A stretch of 64,000 bases of DNA from Macrostomum hystrix (lineage: Eukaryota > Animalia > Platyhelminthes). The notes beneath the pieces were generated by a model. The model was given only the letters and a program-made list of their open reading frames with translations, made no database searches and had not been told where the DNA came from. Every line of letters starts with the position of its first letter. Positions within the stretch are counted from its first letter, which is position 1. This document shows positions 1 through 64,000 of this stretch, piece by piece. The stretch spans positions 15,500,001-15,564,000 of the forward strand of contig CATNEN010000038.1 in assembly GCA_950097015.1 (NCBI GenBank), read 5' to 3'. The translations under genes and the position numbers were made by a program.

Positions 1-2350
1 GAACCCCCAGTTGACAATGAACCCCCAGTTGACAACGATCCCACAGTTGACAATGATCCCCCATTTGACAATGATCCCCCAGTTGACAATGATCCCACAG
101 TTGACAATGATCCCCCAGTTGACAAAGATCCCCCAGTTCACAATGATCACCCAGTTGATGATGATCCCCCAGTTGATGATGATCCCCCAGTTGAAAATGA
201 TCGCCCAGTTGACAATGATCCCCCATTTGACAATGATCCCCCAGTTGACAATGATCCCCCAGTTAACAAAGATCCCCCAGTTCACAATGATCCCCCAGTT
301 GATGAAGTCTCCCCATTGATGATGATCCCCAGTTAACAATGTTCCTCCATTTGACAATGTTCCCCCAGTTAACAATGATCCCCCAGTTGATGATGATCAC
401 CCAGTTGACAATGATCCCCCAGTTGACAATGATCCCCCAGTTGACAATGATCCCCCAGTTAATGATGATCCCCCAGTTGAAAATGATCCCCCAGTTGACA
501 ATGATCCCCCAGTTGAGAATGATCCCCCAGTTGACAATGATCCCCCAGTTAACAAAGATCCCCCAGTTCACAATGATCCCCCAGTTGATGAAGTCTCCCC
601 ATTGATGATGATCCCTAGTTAACAATGTTCCTCCAGTTGACAATGATCCCCCAGTTGACAATGATCCCGCCGGTTGACAATGATCCCACAGTTGACAATG
701 AACCCCCAGTTGACAATGATCCCCCAGTTGATGATGATCCCCCAGTTGACAATGATCCCCCAGTTGACAATGATCCCCCAGTTGACAATGATCCCCCAGT
801 TGATGATGATCCCCCAGTTGAAAATGATCCGCCAGTTGACAATGATCCCCCGGTTGAGAATGATCCCCCAGTTGACAATGATCCCCCAGTTAACAAAGAT
901 CCCCCAGTTCACAATGATCCCCCAGTTGATGAAGTCTCCCCATTGATGATGATCCCCAGTTAACAATGTTCCTGCAGTTGACAATGTTCCCCTAGTTGAT
1001 GATGATCACCCAGTTGACAATGATCCCACAGTTGACAATGATCCCCCAGTTGACAATGATCCCCCAGTTGACAATGATCCCGCCGGTTGACAATGATCCC
1101 ACAGTTGACAATGAACCCCCAGTTGACAATGATCCCCCAGTTGATGATGATCCCCCAGTTGACAATGATCCCCCAGTTGACAATGATCCCCCAGTTGACA
1201 ATGATCCCCCAGTTGATGATGATCCCCCAGTTGAAAATGATCCGCCAGTTGACAATGATCCCCCGGTTGAGAATGATCCCCCAGTTGACAATGATCCCCC
1301 AGTTAACAAAGATCCCCCAGTTCACAATGATCCCCCAGTTGATGAAGTCTCCCCATTGATGATGATCCCCAGTTAACAATGTTCCTCCAGTTGACAATGT
1401 TCCCCTAGTTGATGATGATCACCCAGTTGACAATGATCCCACAGTTGACAATGATCCCCCAGTTGACAATGATCCCCCAGTTGACAATGATCCCGCCGGT
1501 TGACAATGATCCCACAGTTGACAATGATCCCCCAGTTCACAATGATCCCCCGGTTGATGATGATCCCCCAGTTGATGATGATACCCCATTTGAAAATGAT
1601 CCCCCAGTTGACAATGATCCCCCAGTTGAGAATGATCCACCAGTTGAGAATGATCCCCCAGTTAACAAAGATCCCCCAGTTCACAATGATCCCCCAGTTG
1701 ATGAAGTCTCCCCATTGATGATGATCCCCAGTTAACATTGTTCCTCCAGCTGACAATGTTCCTCCAGTTGACAATGATCCCCCAGTTGATGATGATCACC
1801 CAGTTGACAATGATCCCCTAGTTGACAATGATCCCCCAGTTGACAATGATCCCCCAGTTGACAATGATCCCCCAGTTGATGATGATCCCCCAGTTGAAAA
1901 TGATCCGCCAGTTGACAATGATCCCCCGGTTGAGAATGATCCCCCAGTTGACAATGATCCCCCAGTTAACAAAGATCCCCCAGTTCACAATGATCCCCCA
2001 GTTGATGAAGTCTCCCCATTGATGATGATCCCCAGTTAACAATGTTCCTCCAGTTGACAATGTTCCCCTAGTTGATGATGATCACCCAGTTGACAATGAT
2101 CCCACAGTTGACAATGATCCCCCAGTTGATAATGATCCCCCAGTTGACAATGATCCCGCCGGTTGACAATGATCCCACAGTTGATGATGGTCACCCAGTT
2201 GACAATGATCCCCCCAGTTGACAATTATCCCCCAGTTGACAATGATCCCCCAGTTGACAATTATCCCCCAGTTTACCAAGATCCTCCAGTTGACGATTAT
2301 CCCCCAGTTTACCTTGATCCCCATTTTGATGATGACTCCCCAGTTGACGT
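1..2350. repeat. 18-bp minisatellite (GATCCCCCAGTTGACAAT)n with higher-order blocks; runs off window start
   Basis: Direct tandem copies. The variant block GATGAAGTCTCCCCATTG recurs at about 301, 587, 928, 1341, 1700 and 2004. Confidence 0.97.
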
Positions 2351-2359
2351 TGATTTTTC

Positions 2360-3978
2360 AAACGCTGGGTTAGCCAAGATTCAAACTCAGGTTTCGCCAT
2401 GTTTTAAACCCTGGTGGGCTATGATTCAAACTCTCGTTTTACCATGATTCAAACTCTAATGTAGCCATGATTCAAACTCTGGTTTAGCCATGATTCAGAC
2501 GCTGTGATGATTTAAAGTCTCCTTTAGCCATGATTCAAACTCTGCTTTAGCCATGATTCAGACGCTGGTTTTGCCATGATTCAAACTCTGGTTTAGCCAT
2601 GTTTCAAACTCTGGTTTAGCCATGATTCAAGCTCTGGTTTAGCCATGATTCAAACTCTGGTTAAGCCATGATTCAGACTCTGGTTTAGCCATGATTCAAA
2701 CTCTGCTTTAGCCATGATTCGGACTCTGGTTTAGCCATGATTCAGACGCTGGTTTTGCCATGATTCAAACTCTGGTTTAGCCATGATTCAAACTCTGGTT
2801 TAGCCATGTTTCAAACTCTGGTTTAGCCATGATTCAAACTCTGGTGTAGCCATGATTCAAACTCTGGTTTAGCCATAATTTAAACTCTGGTTTAGCCATG
2901 ATTCAAACTCTTGTTAAGCCATGATTCAGACTCTGGTTTAGCCATGATTCAGACTCTGGTTTAGCCATGATTCAAACTCTTGTTAAGCCATGATTCAGAC
3001 TCTGGTTTAGCCATGATTCAAACTCTGGTTTAGCCATGATTCAGACTCTGGTTTAGCCATGATTCAAACTCTGCTATAGCCATGATTCGGACTCTGGTTT
3101 GGCCATGATTTAAACTCTGGTTTAGCCATGATTCAGACTCTGGTTTAGCCATGATTCAGACGCTGGTTTAGCCATGATTCAAGCTCTGGTTTAGCCATGC
3201 TTCAAACTCTGGTTTAGCCATGATTCAAACTCTGGTTTAGCCATGATTCGGACTCTGGTTTAGCCATGATTCGGACTCTGGTTTAGCCATGATTGAAACT
3301 CTGGTTTAGCCATGATTTAAACTCTGGTTTAGCCATGATTCAGACTCTGGTTTAGCCATGATTCAGACGCTGGTTTAGCCATGATTCAAGCTCTGGTTTA
3401 GCCATGCTTCAAACTCTGGTTTAGCGATGATTCAAACTCTGGTTTAGCCATGATTCGGACTCTGGTTTAGCCATGATTCAGACTCTGGTTTAGCCATGAT
3501 TCAAACTCTGCTTTAGCCATGATTCGGACTCTGGTTTAGCCATGATTCAAACTCTGGTTTAGCCATGATTCAAACTCTGGTTTAGCAATGATTCAGACTC
3601 TGGTGTAGCCATGATTCAAACTCTGCTATAGCCATGATTCGGACTCTGGTTTAGCCATGATTCAAACTCTGGTTTAGCCATGTTTCAGACTCTGGTTTAG
3701 CCATGATTCAAACTCTGGTTTAGCCATGATTCGGACTCTGGTTTAGCCATGATTCAAACTCTGGTTTAGCCATGATTCAAACTCTGGTTTAGCAATGATT
3801 CAGACTCTGGTGTAGCCATGATTCAAACTCTGCTATAGCCATGATTCGGACTCTGGTTTAGCCATGATTCAAACTCTGGTTTAGCCATGTTTCAGACTCT
3901 GGTTTAGCCATGATTCAAACTCTGGTTTAGCCATGTTTCAGACTCTGGTTTTGCCATGATTCAAACTCTGGTTTAGCC
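2360..3978. repeat. 23-bp minisatellite (GCCATGATTCAAACTCTGGTTTA)n, about 70 copies
   Basis: Direct tandem copies with a degenerate left edge abutting the 18-bp array. Confidence 0.97.
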
Positions 3979-4281
3979 GGTGTGCTATGATTTATGATAT
4001 TTTATTTACGAAATGAAAAAAATAAACTAAAATAATCTTCAATCACTACTGGCTAAAAATTCGTCTAAATGATTTGACGCAGTGCAGAATCGAACCCTAG
4101 CCTAGCCTAACTTATTCCCAGTGCCTACACATCGGCTATTCCGACTGTTGGTTAGTGGGTGAAAAATCAGCCTTATAAAATGAATTTTCAAAGTTCTGGC
4201 TGTACAATGAAGTAAGAAAATAGAGTACACTTAGTCTCGCGGTTGGTTGTGTACATTTATTTCAAATTTGTCTCCAGAGTG

Positions 4282-4581
4282 CAGGCTTCAAATTCAATCA
4301 GCTAGGGGTTGTTGCGCAATTTGACGATGCAATTCTAATTCAGTGGCAGTGAGTAAAATTCTCAATAGGCCAAGATTATTTGACCTTTAAAAAATCATGT
4401 TTTTCGAATATTTAATCCCCTTAGCAATAAAGTTAAGCTTAATAAAAATACGTGTATAATTGTCCCCATATTTGGCATCTTTAGGTGAAGAAATGGTGAA
4501 AATCGGTTGAGCCGTTCGGGAGAAAATCAATTACAAGCAACCAACCAACCAACCAAGCATTTCATTTTTAGTATAGTGGAT
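4282..4581 (-). mobile_element. Possible non-autonomous Helitron-like (Lep1/DINE-type) remnant
   Basis: AAAATCGGTTGAGCCGTT, then (CAAC)n, then CATTTTTAGTATAGTGGA. This layout resembles invertebrate non-autonomous helitrons. The 3' hairpin/CTRR is unclear. Confidence 0.3.
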
Positions 4582-4599
4582 TATATCCTATTGATAGTA

Positions 4600-4921
4600 C
4601 ACTGTACACTATCAGTGGTACAGTAAGTGTATCCTACTTTCAGTAGCATGGTTAGTGTCTCCTACTATAAGTAGCACAGTTAGTGTCTCCTACTATAAGT
4701 AGCACAGTTAGTGTCTCCTACTATAAGTAGCACAGTTAGTGTCTCCTACTATCAGTAGCACAGTTAGTGTATCCTACTATCAGTAGCACAGTTAGTGTCT
4801 CCTACTATAAGTAGCACAGTTGTGTATACTACTTTCAGTAGCACAGTAAGTGCACTCTACTATAAGCAGCACAGTTGTGTATCCTACTGTCATTATCACA
4901 GTTAGTGCATCCTACTATCAG
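4600..4921. repeat. 28-bp minisatellite (AGTAGCACAGTTAGTGTCTCCTACTATA)n
   Basis: Direct tandem copies, period 28. Confidence 0.93.
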
Positions 4922-5453
4922 AAGTCTATTATGTTCTGCTAACTTTCCTATTGTTTATTCTCGCGCACACATTTCATATATTCACCAAACATGAGCGACT
5001 AAACTAGCTTTAGTTATTTTCATTTGGAATTAGTATTTTTCCTTTATACAATGACGGCTTTCATATAACAATGTCCATGTCTGTTTTCATTTCACATTCC
5101 CTGTTTCTTACGCTATCGGATACTTATGAAATCCTCAAATTGCAATCTGTTTAGCTTTTTTAGAAATGAAATTTAGCTACTAGAAGTAGTGTGTTAGAGT
5201 GCTATTTCATTTAACAGAAAACAACTCATTGATTTTTTTATCAATTCGCGCTGTGTACTTTGTGGAGCCGCTAGACATTGCGCCTCATTATAACACTACA
5301 CTTCCCGTATCTACTACTTACTGTTACCGACAATATAGGCTTTGTTACATGTTATTGTTCTATATGTTGCAAAAACTGCATACTAATGTGGCTTTATTTA
5401 TAAAACTATATATTATATAAGCACTTCTGTTTTAGCCGATTTCCTGTTACAGT

Positions 5454-5493
5454 GTTACATAGCAACCAACATATGATTGTTTACCTAGGAAAC
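5454..5493. promoter_or_regulatory. Two RFX X-box-like palindromes (GTTACATAGCAAC; GTTTACCTAGGAAAC)
   Basis: Resemble the GTNRCC-N0-3-RGYAAC consensus. No linked gene established. Confidence 0.2.
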
Positions 5494-5869
5494 GTGTTGC
5501 TGTGTGAATGAATGATTCGATCTACAGACAATAGGTTAGCTATTGTACAATATTTTGTTTGCCTAACTTTTATTGGCCTGTTGATTTTGATGATTGAAAA
5601 AAAGAATAAAATTGCTATCGTTTATTGCTGCCAGTAAACTGTTATTGATCTGTTCTTATTGAAGCACAAAATTCCTTCGTTTTAGATTTGTTTCTTTGCT
5701 TATTTTTAGAAAGAAATTTAGGAAAAAGCAAAGGTGACTTTTAGGAACGAAAATTCTATCGAGGCACAATAAACTGGATCTATTTGAAGATCTACAATGG
5801 TAAAATAGAAGCTTCCTCGATTACATCTATAATTATCGTAATAAATATTTGATTGCACCTGCCCCAATT

Positions 5870-6091
5870 GGGCCGATGTGCAGCCGACAGCACAGCCTTT
5901 GCGCGGCGTATCTGAAGGCTGCATACGGGTGTTCAGTCCATGGACTGGGCGGATATAGCTGGGTGAAATGAAGCAATCCAATAGTTATGTGTCTTGCTAA
6001 AGGACGCATAAAGTGTTCCACTGGAAACGGGAATCGAACCCCCGACCTTCAAATCGTGAGTCCGACGCTTTAACTACTGGGCTACAGCTCC
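5870..6091 (-). mobile_element. tRNA-derived SINE, family A
   Basis: Minus strand has A box TAGCCCAGTAGTTAAAGCG and B box GGTTCGATTCCC, then a GTCCTTTAGCAAGACAC..CACCCAG core and a CAGTCCATGGACTGAAC tail. Homologous copies occur at 42910, 52888, 56205 and 58145. Confidence 0.85.
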
Positions 6092-6732
6092 TCTTAGAGT
6101 GGTTGGATAGATAGATAGTGGTACATCCATCTAACCACTCCAACACCCCAAGTGGACACCTATAATACACTCCTAGTGTACATTCATGCAATGCACTTTT
6201 ATAGTGATCGTACATTGTCCTGAGTGTTGGTTTATTAGAATGATAATTTGCTTTTCTTAAACTTGTTAAAATAAAATGTTTCGTTATTTTTGAGCCTGTT
6301 TATCATAATTTGACGCAAACTAACTTCAAGATATATTTGATTTATCACAAACAAGCTCTTGCCTTTACAGTAAAAGTATATAAGGCTAGCTAGCGCTAGC
6401 TAATGTGCTCAAAAGATAATCTTTTATCGAGTTTATTACAGAAACTTACCTACCAAAAAGTTAGAACATAATTATAATTAAATAGAATTAAATAAAATAA
6501 AATTAGAACACTATAAATAGCTTTTAATCATTTTTATTGATTAGGCGTGTCACATGATATAATAATCAAAAAGCTAATTTCTTATCAAATATATTCGACT
6601 GCTCAAAAGTGTCTTCCGTGCTAGATTATCCTTACATTTGAAAACTGAGTCTCTAATATGTGATTATGGTGGTACTTTAACTTAGGTTTTTATGTCACGC
6701 GAGCTTGCTAAACTGTCACTAAACTACTGTCA

Positions 6733-6959
6733 CATTGTGTAGAACATACTAGCTCTATGACAGGTTGCATTGTGTAGAACATACTCGCTTTATGACAGGT
6801 TGCATTGTGTAGAACATACTCGCTTTATGACAGGTTGCATTGTGTAGAACATACTAGCTCTATGACAGGTTGCATTGTGTAGAACATACTCGCTTTATGA
6901 CAGGTTGCATTGTGTAGAACATACTCGCTTTATGACAGGTTGCATTGTGTAGAACATAC
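6733..6959. repeat. 35-bp minisatellite, about 6.5 copies
   Basis: CATTGTGTAGAACATACTCGCTTTATGACAGGTTG tandem. Confidence 0.95.
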
Positions 6960-7676
6960 ATCTATGAAGCGTCATTTAATGTCAGACAATGTCTATCAGC
7001 TGAAGCAAAGCACATCTACGCTTGTAGAATCTAATGCGAATTAAAATAATTCGAAATCGCCCAAATCGATTAATGTTTTTGCCCTACAAGCTCTAAATTA
7101 TTCATTATAAAATAGCATTGCACACTGGGGCGTAGGCGTGCAGTGCGTCATTCCAGAGCACAATAGTCACTAGTCGAGCTCTTGCCGAACCAAAATGACT
7201 GGCACCTCAATGCGTTTGCGTCACCGGCTCACAACTCGCCTGATAGAAAATTGCAACCCCGCAATGAATTCTGCAAGGCGCGAACCGTTTAGGTGCAAAT
7301 CAAAGTGCCCAATGACGAACTGTCACAGAACCACACTTGACGAACTCTGGCAAGAGGCTCATGGCACACTGTGTGGTGTGATATGTTTCGAGTCGCTCTC
7401 GAAGAAAAAGTTCTCTCACATATTTAGGCTGCAGAGATAAGGCAAGTCAATTGTTTGCCGACTCCCTTTTAATAAAATGTTCAATTCTGATAGCGAAAAT
7501 GCTTCAGATATCGCTTAAATGTGCTTAGCTATCTAGAAAATATATATATGCAAAACACCTGCTGCCCCACCTGCCGGCGCTTAAACCGAAAGAGTTCACA
7601 GGCGACTGATATTTGGCAGTGTAAGTAAATGTGGTCTCGTCAGCAAATAAATTCCAATTGTTCAGCTTGGCTGATC

Positions 7677-10600
7677 ATGATGATGCTGCTGCCGCTGCTG
7701 CTGTGGCAGCCCATTGCGGCTCAGAACTGTCCGTCCAACTGGCTGTCCTTCGGTCGCTTCTGCTACCGAGCGCTCTACGGTCCGGGCAAGAACTTCACCG
7801 AGGCCAGAGCGGCCTGTCGCGGCCTGGGAGCTGACCTGCTGTGGCTGGAGTCGCAGGAAGAGCTGGACTGGGCCTTCGGTCAGAACCGATTCGGCATCAG
7901 GAGCAACTGGGGCGAGTGCGGCAGCGACTGCGGCTCGACCTACTCGGGCTGGATCGGCCTGCACAGGACAGGAGCGGATTTGACTGGCACTGCGGCCGTT
8001 GACAAGGCGAGGAACTCGGAGTGGGTCTGGCTGAGAGACGGCAGTCCCACGAGTCTGAGATTGTGAGTAATAACTGGTAAATGCTTTAATTATGGAAGTC
8101 CATACATTATAATATAGAATTAAAAATTACTGACGCAATGCGGATCTTTATATTCAAAATTCATTCTTCATGTCTTGCTCTAAATGTTTCCCTAGGACTA
8201 AGATTCGAACTCTCGACCTCTCGGTCAAAATCCTGAAGCTCTAACCACTTGTAGTACACTCCATTCAGCCTAATTAGTGAAATTATATATTAAGTAAAAA
8301 GGGCCCTGACATTCGCGTCTACCGTGCATGGCAACTTTCATGTCTCTGGCGCTGCCTAGTAAGGCTTTAATAGATTTTTATGAGCTGCAATAAGTGATGT
8401 CAAGAAAGTATGTTTGATATGTCGATAGTCTATTTCAATGTAAATCAACAAGACAAAGTAAACATTTAAGCAGAAATTATACTCGTAGCTCGTATCTGAA
8501 TATTTCAGCTCGTGGTACTTTGGATACCCAAAGCCCAGTCCCGAAGACTTCGTTTCAATGACGGAGGCCACCTTGCCATCAAGGATCAGGACGGACGAAA
8601 AGACGGACAAAATGTTTCCCATTTGCAAGATGGACCCGGATGCCAACCGAGGCCCCTGCCCGTCAGAGCAGTGGCTGCAGTTCAGCGGGTTCTGCTACCT
8701 GCTGGTCAAGGGAGCCAACGGAAGGACCCTCTCTGAGGCTGTGCGAGACTGCCAGAGTCGAGACAGGTCAGCTCACCTGCTGTGGGTCACCAGTCAGGCT
8801 GAGATGGACTGGGTCACGGACTACTCAGCGAGGAATTGGAGACTCAAAGAGGACTACAGAGCTCAGTGCACGGACTGCAGGTCTCAGGGAGACGCAGCCT
8901 GGACTGGACTCTTCAGAGACGTGTCCGACGGAGGCAAGCTGAAGTGGCTGAAGGACAACTCGAGCGTCAGTGTCACACTGTGAGTGTGGTTGCTGAGGAT
9001 AATCGAATGCATCTGGAAATTCATTGCAGAATAATGAACTTTTACATAATAATATTTTCATTAGGACTGTGGCCACGTCATTCCCCTGAACACACTCATG
9101 AACACAGGTGTGTACATCTGCCACTGACTTTCTCATCGTCAGCAGCGTACACACTCTCACCATATGCCATGGAGGTTGACACCCAAGACGAAGTTGCATA
9201 GCAAGCCCGCAAGCATTCTCTTTGTGGCTGCAAATGAATGTGGCCTCACGGCGGATTCGAGTTCAGGAGCCTTAGTGAGAGAGGAAAATGCGTCAAACGC
9301 GCTTTCATTCACCCCAGTGAAACCTGTACAAGTCTCAGAATTTGAAACTGCATCGACGAATGTGCTCATTCTAAATTTCTTTTTGAACTGTACTTTGCCT
9401 GAATCCGCCTGAAATCTCTATTTGATGGTTTGTGAAATGTCTTCCTGGAATAGAAATTGTTCCAGCACAACACAAGCTGCTGAGAAATCCCGTTTCGACA
9501 TTTATAATGCTGTATTAGTCTCCTTACTAAAACATCAATAGTTTTAATATTATCTTCTGCCTGTGTGTTGCTGCAGCAACTGGTTTGGCAGCGGCCCGAG
9601 CGACTCACCAGCGGACCACGGCTACCTGTTTGATTCGGGCTCCGCATTGTACTGGAGGACATTCCAGTCCAATGCGAAGCATTTTCACCTGTGTAAGGCA
9701 CCTGTGTTCGTGGCAACGACTTCACCTGATGTCATCACAGTGCCGTCTACGATTCCGGAGCTGAGGACTTCAACTGAGTTTACAACTGTCACAACTCTGG
9801 TGCCAACAACTACTACGGAAGTTCCTCGGGGCCCCTGCCCGTCAGAGCAGTGGCTGCAGTTCAGCGGGTTCTGCTACCTGCTGGTCAAGGGAGCCAACGG
9901 AAGGACCCTCTCTGAGGCTGTGCTAGACTGCCAGAGTCGAGACAGGTCAGCTCACCTGCTGTGGGTCACCAGTCAGGCTGAGATGGACTGGGTCATGGAC
10001 AATTCGGCGAGGAACTGGAGACTCAGAGAGGACTACAGAGCTCAGTGCACGGACTGCAGGTACTTAGGAGACGCAGCCTGGACTGGACTCTTCAGAGACG
10101 TGTCGGACGGAGGCAAGCTGAAGTGGCTGAAGGACAACTCAAGCGTCAGCGTCAGTGTGTGAGTTTACTGCCTTCATGATATTAATTTGAAGATCAAGAT
10201 AAGCTAAGAAAAGAAATCTTCTGCGTAATATAAGCAGAAAAAATGTTTAATATTAACAAAATTAGATAGGTGATGAGTTAAGCTGGCGTATCATGGCTCT
10301 GTTACCTCTTAATGAAAGTGTTTTTATGAGTCTGAAAATATCATTAATCACCCTAGCCAGATGATTCTAGCATGTGAAGCACCGGCCAAGTTATGATTTT
10401 TCTTTGAACTTCAGGCCATGGTATTTTATCGGCGAACCGGCAGCGACTCCAAGAGACTACGGCTACATTTATCAAGTGACAACAGGTGCTTTGTACTGGA
10501 GGACATACACGCCAAGCGCAAAGCACTACCACTTTTGCAAGGCTCCGATTTTCGTTGCAACAACTGGAACGACTGTAATAACGACTACAACCATCACAAC

Positions 10601-12587
10601 AACACCACAAACTACAAAGACCACAACTACTGAACCAACAACTACTGAACCAACAACTGCTGAACCAACAACTGCTGAACCAACGACTATTGAACCAACA
10701 ACTACTGAACCAATAACGGCTGAATCGACAACTACTGAACCAACAACTGCTGAACCATCGACTGCTGAACTAACAACTACTGAACCAACAACTACTGAAC
10801 CAACAACTACTGAACCAACAACTACTGAACCAACAACTACTGAACCAACAACTACTGAACCAACAACTACTGAACCAACAACTGCTGAACCAACAACTTC
10901 TGAACCAACAACTACTGAACCAACAACTACTGAACCAACAACTGCTGAACCAACAACTACTGAACCAACAACTGCTGAACCAACAACTACTGAACCAACA
11001 ACTACTGAACCAACAACTTCTGAACCAACAACTACTGAACCAACAACTACTGAACCAACAACTGCTGAACCAACAACTACTGAACCAACAACTACTGAAC
11101 CAACAACTACTGAACCAACAACTGCTGAACCAACAACTACTGAACCAACAACTACTGAACCAACAACTACTGAACCAACGACTGCTGAACCAACAACTAC
11201 TGAACCAACAACTGCTGAACCAACAACTACTGAACCAACAACTACTGAACCAACAACTACTGAACAAACAACTGCTGAACCAACGACTATTGAACCAACA
11301 ACTACTGAACCAACAATGGCTGAATCGACAACTACTGAACCAACAACTACTGAACCAACAACTACTGAACCAACAACTGCTGAACCAACAACTTCTGAAC
11401 CAACAACTACTGAACCAACAACTACTGAACCAACAACTGCTGAACCAACAACTACTGAACCAACAACTGCTGAACCAACAACTACTGAACCAACAACTAC
11501 TGAACCAACAACTGCTGAACCAACAACTACTGAACCAACAACTACTGAACCAACAACTGCTGAACCAACAACTACTGAACCAACAACTACTGAACCAACA
11601 ACTACTGAACCAACAACTACTGAACCAACAACTACTGAACCAACAACTATTGAACCAACAACTACTGAACCAACAACTACAGAACCAACAACTATTGAAC
11701 CAACAACTACTGAACCAACAACTGCTGAACCAACGACTATTGAACCAACAACTACTGAACCAACAACTGCTGAACCAACGACTATTGAACCAACAACTAC
11801 TGAACCAACAACTACTGAGGTGACAACTACTAAAGCTTCAACCACTCAAGTGACATCTTCAGCTCTAACGGCTACTCATTCTACAAATACTGAATCCCCA
11901 CCCAGCGTGCCATTGACTCCTGAAGCGACACCTACTGCGCCAGTGACTCCTGAAGTGACACTCTCTACGCCATCAACTCCTGGAGTGACACTCTCTACGC
12001 CATTAACTCCTGAAGTGACACCCTCTACGCCATCAACTCCTGAAGTGACACTCTCTACGCCATTAACTCCTGAAGTGACACCCTCTACGCCATCAACTCC
12101 TGAAGTGACACTCTCTACGCCATCAACTCCTGGAGTGACACTCTCTACGCCATCAACTCCTGAAGTGACACCCTCTACGTTATCAACTACTGAAGTGACA
12201 CTCTCTACGCCAGTGACTCCTGAAGTGACATCAAGACAGTCAAGTCCGTTGATTTCATCGATGACTTCTGCTTCACCTACAGATTTTGTGAGCACGGATG
12301 TCACCAGCGCCGGTCTGACAGAACCGGGCGGTGGATTCCCAATAATCTACGTCCACATCATCTGGCTCAGCTCGGTTGTGGCTGTTGGCGCTGCAGTTGT
12401 GGCCGCTGTGTTGTACTTTAAATTTCACGCCGCGGCTCAGGCTGGAGCCGCATCAGCCGCCAGTGCGGCGAACGGCGGATATCTGGACGATGAGAGTCAC
12501 GTGATGCGCAACGGATTTTCCAACATTCAGTTGGACACTGTGTCAGTTCCCATGGAGTCTTCTGGCGTTGAAACTAGTACCATATGA
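7677..12587 (+). CDS. Type I membrane protein: signal peptide, 3 atypical C-type lectin domains, EPTTT mucin stalk, TM, cytoplasmic tail (lectin gene 1)
   Basis: Exons 7677-8062, 8509-8979, 9577-10158, 10415-12587, all GT-AG phase 2. Signal MMMLLPLLLWQPIAAQ. CTLD motifs CPxxW..F..CY, WIGL/WTGL and final CK. TM IIYVHIIWLSSVVAVGAAVVAAVLYF. A likely 5'UTR intron at 7621-7665 removes the ATG at 7629. Confidence 0.9.
8190..8252 (-). mobile_element. Degenerate tRNA-derived SINE head fragment (duplicated at about 18645 and 25416; similar fragments near 4080 and 13670)
   Basis: Minus strand reads AGTGGTTAGAGC...GAGAGTTCGAATC (A/B boxes). No complete cloverleaf. Confidence 0.5.
9060..9305 (-). mobile_element. 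tRNA-derived SINE, family B, in lectin intron
   Basis: Reverse complement matches head and core of 52515-52850 (CTGACGATGAGAAAGTCAG..GCAGATGTACACACCTGTG). Copies at 19500, 20686, 26271, 27457 and 28650. Confidence 0.8.
10622..11820 (+). repeat. Coding 15-bp repeat (EPTTT/EPTTA), about 80 copies, mucin stalk
   Basis: GAACCAACAACTACT tandem, in frame within exon 4 of lectin gene 1. Confidence 0.95.
11910..12230 (+). repeat. Coding 30-bp repeat (PSTPEVTLST), about 10 copies
   Basis: In-frame tandem before the TM. Confidence 0.9.
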
Positions 12588-13200
12588 TGGATGCTCTGTG
12601 ATGCAAAGCGCTGTAAAGTTGCATTGTTATTTTACTTCTTTGTATTCTCATTTTTAATCTCTTAACTTGTCTTTTTGACTTGTCTCAGCCAATTGGTATA
12701 CCTTTTTAACTTTGTATTCGTCACAAGTGAGTTAAAATTCGTCAGTGTATTCAAAACTACTTCGTGTGTTTTCCATGTGTGAACTCTAATATTGACAGGA
12801 ATGATAAACATTTGGTTCACGATAAAGCCATTTTATAAAGCGATTTTTACAAACCTGAAGTTAAAAAGCTATACTAAGTATCAATACCTGTCTTAGGAGA
12901 AAATGAACTTTTATAAACTAAGATGTTCTGCAATGGAAATTGTCAGAAAAGTTAAATGTGAGAATTAAGTTTCAAGTTGATTTTGTCTCTCCTTAAATAA
13001 GAATCTATTAAACTCCACTGATAATTATTCCATTTCATATCGAATATAAACACCTGTAATATGTTCGCTTAATGAACCTTACGTAAAGTTCTGTTTAAAG
13101 CTCGGGTTAAGCGATTTTGTGTGTCCGGAAAGTATTAATATTTGTTTTTTTAGCTCCGCTGTTTTATTAGATATACTAACAAATAAAAGTAACTGCTCTT

Positions 13201-13568
13201 CAGTATAACAAGTGGCTATCCAGTATAACAAGTGGCTATCCAGTATAACAAGTGGCTATCCAGTATAACAAGTGGCTATCCAGTATAACAAGTGGCTATC
13301 CAGTATAACAAGTGGCTATCCAGTATAACAAGTGGCTATCCAGTATAACAAGTGGCTATCCAGTATAACAAGTGGCTATCCATTATAACAAGTGGCTATC
13401 CTGTATAACAAGTGGCTATCCATTATAACAAGTGGCTATCCAGTATAACAAGTGGCCATCCAGTATAACAAGTGGCTATCCAGTATAACAAGTGGCTATC
13501 CAGTAGAACAAGTGGCTATCCAGTATAACAAGTGGCTATCCAGTATAACAAGTGGCTATCCTATAACG
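13201..13568. repeat. 20-bp minisatellite (CAGTATAACAAGTGGCTATC) x18
   Basis: Direct tandem copies. Confidence 0.97.
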
Positions 13569-14029
13569 AGTGCCATTATATGAACTCCCTTCGCACACAA
13601 GCTCAAGTACCTGTGCTACAAAGTTTTCATCGTCTCGGGGGTTGGGCGTCCCTAAAATGAAAGTGGTGTTGTCGCGGATTCGAACACATGACCTCGGTGC
13701 CATAGACAAACGCTATAGCTTTGCCACTCGCACCAGAATAACATGCAAAAGTAAGAGTAACACATTATCTGAGTCTAATATGTAATTTCTATTTTTTAAG
13801 AAAACGAATTTGTATATAGAAGATAAGAATTGAAGGCATGAAACTCAATGATTGACAAAAGTCAAAGCCAGTCAAAGTAGTTTTTTCTAATTAATTGCAG
13901 AGTTAAATGGCTTCAAAAATATCTTATCTTGATGCTCAAGAAACAGACGAAAATATAGAAGCTAATTCACTGGACTTTTCTATATTCAAAATTTGAAGTC
14001 TAAAATCTCTTGGAGGGCAGCATTTTTAA

Positions 14030-16970
14030 ATGCTCTGTTCTTTTAGTAGAGTTCCACGCGGCGATCTCTGCTGCTTTGTCTTGTTGGTCTGGTTGGTTCT
14101 CGTTAACCAATCGGAGCCATCCAACACTCGGTGCGGATCTGCCCATCCGGATCAGCTTGACCAATCGGAGCCGTCCAACACTCGGTGCGGATCTGCCCAT
14201 CCGGATCAGCTTGGCCAATCGGAGCCGTCCAACACTCGGTGCGGATCTGCCCATCCGGATCAGCTTGACCAATCGGAGCCGTCCAACACTCGGTGCGGAT
14301 CTGCCCATCCGGATCAGCTTGACCAATCGGAGCCGTCCAACACTCGGTGCGGATCTGCCCATCCGGATCAGCTTGACCAATCGGAGCCGTCCAACACTCG
14401 GTGCGGATCCGCCCATCCGGATCAGGTTGATCCAATCGAAATCGCTGTCGTTCGCCAATCCACTGTCTCTGATATCACCGTGGACTGGCTGCCACCAGAC
14501 TACGCGGCAGTCTGGCCTTATTATTTCATCTTAACCTGCCAGAACTGTCCAATCAGACAGGCCAATACAACGGAGGAGACGTATAGATTTTCAGGTCTCA
14601 GAGCTGCGTCTGAGTATGCAGTGTCAGTTCAGGCTGGCCATGCGCGTTGCCGGCCTAGTCCAGCCTATGCACTGATTGGCAGGACAGGTAGGATACCTTC
14701 ACTTCATTTGGTGACCCGCACTGCCTATTTCGCTGACTCCTGAGCACACACGCACACAGATACTGTATGCAGGCACACGCTCGCACAGGTGTGTTCATCT
14801 GCTATAACTTTCTCATCGTCAGGCAGTGTACACTTTCACTAAGCTTTGGAGGTTGGCTCTTAAGGGTATAAGTTGCACGACAAGCCCCCAAGCTATCTTT
14901 GTGATCATAAAAATATGCCGATAACGCGTTTTATTGGAATACTTTGACTAATTTGACAAAATAAGTAAGAAGTGACACTGCTCTATACCATTTGCCAGCG
15001 CTGAGCAATCTACGGGGACCGTTGAGGATCTCAAACGTCAATGAGACAGGTTTCACAGTCAGCTGGACCGCATCGCCAGATGCGAACATTCTATACGAGG
15101 TCTCCTGCGCCAAGGCTCTAGTCGACCAGCCAACGGCTCGATGCGAGGGTCTTCAGTCTGGTGCCAGAATCGAGTTCACAGTCACAACGGTAAAGACAGG
15201 ATTTCTAAATTCTAATTTCGTCTATGGCAGAGCACTTACAGGTAATTTCTAGATTGTCCTCAGGTTGCATATTTTCGCTGGCTCTAGAACTTTAGTCGTA
15301 AAAAATTCGGCCTTTCAGATCTCTTTGCTGTCAATGTGAGTCGTGTAGAACTCACGATTCTCGATACGGCCATCCACGTGTCCTGGACTCCCTCCGACAC
15401 AGCTGGCGTCTTATATCAGTTGACCTGCAGATGCTTCGGCAGCAATAGTGATGTCATCAGTGTGACATCAGTTGTCCCAATGGCAACTTGCGACCAACTG
15501 AGCACTGGACAAGCTTACAAACTGACCGTGGCTGTAAAGAAAGACGGCTTCAGGGATGCCGTCACTGATCTAGGCGTTTGGCATGCTGGTAAGTACACGT
15601 ACTCTGCAGCCGTGCTTTGGATATTTCTTATTTACTGCATACACTTGTAATCGAAGCAATAGTGCCATACTCAAAATGAATTAAGGAGCAACGACTAAAC
15701 AGACTACAAAGCTAGCTACCATTGACTACACGACTAAAAAATTTACTTATGGAACAAAAACTGAACACGTTGGTGATGGAACAACAACCGAAGCTTCAAC
15801 AACAGAAGCTCCAACAACAGAAGGACCAACGAGAGAAGCTTCAACAACTGAAGCTCTAACAACAGAAGCTTCAACAACAGATGGACCAACAACTGAAGCC
15901 CCAACAACAGAGGCTCCAACAACTGACGGACCAACAACAGAAGCTTCAACAACAGATGGACCAACAACTGAAGCCCCAACAACAGAGGCTCCAACAACTG
16001 ACGGACCAACAACAGAAGCTTCAACAACAGAAGGACCAACGAGAGAAGCTCCAACAACTGACGGACCAACCAAAGAAGCTCCAACTACAGAAGCTTCAAC
16101 AACAGACAGACCAGCAACCGAAGCTTCAACAACAGAAGCTCCAACAACAGAAGGACCAACGAGAGAAGCTCCAGCTACTGAAGCTCTATCGACAGAAGCT
16201 TCAACAACAGACGGACCAACCACAGAAGCTTCAACAACAGAAGATCCAGCAACAGAAGATCCACCAACAAAAGATCCAGCAACAGAAAATCCAGCAACAA
16301 AAGATCCAGCAACAGAAGCTTCAACCACAGAACCTTCAACAACAGAAGCTTCAACAACAGAAGCTCCAGCAACGGAATCTAGCACTTCTGGCACAGCAAC
16401 CACAACGGACGGAAGCCGAGGCCCCTGCCCGTCAGAGCAGTGGCTGCAGTTCAGCGGGTTCTGCTACCTGCTGGTCAAGGGAACCAACGGAAGGAACCTC
16501 TCTGAGGCTGTGCGAGACTGCCAGAGTCGAGACAGGTCAGCTCACCTGCTGTGGGTCACCAGTCAGGCTGAGATGGACTGGGTCACGGACTACTCAGCGA
16601 GGAATTGGACACTGAGACAGGACTACAGAGCTCAGTGCACGGACTGCAGGTTTCAGGGAGACGCAGCCTGGACTGGACTCTTCAGAGACGTGTCGGACGG
16701 AGGCAAGCTGAAGTGGCTGAGGGACAACTCAAGCGTCAGTGTCAGAGTGTGAGTAGTCCTGGAAACAGATTTGTGTTATCCCCGATGTGCTCTGAAACGC
16801 AAACGCATGAGAAGCCCCGAACCCACCGCCGCAGACCGTGGCTCATCGGTCCCAGCCTGTCGCCAAGCAACTTCGGCTTCCTGTTTGACGCACCGCGAGA
16901 GCTGCTGTGGCGGACCTACCAGCCCGAGGCGCGCCACTTCCACCTGTGCAAGGTCCCGGGTAACAACTGA
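14030..16970 (+). CDS. Lectin locus 2, 5' part: signal peptide, 6x18-aa Cys repeat, 3 FN3 domains, mucin, CTLD (N-half + D-type C-half)
   Basis: Exons 14030-14687, 14999-15241, 15319-15588 (phase 1; FN3 motifs ITVDW..YRFSGL..Y.V.V, TVSW, VSWTP), 15686-16748 (mucin + CTLD N-half), then 16835 to stop at 16970, or to a phase-1 donor after 16959. Confidence 0.82.
14107..14436 (+). repeat. Coding 54-bp repeat x6 (QSEPSNTRCGSAHPDQLD)
   Basis: Near-perfect tandem between the signal peptide and the first FN3. Confidence 0.95.
14705..14905 (-). mobile_element. SINE family B, headless partial copy
   Basis: Reverse complement aligns with 52620-52830. Confidence 0.75.
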
Positions 16971-17334
16971 TCACCAAGGGGGTGCAGGTGGGACGGTCGG
17001 GCGCTTGTCTTCAAAGAGCTTAAAACAATACTTCACTGGATCTTTGTTCCTCAAATATAAAATTATAAAGTTTTCTTGATGAGACTTCTATTGACTACTA
17101 TGTGCACTTTCTGTAAAGTGCTTATGTACCAATCTTCATGCAAGTTTCTTTACTTTTTCTTTTCTGATTTGCAAAGGCTTTCTAATATAATTTCAGATTA
17201 TTTTGTGTTGTTTGAATTGTCTAGATGTTAAGGCAGCCTTGACCCAGACCTGAGCAAGCAGTTCGCTTGAGTTAGATCTGCAGCAACTTGGTTTAAGGGG
17301 CTTAATAACCAGCGTAGGTTGATTTGTCTTCAGC

Positions 17335-18010
17335 AGGTAGAATCCTCAGGTAAAATTTTGGTAGGAATTGAATCATCAGGTAGGAATGGAATCATCAGGT
17401 AGGAATGGAATCATCAGGTAGGAATGGAATCATCAGGTAGGAATGGAATCATCAGATAGGAATGGAATCATCAGGTAGGAATGGAATCATCAGGTAGGAA
17501 TGGAATCATCAGGTAGGAATGGAATCATCAGGTAGGAATGGAATCATCAGGTAGGAATGGAATCATCAGGTAGGAATGGAATCATCAGGCAGGAATAGAA
17601 TCATCAGGTAGGAATGGAATCATCAGGTAGGAATGGAATCATCAGGTAGGAATGGAATCATCAGGTAGGAATGGAATCATCAGGTAGGAATGGAATCATC
17701 AGGTAGGAATGGAATCATCAGGTAGGAATGGAATCATCAGGTAGGAATGGAATCATCAGGAAGGAATGGAATCATCAGGTAGGAATGGAATCATCAGGTA
17801 GGAATGGAATCATCAGGTAGGAATGGAATCATCAGGTAGGAATGGAATCATCAGGTAGGAATGGAATCATCAGGTAGGAATGGAATCATCAGGTAGGAAT
17901 GGAATCATCAGGTAGGAATGGAATCATCAGGTAGGAATGGAATCATCAGGTAGGAATGGAATCATCAGGTAGGAATGGAATCATCAGGTAGGAATGGATT
18001 CTTTCGGTAG
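17335..18010. repeat. 19-bp minisatellite (GGTAGGAATGGAATCATCA)n
   Basis: Direct tandem; duplicated at 24106-24781. Confidence 0.97.
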
Positions 18011-18949
18011 GAATTAAAGCATTAGACAGGAATAAAAGCTTTAGACAGGAATAAAAGCTTTTTCAGGACTAGAATCCTTACGCTCGTAATCTTTCGTAAT
18101 CGTTTTGAGTTCACTCTGTGAAGCTTCAGAAATAGGCTGCTCAAAAGAAAGCACCAATTTAATTACAGAGGCTCTCTTCTCACGCGCTAAAAAGAGGAGT
18201 CAATGAGACCAGGTCCAACCGTAAAAATGCTTATCAATACTTTCACGACTTCAGTCAGAAAAGTCTTCTGAGCAGGCATTTGAAAATTGAGCAGGCTCTT
18301 TTCTCTTGTACATGCCAGATTTGCGCTGTAGGCAAAGACTAACTATGAATCCTCGATTTCGACCACAGACAACAGAATGAAACAACTCCAATCGATTTCC
18401 CCGGAGAGTATGCTTAAAACACGTTGAATTGAGGGAAATCAATTGGACTTAAGGGAATTCATTTGGACTTATCTATGGTCGAGAAGGCTGGTTGGGCCCT
18501 CGCTTTCGACTTCAGCTAATGGGGAAATCAATTGGCTTTTTTGCGAAATCAATTGAGAAAAGGTATATTAAAAATCACTGACGCAATGCGGATCTTCATA
18601 CTCAAAATTCATTCTTCATGTCTTGCTCTAAATGTTTCCCTAGGACTAAGATTCGAACTCTCGACCTCTCGGTCAAAATCCTGAAGCTCTAACAACTTGT
18701 AGTACACTCCATTCAGCCTAATTAGTGAAATTATATATTAAATAAAAAAGAGCCCTGACATTCGCGTCTACCGTGCATGGCAGCTTTCATGTCTCTGGCG
18801 CTGACTAGTAAGGCTTTGATAGGTTTTTATGAGCTGCAATAAGTGATGTCAAGAAAGTATGTTTGCTATGTCGAAATAAATTTCAATGAAAAATAACAAG
18901 ACAAAAAAAACATCCAAGCAGAAATTATACTCGTATCTGAATACTTCAG

Positions 18950-21900
18950 CTCGTGGTACTTTGGCTACCCAAAGCCCAGTCCCGAAAACTTCGTTTCAAT
19001 GACGGAGGCCACCCTGCCGTCAAGGATCAGGACGGATAAAAAGACGGACAAAATGTTTCCCATTTGCAAGATGGACCCGGATGCCAGCCGAGGCCCCTGC
19101 CCGTCAGAGCAGTGGCTGCAGTTCAGCGGGTTCTGCTACCTGCTGGTCAAGGGAGCCAACGGAAGGACCCTCTCTGAGGCTGTGCTAGACTGCCAGAGTC
19201 GAGACAGGTCAGCTCACCTGCTGTGGGTCACCAGTCAGGCTGAGATGGACTGGGTCACGGACTACTCAGCGAGGAACTGGAGACTCAGAGAGGACTACAG
19301 AGCTCAGTGCACGGACTGCAGGTTTCAGGGAGACGCAGCCTGGACTGGACTCTTCAGAGACGTGTCGGACGGAGGCAAGCTGAAGTGGCTGAGGGACAAC
19401 TCAAGCGTCAGCGTCAGTGTGTGTGTGGTTTCTGAGGATAATCGAATGCATCTGAAAATTCATTGCAATAGAATGAACTTTTACATAATAATATTTTTAT
19501 AAGGACTGTGGGCACGTCACTCGCCTGAACACACTCATGCACACAGGTGTGTACATCTGCCACTGACTTTCTCATCGTCAGACGTCAGCAGCGTACACAC
19601 TCTCACCATATGCCATGGAGGTTGGCACTCCAAGACGAAGTTGCAAAGCAGCCCGCAAGCATTCTCTTTGTGGCTGCAAATGAATGTGGCCTCACCGCGG
19701 ATTCGAGTTCAGGAGCCTTAGTGAGAGAGGAAAATGCGTCAAACGCGCTTTCATTCACCCCAGTGAAACCTGTACAAGTCTCAGAATTTGAAACTGCATC
19801 GACGAATGTGCTCATTCTAAATTTCTTTTTGAACTGTACTTTGCCTGAATCCGCCTGAAATCTCTATTTGATGGTTTGTGAAATGTCTTCCTGGAATAGA
19901 AATTGTTCCAGCACAACACAATCTGCTGAGAAATCCCGTTTTGACATTTATAATGCTGTATTAGTCTCCTTACTAAAACATCAATAGTTTTAATATTATC
20001 TTCTGCCTGTGTGTTGCTGCAGCAACTGGTTTGGCAGCGGCCCGAGCGACTCACCAGCGGACCACGGCTACCTGTTTGATTCGGGCTCCGCATTGTACTG
20101 GAGGACATTCCAGTCCAATGCGAAGCATTTTCACCTGTGTAAGGCACCTGTGTTCGTGGCAACGACTTCACCTGATGTCATCACAGTGCCGTCTACGATT
20201 CCGGAGCTGAGGACTTCAACTGAGTTTACAACTGTCACAACTCTGGTGCCAACAACTACTACGGAAGTTCCTCGGGGCCCCTGCCCGTCAGAGCAGTGGC
20301 TGCAGTTCAGCGGGTTCTGCTACCTGCTGGTCAATGGAACCAACGGAAGGACCCTCTCTGAGGCTGTGCTAGACTGCCAGAGTCGAGACAGGTCAGCTCA
20401 CCTGCTGTGGGTCACCAGTCAGGCTGAGATGGCCTGGGTCACGGACTACTCAGCGAGGAATTGGAGACTCAAAGAGGACTACAGAGCTCAGTGCACGGAC
20501 TGCAGGTCTCAGGGAGACGCAGCCTGGACTGGACTCTTCAGAGACGTGTCCGACGGAGGCAAGCTGAAGTGGCTGAAGGACAACTCGAGCGTCAGTGTCA
20601 CACTGTGAGTGTGGTTGCTGAGGATAATCGAATGCATCTGGAAATTCATTGCAGAATAATGAACTTTTACATAATAATATTTTCATTAGGACTGTGGCCA
20701 CGTCATTCCCCTGAACACACTCATGAACACAGGTGTGTACATCTGCCACTGACTTTCTCATCGTCAGACCTCAGCAGCGTACACACTCTCACCATATGCC
20801 ATGGAGGTTGGCACCCAAGACGAAGTTGCAAAGCAAGCCCGCAAGCATTCTCTTTGTGGCTGCAAATGAATGTGGCCTCACCGCGGATTCGAGTTCAGGA
20901 GCCTTAGTGAGAGAGGAAAATGCGTCAAACGCGCTTTCATTCACCCCAGTGAAACCTGTACAAGTCTCAGAATTTGAAACTGCATCGACGAATGTGCTCA
21001 TTCTAAATTTCTTTTTGAACTGTACTTTGCCTGAATCCGCCTGAAATCTCTATTTGATGGTTTGTGAAATGTCTTCCTGGAATAGAAATTGTTCCAGCAC
21101 AACACAATCTGCTGAGAAATCCCGTTTTGACATTTATAATGCTGTATTAGTCTCCTTACTAAAACATCAATAGTTTTAATATTATCTTCTGCCTGTGTGT
21201 TGCTGCAGCAACTGGTTTGGCAGCGGCCCGAGCGACTCACCAGCGGACCACGGCTACCTGTTTGATTCGGGCTCCGCATTGTACTGGAGGACATTCCAGT
21301 CCAATGCGAAGCATTTTCACCTGTGTAAGGCACCTGTGTTCGTGGCAACGACTTCACCTGATGTCATCACAGTGCCGTCTACGATTCCGGAGCTGAGGAC
21401 TTCAACTGAGTTTACAACTGTCACAACTCTGGTGCCAACAACTACTACGGAAGTTCCTCGGGGCCCCTGCCCGTCAGAGCAGTGGCTGCAGTTCAGCGGG
21501 TTCTGCTACCTGCTGGTCAAGGGAACCAACGGAAGGACCCTCTCTGAGGCTGTGCGAGACTGCCAGAGTCGAGACAGGTCAGCTCACCTGCTGTGGGTCA
21601 CCAGTCAGGCTGAGATGGACTGGGTCATGGACAATTCGGCGAGGAACTGGAGACTCAGAGAGGACTACAGAGCTCAGTGCACGGACTGCAGGACCCTAGC
21701 AGACGCAGCCTGGATTGGACTCTTCAGAGACGTGTCGGACGGAGGCAAGCTGAAGTGGCTGAAGGACAACTCTAGCGTCAGCGTCAGTGTGTGAGTTTAC
21801 TGCCTTCATGATATTAATTTGAAGATCAAGAAGATAAGCTAAGAAAAGAAATCTTCTGCGTAATATAAGCAGAAAAAATGTTTATTATTAACAAAATTAG

Positions 21901-23741
21901 ATAGGTGAGTTAAGCTGGTGCATCATGGCTCTGTTACCTCTTAATGAAAGTGTTTTTATGAGTCTGAAAATATCTTTAATCACCCTAGCCAGATGATTCT
22001 AGCATGTGAAGCACCGGCCAAGTTATGATTTTTCTTTGCACTTCAGGCCATGGTATTTTATGTACGAACCGGCAGCGACTCCAAGAGACTTCGGCTACAT
22101 TTATCAAGTGACAACAGGTGCTTTGTACTGGAGGACATACACGCCAAGCGCAAAGCACTACCACTTTTGCAAGGCTCCGATTTTCATTGCAACAACTGGA
22201 ACGACTGTAATAACGACTACAACCATCACAACAACACCACAAACTACAAAGACCACAACTACTGAACCAACAACTGCTGAACCAACAACTGCTGAACCAA
22301 CAACTACTGAAGAAACAACTACTGAACCAACGACTGCTGAACCAACAACTGCTGAACCAACAACTACTGAACCAACAACTACTGAACCAACAACTACTGA
22401 AACAACAACTGCTGAACCAACAACTACTGAACCAACAACTGCTGAACCAACGACTATTGAACCAACAACTGCTGAACCAACAACTACTGAACCAACAACT
22501 ACTGAACCAACAACTGCTGAACCAACGACTATTGAACCAACAACTGCTGAACCAACGACTATTGAACCAACAACTGCTGAACCAACAACTACTGAACCAA
22601 CAACTACTGAACCAACAACTGCTGAACCAACAACTACTGAACCAACAACTACTGAACCAACAACTGCTGAACCAACAACTTCTGAACCAACAACTACTGA
22701 AACAACAACTGCTGAACCAACAACTACTGAACCAACAACTGCTGAACCAACGACTATTGAACCAACAACTGCTGAACCAACAACTTCTGAACCAACAACT
22801 ACTGAACTAACAACTGCTGAACCAACAACTACCGAACCAACAACTACTGAAACAACAACTGCTGAACCATCGACTACTGAACCAACAACTACTGAAACAA
22901 CAACTGCTGAACAAACAACTACTGAACCAACGACTGCTGAACAAACAACTGAAGCTCCAAAGACAGAATCTTCGACAACAGAAGATCCAAGAACAGAAGA
23001 TCTAGCAACAGAAGGTCCAGCAACAGAAGGTCCAGCAACAAAAGATCCAGCAACAGAAGGTCCAGCAACAAAAGATCGAGCAACAGAAGCTTCAACAACA
23101 GAACCTTCAACAACAGAAGCTTCAACAACAGAAGCTCCAGCAACGGAATCTAGCACTTCTGGCACAGCAACCACAACGGACGGAAGCCGAGGCCCCTGCC
23201 CGTCAGAGCAGTGGCTGCAGTTCAGCGGGTTCTGCTACCTGCTGGTCAAGGGAACCAACGGAAGGAACCTCTCTGAGGCTGTGCGAGACTGCCAGAGTCG
23301 AGACAGGTCAGCTCACCTGCTGTGGGTCACCAGTCAGGCTGAGATGGACTGGGTCACGGACTACTCAGCGAGGAATTGGACACTGAGACAGGACTACAGA
23401 GCTCAGTGCACGGACTGCAGGTTTCAGGGAGACGCAGCCTGGACTGGACTCTTCAGAGACGTGTCGGACGGAGGCAAGCTGAAGTGGCTGAGGGACAACT
23501 CAAGCGTCAGTGTCAGAGTGTGAGTAGTCCTGGAAACAGATTTGTGTTATCCCCGATGTGCTCTGAAACGCAAACGCATGAGAAGCCCCGAACCCACCGC
23601 CGCAGACCGTGGCTCATCGGTCCCAGCCTGTCGCCAAGCAACTTCGGCTTCCTGTTTGACGCACCGCGAGAGCTGCTGTGGCGGACCTACCAGCCCGAGG
23701 CGCGCCACTTCCACCTGTGCAAGGTCCCGGGTAACAACTGA
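18950..23741 (+). CDS. Lectin locus 2, cassette 1: CTLD exons A, B, B, C+mucin, D
   Basis: Phase 2-2 exons 18950-19420 (donor GTGTGT), 20023-20604, 21209-21790, 22047-23519, then D exon 23606-23741 (stop). All are open and homologous to gene 1 exons or D1. Confidence 0.8.
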
Positions 23742-24105
23742 TCACCAAGGGGGTGCAGGTGGGACGGTCGGGCGCTTGTCTTCAAAGAGCTTAAAACAAT
23801 ACTTCACTGGATCTTTGTTCCTCAAATATAAAATTATAAAGTTTTCTTGATGAGACTTCTATTGACTACTATGTGCACTTTCTGTAAAGTGCTTATGTAC
23901 CAATCTTCATGCAAGTTTCTTTACTTTTTCTTTTCTGATTTGCAAAGGCTTTCTAATATAATTTCAGATTATTTTGTGTTGTTTGAATTGTCTAGATGTT
24001 AAGGCAGCCTTGACCCAGACCTGAGCAAGCAGTTCGCTTGAGTTAGATCTGCAGCAACTTGGTTTAAGGGGCTTAATAACCAGCGTAGGTTGATTTGTCT
24101 TCAGC

Positions 24106-24781
24106 AGGTAGAATCCTCAGGTAAAATTTTGGTAGGAATTGAATCATCAGGTAGGAATGGAATCATCAGGTAGGAATGGAATCATCAGGTAGGAATGGAA
24201 TCATCAGGTAGGAATGGAATCATCAGATAGGAATGGAATCATCAGGTAGGAATGGAATCATCAGGTAGGAATGGAATCATCAGGTAGGAATGGAATCATC
24301 AGGTAGGAATGGAATCATCAGGTAGGAATGGAATCATCAGGTAGGAATGGAATCATCAGGCAGGAATAGAATCATCAGGTAGGAATGGAATCATCAGGTA
24401 GGAATGGAATCATCAGGTAGGAATGGAATCATCAGGTAGGAATGGAATCATCAGGTAGGAATGGAATCATCAGGTAGGAATGGAATCATCAGGTAGGAAT
24501 GGAATCATCAGGTAGGAATGGAATCATCAGGAAGGAATGGAATCATCAGGTAGGAATGGAATCATCAGGTAGGAATGGAATCATCAGGTAGGAATGGAAT
24601 CATCAGGTAGGAATGGAATCATCAGGTAGGAATGGAATCATCAGGTAGGAATGGAATCATCAGGTAGGAATGGAATCATCAGGTAGGAATGGAATCATCA
24701 GGTAGGAATGGAATCATCAGGTAGGAATGGAATCATCAGGTAGGAATGGAATCATCAGGTAGGAATGGATTCTTTCGGTAG
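24106..24781. repeat. 19-bp minisatellite, duplicate of 17335-18010
   Basis: Same unit and same variant positions. Confidence 0.97.
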
Positions 24782-25720
24782 GAATTAAAGCATTAGACAG
24801 GAATAAAAGCTTTAGACAGGAATAAAAGCTTTTTCAGGACTAGAATCCTTACGCTCGTAATCTTTCGTAATCGTTTTGAGTTCACTCTGTGAAGCTTCAG
24901 AAATAGGCTGCTCAAAAGAAAGCACCAATTTAATTACAGAGGCTCTCTTCTCACGCGCTAAAAAGAGGAGTCAATGAGACCAGGTCCAACCGTAAAAATG
25001 CTTATCAATACTTTCACGACTTCAGTCAGAAAAGTCTTCTGAGCAGGCATTTGAAAATTGAGCAGGCTCTTTTCTCTTGTACATGCCAGATTTGCGCTGT
25101 AGGCAAAGACTAACTATGAATCCTCGATTTCGACCACAGACAACAGAATGAAACAACTCCAATCGATTTCCCCGGAGAGTATGCTTAAAACACGTTGAAT
25201 TGAGGGAAATCAATTGGACTTAAGGGAATTCATTTGGACTTATCTATGGTCGAGAAGGCTGGTTGGGCCCTCGCTTTCGACTTCAGCTAATGGGGAAATC
25301 AATTGGCTTTTTTGCGAAATCAATTGAGAAAAGGTATATTAAAAATCACTGACGCAATGCGGATCTTCATACTCAAAATTCATTCTTCATGTCTTGCTCT
25401 AAATGTTTCCCTAGGACTAAGATTCGAACTCTCGACCTCTCGGTCAAAATCCTGAAGCTCTAACAACTTGTAGTACACTCCATTCAGCCTAATTAGTGAA
25501 ATTATATATTAAATAAAAAAGAGCCCTGACATTCGCGTCTACCGTGCATGGCAGCTTTCATGTCTCTGGCGCTGACTAGTAAGGCTTTGATAGGTTTTTA
25601 TGAGCTGCAATAAGTGATGTCAAGAAAGTATGTTTGCTATGTCGAAATAAATTTCAATGAAAAATAACAAGACAAAAAAAACATCCAAGCAGAAATTATA
25701 CTCGTATCTGAATACTTCAG

Positions 25721-28700
25721 CTCGTGGTACTTTGGCTACCCAAAGCCCAGTCCCGAAAACTTCGTTTCAATGACGGAGGCCACCCTGCCGTCAAGGATCA
25801 GGACGGATAAAAAGACGGACAAAATGTTTCCCATTTGCAAGATGGACCCGGATGCCAGCCGAGGCCCCTGCCCGTCAGAGCAGTGGCTGCAGTTCAGCGG
25901 GTTCTGCTACCTGCTGGTCAAGGGAGCCAACGGAAGGACCCTCTCTGAGGCTGTGCTAGACTGCCAGAGTCGAGACAGGTCAGCTCACCTGCTGTGGGTC
26001 ACCAGTCAGGCTGAGATGGACTGGGTCACGGACTACTCAGCGAGGAACTGGAGACTCAGAGAGGACTACAGAGCTCAGTGCACGGACTGCAGGTTTCAGG
26101 GAGACGCAGCCTGGACTGGACTCTTCAGAGACGTGTCGGACGGAGGCAAGCTGAAGTGGCTGAGGGACAACTCAAGCGTCAGCGTCAGTGTGTGTGTGGT
26201 TTCTGAGGATAATCGAATGCATCTGAAAATTCATTGCAATAGAATGAACTTTTACATAATAATATTTTTATAAGGACTGTGGGCACGTCACTCGCCTGAA
26301 CACACTCATGCACACAGGTGTGTACATCTGCCACTGACTTTCTCATCGTCAGACGTCAGCAGCGTACACACTCTCACCATATGCCATGGAGGTTGGCACT
26401 CCAAGACGAAGTTGCAAAGCAGCCCGCAAGCATTCTCTTTGTGGCTGCAAATGAATGTGGCCTCACCGCGGATTCGAGTTCAGGAGCCTTAGTGAGAGAG
26501 GAAAATGCGTCAAACGCGCTTTCATTCACCCCAGTGAAACCTGTACAAGTCTCAGAATTTGAAACTGCATCGACGAATGTGCTCATTCTAAATTTCTTTT
26601 TGAACTGTACTTTGCCTGAATCCGCCTGAAATCTCTATTTGATGGTTTGTGAAATGTCTTCCTGGAATAGAAATTGTTCCAGCACAACACAATCTGCTGA
26701 GAAATCCCGTTTTGACATTTATAATGCTGTATTAGTCTCCTTACTAAAACATCAATAGTTTTAATATTATCTTCTGCCTGTGTGTTGCTGCAGCAACTGG
26801 TTTGGCAGCGGCCCGAGCGACTCACCAGCGGACCACGGCTACCTGTTTGATTCGGGCTCCGCATTGTACTGGAGGACATTCCAGTCCAATGCGAAGCATT
26901 TTCACCTGTGTAAGGCACCTGTGTTCGTGGCAACGACTTCACCTGATGTCATCACAGTGCCGTCTACGATTCCGGAGCTGAGGACTTCAACTGAGTTTAC
27001 AACTGTCACAACTCTGGTGCCAACAACTACTACGGAAGTTCCTCGGGGCCCCTGCCCGTCAGAGCAGTGGCTGCAGTTCAGCGGGTTCTGCTACCTGCTG
27101 GTCAATGGAACCAACGGAAGGACCCTCTCTGAGGCTGTGCTAGACTGCCAGAGTCGAGACAGGTCAGCTCACCTGCTGTGGGTCACCAGTCAGGCTGAGA
27201 TGGCCTGGGTCACGGACTACTCAGCGAGGAATTGGAGACTCAAAGAGGACTACAGAGCTCAGTGCACGGACTGCAGGTCTCAGGGAGACGCAGCCTGGAC
27301 TGGACTCTTCAGAGACGTGTCCGACGGAGGCAAGCTGAAGTGGCTGAAGGACAACTCGAGCGTCAGTGTCACACTGTGAGTGTGGTTGCTGAGGATAATC
27401 GAATGCATCTGGAAATTCATTGCAGAATAATGAACTTTTACATAATAATATTTTCATTAGGACTGTGGCCACGTCATTCCCCTGAACACACTCATGAACA
27501 CAGGTGTGTACATCTGCCACTGACTTTCTCATCGTCAGACCTCAGCAGCGTACACACTCTCACCATATGCCATGGAGGTTGGCACCCAAGACGAAGTTGC
27601 AAAGCAAGCCCGCAAGCATTCTCTTTGTGGCTGCAAATGAATGTGGCCTCACCGCGGATTCGAGTTCAGGAGCCTTAGTGAGAGAGGAAAATGCGTCAAA
27701 CGCGCTTTCATTCACCCCAGTGAAACCTGTACAAGTCTCAGAATTTGAAACTGCATCGACGAATGTGCTCATTCTAAATTTCTTTTTGAACTGTACTTTG
27801 CCTGAATCCGCCTGAAATCTCATGGCTCTATTTGATGGTTTGTGAAATGTCTTCCTGGAATAGAAATTGTTCCAGCACAACACAAGCTGCTGAGAAATCC
27901 CGTTTCGACATATATAATGCTGTATTAGTCTCCTTACTAAAACGTCAATAGTTTTAATATTATCTTCTGCCTGTGTGTTGCTGCAGCAACTGGTTTGGCA
28001 GCGGCCCGAGCGACTCACCAGCGGACCACGGCTACCTGTTTGATTCGGGCTCCGCATTGTACTGGAGGACATTCCAGTCCAATGCGAAGCATTTTCACCT
28101 GTGTAAGGCACCTGTGTTCGTGGCAACGACTTCACCTGATGTCATCACAGTGCCGTCTACGATTCCGGAGCTGAGGACTTCAACTGAGTTTACAACTGTC
28201 ACAACTCTGGTGCCAACAACTACTACGGAAGTTCCTCGGGGCCCCTGCCCGTCAGAGCAGTGGCTGCAGTTCAGCGGGTTCTGCTACCTGCTGGTCAAGG
28301 GAACCAACGGAAGGACCCTCTCTGAGGCTGTGCGAGACTGCCAGAGTCGAGACAGGTCAGCTCACCTGCTGTGGGTCACCAGTCAGGCTGAGATGGACTG
28401 GGTCATGGACAATTCGGCGAGGAACTGGAGACTCAGAGAGGACTACAGAGCTCAGTGCACGGACTGCAGGAACTTAGGAGACGCAGCCTGGACTGGACTC
28501 TTCAGAGACGTGTCCGACGGAGGCAAGCTGAAGTGGCTGAAGGACAACTCGAGCGTCAGTGTCACACTGTGAGTGTGGTTGCTGAGGATAATCGAATGCA
28601 TCTGGAAATTCATTGCAGAATAATGAACTTTTAAATAATAATATTTTCATTAGGACTGTGGCCACGTCATTCCCCTGAACACACTCATGAACACAGGTGT

Positions 28701-31686
28701 GTACATCTGCCACTGACTTTCTCATCGTCAGCAGCGTACACACTCTCACCATATGCCATGGAGGTTGGCACCCAAGACGAAGTTGCAAAGCAAGCCCGCA
28801 AGCATTCTCTTTGTGGCTGCAAATGAATGTGGCCTCACGGCGGATTCGAGTTCAGGAGCCTTAGTGAGAGAGGAAAATGCGTCAAACGCGCTTTCATTCA
28901 CCCCAGTGAAACCTGTACAAGTCTCAGAATTTGAAACTGCATCGACGAATGTGCTCATTCTAAATTTCTTTTTGAACTGTACTTTGCCTGAATCCGCCTG
29001 AAATCTCTATTTGATGGTTTGTGAAATGTCTTCCTGGAATAGAAATTGTTCCAGCACAACACAATCTGCTGAGAAATCCCGTTTTGACATTTATAATGCT
29101 GTATTAGTCTCCTTACTAAAACATCAATAGTTTTAATATTATCTTCTGCCTGTGTGTTGCTGCAGCAACTGGTTTGGCAGCGGCCCGAGCGACTCACCAG
29201 CGGACCACGGCTACCTGTTTGATTCGGGCTCCGCATTGTACTGGAGGACATTCCAGTCCAATGCGAAGCATTTTCACCTGTGTAAGGCACCTGTGTTCGT
29301 GGCAACGACTTCACCTGATGTCATCACAGTGCCGTCTACGATTCCGGAGCTGAGGACTTCAACTGAGTTTACAACTGTCACAACTCTGGTGCCAACAACT
29401 ACTACGGAAGTTCCTCGGGGCCCCTGCCCGTCAGAGCAGTGGCTGCAGTTCAGCGGGTTCTGCTACCTGCTGGTCAAGGGAACCAACGGAAGGACCCTCT
29501 CTGAGGCTGTGCGAGACTGCCAGAGTCGAGACAGGTCAGCTCACCTGCTGTGGGTCACCAGTCAGGCTGAGATGGACTGGGTCATGGACAATTCGGCGAG
29601 GAACTGGAGACTCAGAGAGGACTACAGAGCTCAGTGCACGGACTGCAGGAACTTAGGAGACGCAGCCTGGACTGGACTCTTCAGAGACGTGTCCGACGGA
29701 GGCAAGCTGAAGTGGCTGAAGGACAACTCAAGCGTCAGCGTCAGTGTGTGAGTTTACTGCCTTCATGATATTAATTTGAAGATCAAGAAGATAAGCTAAG
29801 AAAAGAAATCTTCTGCGTAATATAAGCAGAAAAAATGTTTATTATTAACAAAATTAGATAGGTGAGTTAAGCTGGTGCATCATGGCTCTGTTACCTCTTA
29901 ATGAAAGTGTTTTTATGAGTCTGAAAATATCTTTAATCACCCTAGCCAGATGATTCTAGCATGTGAAGCACCGGCCAAGTTATGATTTTTCTTTGCACTT
30001 CAGGCCATGGTATTTTATGTACGAACCGGCAGCGACTCCAAGAGACTTCGGCTACATTTATCAAGTGACAACAGGTGCTTTGTACTGGAGGACATACACG
30101 CCAAGCGCAAAGCACTACCACTTTTGCAAGGCTCCGATTTTCATTGCAACAACTGGAACGACTGTAATAACGACTACAACCATCACAACAACACCACAAA
30201 CTACAAAGACCACAACTACTGAACCAACAACTGCTGAACCAACAACTGCTGAACCAACAACTACTGAAGAAACAACTACTGAACCAACGACTGCTGAACC
30301 AACAACTGCTGAACCAACAACTACTGAACCAACAACTACTGAACCAACAACTACTGAAACAACAACTGCTGAACCAACAACTACTGAACCAACAACTGCT
30401 GAACCAACGACTATTGAACCAACAACTGCTGAACCAACAACTACTGAACCAACAACTACTGAACCAACAACTGCTGAACCAACGACTATTGAACCAACAA
30501 CTGCTGAACCAACGACTATTGAACCAACAACTGCTGAACCAACAACTACTGAACCAACAACTACTGAACCAACAACTGCTGAACCAACAACTTCTGAACC
30601 AACAACTACTGAAACAACAACTGCTGAACCAACAACTACTGAACCAACAACTGCTGAACCAACGACTATTGAACCAACAACTGCTGAACCAACAACTTCT
30701 GAACCAACAACTACTGAACTAACAACTGCTGAACCAACAACTACCGAACCAACAACTACTGAAACAACAACTGCTGAACCATCGACTACTGAACCAACAA
30801 CTACTGAAACAACAACTGCTGAACAAACAACTACTGAACCAACGACTGCTGAACAAACAACTGAAGCTCCAAAGACAGAATCTTCGACAACAGAAGATCC
30901 AAGAACAGAAGATCTAGCAACAGAAGGTCCAGCAACAGAAGGTCCAGCAACAAAAGATCCAGCAACAGAAGGTCCAGCAACAAAAGATCGAGCAACAGAA
31001 GCTTCAACAACAGAACCTTCAACAACAGAAGCTTCAACAACAGAAGCTCCAGCAACGGAATCTAGCACTTCTGGCACAGCAACCACAACGGACGGAAGCC
31101 GAGGCCCCTGCCCGTCAGAGCAGTGGCTGCAGTTCAGCGGGTTCTGCTACCTGCTGGTCAAGGGAACCAACGGAAGGACCCTCTCTGAGGCTGTGCGAGA
31201 CTGCCAGAGTCGAGACAGGTCAGCTCACCTGCTGTGGGTCACCAGTCAGGCTGAGATGGACTGGGTCACGGACTACTCAGCGAGGAATTGGACACTGAGA
31301 CAGGACTACAGAGCTCAGTGCACGGACTGCAGGTTTCAGGGAGACGCAGCCTGGACTGGACTCTTCAGAGACGTGTCGGATGGAGGCAAGCTGAAGTGGC
31401 TGAGGGACAACTCAAGCGTCAGTGTCAGAGTGTGAGTAGTCCTGGAAACAGATTTGTGTTATCCCCGATGTGCTCTGAAACGCAAACGCATGAGAAGCCC
31501 CGAACCCACCGCCGCAGACCGTGGCTCATCGGTCCCAGCCTGTCGCCAAACAACTTCGGCTTCCTGTTTGACGCACCGCGAGAGCTGCTGTGGCGGACCT
31601 ACCAGCCCGAGGCGCGCCACTTCCACCTGTGCAAGGCCGTCGGGAGCCGCTGCGGGAGTCCCTCGCTGCGATTGAAGGAAGAATAG
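25721..31686 (+). CDS. Lectin locus 2, cassette 2: CTLD exons A, B, B, B, C+mucin, D
   Basis: Exons 25721-26191, 26794-27375, 27987-28568, 29166-29747, 30004-31431, and D from 31518 (in-frame stop at 31686 unless spliced). Confidence 0.8.
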
Positions 31687-31691
31687 GTCAG

Positions 31692-31834
31692 GTGCAGCGC
31701 AGCAACTGCAGCAGCAGCAGTTTAGCCTCCTGCCTTGGCTGCACCTCGTGCTTGCACTGCTGGCCGGCCTGGCGTGTTTGATCGCCTGCGGCATCTGGCG
31801 ATCTCGGCGTCGACTCGTGTCTCAGCCCGCCTAG
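31692..31834 (+). CDS. Probable terminal transmembrane exon of lectin locus 2
   Basis: Reads GAAQQLQQQQFSLLPWLHLVLALLAGLACLIACGIWRSRRRLVSQPA*: a hydrophobic span followed by a basic stop-transfer. Preceded by CAG (phase 1). It is in a different frame from the adjacent D exon, so the junction is unresolved. Confidence 0.6.
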
Positions 31835-32319
31835 AAATGCTCAAGTTAAACGAATGCTCATATCAGAAAAATATTCTTCTTTAATCTAACCCAAAATGAC
31901 TGAAAATTTCATACCGAAAAAATATTATTCAATTTGTTCTTTTACTTGTTGCAATAGATTCCGATAAAAATCTGGTGCTGTTTTTAATTTTTAAAGCGTT
32001 AATTTTTGTTAATGTCTTCCTTTTAACGATTGCCAATCTATACTTAGTTACACTAAATTCTATAATTTAGCAAGGTAGATTTTTATACGTAACTTTTTAA
32101 ATTATTTTCTTAGACACGAATTGAGAAAAATATCCCAAATATTTACTTATTGGTCTGCTTAGATCGAAAAGAATTTTAGTATTACAAAATTCAAAAATGT
32201 ACAACCACTCCTGCTGATTGACATGTTTACCAATTGTGATATGCTCAAAGTATCAGTACTGAAACTTTTCAAACAGAATTGAGTTCTTGAGTGTCATGTC
32301 CAGTATGTAGTCCTGTATA

Positions 32320-33003
32320 TTATGGATCTAGTCTAACAGATTAGGGATCTATTCTTACATGTTATGGATCTAGTCTAACAGATTAGGGATCTAGTCTAAC
32401 AGATTATGGATCTAGTCTAACAGATTAGGGATCTAGTCTAACGGATTAGGGATCTAGTCTAACAGATTATGGATCTAGTCTAACAGATTAGGGATCTAGT
32501 CTAACAGATTAGGGATCTTGTCTAACAGATTAGGGATCTTGTCTAACAGATTAGGGATCTAGTCTAACAGATTAGGGATCTTGTCTAACAGATTAGGGAT
32601 CTTGTCTAACAGATTAGGGATCTTGTCTAACAGATTAGGGATCTAGTCTAACGGATTATGGATCTAGTCTAACAGATTAGGGATCTAGTCTAACGGATTA
32701 GGGATCTAGTCTAACAGATTAGGGATCTAGTCTAACAGATTAGGGATCTAGTCTAACAGATTAGGGATCTTGTCTAACAGATTAGGGATCTTGTCTAACA
32801 GATTAGGGATCTAGTCTAACAGATTAGGGATCTAGTCTAACAGATTAGGGATCTAGTCTAACAGATTAGGGATCTAGTCTAACAGATTAGGGATCTAGTC
32901 TAACGGATTAGGGATCTAGTCTAACGGATTAGGGATCTAGTCTAACAGATTAGGGATCTAGTCTAACAGATTGGGGATCTAGTCTAACGGATTAGGGATC
33001 TAG
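32320..33003. repeat. 21-bp minisatellite (GGGATCTAGTCTAACAGATTA)n
   Basis: Direct tandem copies. Confidence 0.97.
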
Positions 33004-33904
33004 ATTAAGAGAAAGCTTAAGTCATTTGCTAATTAATTAGCACAGCCAGTCAATGCGCTACGAATGCGTATGTACCTTAATGCAGATGTAAGGTACTTAC
33101 GAATCTAAGGCACTCTCAGTTTGACGGAATGTCATTGTATTTTAGTTTCACAGAAGTAAGTAAAAGGTAAAAATGGAAAAAAAGTATTTAAATACACAGA
33201 AAAAGAACTACATTTAAATAGAAGCAAACAGGACGTTAAAGATTGGATTTGCAAAAAACAGAAGGCTTAAAAGTCTTGAATTTTTCATAAATGAAGTGAT
33301 TGTAGCAGTTATAACTATGGAATGTGGAAGCCTGGATTGTCCTATAACAATGTCCTATATTTTTGGCATAGTTTAGTTCTTTACACAAAGAAAGATTTTC
33401 TTGTTTAAAAAAACGTGGCTTGGCTTTTACAAAATAAATATTATTTATCGCATATGACTACATTAAAAATGCTTTACATATGGAAGCATTAGAAATCTAA
33501 TTTGATTGGAATTCCGATTTTAGTGAGGCACATTATCAATTTTTTTTTACTAAAGTAGAAGAATATTAGTGTTGGAATGCATTAAAAAAAGTAGTTTGTA
33601 CAGACGCGGGTAACATGCCTTTAGTAACACACATAAAGCATCTATCCATAATTATGTTTAGCTAACATTTCGTAAGTTGCGTCATTTATTAACTTGCTTG
33701 CAAAACGACGCCGAGACATAAATGAACAAGAATGAACGAATTAAGTTGAAGATGGCACCGCTGAATTGATTAATTATAGTTCAGATGTCATTCAGCGAAC
33801 CCATTGAGCCGTGGGGTGTCCGACTGACAGCATTGGCTGTCACTGTGCCACTGACGAGGATCTCCCTGCAATTCAATTGCGGGCTGCTGTGAGCTTTGGA
33901 CGGC

Positions 33905-34970
33905 TTGTCTGTCTGCTGCCTGTCTGTCTGTCTGCCTGTGTCTGTCTGCCTGTGCCTGTCTGCCTGTGTCTGTCTGTCTGTGTCTGTCTGCCTGTGCCTG
34001 TCTGCCTGTGTCTGTCTGTCTGTGTCTGTCTGCCTGTGCCTGTCTGCCTGTGTCTGTCTGCCTGTGCCTGTCTGTGTCTGTTGCCTGTGCCTGTCTGCCT
34101 GTGTCTGTCTGCCTGTGCCTGTCTGCCTGTGCCTGTCTGTGTCTGTTGCCTGTGCCTGTCTGCCTGTGTCTGTCTGCCTGTGCCTGTCTGCCTGTGCCTG
34201 TCTGCCTGTGTCTGTCTGCCTGTGCCTGTCTGCCTGTGTCTGTCTGCCTGTGCCTGTTTGCCTGTGTCTGTCTGCCTGTGCCTGTCTGCCTGTGTCTGTC
34301 TGCCTGTGTCTGTCTGCCTGTGTCTGTCTGTCTGTGTCTGTCTGCCTGTGCCTGTCTGCCTGTGTCTGTCTGCCTGTGCCTGTCTGTGTCTGTTGCCTGT
34401 GCCTGTCTGCCTGTGTCTGTCTGCCTGTGCCTGTCTGCCTGTGTCTGTCTGCCTGTGCCTGTCTGCCTGTGTCTGTCTGCCTGTGCCTGTCTGTGTCTGT
34501 TGCCTGTGCCTGTCTGCCTGTGTCTGTCTGCCTGTGCCTGTCTGCCTGTGTCTGTCTGCCTGTGCCTGTCTGCCTGTGTCTGTCTGCCTGTGCCTGTCTG
34601 CCTGTGTCTGTCTGCCTGTGCCTGTTTGCCTGTGTCTGTCTGCCTGTGCCTGTCTGCCTGTGTCTGTCTGCCTGTGTCTGTCTGCCTGTGTCTGTCTGCC
34701 TGTGCCTGTCTGCCTGTGTCTGTCTGCCTGTGTCTGTCTGTCTGTGTCTGTCTGCCTGTGCCTGTCTGCCTGTGTCTGTCTGCCTGTGTCTGTCTGCCTG
34801 TGTCTGTCTGCCTGTGCCTGTCTGCCTGTGTCTGTCTGCCTGTGTCTGTCTGCCTGTGCCTGTCTGCCTGTGTCTGTCTGCCTGTGCCTGTCTGCCTGTG
34901 TCTGTCTGCCTGTGTCTGTCTGCCTGTGCCTGTCTGCCTGTGTCTGTCTGCCTGTGCCTGTCTGTGTCTA
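33905..34970. repeat. Compound (CTGTGT/CTGT/CTGC/CTGTGC) microsatellite, intronic
   Basis: Low-complexity tandem. Confidence 0.95.
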
Positions 34971-35275
34971 TCTGTAGATGTTTGACTATGTCTGTCTGCC
35001 TGTGTCTATGTACGTGCCGAACTGTGTCTGTGTATGTCTCTAAATAAAGTTCAGCATAACAAAGTATACGATCCGAAAACATACCCAGGTGCTTGCTTGA
35101 ATTTTTTGGCAGAGTCTACGGTTCTAGCTGAAATTAGCGACTGGTCGGCAGCCGTGAACTGTAAGGAAATGCAATTCGGAAAATTTCGCGAATTTAACAA
35201 TATTCGAGAATCTAATCGATAATTAGATTTTCCTCGCACCAAAAATTCAACTTGTGAACCAAAATAACAGCTCAC

Positions 35276-35884
35276 CTTGATCTTTTGCCTCTCAGAATTG
35301 CTGATTTTGTAGGCGTCATAGCAAAACTTGACTCCGCCGGCGATTGAAGCGACACCGAGAGCAATGAGAATCGGTCCAACGATTTCTCCTTTGTCCACTG
35401 TCAGCATGATGTTGTTGTGAAAGCGTAGAAGCAGGAGAGTCACCCCAACCATGATGACAACACCGCCTGCCACGAAGAGTGCAATGCTGATTCTGAATGG
35501 CGTCCTGCCCTTTCCATAATTAGGAGACTGAAAGTTGGTACGCAGCTTCTTGTCGTGATATTCCTGGCGAATATTTGTCTTGCCTCCTTTCTCGTCGGCA
35601 AGTGAAGCCTTCGATGCGCCTAGACTTTTGGATTGGCGCGCTAGATTTGTTCGAGAGCTCGAGCGTCCTGGACCGGCTGTTGAGGCTCGAGTGAACTGAC
35701 CGCTCGCGTATGGGTTCATGGAACCTCGAATCGGTGTCTGGGGAATGCCTGGATATCCCACTGGTGCGCCATAACTATTTACGCTCGCTGCATAGCTCGG
35801 CTGACGAGCATCGTAACCCGCAGGAGGATAACCGAATGATTGAGACGGGTAGCCTTGAGACCGAGTCATTTGAGCCTGCGCCAT
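35276..35884 (-). CDS. Two-transmembrane protein, exon 1 (G/Y/P/S-rich N-terminus; PIRT/TMEM100-like topology)
   Basis: ATG at 35884. Hydrophobic segments ISIALFVAGGVVIMVGVTLLLL and IVGPILIALGVASIAGGVKFC. Donor AAG|GTGAGC at 35276. Last exon is probably within 33781-33900, frame uncertain. Confidence 0.72.
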
Positions 35885-36350
35885 GTTTAAACTATATTCC
35901 AGGCCTTTGAACTCAATACACAATAAAACACTTACAAAAGCACTAAAACTTAAGCGCTAGTTTGGAATTCAACACTATTTATGCGTTCCACAGTAGATCT
36001 CTTTAGTGTCGAAGGACGCGGAAATGAGAAATGTCATTTTATTCTTATTCAAAAATTATCGCAACACGCTTTAACAAATTTGAAGTATTATTTATTTACC
36101 TTAACGTTGAGGAAACGTTAGAGGTTTTATTTATTATTTTATTATTATTTATTTATTATATTACGTTTAATTTTTATATTATTAAACGTTTATTTCTTTC
36201 AAAGGAAAAAATTTAGAAGCGTTGTATTTTCGAACTTTTCGTGAAATTTTTCTCGCTATGCATTTTAACATTTACAATAGGGCCTAATCGATGGCGATGA
36301 TTACTTAATAAAAAATCCGATTGCTTACTTTAGAGCACCCGACGGCAGAG

Positions 36351-36650
36351 GTCTAGACGGGGAAAAGCTTAAAATATCTCTCGTCTAGCCTGGAAAAAGC
36401 TAGTCTCTTAAGCTTACTTCTATGGACTAGACTAAATCCTGTTTATACAATTTACATGTTCTTTTCAATGCAAAAATTACTAGGGCCTAGGCCTATAGCT
36501 GCTTGATAGATTTTACAGTCAATCTTTTTTCTTTAAGTTGACTCTTGATAGCAAACCTAATTTTCCGGTCTAGTCCATAGAAGAAAGCTTAACAGACGAG
36601 CTTTTTCTAGGCTAGACGAGAGATATTTTAAGCTTTTTCCCTGTCCAGAC
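36351..36650. mobile_element. MITE-like element with about 83-bp imperfect terminal inverted repeats
   Basis: 36351-36432 is the reverse complement of 36568-36650. Confidence 0.65.
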
Positions 36651-36787
36651 GTTCAATGTGCGCCTTCTGAGCTAGGAGTCGCCGTCGATAGTCTGTGTTA
36701 CAGAAGGCTACTTTAATTCTGTGATCATTACATCATATTTCGGGCCTCAAATCATATAAAATAAGCAATCAGGTTTTATAAAAAATA

Positions 36788-36908
36788 ATAGCTATTTAAT
36801 TAGCATTCTGTGTTTAGAATGTCAGGCTGCAATATAATGGTCTCCAGGTGAAGCGAGCCGAGCACCATTGAATGTGGCCATGACATAGAATGCTTATTTA
36901 ATGGCTAT
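36788..36908. mobile_element. Short palindromic (foldback) element
   Basis: ATAGCTATTTAATTAGCATTCTGTGT pairs with ACATAGAATGCTTATTTAATGGCTAT; inner arms also pair. Confidence 0.5.
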
Positions 36909-37079
36909 GCCTATATCAAATATTTATGCACAGAGTCTTCTAATCTAAAAACCAATTGATATCTCATTGTCTGTATTTGCATTTAAGTCCTATTAGTATT
37001 GTCCAAGTCCAAATTACAACATATAGCTAGGCTTCCTGAAATGCAGTCCTGTGATTTGTTTTAAAGCTAATTTTTTCAG

Positions 37080-37580
37080 TTTTTTTGCCTAATTTATATT
37101 AGTTTGAATCAGTTCCTAGGTGTTGCATAGAGTCTAAATTTGATCCAAATAGGCCTAGTCATGTCACATCATTCTATGGCCAGAACCAAAGCCAAAATCA
37201 TTTTTTGTTTGAAAAAAACACCAAGAATTAAATGTGAACAAACAAAACAGTAACAACAGACATTTTAGTTATTGCTTTAGTTGTACTTTATATGTTCACA
37301 AAGGTTATGCCCTAGTAGTGAGTTATCTAGAGAATGCTACCAAACACATTGGTGGGGTAGAGCCACTACCAAAGGTACTCTAACTTCAAAATGACTTTGG
37401 AACAGAGCATTAGATGTGCTATGCATGTTCTACAATTTCAGCTTTGCATGGGCTAGATTCAAACTATATATTGTTTTGGCTATAGACAGATGATATGGCC
37501 TGACTCATTGGTTCAAATTCTGACTTTATGTGACTTGTTGGTTCCACTTTAAACTAATAAATAATTAGGCAAAACAAAGT
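37080..37580. mobile_element. Old MITE-like element with diverged, about 110-bp inverted repeats
   Basis: TTGCCTAATTTATATTAGTTT..CTATGGCCAGAAC pairs with GTTTTGGCTATAG..AAACTAATAAATAATTAGGCAA. Confidence 0.45.
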
Positions 37581-39461
37581 GTTGTTGTAGGGCTAATTTA
37601 ATCCTACTAGTGTTACCAAAGTTGTCCTAGGGCTTACACTTGATGCAAATACTAGGCCTATCTTTATATCAATCTTATGAATGTCTTTACTTTATTTGCT
37701 TTATGCACTTTTTCAGATTCAATTGGTAGCATTTATGTATTTTAATCTGGTAGCGTTATACTTTCAATATGGCCAGTATCTATCCTCTATATTCACTTCT
37801 ACTTATAACTTTACTGTATTATTTCTATAGGTACTCTTTATCGGTCTTTATCTGTCTTTATCTGTCTTTATCACTCTTTATCCGTCTTTATCAGTCTTTT
37901 ATCACTTTTCAATTACTCTTCAATCTGTCTTCAATTCAATTGTCTGTCCGTCTTCAGTTCAATCTTCAATTCAACCTTCAATTCAATCTTCAGTCCGTCC
38001 TTGGGCTTTACCAATGTATCTAGATTTACAGCTCTCCCTTACTCTGTTTACTTTTCTTTCGCAATGTCTCTTTCAAATAACTTTAACATAAACACTTTCA
38101 AGATTCAAGCTTTCTTTATTCTGAACTCTTTCTCAGGTTTGTCAGAGAGTTAGTTTTTCTCTTTTTCTCTAGTTTTTTCTATTTATACTGTTTTTTACTC
38201 CTTTCTTCGCTTCATTATAACTTTTTATATTTTTAGTGCAGTCAAACAAATTGTGCATTTAAACAAAACAAACGGTGCATTAAAACAAACATTAAATTCG
38301 CGGGAACATTTCTAAGAAACTAAAATAATTGGAGGCCCTATCTCAGTGCAATAATGCCAATTTAGACCTTTTCTTAGGTCTACAATCTAAAAGTTTGGGT
38401 TAAATGTATTTTTGTTCATACGCTCCTATAATTAATTGTTGCTAAAATATAATCTTTTTTAAACAAGAATTGTATTTAATTGCTAATCAAACTTGTTAAA
38501 CTTGTTTACTGTTTTCAGTGTTCTGTGCACTATCTTTTGTCTTTGCTTATTTATGTAACTAACAGAGTTAGCAGGTACTATGAAAGTATAATGAAGCTTT
38601 TTAAGAAGCTCCATGGAACATTGGACACCAGATTTAATAGCTACATATATGATAAGGCACCACACTCATTGGTATGTCAATTAAGCTTTCATCACCCTGT
38701 TAAAATTTGTTATAGACTTAGTACCTGTTAATTCTATTCTATTAGTCACATTTATGAACAAATACAAAAGACAGTGTGCAAAACTCTAGATACACCACAG
38801 TTTCTATCTGTAGGTTTCACACTAATGGTAGCATTTCTTTCTCAGGCTCTCCTGGACTGGAGGACCACAGCCTCAACTTCAAATAGAGAAGAAACAAACA
38901 CTGAACAACACAACACAATCCTCTATGTATTTGTCTTAATAGCTAATTCTTATTGCCTTTAGTTCAGCTTTTTAGCTTTTTATGAATTATGCTTCGTAGT
39001 ACAAATATTATATATAGCTATTGTATAGGCAAGTCATAAATTCATAACATTCTATGCTGAAAATTTTTTTACAACCATTAGGTCAACAACCATTCATTTT
39101 ACTAAAACAAACAAACTTTTTTGCACTAAACTTGTGCTTTAAAGATAGTTTTAGATCTAATATTGAGTTCCTTTAAAGTGTGTATTTAATACAGATATCA
39201 TATAGCCTAGTTAGAAAGATTAAAGTTGTGACAGACAGTATTTTCGAATATTAAAGGGCCTAAAATGGCTATATTTCTTATTTTAGATGCATTTTTGCTT
39301 GTCAATTCAAACATAATTGCCTATTTTTAGGCAAAGGATAGTGTTGGCTTCTAACCTAGACTAGTCAAATATTTCTGCTTTTAAGGTTATAATTGTTCTG
39401 GACAGGATAAAACTATTTCTCATTTCAGATTCAAAGAAGTTAATCAAAGCGGCTTAAATTA

Positions 39462-42400
39462 ATGGCTGACGACGATGAGCCCGAGAGAAAAAGGCTCAAG
39501 TTGAAGTCTGAGTAAGTTTTATACTTTTCAATCAAATATATATTATTCTTAGTGAAAATAAATTAATAAACTCTTACTAGTCTACTGTTGTGAGTATAGT
39601 ACACACAAGCAAAATAAACACCCAGCAGATCGGACTGGGAGCATCAGTTTGACTCGCTGACTCCGGAGGATCGTCTCTGCGTCCTGTCCAGTCTCATTGC
39701 GAAATGCTCCCACCCGGAGCTAATCCACCTACACTGCTCCCTGATGCCCCGACTGAAGCGCGACTTTGTCTCCCACCTGCCAACCGAATTGTCGCTTCGA
39801 ATCCTGGCCAAATTGTGTCCTAGAGATCTGCTATCGTGCGCCCAGGTGTCTAGGCACTGGCGCCTCCTAGCTGAGGACCCGCATCTGTGGCGTCGCCAGG
39901 GCGGCAAATGGGCCTACCAGCGGGCTAGGCAGGTCCGCTGCAATTGGCTGCGAGGCGTGTCCCAGGCCAGGCCCGTCAACGGTCCCTGTCGCTTACCTGG
40001 CCCAACTCTGCCGTCGCTGTTGACTCTGCCGGCGCATGATAATCACGTGATCACCTGTTTGGAAATGTGGCGCAATTTAATTATATCCGCTAGCGATGAT
40101 TCTACTATTAGACTGTGGCGAGCCGACACTGGACAGTTGGTGAGATCGTCTGCTATATTTTGTTTTATGTCTGGATTTCATTTTAACTAGTGGTAATTGA
40201 CAATCATAGACAACCAAGACTAGTCATAGACAACCAAGACTAGTCATAGCCAGCCAAGACTAGTTATAAGTCATTAATATTTGTCGTAAATTATCATGAC
40301 TAAGTATTATCGCAACCAAAACTAGTCATAGCCAGCCAAAACTAGTCATAGACAACCAAGACTAGTCATAGACAACCAAGACTAGTCATGGACAACCAAT
40401 GACTAGTCAGACAACCAAGAATAGCCATAGACAGCCAAGACTAGTTATAGACAACCAAGACTAGTTATAGACAACCAACGAATAGTTATAGACAACCAAG
40501 ACTAGTCATAGACAACCAAGACTAGTTATAGACAACCAACGAATAGTTATAGACAACCAAGACTAGTCATAGACAACCAAGACTAGTTATAGACAACCAA
40601 CGAATAGTTATAGACAACCAAGAGTTGGCCAAAGTCAACTGGTTCTAGTTATTGACAATGAAGATTAGAAAACCAAGACTAGTCCAATGTTTGTTATACA
40701 ATAATCCTAACAAATCCAAACCCAGGTACGCACCCTTACTGGCCATATTGGCGGTGTCTGGTCAACAGCCATAGTGGATAATCTGCTAGTGTCCGGCAGT
40801 ACAGATCGCACCGTTCGAGTCTGGTGCATGGAGACCGGGATTTGTCGTCACGCTTTAGCCGGCCATGTTAGCACCGTTCGTTGCATAGCCGGTCGCGGCT
40901 GTCACGTGGCTAGCGGTTCTCGCGACACCAGCCTAAGAGTCTGGCATCTGTATACTGGAACTTGCCGGGTTGTATTACACGGTCACAGGGCGGCTGTTAG
41001 GGCTGTACAATGGCTGTCGGATACTGAATTAGTTTCCGCTAGTTATGATAGTACAGTTCGAGTCTGGTCTATTGTACCATCTGGCCGTGGACCGGGGCAT
41101 TGCAAATACGTATTAGATCAGCATATTAATCGTGTATATACCCTGGCAGTGACACCCGATTACATAGTATCCGGCTCATTAGATACTACTATTAGAGTTT
41201 GGCGAAGTTCCGATGGTCAACTAATACGAACACTGTTGGGTCATCAGTCTCTGACTGCGGGTATGCTGATACTGCCAGATGGTCGGTTAGTTAGCGGCAA
41301 CGCTGACACCACACTGCGAGTTTGGGATCTGGCTACAGGCCAGTGTCAGCATGTACTCGGCTCCGGCGACGCTGAAAAGCATCAGAGCGCCATCACTTCA
41401 GTGCAGATTGTGCAAGATTTTATTGTGTCCGCCTCGGATGACGGAACCGTGAGTTATCATTGTTGTTATTACTGTCTATGGTGATCCATTGTTGCTTAGA
41501 GTATAGCGTGTGGTATGCGATTTTAACCGCCTTCTTGTTGTGACCTATTTTTATGACCTGTTGTAGTGGCCTGTTGCCATGACCTGACAAATTAAATGAC
41601 CTGTAACGATTTCTTATGCAACAAATTGAGTCCTCGCAGTAAGAGCCCGTCCAAACGGCGGTGAGCCAATTCAGGCCGAGAGTCAAAATATATTTAAGTT
41701 TAACAGAGCGATAATGAAGGGGGTTGGTTAGAAGGGTAACATGTGCGCGGACTGGCCAGAGGTAAGAGATGAAACGCAGGGGAAGGAAAGAGAGACGAGG
41801 TGAGAGCCAATCAGAGCCGAGAGAGAAAATAAGGCAAATAAATAAATTGAACAGGCAGGGGGGAGAGAGGAGAGAGTACATTAAGAGGGCGCGCGAAATG
41901 ACAAACCAGGGAGAAGTTAATACATGACCTGTTATTATTAACTGACCTATTAAATGACCTGTTATTATGACCCGACCTAATAAATGACCTGTTTTTATAA
42001 CCCAACCTATTAAATGACCTGTTATTATAACCCAACCTATTAAATGACCTGTTATTATAACCCAACCTATTAAATGACCTGTTATTATAACCCAACCTAT
42101 TAAATGACCTGTTATTATAACCCAACCTATTAAATGACCTGTTATTATAAGCCAACCTATTAAATGACCTGTTATTATAACCCAACCTACTAAATGACCT
42201 GTTATTATAACGCGACCTACTAAATGACCTGTTATTATAACGCGACCTATTAAATGACCTGTTATTATAACGCGACCTACTAAATGACCTGTTATTATAA
42301 CGCGACCTACTAAATGACCTGTTATTATAACCCAACCTATTAATTGACCTGTTATTATAACGCGACCTATTAAATGACCTGTTATTATAACGCGACCTAC

Positions 42401-43475
42401 TAAATGACCTGTTATTATAACCCAACCTATTAAATGACCTGTTATTATAACCCAACCTATTAAATGACCTGTTATTATAACCCAACCTATTAAATGACCT
42501 GTTATTATAAGCCAACCTATTAAATGACCTGTTATTATAACCCAACCTACTAAATGACCTGTTATTATAACGCGACCTACTAAATGACCTGTTATTATAA
42601 CGCGACCTATTAAATGACCTGTTATTATAACGCGACCTACTAAATGACCTGTTATTATAACGCGACCTACTAAATGACCTGTTATTATAACCCAACCTAT
42701 TAATTGACCTGTTATTATAACGCGACCTATTAAATGACCTGTTATTATAACGCGACCTACTAAATGACCTGTTATTATAACCCAACCTATTAATTGACCT
42801 GTTATTATAACGCGACCTACTAAATGACCTGTTATTATAACGCGACCTACTAAATGACCTGTTATTGTGAGTTGTTATTATGACTTAAAGTAGTGACATG
42901 TTACGCTCGAGTAAGGCTGCGCGTACATATGTTCAGTCCCTGGACTGGGGAAGATACGCTCGTATAGCCACCCAAAATTCTACTCCAGCTGCTTGGTGAA
43001 CTGAAGGAAATCAGAGTCTCAAAGCCAACTTTCACCCACCCAACTCGTCCAGGTAAAAATGTGGAGCTCAACAACAGGTAAATTTGTGCGCGATCTGCTT
43101 CGCTTAGAATCCGCCGGTCACGGTGGTGTTGTCTGGCGCATCTGCGCCTCCGACACCCGACTGGTGTGCGCCGCCGGCTCGCGTAATGGCTCCGAGGATG
43201 CCAAGCTCATTGTGCTTAATTTCGATCCGGACTCCGTCTCTGAGACGCCACACGCTTGTAATCGTGGCGGCGGCGTCTGCGGCTGCGGTGCCAACAGCTG
43301 CCAGAGCTGCTGCGTGCCCGATCAGAATAGGGGCTTCGGCGCTGACACGGCGCCTGCGTCCGACTCGCCAGCAGTCGGGGCAGCGGCTGCCGGCCTCGAC
43401 TGGCCCGATCTGGTTGGCGACGCGGCTGCCGACATTCTGTTGCAGCCGCAGCCGGCAGACGACGAGGATCACTGA
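39462..43475 (+). CDS. FBXW7: F-box/WD40 protein, FBXW7/SEL-10/Archipelago-like
   Basis: Exons 39462-39511, 39629-40139, 40726-41448, 43053-43475. F-box RDFVSHLPTELSLRILAKL. Family signatures HDNHVITCL, HIGGVWS, GSTDRT, HVSTVRC, SGSRD, HRAAVR, HINRVY, HQSLT, GGVVWRI..LVCAAGSRNG..KLIVLNFD. Confidence 0.9.
40203..40625. repeat. 20-bp minisatellite (AGTCATAGACAACCAAGACT)n, intronic
   Basis: Direct tandem copies. Confidence 0.92.
41925..42870. repeat. 30-bp minisatellite with 360-bp higher-order repeat, intronic
   Basis: TAAATGACCTGTTATTATAA plus a variable 10-mer. The variant order repeats at offset 360 (GCCAACCTAT at 42151 and 42511). Confidence 0.95.
42910..43010 (-). mobile_element. SINE family A, 3' fragment
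   Basis: AAGGCTGCGCGTACATATGTTCAGTCCCTGGACTGGGGA is the reverse complement of the tail at 53065-53100. Confidence 0.6.
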
Positions 43476-43729
43476 TCATGGCTGATTTTGCGATTTTAAT
43501 TTTTAAAACATCTTTGGTCTTTCCTTTTATTAGGATAAAAATCATACTCGCCTCAAACTTGCATTGAGTTTTTTCGAGATTGTAAAAATGCCCTAGCTGT
43601 ATTTGTTTATTTAATGGTTTATTTTAAATGCTAACTGATTTGTCTTGTGTTCTCCTATAATCTGTTATATTACTTTTTTATCTCATTTCATTGTGTTCGC
43701 CGGAAGTGAATTCCATTTATTTATTCTCT

Positions 43730-44340
43730 TCCCCTCCCTTCCCTTCCCTTACCTTCCCTTCCCTTCCGTTCCCTTTCCTTATTATGAACCTTATTCCCTT
43801 CCCTTCCTTCCCTTCCCTTCCCTTCCGTTCCCTTTCCTTCCATTCCCTTCTCTTCCCTTCCCTTCCCTTATTATGAACCTTATTCCCTTCCCTTCCTTCC
43901 CTTCCCTTCCCTTCCGTTCCCTTTCCTTCCATTCCCTTCTCTTCCCTTCCCTTCCCTTCCCTTTCCTTCCCTTCCGTTCCCTTTCCTTCCATTACCTTCT
44001 CTTCCCTTCCCTTCCCTTCTCTTCCCTTCCGTTCCCTTCCCTTTCATTCTCTTCCCTTTCATTCTCTTCCCTTTCATTCTCTTCCCTTCCATTCCCTTCT
44101 CTTCCCTTCCCTTCCCTTCCCTTTCCTTCCCTTCCGTTCCCTTTCCTTCCATTACCTTCTCTTCCCTTCCCTTCCCTTCTCTTCCCTTCCGTTCCCTTCC
44201 CTTTCATTCTCTTCCCTTTCATTCTCTTCCCTTCCATTCCCTTTCATTCCCTTTCATTCTCTTCCCTTCCCTACCCTTCCCTTCCCTTCTCTTCCCTCTC
44301 CTTTTCTTCCCCTCACTTCCCTTCCCTCATTCTCTTCTAA
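43730..44340. repeat. Polypyrimidine (CCCTT/TTCC)n tract
   Basis: About 600 bp of almost pure C/T on the + strand. Confidence 0.95.
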
Positions 44341-45109
44341 TTCATTCTTTCGCTTTTCTTCCATCCCTTCCCTTGATTCACGTTTCACTTTTTCTTTCCT
44401 TTCGTTCTCTGTCGTCTATTTTTCTCGTTCCTTGCCTTTATTCACAATTTCATCTTTCTTGAAAGGGTAATGTACAGTATACTGTATATATTCTCTTCTA
44501 TTTTTGATTCATTAGCCTATCGGTGTTCATGCCTTTGGCTGATCAACGGGCAGTTTTTATATACTCGTAATAACAGGGAGTGACTTTTTTGTTAGTTTTT
44601 TTTCTATTTCTGGCTCGCTTGATTGTATTAATTAATACACATTTCTATAAATATGCAGCTAGGTTTTCGCATGTCATTAAAAAGTAATTATCACCTTTCA
44701 TTTGGTCAGTTTAATTAATTAAATTGCTTGTCATCGCTTCTAATTTCCTTTCTTGTCAAACTAATTCTAGCTAAATTGTGCCATAATTGTAACAATACAA
44801 TAACTGCTTCATCATCTCTTACGTATATTCTCACTGACCTATATTCTAGCGCAACTGTTGTGCATAACACCGGTTAGATCTATTTGAAGAAAATAATATT
44901 GCCTATAATCATTCTGTTGTTCTCGGAGTAATTTTTATTGTATTTCTTTGTCTAATTGTGCGTGTTATCATTTATTCTAATATATGAATACTGATTTTGA
45001 AGATTCGGGTGCAGGTCAACATCTGTTCAGCTGATTCCAACAAATTTTACGCTTTGTGAGCCAATGAAAATTGAATGCTTTGAAACGCAGAAATTTATTT
45101 TTTACTGTT

Positions 45110-46160
45110 ACCTGTTAGACAGATACCTTCCTGTTAGACAGATACCTTCCTGCTAAACTCATACCCTCCTGCTAAACTCATACCCTCCTGTTAGGCACAT
45201 ACCCTCCTGTTAGACAGATACCTTCCTGTTATACAGAACCCATTCCTTTTAGATAGAAGCCTTCCTGTTAGACAGATACCTTCCTGTTAGACGGATACCT
45301 TCCTGTTAGACAGATACCTTCCTGTTAGACAGATACCTTCCTGTTAGACAGATACCTTCCCGTTAGACAGATACCTTCCTGTTAGACAGATACCTTCCTG
45401 TTAGACAGATACCTTCCTGTTAGACAGATACCTTCCTGTTAGACAGATACCTTCCTGTTAGACAGATACCTTCCTGTTAGACAGATACCTTCCTGTTAGA
45501 CAGATACCTTCCTGCTAAACTCATACCCTCCTGCTAAACTCATACCCTCCTGTTAGACACATACCCTCCTGTTAGGCACATACCCTCCTGGTAGACAGAT
45601 ACCTTCCTGTTATACAGAACCCATTCCTTTTAGATAGAAGCCTTCCTGTTAGATAGATATCTTCCTGTTAAACAGAAGCTTTCCTGTTATGTTCGACACA
45701 TGTATTAAAGTGAGACAGATGTCTTCCTGTTAGACAGAATCCATTCCTGTTAGACAGATACCTTCCTGTTAGACAGATACCTTCCTGTTAGACAGATACC
45801 TTCCTGTTAGACAGATACCTTCCTGTTAGACAGATACCTTCCTGTTAGACAGATACCTTCCTGTTAGACAGATACCTTTCTGTTAGACAGAATCCATTCC
45901 TGTTAGATAAAAGCCTTCCTGTTAGATAGATATCTTCCTGTTAAACAGAAGCTTTCCTGTTATGTTCGACACATGTATTAAAGTGAGACAGATGTCTTCC
46001 TGTTAGACAGAATCCATTCCTGTTAGACAGAAACTTCCTGTTAGACAGAATCCATTCCTGTTAGACAGAAACTTCCTGTTAGACAGAATCCATTCCTGTT
46101 AGACAGAAACTTCCTGTTAGACAGAAACCTCACTGTTATGTTAGACACATGCATTATAGT
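45110..46160. repeat. 19-bp minisatellite (TTCCTGTTAGACAGATACC)n with internal block duplications
   Basis: Direct tandem copies. Confidence 0.95.
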
Positions 46161-46427
46161 TAGACAGATGCCTTCTTATTTGATAAAAGTACTAGTTTGA
46201 TAATCAATTAGTTTATTCACGGAAAAGAAAACATGCGTGTCACGCGTGTCACTTTATTACGGCAAATAATTTATTTTTGGTGGGTCGCAAAGAACTTTAG
46301 TTGGAGGAAGAAAATAATTGTTATTGTGGACAGACCGATCACCAATCGCAGCTGTTCTGTGAAAAATGTCTGGTCAGATGTGACACCATTGCTGACGATC
46401 TCTAGACTCAGGCCACACCTTGATATT

Positions 46428-49085
46428 TTAGCTGCCCATGCACACGAAGGATTTCAGCTCGCTCAGACCCTTGGTCTTGCGATCGCAGTTCTCGTTCACG
46501 AATAGGCAGCTGGAGTTAAGTGAATCGGTTGCGGGTTCTTAATTTTACGGTCTGCGATAACTTCATTGGTTGATTGTAAATCATTATGTCCTGCTTAACA
46601 ACTGTTGAACTGGCGCTTTGTAGTATCACAACTGTTAGGCTGAGGGTGTTACTGCTATTTGAATGAGGGTGTTATAGCTGTCAGATTGAGGGTGTTACAG
46701 CTGTCAGATTGAGGGTGTTATAGCTGTCAGATTGAGGGTGTTATAGCTGTCAGATTGAGGGTGTTATAGCTGTCAGATTGAGGGTGTTACAGCTGTCAGA
46801 TTGAGGGTGTTACTGCTAATTAAATGAGGGTGTTACAGCTATTAGACTGAGGATTTTACATCTGTTAGACTAAGGATGTTACAGCTGTTAGACTGGGTTT
46901 TTCAGCTATAATACTAACGTTTTTTACAGCTAAAATACTAAGGTTATTACAGCTAATATACTAAGGGTGTTACAGCTAAAATACTAAGGTTATTACAGCT
47001 AATATACTAAGGGTGTTACATCTAAAATACTAAGGTTATTACAGCTAATATACTAAGGTTATTACAGCTTAAATACTAAGGTTATTACAGCTACAATACT
47101 AAGGTTATTACGGCTAAAATACTAAGGTTATTACAGCTAAAATACTAAGGGTGTTACAGCTAAAATACTAAGGGTGTTACAGCTAAAATACTAAGGTTAT
47201 TACAGCTAAAATACTAAGGGTGTTACAGCTAAAATACTAAGGTTATTACAGCTAATATACTAAGGTTATTACAGCTACAATACTAAGGTTATTACAGCTA
47301 AAATACTAAGGTTATTACAGCTAAAATACTAAGGTTATTACAGCTAAAATACTAAGGGTGTTATAGCTAAAATACAACTGTTAGACTAAGTGGCTGCAGT
47401 GAGTCTCACGTATTGTTGAATCGCAGGATGGTTCTGTCGTCGATGGCGGCCGCACAAATGGGCACCACGACACTGGTGTCGCACGGATAGCGACTACAGG
47501 CGCAGACGGCGCTGCCGCCTGCCGAGATTTGGCACTGGTGAAACTGCGGACAGTCCTTGCGGTCGCAGTTGGCTGTGTGAATGTCGCGAAGGTTTGGGGC
47601 TTTGTAGTAGGGTTTAGACCATAGACAAAAATGCTTACTGTAAGCACAGTAAGCTGTAAGGCTTGCGAAATGTTTTTAGTTTTTGTGAATTAAGATTAGG
47701 CCATAGACAAGAAGTCAGCTGGCAGTGCTGGTGACGCAAAGGATTGACTCTTTTTAAATCGGGTTTTAGGCCATAGACAAAAATTTATTAGAAAATTCAG
47801 TGAGAGAGTGCCAGTTTGCTTGGGGGTCCTAAGGAGATCAGACAGGTGAGAGATGAGACGGAAGAGATAAGACGCAAGAGAGATGAGACGGGGGAGAGAT
47901 GAGACAGGCTGGGAGAGATGAGGCAGGCTGGGAGAGATGAGACAGGCTGGGAGAGATGAGGCAGGCTGGGAGAGATGAGACAGGCTGGGAGAGATGAGGC
48001 AGGCTGGGAGAGATGAGACAGGCTGGGAGAGATGAGGCAGGCGAGATTAAAAAGGGGAGAGATGAGATAGAGTGTACTGTAGAGTAGGTGTTAGGAGGAG
48101 GTAAGGGTCGGATTTGGGAGCTTCGAGGGCCGCATCTGGCCCGCGGGCCGGAGGTTGCCGACCCCTGGTCTGTTGGAATATAATCTTCCTGATTTCCGTT
48201 GCGAGTACTTACTGGTGCATTTGCCCGTAGCAGCGAAACTTGCATCGGCGGTTGAGTATTCAAATTTGCAGTAGGCACCGCTAACACACTGGCCGTCCGT
48301 CTTACAATCTTCGTTTAGCTCCTGTAGGGGGGTTTATCGGATGGATTGCTAGTCTATTCTGATAGTTTGCTTATCTATCTAAATGGGTTTCTAATCTACC
48401 AGAACACATTGCCATTCTACATAAAATGATTGTTTATCGACCAGATTTACTGATAATCTGCCAGATTTGATTGATAATCTACAAGGATTGATTGATAATC
48501 TGCCAGAATTGATTGATAATCTACAAGGACTGATTGATAATCTGCCAGAATTGATTGATAATCTGCCAGAATTGATTGATAATCTACAAGGCTCGTTTGA
48601 TAATCTGCCAGAATTGATTGATAATCTACAAGGATTGATTGATAATTTGCCAGAATTGATTGATAATCTACAAGGATTGATTGGTAATCTACCTGATCGG
48701 ATTAATAATCTACCTGATCGGATTGATACTCTACCTGATCAGGTTGATAATCTACCTGATCCGATTGCTAATCCATCTGGAAGGATTAGCAAAGACTCAC
48801 CGAGCCGCACAAGCAGACTTGAGTAATCTACCTACAAAGACTCACCGAGCCGCACAAGCAGACTTGAGTAATCTACCTACAAAGACTCACCGAGCCGCAC
48901 AAGCAGACACACATCTTGCTGCCAACAGTTTTAGTGAAGGTTCGACCCTCGGCTCGCACAGTCGGCAGCTGGCAGTCGCATTCTGCCTGGCCGCACATCT
49001 CGATGCCGCCGGCGGACTGTGCGGCGGCCAGTGAGCCGACGGCCAAAGCTGCGGCTGCGATGATGAGCGCAATCTGTTGCTGCAT
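46428..49085 (-). CDS. Small secreted Cys-rich protein: IGFBP-like N-domain plus follistatin-N/Kazal domain
   Basis: Exons 49085-48891, 48321-48213, 47599-47410 and 46509-46428 join in frame via GT-AG. Translation: MQQQIALIIAAAALAVGSLAAAQ..CGQAECDC..CVCLCGSELNEDCKTDGQCVSGAYC..GKC..CDRKDCPQFHQC..VCACSRYPC..PICAA..FNNTCLFVNENC..C. Confidence 0.8.
46640..47385. repeat. Two related 23-bp minisatellites (TACAGCTGTCAGATTGAGGGTGT; TACAGCTAAAATACTAAGGTTAT), intronic
   Basis: Tandem arrays grading into each other. Confidence 0.93.
47890..48065. repeat. 19-bp minisatellite (GGGAGAGATGAGACAGGCT)n
   Basis: Direct tandem copies. Confidence 0.9.
48125..48167. mobile_element. Solo hAT (Charlie/MER58-like) terminal inverted repeat
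   Basis: GGCCCGCGGGCCGGAGGTTGCCGACCCCTG resembles Charlie-type ends (CAGGGGTCGGCAA..GGCCCGCGGGCC). Partner end not found. Confidence 0.55.
48440..48780. repeat. 21-bp minisatellite (ATTGATAATCTGCCAGAATTG)n, intronic
   Basis: Direct tandem copies. Confidence 0.9.
48790..48908. repeat. 45-bp tandem repeat (about 2.6 copies) duplicating an exon-intron donor junction
   Basis: CAAAGACTCACCGAGCCGCACAAGCAGAC occurs three times. Confidence 0.9.
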
Positions 49086-49636
49086 ATTTTCGTCCTCTGT
49101 TGTAGCCCGAAAAAATATAAATTTGTGCCGTTCCAATCGAAATCTCCCCTCTTATGTTTTCCTAATCAAGTCGTCTTCTTCTTTTGTCTCGACTAAAATT
49201 ATTTGGGCAAAGAAGTTTTGTTCGGTTTTCGGTGTCTGATTTCCGTTGACTACGACTATATTTGGACAACAGCATCTGGTCACAATCTGGTCATTCACAG
49301 TCTGTTCAATCCGGGTCTCTTTGTGTGTGTTTGTGTTTTGTCCAACTGTAGGATTTGTCAGCACTTTTTTTCTTATTATTATTTTTCGCTGAAAATTTTT
49401 CTTCCGTCTCCGACATTTTGGCGTGGCATTGGTGTTGTAGTCTTCATAGAAGAACAGTTTGCTTTTTTGAAATTTTCTTGTCACGCGGTGAAATATAACA
49501 CTGCCTACCAATTCAATCGAGGTTTATAGTCTTTTGTCTGGGTTGCTTTTTTATCTTTTAGAAGCACCCGATACAGTTTCTTAGATGTCATTCGAAGTGC
49601 CTTTAGATCTTCAGTTGGATTAAAACCTCAATTTAC

Positions 49637-49880
49637 GGTTGGTTCGCTTCAGGTTTGGTTCGCTTCAGGGCTGGTTTAGTTCAGGGTTGGTTCAGTTTAG
49701 GTTTGGTTCGCTTCAGGGTTGGTTCAGTTTAGGTTTGGTTCGCTTCAGGGTTGGTTCCGGGTTGGTTCACTTCAGGGTTGGTTCACTTCAGGGTTGGTTC
49801 GCTTCAGGGTTGGTTCACTTCAGGGTTGGTTCGCTTCAGGGTTGGTTCACTTCAGGTTTGGTTCACTTCAGGGCTGGTTC
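49637..49880. repeat. 16-bp minisatellite (GGGTTGGTTCACTTCA)n
   Basis: Direct tandem copies. Confidence 0.92.
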
Positions 49881-50196
49881 AAATGAGAGTTTTTTAATTC
49901 AGGTATGAACCAGTTGAGAGAAAGCCTTTGTAATTAAGTACTGGGTTTACTAGTAAGTTTGTTATACTCGTACACTTTCGTGTGTTGCATTTTGTTGCAT
50001 TCATTTAGGTAAATAAAATTTGAGCTACAATTCTGCCTTTGTCTCAAGTTCTTCTTTGTCGCTAAAAGTAGCAGCCACGGACTATGAGCACAATTTACTG
50101 CTTTACTTTGTTAAACTGTAGCCAGTTCCTGTTCCTGTTGAACTCTCGAAATTTTGAAGCCGTGACTGTAATGACCTTAATTTTATCGGTAGAATC

Positions 50197-50725
50197 ATTT
50201 CTGTTCGACAGGAGCCATTCCTGTTAGTCAGGAGCCATTGCTGTTAGACAGGAGCTATTTCTGTTAGACAGGAGCCATTCCTGTTAGACAGCAGCCATTC
50301 CTGTTAGACAGGAGCCGTTCCTGTTAGACAGCAGCCATTCCTGTTAGACAGGAGCCGTTCCTGTTAGACAGGAGTGATTTCTGTTAGACAGGAGCCGTTC
50401 TGTTAGACAGCAGCCATTCCTGTTAGACAGGAGTGATTTCTGTTAGACACGAGCCATTCCTGTTCGACAGCAGCCATTCCTGTTAGACAGGAGCCGTTCC
50501 TGTTAGACAGCAGCCATTCCTGTTAGACAGGAGTGAATTCTGTTAGTCAGGAGCCATTCCTGTTCGACAGGAGCCATTGCTGCTAGACCGGAACCGTTCC
50601 TGTTAGACAGGAGCCATTTCTGTTAGACACGAGCCATTCCTGTTAGACAGGAGCCGTTCCTGTTAGACAGCAGCCATTCCTGTTAGACAGGAGTGATTTC
50701 TGTTAGACAGGAGCCGTTCCTGTTG
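50197..50725. repeat. 20-bp minisatellite (CCTGTTAGACAGGAGCCATT)n
   Basis: Direct tandem copies with a palindromic core. Confidence 0.95.
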
Positions 50726-51257
50726 GAACTTCAGAACATTTTAATGCACTTGTACTTAAATTGCTAATTGTTAAAAAATGCTCCTGCTAATGTTTATTTT
50801 ATTATAAACAAATTACCACTTAAAATAACTAGCTACCGCTAACTAACATACTTGCTTATTGTGTACATGCCAAATTAAGACTTCAGTACTTATAACCTTC
50901 CCTAAACTATTACTTTCGCAGGCTTCAAGAATGTCATTGCTACACTGCCATTTTATATCGATCCCAATCGAATCACGTGAAACCCTGGGTAGAGAAGGGA
51001 CGAGAAGGGGAGAGGGAGAGGACAGTTGAGAGAAGTGAAATAAAGTTGAAATCGATTATTTCTTAGTGTCGCATTTTTTTAAACTATCGCGTCTATTGTG
51101 GGGGGGATAAGGCTTGTAGATTGTTCGAGAAGCATGTGTTTTTGTTAGAGCTAATAGGGAGACACCCAAAAGTTGAAGAGAAGGAGAGAACACTTGACTT
51201 CCTCTCTAGTGGATCCTTGGCGCAGCAGCAGCAGCCGCAGCCGCCGCCGCCTGCCAC

Positions 51258-53842
51258 ATGCTGTCCGCCGCGGTCGATCGGGGCCTAAAGCCTCGGCCGC
51301 CTGGCCGTAACTCGGCTGAGCAAGTCAGACCAGCGAGCCAGCGGGTCTCACGTAACGGCAGCCGCAACGAGGACGTCTCGCCTATGTCGGCTGACTCGTT
51401 GAATAGCCAGGCGTCGGCCGCCGCCACGGGCAGGTCAGCGTTTCATCGTCGTCTATTTCATCGCCTGCGTCGGTATTCAAGTCCTTCTCAGTCTAGCCGG
51501 GCCGATCAGCAACTGTTGATGGCCTACAATTTTCAAACGGCGGTTGAGTTCAATTTGAAGAGTGAGCTGTACGTCTGCAAACGGAAACTGGTTAGCAAGT
51601 GCGAAGCTCTGGGCGTGCTCTGCCGCGAGTTGGACAAGCTTCGGGAGGAGCGCGAAGAGTTTAAGGCGCTGGCCCAGCAGGTGAGACCGATTGGTCTGTC
51701 AGTGAGCGGCTGCCACACAAATTGCTTGAGTTCATCCAGCCATAAGATAGGAGACGAAAGAATGTTTTCTTTAACAGTAGAAGCACTACGCTCCCCCCTT
51801 GATATTTCGTAGCTCCCAAACCAAATGATTGTTTTACGTGAGGGTTCATATGGACCAAAATTTTCCGCCCTTTACGATGAACCAACTTTCAACTTTTTAT
51901 GAAAAATTAAACCCGTAAATTTTCATGGCAATTCAAAATCAATGCCAACCATTCTGTGCCACGCACAGGCGCACGCCCGATGTCAGATAATGCGTCGCGC
52001 TCTGGGATTCGGCGAACTGTTGGAGGAGCAGATGAAGCCGATGACAGCTGAAGGTGGCGACGAATCGGTGCTGCGCCAGTTGCTGTTTGAGTGCATCGAG
52101 CATAACAAGGCGTTGCAGATAAAAAATGCTGAATTGCAGGAGTCGCTAACCAATGTGCAGGGCGATATGCGGCTGCTTCGATTGAATAATCATCATCAGC
52201 ATCAGCAGCAGCAGCAGCAGCAGCTAGATCCAGTCTGGGTTGAAGAGCGTTGCCGCCTAGTTGAGCAGTTGGAGGAGTACACCGGTAGGCTCAACCAGCT
52301 GCAGTCTGACCTGAGAACACTGCTAGACGAAAAAGAGGAACTCGTGGTTGAACGCGACGCTCTTAGAGGCAAATACGATAGGGTCAACTGCGAACTGAAC
52401 TACATTCTCAAAGGCGACGCTGGCAAGATTCTGGACATCGACGCTGTGGTGATGGAGAACCGGTACCTGCAGGTGAGGCGAGACGGGTGGATAAGAGAGT
52501 AATATGTAAAGATAGGGCGTGAGTAGCAGGGCTGTCTAACGCGTTTGCCTCTCGTAACAAGGTCGCTGAGCTCGATTCCGCGGCGAGGCCACATTCATTT
52601 GGGCGCAGCCGCGAAAAGAAGGCTTGGGGGCTTGTCGTTCGATTGACGCCCTTGAGAGCCAACTTCCAAGGCACAGTGAGAGTGCACGCTGCCTGACGAT
52701 GAGAAAGTCAGGGCAGATGTACACACCTGTGTGAGCGTGTGCCTACGTACGGTATCTGTGTGAGTGTGTGCTCAGGAGTCAGCCGAATGGGCAGAATTGC
52801 CTCCTCGCTGGCTGCAGGTCTAGTGTCACCAAGTTGTGCCTTTGCTCGCTTCCCTCCTGCAATTATTTTAACTATTAATATGTAAGGATACGTCGGTTTA
52901 GAGCGTTTAATTCAGTATTTGAAGGTCGGGGGTTCGATTCCCGACTACATTGAAACAATTTGTGTCCCTTAGCAAGACACAAAACACAAGCACTGCTTCA
53001 CTTCACCCAGATGTTAAATGGGTACTCAGCATTAGCTGGGATAATTGAAGGTGGGTGTGGCGTCTCCCCAGTCCATGGACTGAACAGATGTACGCAGCCT
53101 TCTTATGCTGGTTATGTACCCACACAGGAGCGACTGAATCAGATGGAGGAGGAGCGGGCCATGGCCTACCAGGCGGTGTCAAAGTACAAATCTATGCTTG
53201 AGCGGCACAAGACAGCAGTGTTTGATTCGCTGGTGACTTTGCATCCGCAGCAGCAGCAGCAGCAGCAGAAGCCGCAGTCGCAGCCGTCTGCATCGACGTC
53301 ATCGCTTTCGTCAGATGCGGCAGGTGCGACCACGATTTCGACGACATCGTCAACTCAACCGGTGATCACTCAGAAGACGGTGAAATCATTGATTTCAACG
53401 CTGAACCCGACTGTGGCCACTCTGCGAGACTTGCAGAGCCTGGCTAAAGCACTGCTGGATACTATACAGGTGGAATTAGCAATCCATTATTTTACTTAAT
53501 GCCTTGGGGATAGATTAGCAATCCATCCATTCTATTCCGCAGGACAAGAATCTGGCGCTGACGCACCAGCGCAAAGCCAACCGACTCCTGGCTGAGCGTG
53601 TCGCCGATCTGGAGCGTCAAGCTAGTGGCATGGAGTGCTCCGGCTACTGGCGCAACGCCTGCTCAGTGTTCATCAAGGCCAGAAGTTTGGACGATGTCAG
53701 GAATCTATTCCCGGAGCGTGTGCCCGGCTGCGAGGAGAACGGCGGCATCGGCGCCGACGATCGAGATCGAGAACGACGGTCCGGTGAAGTTGAAGACGGA
53801 CTTGATCGATGGCCATGTCGCGATCCAGAGGGATTGGGCTGA
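51258..53842 (+). CDS. CCDC149: Coiled-coil domain-containing protein 149-like (DUF2353)
   Basis: Exons 51258-51680, 51969-52472, 53128-53469, 53543-53842 (phase 0). Signatures VCKRKLVSKCEAL, ELNYILKG..ILDIDAVVMENRYLQERL and DLQSLAKALLDTIQDKNLALTHQRKANRLL. Start codon uncertain. Confidence 0.88.
52515..52850 (+). mobile_element. tRNA-derived SINE family B, near full length, in CCDC149 intron 2
   Basis: Head GGGCGTGAGTAGCAGGGCTGTCTAACGCG..GAGCTCGATTCC. Core shared with the lectin-intron copies. 3' stem-loop at 52777-52813. Confidence 0.8.
52888..53105 (+). mobile_element. tRNA-derived SINE family A, in CCDC149 intron 2
   Basis: GGTTCGATTCCC B box. Core TGTGTCCCTTAGCAAGACAC..CACCCAGATGTTAAATGGGTAC resembles CORE-type SINE cores. 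Confidence 0.8.
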
Positions 53843-53919
53843 AATCTCAGTTTCTGTCATGCTTCCCGACTAGTTTGAATCTCAATTTTACACAATCCGA
53901 CTCGCTGAAGACCATGTGT

Positions 53920-54110
53920 TAAGTCTCAGGTTCCCTGAAGTCTCAGGTCCCCTGAAGTTCTCAGGTTCCCTGAAGTCTCAGTTTCCCTGAAGTTTCAGGT
54001 TCCCTGAAGTTTCAGGTTCCCTGAAGTTTCAGGTTCCCTGAAGTCGCAGGTTCCCTGAAGTCTCAGGTTCCCTGAAGTCTCAGGTCCCTGAAGTCTCAGG
54101 TTCCTGAAGT
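53920..54110. repeat. 17-bp minisatellite (AAGTCTCAGGTTCCCTG)n
   Basis: Direct tandem copies. Confidence 0.92.
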
Positions 54111-54389
54111 TTGCTTTTCGGCGAGTCGGAACTTTTTGCGAGGCTTCCATTTTACTAACTAGTCCTTCCAGTCTGTTGCTTTTAATCAGCTTTTTGTGCT
54201 TTTTTTGTTGTCGTCTGGTCTATAAAATCCATTTTCGTTAGTTTATAAGTTTTTTCCTTACTTTCTGCATATGAAAAATTGCTATTGATTTGAAAGGAAG
54301 TTTGATGTATTGTATAAATAAATGGGTACAATTGTCTATGGTCAAAATAGTAGTATTTTTTCCAAACTTGCAGACTGGGCAGTTCAGAC

Positions 54390-55025
54390 AAGTATGGCAT
54401 TTCTAGAATTATGGGATTTCTAAAATTGCATGGTTTCCTAAAGTTGACATTTCAGAAAGTATGGGATTTCTGAACGTATGGGATTTTTAACTATTATATT
54501 TTAGAAAGTGTGGGATTTCAGAAAGTATGGGATTTCAGAAAGTATGGGATTTCAGAAAGTATGGGATTTCAGAAAGTATGGGATTTCAGAAAGCATGGGA
54601 TTTCAGAAAGTATGGGATTTCAGAAAGCATGGCATTTCAGAAAGTATGGCATTTCAGAAAGTATGGCATTTCAGAAAGTATGGGATTTCAGAAAGTATGG
54701 CATTTCAGAAAGTATGGGATTTCAGAAAGCATGGGATTTCAGAAAGCATGGGATTTCAGAAAGTATGGGATTTCAGAAAGTATGGGAGTTCAGAAAGTAT
54801 GGCATTTTAGAAAGTATGGGATTTCAAAAAGTATGGGATTTCAGAAAGTATGGGAGTTCAGAAAGTATGGCATTTTAGAAAGTATGGGATTTCAAAAAGT
54901 ATGGGATTTCAGAAAGTATGGGAGTTCAGAAAGTATGGCATTTTAGAAAGTATGGGATTTCAAAAAGTATGGGATTTCTGAACATATGGGATTTCTGAAC
55001 GTATGTGATTTCGACAGTATGGGAT
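54390..55025. repeat. 17-bp minisatellite (GGGATTTCAGAAAGTAT)n
   Basis: Direct tandem copies. Confidence 0.95.
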
Positions 55026-55467
55026 CTCGGCCTTTAGGGATTATAAAAATGAAACGAATAACAAGCAGTCATATCCACTAATGATAGTAGCATGTAACAA
55101 GTAGTCACAAAAATACTACAACTTTATTCGGTTTAAGTCGTTGATTTCGGTTATTTACAATTTGTAGTATTCGACAATAGGCACAAAAATAATTTCTACG
55201 ATTTAGGAATTCTTAGAATCACGATCTACAATATAGGACACACTATATATAAGTTTATCAAGTTTTGAGACCAACAACAAACACCAAAATCTAGTCAATT
55301 TTTAGGGACAACTCTCAAATTGTGACAAACTCAAAACTAGATACAGGAAAGAAAAAAAACTGCATTTTGTTTTAATGTTTATGTTTTTTTCGAAGATTAT
55401 TATAACATAAAGAACATTTAAAGCAAAACAACGCATCCAAAGTTTGCTTTCATTTATAGATTTGGTC

Positions 55468-55768
55468 TCCCAAAAAAGGATAAGTCTTTGTGCGCTCACT
55501 GTGAGCGAGAAGTTAGGCCTATAGCCCAGTAATTTAACAGGTCATTTAATTTTATAATTTACGTCATCAAAACGCAGCCAATTTTTGAGCTTGCCAGAAA
55601 AGCTAGCGTACACTTCTATGCTCAATAACTCGCCAATGGAGAAATTTTTCGTGACCAAATTTTTGTGAGATAAACGTAATACGGTTAACTGTAGACCTGT
55701 TAAATTACTCAGTATTAGGCCTAACTGCTCACTTAGAGTGAGCGCAAGAAGTCTTAGCCGTTTTTGGA
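55468..55768. mobile_element. MITE-like foldback element just downstream of the STAC-like stop codon
   Basis: GCGCTCACT..AGTTAGGCCTA..AGTAATTTAACAGGTC is inverted relative to GACCTGTTAAATTACT..TAGGCCTAACT..AGTGAGCGC. Confidence 0.65.
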
Positions 55769-55792
55769 CACCCGTCATAAAACGTTAGTAAT

Positions 55793-58700
55793 TCATTCGA
55801 ATAGTCGTTCAACAGTGCGCACTGAGCAGTCCAACTCGCGACCATCTTTTAATCGAATCGGGACGGAGTGCTGGCTAACTCTTGGCCTCTGTTGAACCAC
55901 AATCTGGCCCCTGTAGAGCTTCACGGAGCCGCCGCAGTCTGTTGGCACCGTCTGCGGGCAGAGGACTCGCCAGATGACGTCACCCTCGCGAATGCGCTGC
56001 ACGTAGGCGGACGGGAAGAGGCCGACGCGGCCCATGCACTTGCCGCGCCACCAGTCCGGATCGGACATCTCCGTGCAGCTCAGCCTGAAGCCGGGCCTTC
56101 AAAGGAGAAATGTTTATTTAAGTATGTAAAACAGTAAAAACATTCTAGGCTTTGTGTGTTTGTTTCTGTCCATTTTTCACATTTATACTCATAGTAGAGG
56201 CAGTTTTTGCCTGGTTTTCTGAAATGTGAAGCATCGGACTTTTGCCTTGAAGGTCGGAGGTTCGATTCCTGTTTCCAAGAGAACAATTTGTATCCATTTG
56301 CTGTGATACTTAGCTCTGCATCGCTGTAGTTCACCAAGCTGTTAAATGGGTAACACCGGCATTAGCTTGGGTAATTGAGAGGGGTATGGCGTCCCCCAGC
56401 CAATGGACAACACAGCCATAGGCAGCCTTAAAATGCTCTGCTCAATTTACTAATAGTAGAGTAGTTAGCATTTTTTGTTATTCTCGATATTATAGCTTTT
56501 TGCAGACCATTTGATCCTTCGAGCATTCGATTGAATCCACAGTGGCAAAATCCAAGCGTTTCAGGCCGATTTTCAAGTTGTCTATGGCCAAAAGTATGAC
56601 CATAGAGCAATCGGACTGTCCTTCGGACACGCATTTAAGCCTCTCTCCACTGTGCCCTAGAACACAGACTAGACAGTTATCATCAGTTATCATCAGGCCA
56701 CCGAAACATCGGCATACCGACCAAGGCACTTGAGGGTGATAAGCTGCTTGTCCAAAGCCCTACTCACGGTGGCTTCACTCAATTCAAGGCCATCAAATTT
56801 GTCCTACAGCAAGCGTCGCATTTCCTTCAATGTCAGCAGAGGGTTTTTCGTCCAGCGATGCCAGCAGCAGCTGCGCCATATGCTCCACCACCAGCTTTGG
56901 CACCCGGTCACCACCTCGCAGGATCCGATCTCGGCGGCCCGTCAGCTCGTATCGTCTTCGGATGGAAGTAACAGTTTTTCTCTTCACATTCAGCCATCGC
57001 GCGATATTTGATCTGCTGTCGCCTCTTTCGATTGCGCTCACTATCAGCTCCTACTTCTCGTAGCTTATCTTGGCATATGGCCCTCGTTTCACGGGCTCGT
57101 CAACTTCGTCGATGGAATCAAAGCTGTCCTCACTTTCTTCGTCGAACATAGTGTTGGCTGCTTCGCTCTCTGGCGTCTGATGATAACTGTCTAGTCTGTG
57201 TTCTAGGGCACAGTGGAGAGAGGCTTAAATGCGTGTCCGAAGGATCAAATCGATTGCTCTATGGTCATACTTTTGGCCATAGACAACTTGAAAATCGGCC
57301 TGAAACGCTTGGATTTTGCCACTGTGGATTCAATCGAATGCTCGAAGGATCAAATGGTCTGCAAAAAGCTATATTCTTGACATTTTCGAATCGATATTCT
57401 GTCCTCTGCCAGCCAATCAGCACGACCCTATTTCTCAGTCCAGTTCTTTTGACCCAAAATACTTTACTCTCTTAAACTGCTAAAAGCTTTAAATAAGGTC
57501 CGTATTTTTCGAACTTATTAACTAGATGACCAGACAAGACAAGACCGTCTGTCAAATAGGTACCTCAAATCCATTTCGTCTCGATGCCTAGCCTTGAAAT
57601 CGTATAGAACGACGAATAAGTTGCCAGATAAGCGACTGTCGCGCAGCTGAAAATGATAGAATCAAATAAATTTGATAGAAAATAGTAACAGAGAAAAAGT
57701 AAATAGCGAGTTTTTCCCGCACGAGTTTCCGATTTCTTTGTGGTTGTAAATCTGCAGCAGAGTCCACTGGTGGCGTACTGAAGCCAGTTGCTCCCCAGCG
57801 CGTCAAATCATCGGTGTCTAAAAATGTTTTAATTTTTAGAAAGATTTTCAGTAATTTCTGATTAATCTTTAATAAGATCTATTGTTTAGACCCGGACAAT
57901 CACCTTCTGTACATCGTTTTTCCTCTGATGAGGTCGCAAAGTCCGAACTTGAACACGGATGTTCATTAGCAACGTCTGTGGCACTCTCTTGACGCGAGTC
58001 TTCATTTGTCGCAACGCCTTCACCAATGCTCTGTTTAACGTCTGGCGCATCCAATGAGAAACTTTTCATCTTCCATTGGAGCCGTTTCTTACCGAGTTGC
58101 CGTGACATCTCTATGAATTACAGACAATAAATAATTTGATAATGGGTTTAGCCTGGTGGTTAGAGAGTCGTGAGTTTGATTCCGATTTCGCTAGAAAAAT
58201 TTTTGTCCTTGAGCAAGACGACGCGATTAACTCTGCCTTGCATTAGTTCACCCAGTTTTTAAATGGGACCAAACTTTGCTGGGTTAATTAAGAATATGTG
58301 TTGTATACCCCCAGTCCCGCACATACCACCGCTGCCACCATGCCTGCCCGGTGACGATCCGGATGACCCGCCTCCGCGTCTCGGCGAGCCCAGAGTTGAC
58401 GAATGACGCGACGAAGTGTCACTGTCGCGATGCCGTGTGTACAAGCTGTCATTACTGAGCTCGACGTGCCTTTTAGCGCCTGTACTAGTACTGTTCTCCT
58501 GTTCCATGGAGAAACTTTTGTTGCGCCCGAAGGCGAGTTGTTTTCTACGATGCGGATTTGGCGGGCCTGAAATCAAAGCGATTTGTACGCGTTTCTTCAA
58601 GTACCGTCGATGAAAAAAACACGTAAGAAGTGCGCAGCAAGGCCCACTCACCCTGGCTCTCAATAAAGTTCGTGTTAGTAAACGAAGAGCTCTTTCGTTT

Positions 58701-59343
58701 CGCGTCATCATCTAGCCGCAGTAGAGCATTTGCGCCGATACCGCCGCCGCTGCCGCTGCCAACGACGGTGGCGGCCTGATCCGCGTTGTCCACGGAAACG
58801 CTCTTTTTTCGAGAGTCAAGCATCGGTCGAGCTGTTCCAGCCTTGCTTCGCCCTATTTTAATTTTGATTGTAAGCCAAAGCTAATATTTATTATTGCTTT
58901 ATTCGAAAATAATTTCACCTGTATCCTACCTGTATTGGTGTCAGTAGCAGCATTAGCTGCTTGACTGTTTTCTGGCAGCTCAGACGCCAGCAGTTGCGTT
59001 GACTCCAATGCACGCGTGGTGTCAGAGAGTAATTCAGCCTCATCAGCTGCGCATGTTACCAAAGCAACTGTTGTCAAATGCATCGGGGACGTCATTGAGT
59101 CATTTTCTACGTCAGCTTTGGCTGCTGTTGTCGCAGCAGTAGCGGCAGCGGAGGCCGCAGCGATGGCGGCGATGGCGGCGGAGGCAGAGGCGGCAGCAGC
59201 TGCGGTTGTCGGAGGCGGCCCGTGGTCGACGCTTATCGACTTCATTCGAAAGGCATTCATGGTGGCTTTGCGGCGGGCCCAGCTACTGACTGGACTGCCT
59301 GACATCTTGGACATCAGCGACTCGCGGCGAAGACTGGAGATAC
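55793..59343 (-). CDS. STAC-like adaptor, 3' part (disordered region plus tandem SH3); 5' exons lie beyond the window
   Basis: Exons 59343-58930, 58852-58652, 58566-58327, 58110-57904, 57817-57723, 57646-57564 and 56096-55793 join in frame. SH3 FVVLYDFKARHRDEMDLRPG..DWWRGKCMGRVGLFPSAYVQRI is directly followed by a second atypical SH3, as in STAC proteins. C1 domain not seen. Confidence 0.78.
56205..56428 (+). mobile_element. SINE family A copy
   Basis: GAAGGTCGGAGGTTCGATTCC..CACCAAGCTGTTAAATGGGTA..GGCGTCCCCCAGCCAATGGAC. Confidence 0.75.
56493..57371 (-). mobile_element. Internally deleted Tc1/IS630-mariner-type DNA transposon
   Basis: About 194-bp near-perfect TIRs (56493-56686; 57177-57371) flanked by TA. 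Internal transposase N-terminus (RGPYAKIS..SRSNIARWLNVKRKTVTSIRRRY..TLKEM..LSEATVSRAL) has stops and a frameshift; no DDE domain. Confidence 0.88.
58145..58290 (+). mobile_element. SINE family A, degenerate copy
   Basis: TAGCCTGGTGGTTAGAG..TGTCCTTGAGCAAGAC..CACCCAGTTTTTAAATGGGAC. Confidence 0.6.
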
Positions 59344-59399
59344 CTGATTAATTTTTTTTTCCATATTACCACTTCAGTTACAGTTATTTTTCGAACTTG

Positions 59400-59542
59400 G
59401 ATCATTTAGTTTATTTATACACCTTAATCATTCAGTTAATATTCTAGCTTAAATCATTCAGTTTATCTTCTAGCTTAAATCATTCAGTTTATCAACTAGC
59501 TTAGATCATTCAGTTTATCTACTTAGATCATTCAGTTTATCT
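59400..59542. repeat. About 26-bp tandem repeat (ATCATTCAGTTTATCTTCTAGCTTAA) abutting the 5' LTR
   Basis: About 5 copies; the last is cut at the LTR TG. Confidence 0.85.
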
Positions 59543-59789
59543 TGTAGCGTCTAAAACGAACTTTTATTTCAGACTTAGTTACGACTCTAACTTTCTTTAA
59601 TTTCCATAGACAACCCCACTTGTTCCACCAAGAATACTAGGATACTAGCCCTCCCTTTTTCCCATAGATTAACTGTACCAGCTCAATTAAATAAAGCCGA
59701 CCACGGGGGCCAAGGCTCCCCTTCTTAACCCTGCTAAAAGAAATACAAGTTCACCGCCTTAGCTTAATTTGTTGTGGCTAAGAGCCACA
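59543..59789 (+). repeat. 5' LTR
   Basis: TGTAGCG...GCCACA, with AATAAA inside; repeated at 63829. Confidence 0.93.
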
Positions 59790-59791
59790 AG

Positions 59792-59806
59792 TGGTAGCAG
59801 AGCGTG
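59792..59806 (+). other. Primer binding site, tRNA-iMet type
   Basis: TGGTAGCAGAG(CGTG) is complementary to the 3' end of initiator Met tRNA (..CUCUGCUACCA). Confidence 0.85.
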
Positions 59807-59809
59807 ACG

Positions 59810-60712
59810 ATGCCTAGTAGCAAGCGCAACAAACACCAGACCGGACCTGAATCCACACCAGCTGCAGGAAGACACAGAAATGCAATGGATTCACTCGAAG
59901 CAGCAGTACTAGTACCAGCGCCTGCGCCCGCGCCCGTGCCCGCGCCCGTGCCCGCGCCCGCACCTGCAGCTACTCAGAATCAGGAAATAATCCGCAGCAT
60001 AGTGCGACCTCCGATGTTTTACCGGAAGCATCCGGAAACTTGGTTCCGACAGCTGGAATCCCAGTTCGTCCTATCTGGCATCACCAACTCTACGACCAAA
60101 TACCACTATGCTCTTTCGGCCCTTCCCGAAGAAGTGGCTTGTGATATCACGGGCACTACGAATTACGAAGAGTTGAAATCCGCGGTATTGAACAACCTCC
60201 GCGCGGATCGACACCTTCTCATTGAAGAGGCGTTGGCGGCTGTTGAACTCGGTCAGCGACGACCCACTCAGTTGGTCAACGACATTCAACGCCGTTTTGC
60301 AGATGTTGGGCTACAGGTGGACGACGCCATTGTTAAGGCACGTTTGATCGCCGCGCTTCCAACCAACATCAGGTGTGCTTTGGTCGCCCACGAGAGCAGC
60401 CCGTTAGATGTATTTGCCAAGATCGCCGATGGCATGGTCGCCGTAACCGGACGTCCTTCCCCTTTCGTGGATATTCAAAGCCTCTCATATGCGGACAACA
60501 ACCGGAACAGCAGAGAGACTACCTCAGAAGAGCGATACAAGCGACAGCAGCAGCGTCCACTGATTTGTAATGCGCATATTTTCTATGCCAGCAAGGCCCG
60601 CACATGCCGCCCATGGTGTCAGTGGCCAGGCAACAAACCAAAAACTGTATTGCGTCCTAGCCAATCGACCCCGGCTCACTCGCGTTCTGCTTCACCTCTC
60701 CCAAACGCGTAA
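59810..60712 (+). CDS. gag: Retrotransposon Gag-like protein
   Basis: PPMFYRKHPETWFRQLESQF..ITNSTTKYHYALSAL; C-terminal CNAH..ARTCRPWC knuckle-like motif. Confidence 0.9.
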   Translation: MPSSKRNKHQTGPESTPAAGRHRNAMDSLEAAVLVPAPAPAPVPAPVPAPAPAATQNQEIIRSIVRPPMFYRKHPETWFRQLESQFVLSGITNSTTKYHYALSALPEEVACDITGTTNYEELKSAVLNNLRADRHLLIEEALAAVELGQRRPTQLVNDIQRRFADVGLQVDDAIVKARLIAALPTNIRCALVAHESSPLDVFAKIADGMVAVTGRPSPFVDIQSLSYADNNRNSRETTSEERYKRQQQRPLICNAHIFYASKARTCRPWCQWPGNKPKTVLRPSQSTPAHSRSASPLPNA

Positions 60713-60750
60713 GTCATGTGCAACGGCCGGGCCATGACGACAAGCAGGCC
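60700..60750 (+). other. Predicted -1 ribosomal frameshift signal
   Basis: C CCA AAC in the gag frame, a 6-nt spacer, stem GTCATG/CATGAC, and loop GGCC able to pair with GGCC at 60747-60750. pol is in the -1 frame and open through the site. Confidence 0.75.
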
Positions 60751-63700
60751 TCCACGCCACTTGTTGCCGCACAAGTTTTTGGTTCCGACATTAAATTCAT
60801 CGTTGACACTGGCGCTGAGAGATCTCTGCTCCCTCCAAGTTTCGTTCCGCTCAACCTCATATCTCCCTGTAACGTCCGCCTCCGAGGAGTCAGCGGTCAC
60901 GAAATTCATCTGCATGGTCAATCGTCGGTCACATTCTCCATTAATGGCCTGCGGCATATGTTTCGTGTCAATTTCATTATTGCTAACACGGCCCCTATAC
61001 TCGGCTCGAATTTTTTGACTCAATACGAACTGCTTATCGACATGGGTTCCAGATGCATCCGCGACCCACTCACTTCCCTTTCCGCACCACTGTGTTTTGA
61101 ACACACCAAAGGTTTTATACCTCCCTCTGTTCATGTTGTTGCTGCCGCACCAGTTAGTCACGTTCTATTGCCGTTTCCTGATCTAACGGCTTCGCCCGAT
61201 TACTCAGTCCTTCCTGCAACGCCAGTGACTCATCAAATCATCACCACTGGAAAACCAGTATTCTGCAAACCTCGCCCACTGTCTCCTGCTAAGTATGCTG
61301 TTGCCAAAGCTGAATTTGACAAGCTCCTGCAAATGGGCATCGTTCGCCCGTCTTCTAGTCCGTGGGCCTCACCGCTCCACATGGTCAAGAAGCCCGACGG
61401 ATCTTGGCGACCGTGTGGAGACTACCGCGCCCTTAACAGCGTAACAACTCCCGACCGATATCCGTTGCCTCATCTTCGACATTTTCATCACCACTTACGA
61501 GGCAGCAATGTTTTCAGCAAACTGGATCTTGTCAAGGCATACCACTTCATTCCTATGGCTGAGGAGGACATTGCCAAAACCGCGATTTGCACCCCTTTTG
61601 GATCCTTTGAATACACGAGGATGCCATTCGGCCTGCGGAACTCCGGCAGTACATTTCAACGGTTCATCGACTCCCTTTTCCGTGGTCTGGATTGTGCAAT
61701 CACGTATGTTGACGACGTCCTGATCCACAGCAAATCGGAGGAGGAGCACCACAGGGATGTGGAATCCGTTTTACAGAGACTGCGCCATGAAAGCTTGCGA
61801 GTAAATCCTGAAAAATGTCAATTTTTTCAAAAGGAAATTGAATTCCTCGGTCACCTAATCTCTGCCCAAGGCATTCAACCAATTCCATCTCGTCTAGACG
61901 CACTTCGCAAACTCTCACCTCCGCGCGATTTCAAGAGTCTACAGAGAATAGTGGGTATGTTTGGTTTCTATCAACGTCACATTCCAAACTACGCCCACAT
62001 CATTCAACCTCTTCGATCATTGAGTGATGACTCCTACGAGTGGACTGCTCACCACGATGCAGCTTTCCAGAAACTTAAGGATAGTTTATCCTCCGCTGTT
62101 ACCCTCGCCTTTCCTGATCCTACAGCTACTTTCACCATAACGTCCGACGCCAGTTCTTTTGCGATTGGTGCCAGTCTTCATCAGGTAGTTGAAGGAAACT
62201 CCTCACCGATAGCGTTTTTCTCACGTAAGCTAACAACTACCGAATGCTCATACAGCGCCTTCGACCGTGAGCTCCTGGCTGTGTTCGCTGCAGTAAAAAC
62301 CTGGCGCCATCTCATTCATGGTCATCCGACAACTGTGTTTTGCGACCACAAACCACTGATAGGCGCGTTCCATAGTACCAAAGAACGCCTCTCGGATCGA
62401 CAGCAACGCCAATTATCCACCATCACGGAATACGTCACGGAAATTGTACATATCCCGGGCACCAAAAACGTCGTTGCTGACACTCTGTCCCGCGACCCGC
62501 AGGAGCTTATCACCGATACATACGCCGTCAATGTAATTGAAGACGCAGACAACCCAATCATTCAACTACCTGCCGACCTCCCGGCAATCGCGCGAGCACA
62601 AAAAGAAATGGGAATAACTGGTGACCAGTTTAGTCCTTTTGACATTGGTCTACTTGACTGTCCACTCTACTGCGAGACGTCACAACCCAATCCTCGCCCT
62701 TTCGTTCCGGAGAGTCTACGTCGGCAGATCGTCCTAGCTCTTCACGAAATTTCACATGCTGGAGTCAAGGCCACACTACGCCTAGTTGCCCATCGTTTTT
62801 TTTGGCCATGTATGAAATCCGACGTACAGAATTGGACAGCTTCATGTCTCCAGTGCCAAGCCGCCAAAGTTGGGCGCCACATTCAACGCCCACTTCATTT
62901 CCTACCGTGCCCCACACAGCGTTTTACGACTGTCCACATGGATTTAGTGGGACCACTTCCACCTCCGGAGCCCGACGACTTATCAACACCGCAGCCCCGC
63001 TACCTTCTTACCGTAATAGATTCATTTACTCGCTGGATTGAAGCCGTTCCGCTGCAAACCATTTCGGCTGCTGCAGTCGCACGTGCTTTTGTCGACCATT
63101 CGGTCTGTCGCTTTGGACCACCATTAACCCTGGTTACTGATCAAGGGACACAGTTTCGCTCAGAGCTGATGGCCGACCTGGTGACCCTTCTCGGTGTTCA
63201 CCACATCCGCACCTCAGCTTACAATCCGAAGGCTAACGGAATGATAGAACGCTCTCATCGCTCTCTCAAAGCCAGTCTTCGCGCACGAGGTCGTTCATGG
63301 CTATCTCAACTAAATGTCGTTCTTTTTGGTCTGCGCATTCATCCGGATGACACTGGTAACTCTCCCTTTTCTACCGTAACCGGCGAACAACCACTTGTTC
63401 CGCCAGTCGTTACTGACGATTCCAACAATCGAAAACTCGCACAAAGCCTTCACAGTTTATTCTTCCCGTACCGACTGCCACGGACGCAGCATCGACCAGT
63501 TCACCTTCCGTCCGACCTATCAACCTGTGAATTTGCTTGGCTTCGATTAGATCGCGTGAGAAAACCATTGGAAGCACCATATCAGGGCCCTTTCAAGGTC
63601 GTCCACCGTTCCGCTGACACAATGACCCTGGATATCAAGGGCAAACCTCAAGTGGTATCAATCGAACGCATCAAACCGGCACGTCTGCCAGATCCTGCAC

Positions 63701-63816
63701 CCCAGACGCGCTCAATGACCAATTCAAACCCTGTTATAAGCCCAGTTTTTCAAGTGCAACAACGCCCCATAAAACGCGTCCATTTTAATGACAATGTAAC
63801 TGTTCTTACTCGTTGA
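60718..63816 (+). CDS. pol: Retrotransposon Pol (protease, RT, RNase H, integrase with GPY/F motif)
   Basis: IVDTGA; MPFGL, YVDD; SDAS, DRELLA, DHKPL; H..H..CLQC, HMDLVG, VTDQG, IERSH; PYQGPF. Confidence 0.97.
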   Translation: MQRPGHDDKQASTPLVAAQVFGSDIKFIVDTGAERSLLPPSFVPLNLISPCNVRLRGVSGHEIHLHGQSSVTFSINGLRHMFRVNFIIANTAPILGSNFLTQYELLIDMGSRCIRDPLTSLSAPLCFEHTKGFIPPSVHVVAAAPVSHVLLPFPDLTASPDYSVLPATPVTHQIITTGKPVFCKPRPLSPAKYAVAKAEFDKLLQMGIVRPSSSPWASPLHMVKKPDGSWRPCGDYRALNSVTTPDRYPLPHLRHFHHHLRGSNVFSKLDLVKAYHFIPMAEEDIAKTAICTPFGSFEYTRMPFGLRNSGSTFQRFIDSLFRGLDCAITYVDDVLIHSKSEEEHHRDVESVLQRLRHESLRVNPEKCQFFQKEIEFLGHLISAQGIQPIPSRLDALRKLSPPRDFKSLQRIVGMFGFYQRHIPNYAHIIQPLRSLSDDSYEWTAHHDAAFQKLKDSLSSAVTLAFPDPTATFTITSDASSFAIGASLHQVVEGNSSPIAFFSRKLTTTECSYSAFDRELLAVFAAVKTWRHLIHGHPTTVFCDHKPLIGAFHSTKERLSDRQQRQLSTITEYVTEIVHIPGTKNVVADTLSRDPQELITDTYAVNVIEDADNPIIQLPADLPAIARAQKEMGITGDQFSPFDIGLLDCPLYCETSQPNPRPFVPESLRRQIVLALHEISHAGVKATLRLVAHRFFWPCMKSDVQNWTASCLQCQAAKVGRHIQRPLHFLPCPTQRFTTVHMDLVGPLPPPEPDDLSTPQPRYLLTVIDSFTRWIEAVPLQTISAAAVARAFVDHSVCRFGPPLTLVTDQGTQFRSELMADLVTLLGVHHIRTSAYNPKANGMIERSHRSLKASLRARGRSWLSQLNVVLFGLRIHPDDTGNSPFSTVTGEQPLVPPVVTDDSNNRKLAQSLHSLFFPYRLPRTQHRPVHLPSDLSTCEFAWLRLDRVRKPLEAPYQGPFKVVHRSADTMTLDIKGKPQVVSIERIKPARLPDPAPQTRSMTNSNPVISPVFQVQQRPIKRVHFNDNVTVLTR

Positions 63817-63828
63817 GGGGGGAGTGTT

Positions 63829-64000
63829 TGTAGCGTCTAAAACGAACTTTTATTTCAGACTTAGTTACGACTCTAACTTTCTTTAATTTCCATAGACAAC
63901 CCCACTTGTTCCACCAAGAATACTAGGATACTAGCCCTCCCTTTTTCCCATAGATTAACTGTACCAGCTCAATTAAATAAAGCCGACCACGGGGGCCAAG
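63829..64000 (+). repeat. 3' LTR (partial)
   Basis: Identical to 59543-59714. Confidence 0.93.

Follow-up and report, generated by a model that had tools for sequence, protein, structure and literature searches.

The mannose-receptor family (MRC1, PLA2R, DEC-205 and Endo180) is characterized by N-terminal ricin-type Cys-rich and FN-II domains followed by 8–10 C-type lectin domains (CTLDs), and the exons of MRC1 reportedly do not coincide with the boundaries of its CRDs. In the Ig half-domain arrays of Dscam1, the variants are single-purpose exons of equal size that lie between constitutive exons and are spliced in a mutually exclusive manner. In tandem immune and lectin families with region-limited gene conversion, one block is homogenized and an adjacent divergent block keeps its old lineages.

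We compared these systems with two neighbouring genes of the flatworm Macrostomum hystrix, which lie in the window analysed here, a stretch of 64,000 nucleotides of DNA. We consider it likely that both encode Macrostomum-specific type I mucin-like multi-CTLD surface glycoproteins, shaped by an ancestral split of the domain, concerted evolution of its N-half and a recently formed array. Membership in the mannose-receptor family was rejected, since gene 1 opens with a CTLD and gene 2 has FN-III, not FN-II, domains as well as mucin sequence. In contrast to vertebrate receptors with multi-exon CRDs, the flatworm domains contain one intron each rather than two (a comparison of number, not of homology in position or phase), lack the Ca2+-site residues and the C2–C3 disulfide, and are not preceded by a ricin or FN-II head. 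As in Dscam1, the exons are organized around half-domains, and it is in the binding half that the variants diverge; however, the flatworm exons also carry the N-half of the next domain and are used in series. A Dscam-like mutually exclusive array was also rejected, as each N-half runs on into the following C-half in RNA contigs of four runs, which showed no exclusive choice. The locus shares with region-limited conversion the pairing of a homogenized block with a divergent one, but here the homogenized block is half of a structural domain, its 3' limit is a splice donor, and it is common to intragenic repeats, the neighbouring gene and a paralog 950 kb away. The features are as follows.

7629–12587 (+): gene 1, with three CTLDs, a mucin region and a membrane anchor
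7629–8062 (+): gene 1 exon 1, signal peptide and divergent first CTLD N-half (N0), from the ORF, a partial Pfam match, the donor and RNA
8509–8979 (+): gene 1 exon 2, class A C-half, linker and N-half (471 nt, phase 2-2)
9577–10158 (+): gene 1 exon 3, class B C-half, Thr/Pro linker and N-half (582 nt, phase 2-2)
10415–12587 (+): gene 1 last exon, class C C-half, mucin-like repeats, transmembrane helix, cytoplasmic tail and stop
14030–16748 (+), bounds approximate: gene 2 5' part, signal peptide, 54-bp coding repeat (x6), FN3 exons and mucin exon, from Pfam and tblastn
~14372–14734, 14986–15255 and 15312–15584 (+): three fibronectin-III exons of gene 2, from Pfam fn3 matches
16426–16748 (+): N-half closing the gene 2 mucin exon, donor at 16748
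16835–16970 (+): D1, class D C-half, 86 nt past the donor
16971–18949 (+): spacer from D1 to the first array A exon, with unit-specific sequence, minisatellite and transposon end
18950–23519 (+): array unit 1, comprising A-N 18950–19420, B-N 20023–20604, B-N 21209–21790 and C-mucin-N 22047–23519, all phase 2-2
23606–23741 (+): D2, identical to D1, stop included
25721–31431 (+): array unit 2, comprising A-N 25721–26191, B-N 26794–27375, 27987–28568 and 29166–29747, and C-mucin-N 30004–31431
31518–31834 (+): D3, class D C-half reading to a stop at 31684–31686 (after ..RLKEE), and a remnant membrane anchor

The 5' part of gene 2 was traced by Pfam fn3 matches together with tblastn of the Macrostomum lignano proteins P0003 and P0033. 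What we call gene 2 is not a clean gene.

Gene 1 is intact and transcribed, and each of its N-halves is spliced to the next C-half. N0 starts at 7728, and exon 1, which is orthologous to residues 25–135 of P0033, ends in phase 2 (..AGA TT, followed by GTGAGT); the loose RNA end found at the A acceptor corresponds to 8033–8062, the end of this exon. The mucin stretch of the last exon covers approximately 1.5 kb of TTEPT (15-bp; n~80) and 30-bp repeats, with tandem repeats at 10623–11818 and 11909–12230, and the C-terminal tail aligns to P0033 820–905. The signal peptide at 7629, the repeats, the helix with its tail and the stop at 12587 are features of a membrane-tethered mucin-like glycoprotein. 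The product is assigned to this type, its O-glycosylation being putative.

An intron (GT..AG, phase 2) splits every CTLD one residue before the conserved Trp with which the C-terminal loop and β3–β5 part begins, so that every internal exon spans a domain boundary. The twelve N-halves (CPSEQWLQFSGFCY...DNSSVSV) start at 8657, 9836, 16426, 19098, 20282, 21468, 23197, 25869, 27053, 28246, 29425 and 31109. In each, the coding sequence breaks off after the second base of a codon, and the intron opens with GTGAGT or, in two copies, GTGTGT; every C-half is preceded by AG, and its first base completes the codon. The internal exons (471, 582, 1473 and 1428 nt) are all divisible by 3 and phase 2-2. The N-halves are 94–100% identical in DNA (mean 96.3%) and 91–100% in protein. 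Their differences are mostly non-synonymous (15 of 22 variable codons), with a hot spot at codons 76–78, and could reflect more than neutral drift. Three of them are exact copies, because 16327–21047 equals 23098–27818 with zero differences over 4,721 bp. Class A C-halves are only 25–33% identical to the other classes, and classes B, C and D show 40–55% mutual identity and a common tail, ...L(Y)WRT..A(K/R)H.H.CK, so that variation is concentrated in the first ~22 residues. These observations, with which the RNA junctions agree, bear out the first-pass annotation in its description of the exons: a phase-2 cut at the same point in every CTLD, phase-symmetric units of C-half, linker and next N-half, a near-invariant N-half in 12 copies, and four classes of C-half.

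The closest matches were M. lignano proteins (43–63% identity), and a search of 1.8 billion proteins found the family restricted to Macrostomum. The M. lignano orthologs are UniRef A0A1I8GUY7 (P0033), in which both genes are fused into one model with the order and architecture seen in M. hystrix, P0034 and P0035 of the gene 1 type, and PAA68155.1 (P0003) of the gene 2 type. As in M. hystrix, the gene 1 type has a signal peptide, N0 plus class A, two more CTLDs, mucin and an anchor, and the gene 2 type has three or four FN3 domains followed by one or more CTLDs ending in class D. The M. lignano N-halves are also near-identical to one another, and mis-predicted read-through in P0002 and P0033 falls exactly at the boundary between N-half and C-half. 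In contrast, M. lignano has three CTLDs in gene 1, one or two in gene 2, no A-B-B-C-D array and no clear ortholog of class B, and the N-halves of the two species differ by ~20–25%.

In the N-half tree, the 13 N-halves of the M. hystrix genome grouped together (100/100) to the exclusion of five M. lignano N-halves, and N0 paired with its M. lignano ortholog. The C-halves, in a tree of 40 columns that left classes B and C unresolved, were trans-specific for class A (100/100) and class D (87/96); identity to M. lignano was 75–78% for A, 72% for D and 55–60% for C. A divergent multi-CTLD paralog, L013, served as a control: its N-halves pair 1:1 by position with those of M. lignano P0001, and it carries the same phase-2 donors. 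The intradomain phase-2 intron is therefore an old, family-wide trait ancestral to these genes. N-halves thus group by species and C-halves by class, with a sister gene that does neither. The near-identity of N-halves across exon types, both genes and the paralog 950 kb away results from concerted evolution confined to the N-half. By the same comparison, C-half classes A and D evidently predate the split from M. lignano and remain distinct, and class C probably predates it as well. Homogenization may have proceeded by gene conversion or unequal crossing-over seeded in a common block of ~320 bp. The locus represents a clean, datable case of concerted evolution halting at a half-domain boundary. 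We rejected N-half constancy as a built-in shuffling scaffold, as concerted evolution and recent duplication account for it.

The first-pass annotation had gone on to propose a candidate combinatorial receptor system; in the form considered here, regulated skipping joins the constant N-half to alternative downstream C-halves and yields many receptor isoforms per locus. As had been stated, every N-half donor is compatible in phase with every C-half downstream of it: all internal exons are phase 2-2 and every skip stays in frame. Moreover, divergence among the C-half classes is greatest in the loop region, which in classical CTLDs binds the ligand, and the D and A acceptors of gene 2 both lie downstream of one donor. 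Against the proposal, since the N-half is constant, joining one N-half to a later C-half only recreates the domain of that C-half and loses the intervening domains; skipping deletes domains, and four domain kinds remain. The same exon design in the paralog with divergent N-halves and 1:1 orthology argues for an ancestral arrangement rather than an adaptation for shuffling, and no cluster of alternative exons lies between constitutive exons.

The RNA results point in the same direction. Assembled contigs of four small runs, compared over 18030–22250, confirmed the exact junctions from exon 1 to A, from N to B at 20023 and from N to C at 22047, the last with GT..AG ends and gene 1 variants; an N to D junction was seen for a paralog. 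Only neighbouring junctions were found in the four runs. An apparent skip from 19420 to 22047 was rejected as a misplaced 48-nt side among near-identical N-halves, and one joint that seemed to go back was attributed to a similarly misplaced short 48-nt side. The copy of gene 1 exon 2, not that of gene 2, was matched by six of the six listed RNA variants, all copy-specific variants matched gene 1 or the paralog L006 at 14.55 Mb, 950 kb away, and the private variants of the gene 2 array were carried by no contig of the four runs over 18030–22250. Such contigs drop rare isoforms and cannot tell identical copies apart, so low-level skipping may still occur. We regard a combinatorial repertoire as very unlikely, and skipping as the shuffler of specificity was not supported by the contigs of the four runs. 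At this locus, an inherited intron, gene conversion and very recent duplication account for phase-symmetric half-domain exons with a seemingly constant half, which tempers the idea of a diversity generator.

The gene 2 array bears several marks of youth. Array unit 1, introns included, is 94–99% identical to the gene 1 cassettes, introns between cassettes differ by 0.8–5.8%, on par with exons, and the class B C-half with its linker is identical in six of six copies. Introns as alike as exons, together with the 4,721 bp without a difference, indicate either a very recent duplication or an assembly artefact. The periods (1,184 bp for the B-N cassette, 6.8–8 kb for the units) and the breakpoints within the N-half and mucin repeats show plainly that unequal crossing-over or duplication reshaped the array in the germline, as had been anticipated. 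The spacer contains sequence found only in the two units, a 19-bp minisatellite (17360–18014), the terminal part of a young dispersed repeat (18296–18566) and, from 18567, homology to gene 1 intron 1; an N0-like exon is absent from 16971–18949. The transposon end sits at the array breakpoint. The long array is probably a very recent rearrangement, in which copies of gene 1 cassettes lacking exon 1 became fused via the mucin repeats, beside the transposon end, to copies of the gene 2 3' end, and the product was then duplicated once more.

Alternatively, the assembly may have wrongly set one unit, or two haplotypes, in tandem within this repeat-rich stretch, in which case all or part of the array would be an artefact. 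The identical 4,721 bp include a 655-bp minisatellite that is expected to change fast, and the units are flanked by mucin and minisatellite repeats; however, a perfect recent duplication accounts for the identity equally well. The window is free of Ns and is placed in the middle of a contig, at 15.5 Mb, in an assembly of 42 contigs; the two units have different ends, one of them holds an additional B-N cassette, and D3 carries private deletions. We consider an artefact unlikely. Copy number at the locus probably varies between worms.

The D exons suggest what became of the array. The homology of D1 to an intact D exon stops just after ..HLCK, and its reading frame terminates after VPGNN; the candidate donors past D1 are phase 0 or 1, so reading cannot pass in frame from D1 to the A exon. 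In D3, two deletions (10 nt and 1 nt by comparison with the intact paralog L006) have put the sequence for the transmembrane helix and tail (to 31834) out of frame. With stops in the D exons and a frameshift before the last anchor, the array has probably fallen silent or is decaying. Any protein made from it would likely be short and secreted, of FN3-mucin-CTLD type, with its end at D1.

A working long gene, with D1 and D2 skipped or used as alternative terminal exons, would produce two secreted forms, a short one ending at D1 and a long FN3-mucin one with about eleven CTLDs ending at D3. Splicing N 16426 to A 18950, or N 23197 to A 25721, would preserve the frame, and every array exon has an open frame and intact splice sites, but the units are too young for open frames to reveal much about selection. 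The distance from the donor is 86 nt for the D acceptor and 2.2 kb for that of A, and the A C-half would meet a non-cognate N-half, its natural partner N0 being missing from the array. As array-specific RNA was not seen in the contigs (four runs, 18030–22250) and the D3 anchor is out of frame, we find such a gene quite unlikely and favor a silent or decaying array.

With regard to the domains themselves, the family profile matched almost only CTLDs in the PDB (CD302, E=1.8e-7; snaclecs; CEL-I over the whole domain), 28 of 30 ESM-Atlas neighbours were Lectin_C, and UniRef labels the M. lignano homologs as CTLD proteins. The Pfam scan, which covered unspliced half-domain exons rather than joined window domains, fell short of the Lectin_C (PF00059) gathering score: exon 1 gave a partial match of 20.9 bits against a cut-off of 22.6 (E=6e-4), and neither the other half-domain exons nor full-length M. 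lignano P0001 and P0007 matched. AlphaFold2 modelled the single-domain homolog P0007 with a mean pLDDT of 42.6. The motifs CPSEQW..FCY (C0, C0'), ..DCQ (C1), AAWTGL (WIGL) and ..LCK (C4) are present, the C2–C3 disulfide pair is missing, and an extra CTDC pair occurs. On profile and motif grounds, the domains are assigned as divergent long-form CTLDs. The EPN/QPD site reads YPK, GPS, EPA or PSL and the WND position RTD or WRT, and thus Ca2+ site 2 is not formed by the expected residues. Lacking these motifs and the C2–C3 disulfide, the domains are unlikely to perform classical Ca2+-dependent sugar binding. Expression and localization data on this Macrostomum-restricted family would be new biology of specialist interest.

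We also entertain, as unlikely, that homogenization limited to the N-half is a state maintained in at least two Macrostomum species by selection for a common scaffold or interaction face, rather than a by-product of repeats. If so, all domains encoded by the two genes and by the distant paralog would present one scaffold or face, the shared block would drive rapid gain and loss of cassettes between individuals, and the D and A acceptors of gene 2 would compete for one donor, switching between a short and a long multi-domain form. Specificity would reside in the old C-half classes (A, C and D) and in a small hypervariable patch at N-half codons 76–78, where one site shows five codons.

The Macrostomum hystrix assembly from which the window was taken comprises 220 Mb in 42 contigs, and the best protein matches of the window were Macrostomum lignano proteins (43-63% identity). 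The exon anatomy proposed in the first-pass annotation, with every C-type lectin domain (CTLD) split by an intron and with phase-symmetric internal exons, was correct, since donor and acceptor phases and exon lengths fit. Twelve near-identical N-halves (the CTLD part 5' of the intron) lie on the + strand at 8657-31431 and follow the pattern CPSEQWLQFSGFCY...KLKWL[KR]DNSSVSV; a single divergent N-half, N0, lies at 7728. Each N-half breaks off after the second base of a codon, with GTGAGT or GTGTGT next, and each C-half starts directly after AG, its first base completing the split codon. The internal exons, each a C-half, a linker and the next N-half, are named by their C-half class: A-N (471 nt), B-N (582 nt) and C-mucin-N (1473 or 1428 nt). 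All of these lengths are divisible by 3, and thus all of the exons are phase 2-2. The product of gene 1 consists, in order, of a signal peptide, CTLD(N0+A), CTLD(N+B), CTLD(N+C), mucin-like repeats of ~1.5 kb, a transmembrane helix and a tail, and the M. lignano proteins P0034, P0035 and the first part of P0033 correspond to it domain for domain. The genes in question are as follows:

7629-8062, 8509-8979, 9577-10158 and 10415-12587, + strand: exons of gene 1
G000:C38:14551401-14554718: L006, an intact single-CTLD paralog ~950 kb upstream (FN3, short mucin, N + D, in-frame anchor)
G000:C5:3392500-3401500: L013, a divergent multi-CTLD paralog; C1:1.266-1.279 Mb holds a similar array

Alignment to CD302 places the intron past the 'W.(D)..s' strand after WIGL, one residue ahead of the conserved Trp in 'W..G.P'. 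From this position and the standard CTLD topology, the C-half would comprise the latter part of the long-loop region, along with beta3-beta5. In vertebrates, an intron setting off the CRD's sugar-binding C-terminal portion is well known, for example in CLEC4F, where three exons encode the CRD (PMC6422238). L013, which is orthologous to M. lignano P0001 and has ~8 CTLDs, shares the exon design of the window genes: a first exon with signal peptide and N-half, internal C-half-linker-N-half exons of ~180-195 codons, and a terminal exon comprising C-half, anchor and tail. The L013 donors are likewise phase 2 and sit in the same position. Therefore, the design was not built for the window array; judged from these gene structures, the split is an old trait of the family. 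L013 also contains a recent internal duplication of its own, in which 2212-3383 and 4332-5365 are roughly alike.

The half-domain exons scanned singly did not reach the Pfam Lectin_C threshold; exon 1 alone gave a partial match (20.9 bits, below the 22.6 cut-off), and the M. lignano homologs P0001 and P0007 gave no match to this model even at full length. A family profile (alignment A3) searched against the PDB matched almost exclusively CTLDs, including CD302 (E=1.8e-7), snaclecs, NKG2 and LOX-1, and CEL-I aligned across the whole domain. Lectin_C clusters made up 28 of the 30 ESM-Atlas neighbours, and the homologs are named CTLD proteins in UniRef. The assignment of the domains as CTLDs is supported by these comparisons at the sequence level. 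Alignment A2, which contained half-domain rows, put the C-halves out of register and was left out. The AlphaFold2 model of the single-domain homolog P0007 (12-row alignment; pLDDT 42.6) was too poor for use. Classical Ca2+-dependent sugar binding is unlikely, because the C2-C3 disulfide and the EPN/QPD and WND residues are absent from the domains. A literature search for Macrostomum CTLD genes returned unrelated adhesive proteins alone, and a protein search with the A-N exon of gene 2 gave no match within the length range searched, which does not imply absence.

Our analysis revealed why the N-halves are alike. In the N-half tree, 13 N-halves of the M. hystrix genome (12 from the window and that of L006) formed one clade (100/100) apart from five M. 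lignano N-halves, while N0 paired with its M. lignano ortholog. The C-halves showed lineages shared between the species. For class A, identity to M. lignano A is 75-78% and the two form a joint clade (100/100), and class D is 72% identical to its M. lignano counterpart (support 87/96). Class C is 55-60% identical to M. lignano C-like halves versus 40-45% to other classes, a grouping not recovered by the 40-column tree, and class B had no clear M. lignano ortholog in the C-half comparison. As a control, the N-halves of L013 and P0001 paired one to one by position between the species, with support of 90-100 for five of six pairs; the first-position N-halves were unresolved in the tree. Species-wise N-halves, trans-specific C-half lineages and this control together indicate that the N-halves were homogenised within each species. 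On these trees, concerted evolution is confined to a block of ~320 bp, the C-halves retaining their old lineages. The block extends from ..RGPCPSEQ to the splice donor, and the flanks beyond it are unalignable. Thus, the constancy of the N-half, which had been read as a constant scaffold, is explained by concerted evolution. Variation remains at 27 of 318 sites, and 15 of the 22 variable codons are non-synonymous. Its hot spot is codons 76-78 (e.g. 8882-8890, 10061-10069), a small hypervariable CR[FSYTN][QL][GA]D patch just ahead of the WIGL strand in which a single site has five different codons; the CRFQGD and CRNLGD variants are also found in M. lignano.

The introns of gene 1 and the array differ by 0.8-5.8% and the exons by 0-5%. 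Since the introns are as close as the exons, the cassettes are recent whole-segment duplicates. All six copies of the class B C-half with its linker (283 nt; 9577-9859 and the starts of five other B exons) have one and the same sequence, also between gene 1 and gene 2, whereas the N-halves attached to them show 15-21 differing sites. Unequal crossing-over in the shared N-half block explains the cassette period of 1,184 bp as well as the identity of the B halves, and as a germline history this part of the earlier proposal is supported. Furthermore, 16327-21047 and 23098-27818 are identical over 4,721 bp with zero differences, including a 655-bp minisatellite (19-bp unit), so that three of the "twelve" N-halves are no more than duplicates. 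Such identity reflects a duplication that is extremely recent or else an artefact of assembly.

In its 5' part (~14030-16748), gene 2 codes for a signal peptide, three FN-III domains, mucin and an N-half, and this part resembles M. lignano P0003. Within its coding start, a 54-bp tandem repeat (14106-14438; 6.1 copies, 97% matches) encodes in frame the 18 residues SEPSNTRCGSAHPDQLDQ, which form the mature N-terminus right after the signal peptide. The first class D C-half, D1, sits 86 nt 3' of the N-half donor. Its homology to the intact D exon of L006 stops directly after ..HLCK; the L006 reading continues in frame through a transmembrane helix, and the D1 frame instead ends in VPGNN*. The plausible downstream donors of D1 are phase 0 or 1 and hence incompatible with the phase-2 A acceptor. 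D1 is followed by unit-specific sequence, a 19-bp minisatellite, the end of a dispersed repeat and a copy of gene 1 that begins at 18567, within intron 1; the N0 exon was not found anywhere in the array. The repeat ends are as follows:

18296-18566 and 25067-25337: young dispersed-repeat end, adjoining the point where homology to gene 1 intron 1 starts

At least 30 copies of this repeat, 96-99% identical, occur in the genome, often arranged in MITE-like fashion as inverted pairs spaced by 250-600 bp, and low-depth RNA contigs match the repeat. The array unit then contains A-N, B-N, B-N and a C exon, the mucin repeat of which passes into copied gene 2 mucin-N; D2, identical to D1, comes next. 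The second unit has one extra B-N cassette and terminates in D3. Relative to L006, D3 carries 10-nt and 1-nt deletions, which lead to a stop at ..RLKEE* and leave the still-recognisable anchor (to 31834) out of frame.

Logan contigs from four runs were compared over 18030-22250. None of the runs registered as RNA contained the stretch; exon-limited coverage and GT..AG joints indicate that the runs contain RNA. The contigs joined exon 1 to A (the loose end being 8033-8062), N to B exactly at the predicted acceptor, and N to C at 22047. High-depth contigs joined N to D; their flanks (..TTTNGRRGIC followed by PSEQ.., and ..SSVTISV followed by PWLI) identified L006, whose contigs have by far the highest depth of the family. 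All copy-specific variants in the contigs are those of gene 1. They comprise six of six listed in the A exon and, for the C exon, the five positions at which gene 1 and gene 2 differ, two of them listed by place, with the number of differences agreeing. An apparent joint from 19420 to 22047, skipping 2626, was rejected as a sign of skipping: the 48-nt side of this joint shows a single mismatch at 19420 and is exact at donor ends 10158 and 29747, and its C side bears the five gene 1 variants. A joint running back from 20604 to 20023 (582) was dismissed because the start of B is identical in 6/6 copies. Contigs at 18313-18570 were rejected as an exon, since they match the dispersed repeat.

Thus, the junction check confirmed N joined to B, to C and, in L006, to D; over 18030-22250, no genuine non-neighbour joint or exon skipping was seen in the contigs, whose reach excludes rare isoforms, and none supported the array copies. 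The first-pass annotation held that any N-half could splice in frame to any downstream C-half. The phases are indeed compatible, but this property is generic to symmetric exons. Given a constant N-half, a join of N(n) to C(m) only remakes domain m and removes the domains between, which limits diversity to domain number and four domain kinds. A splicing-shuffled receptor repertoire is not supported, as these contigs show no skipping and the array has no RNA support in them and carries stops and frameshifts.

Two short intronic segments, 19540-19581 and 20709-20849, lie under very deep RNA contigs (depth from hundreds into the thousands) whose flanks are unrelated; probably a short repeat or low-complexity sequence here matches abundant transcripts of other origin. 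Long minisatellite arrays (1-3978, 13201-13572, 32319-34964 and 40204-55025; 14-90-bp units in up to 130 copies) occupy introns and intergenic DNA around the CTLD genes of the window, and the three gene 3' ends, those of gene 1, D1 and D3, are each followed by a different minisatellite.
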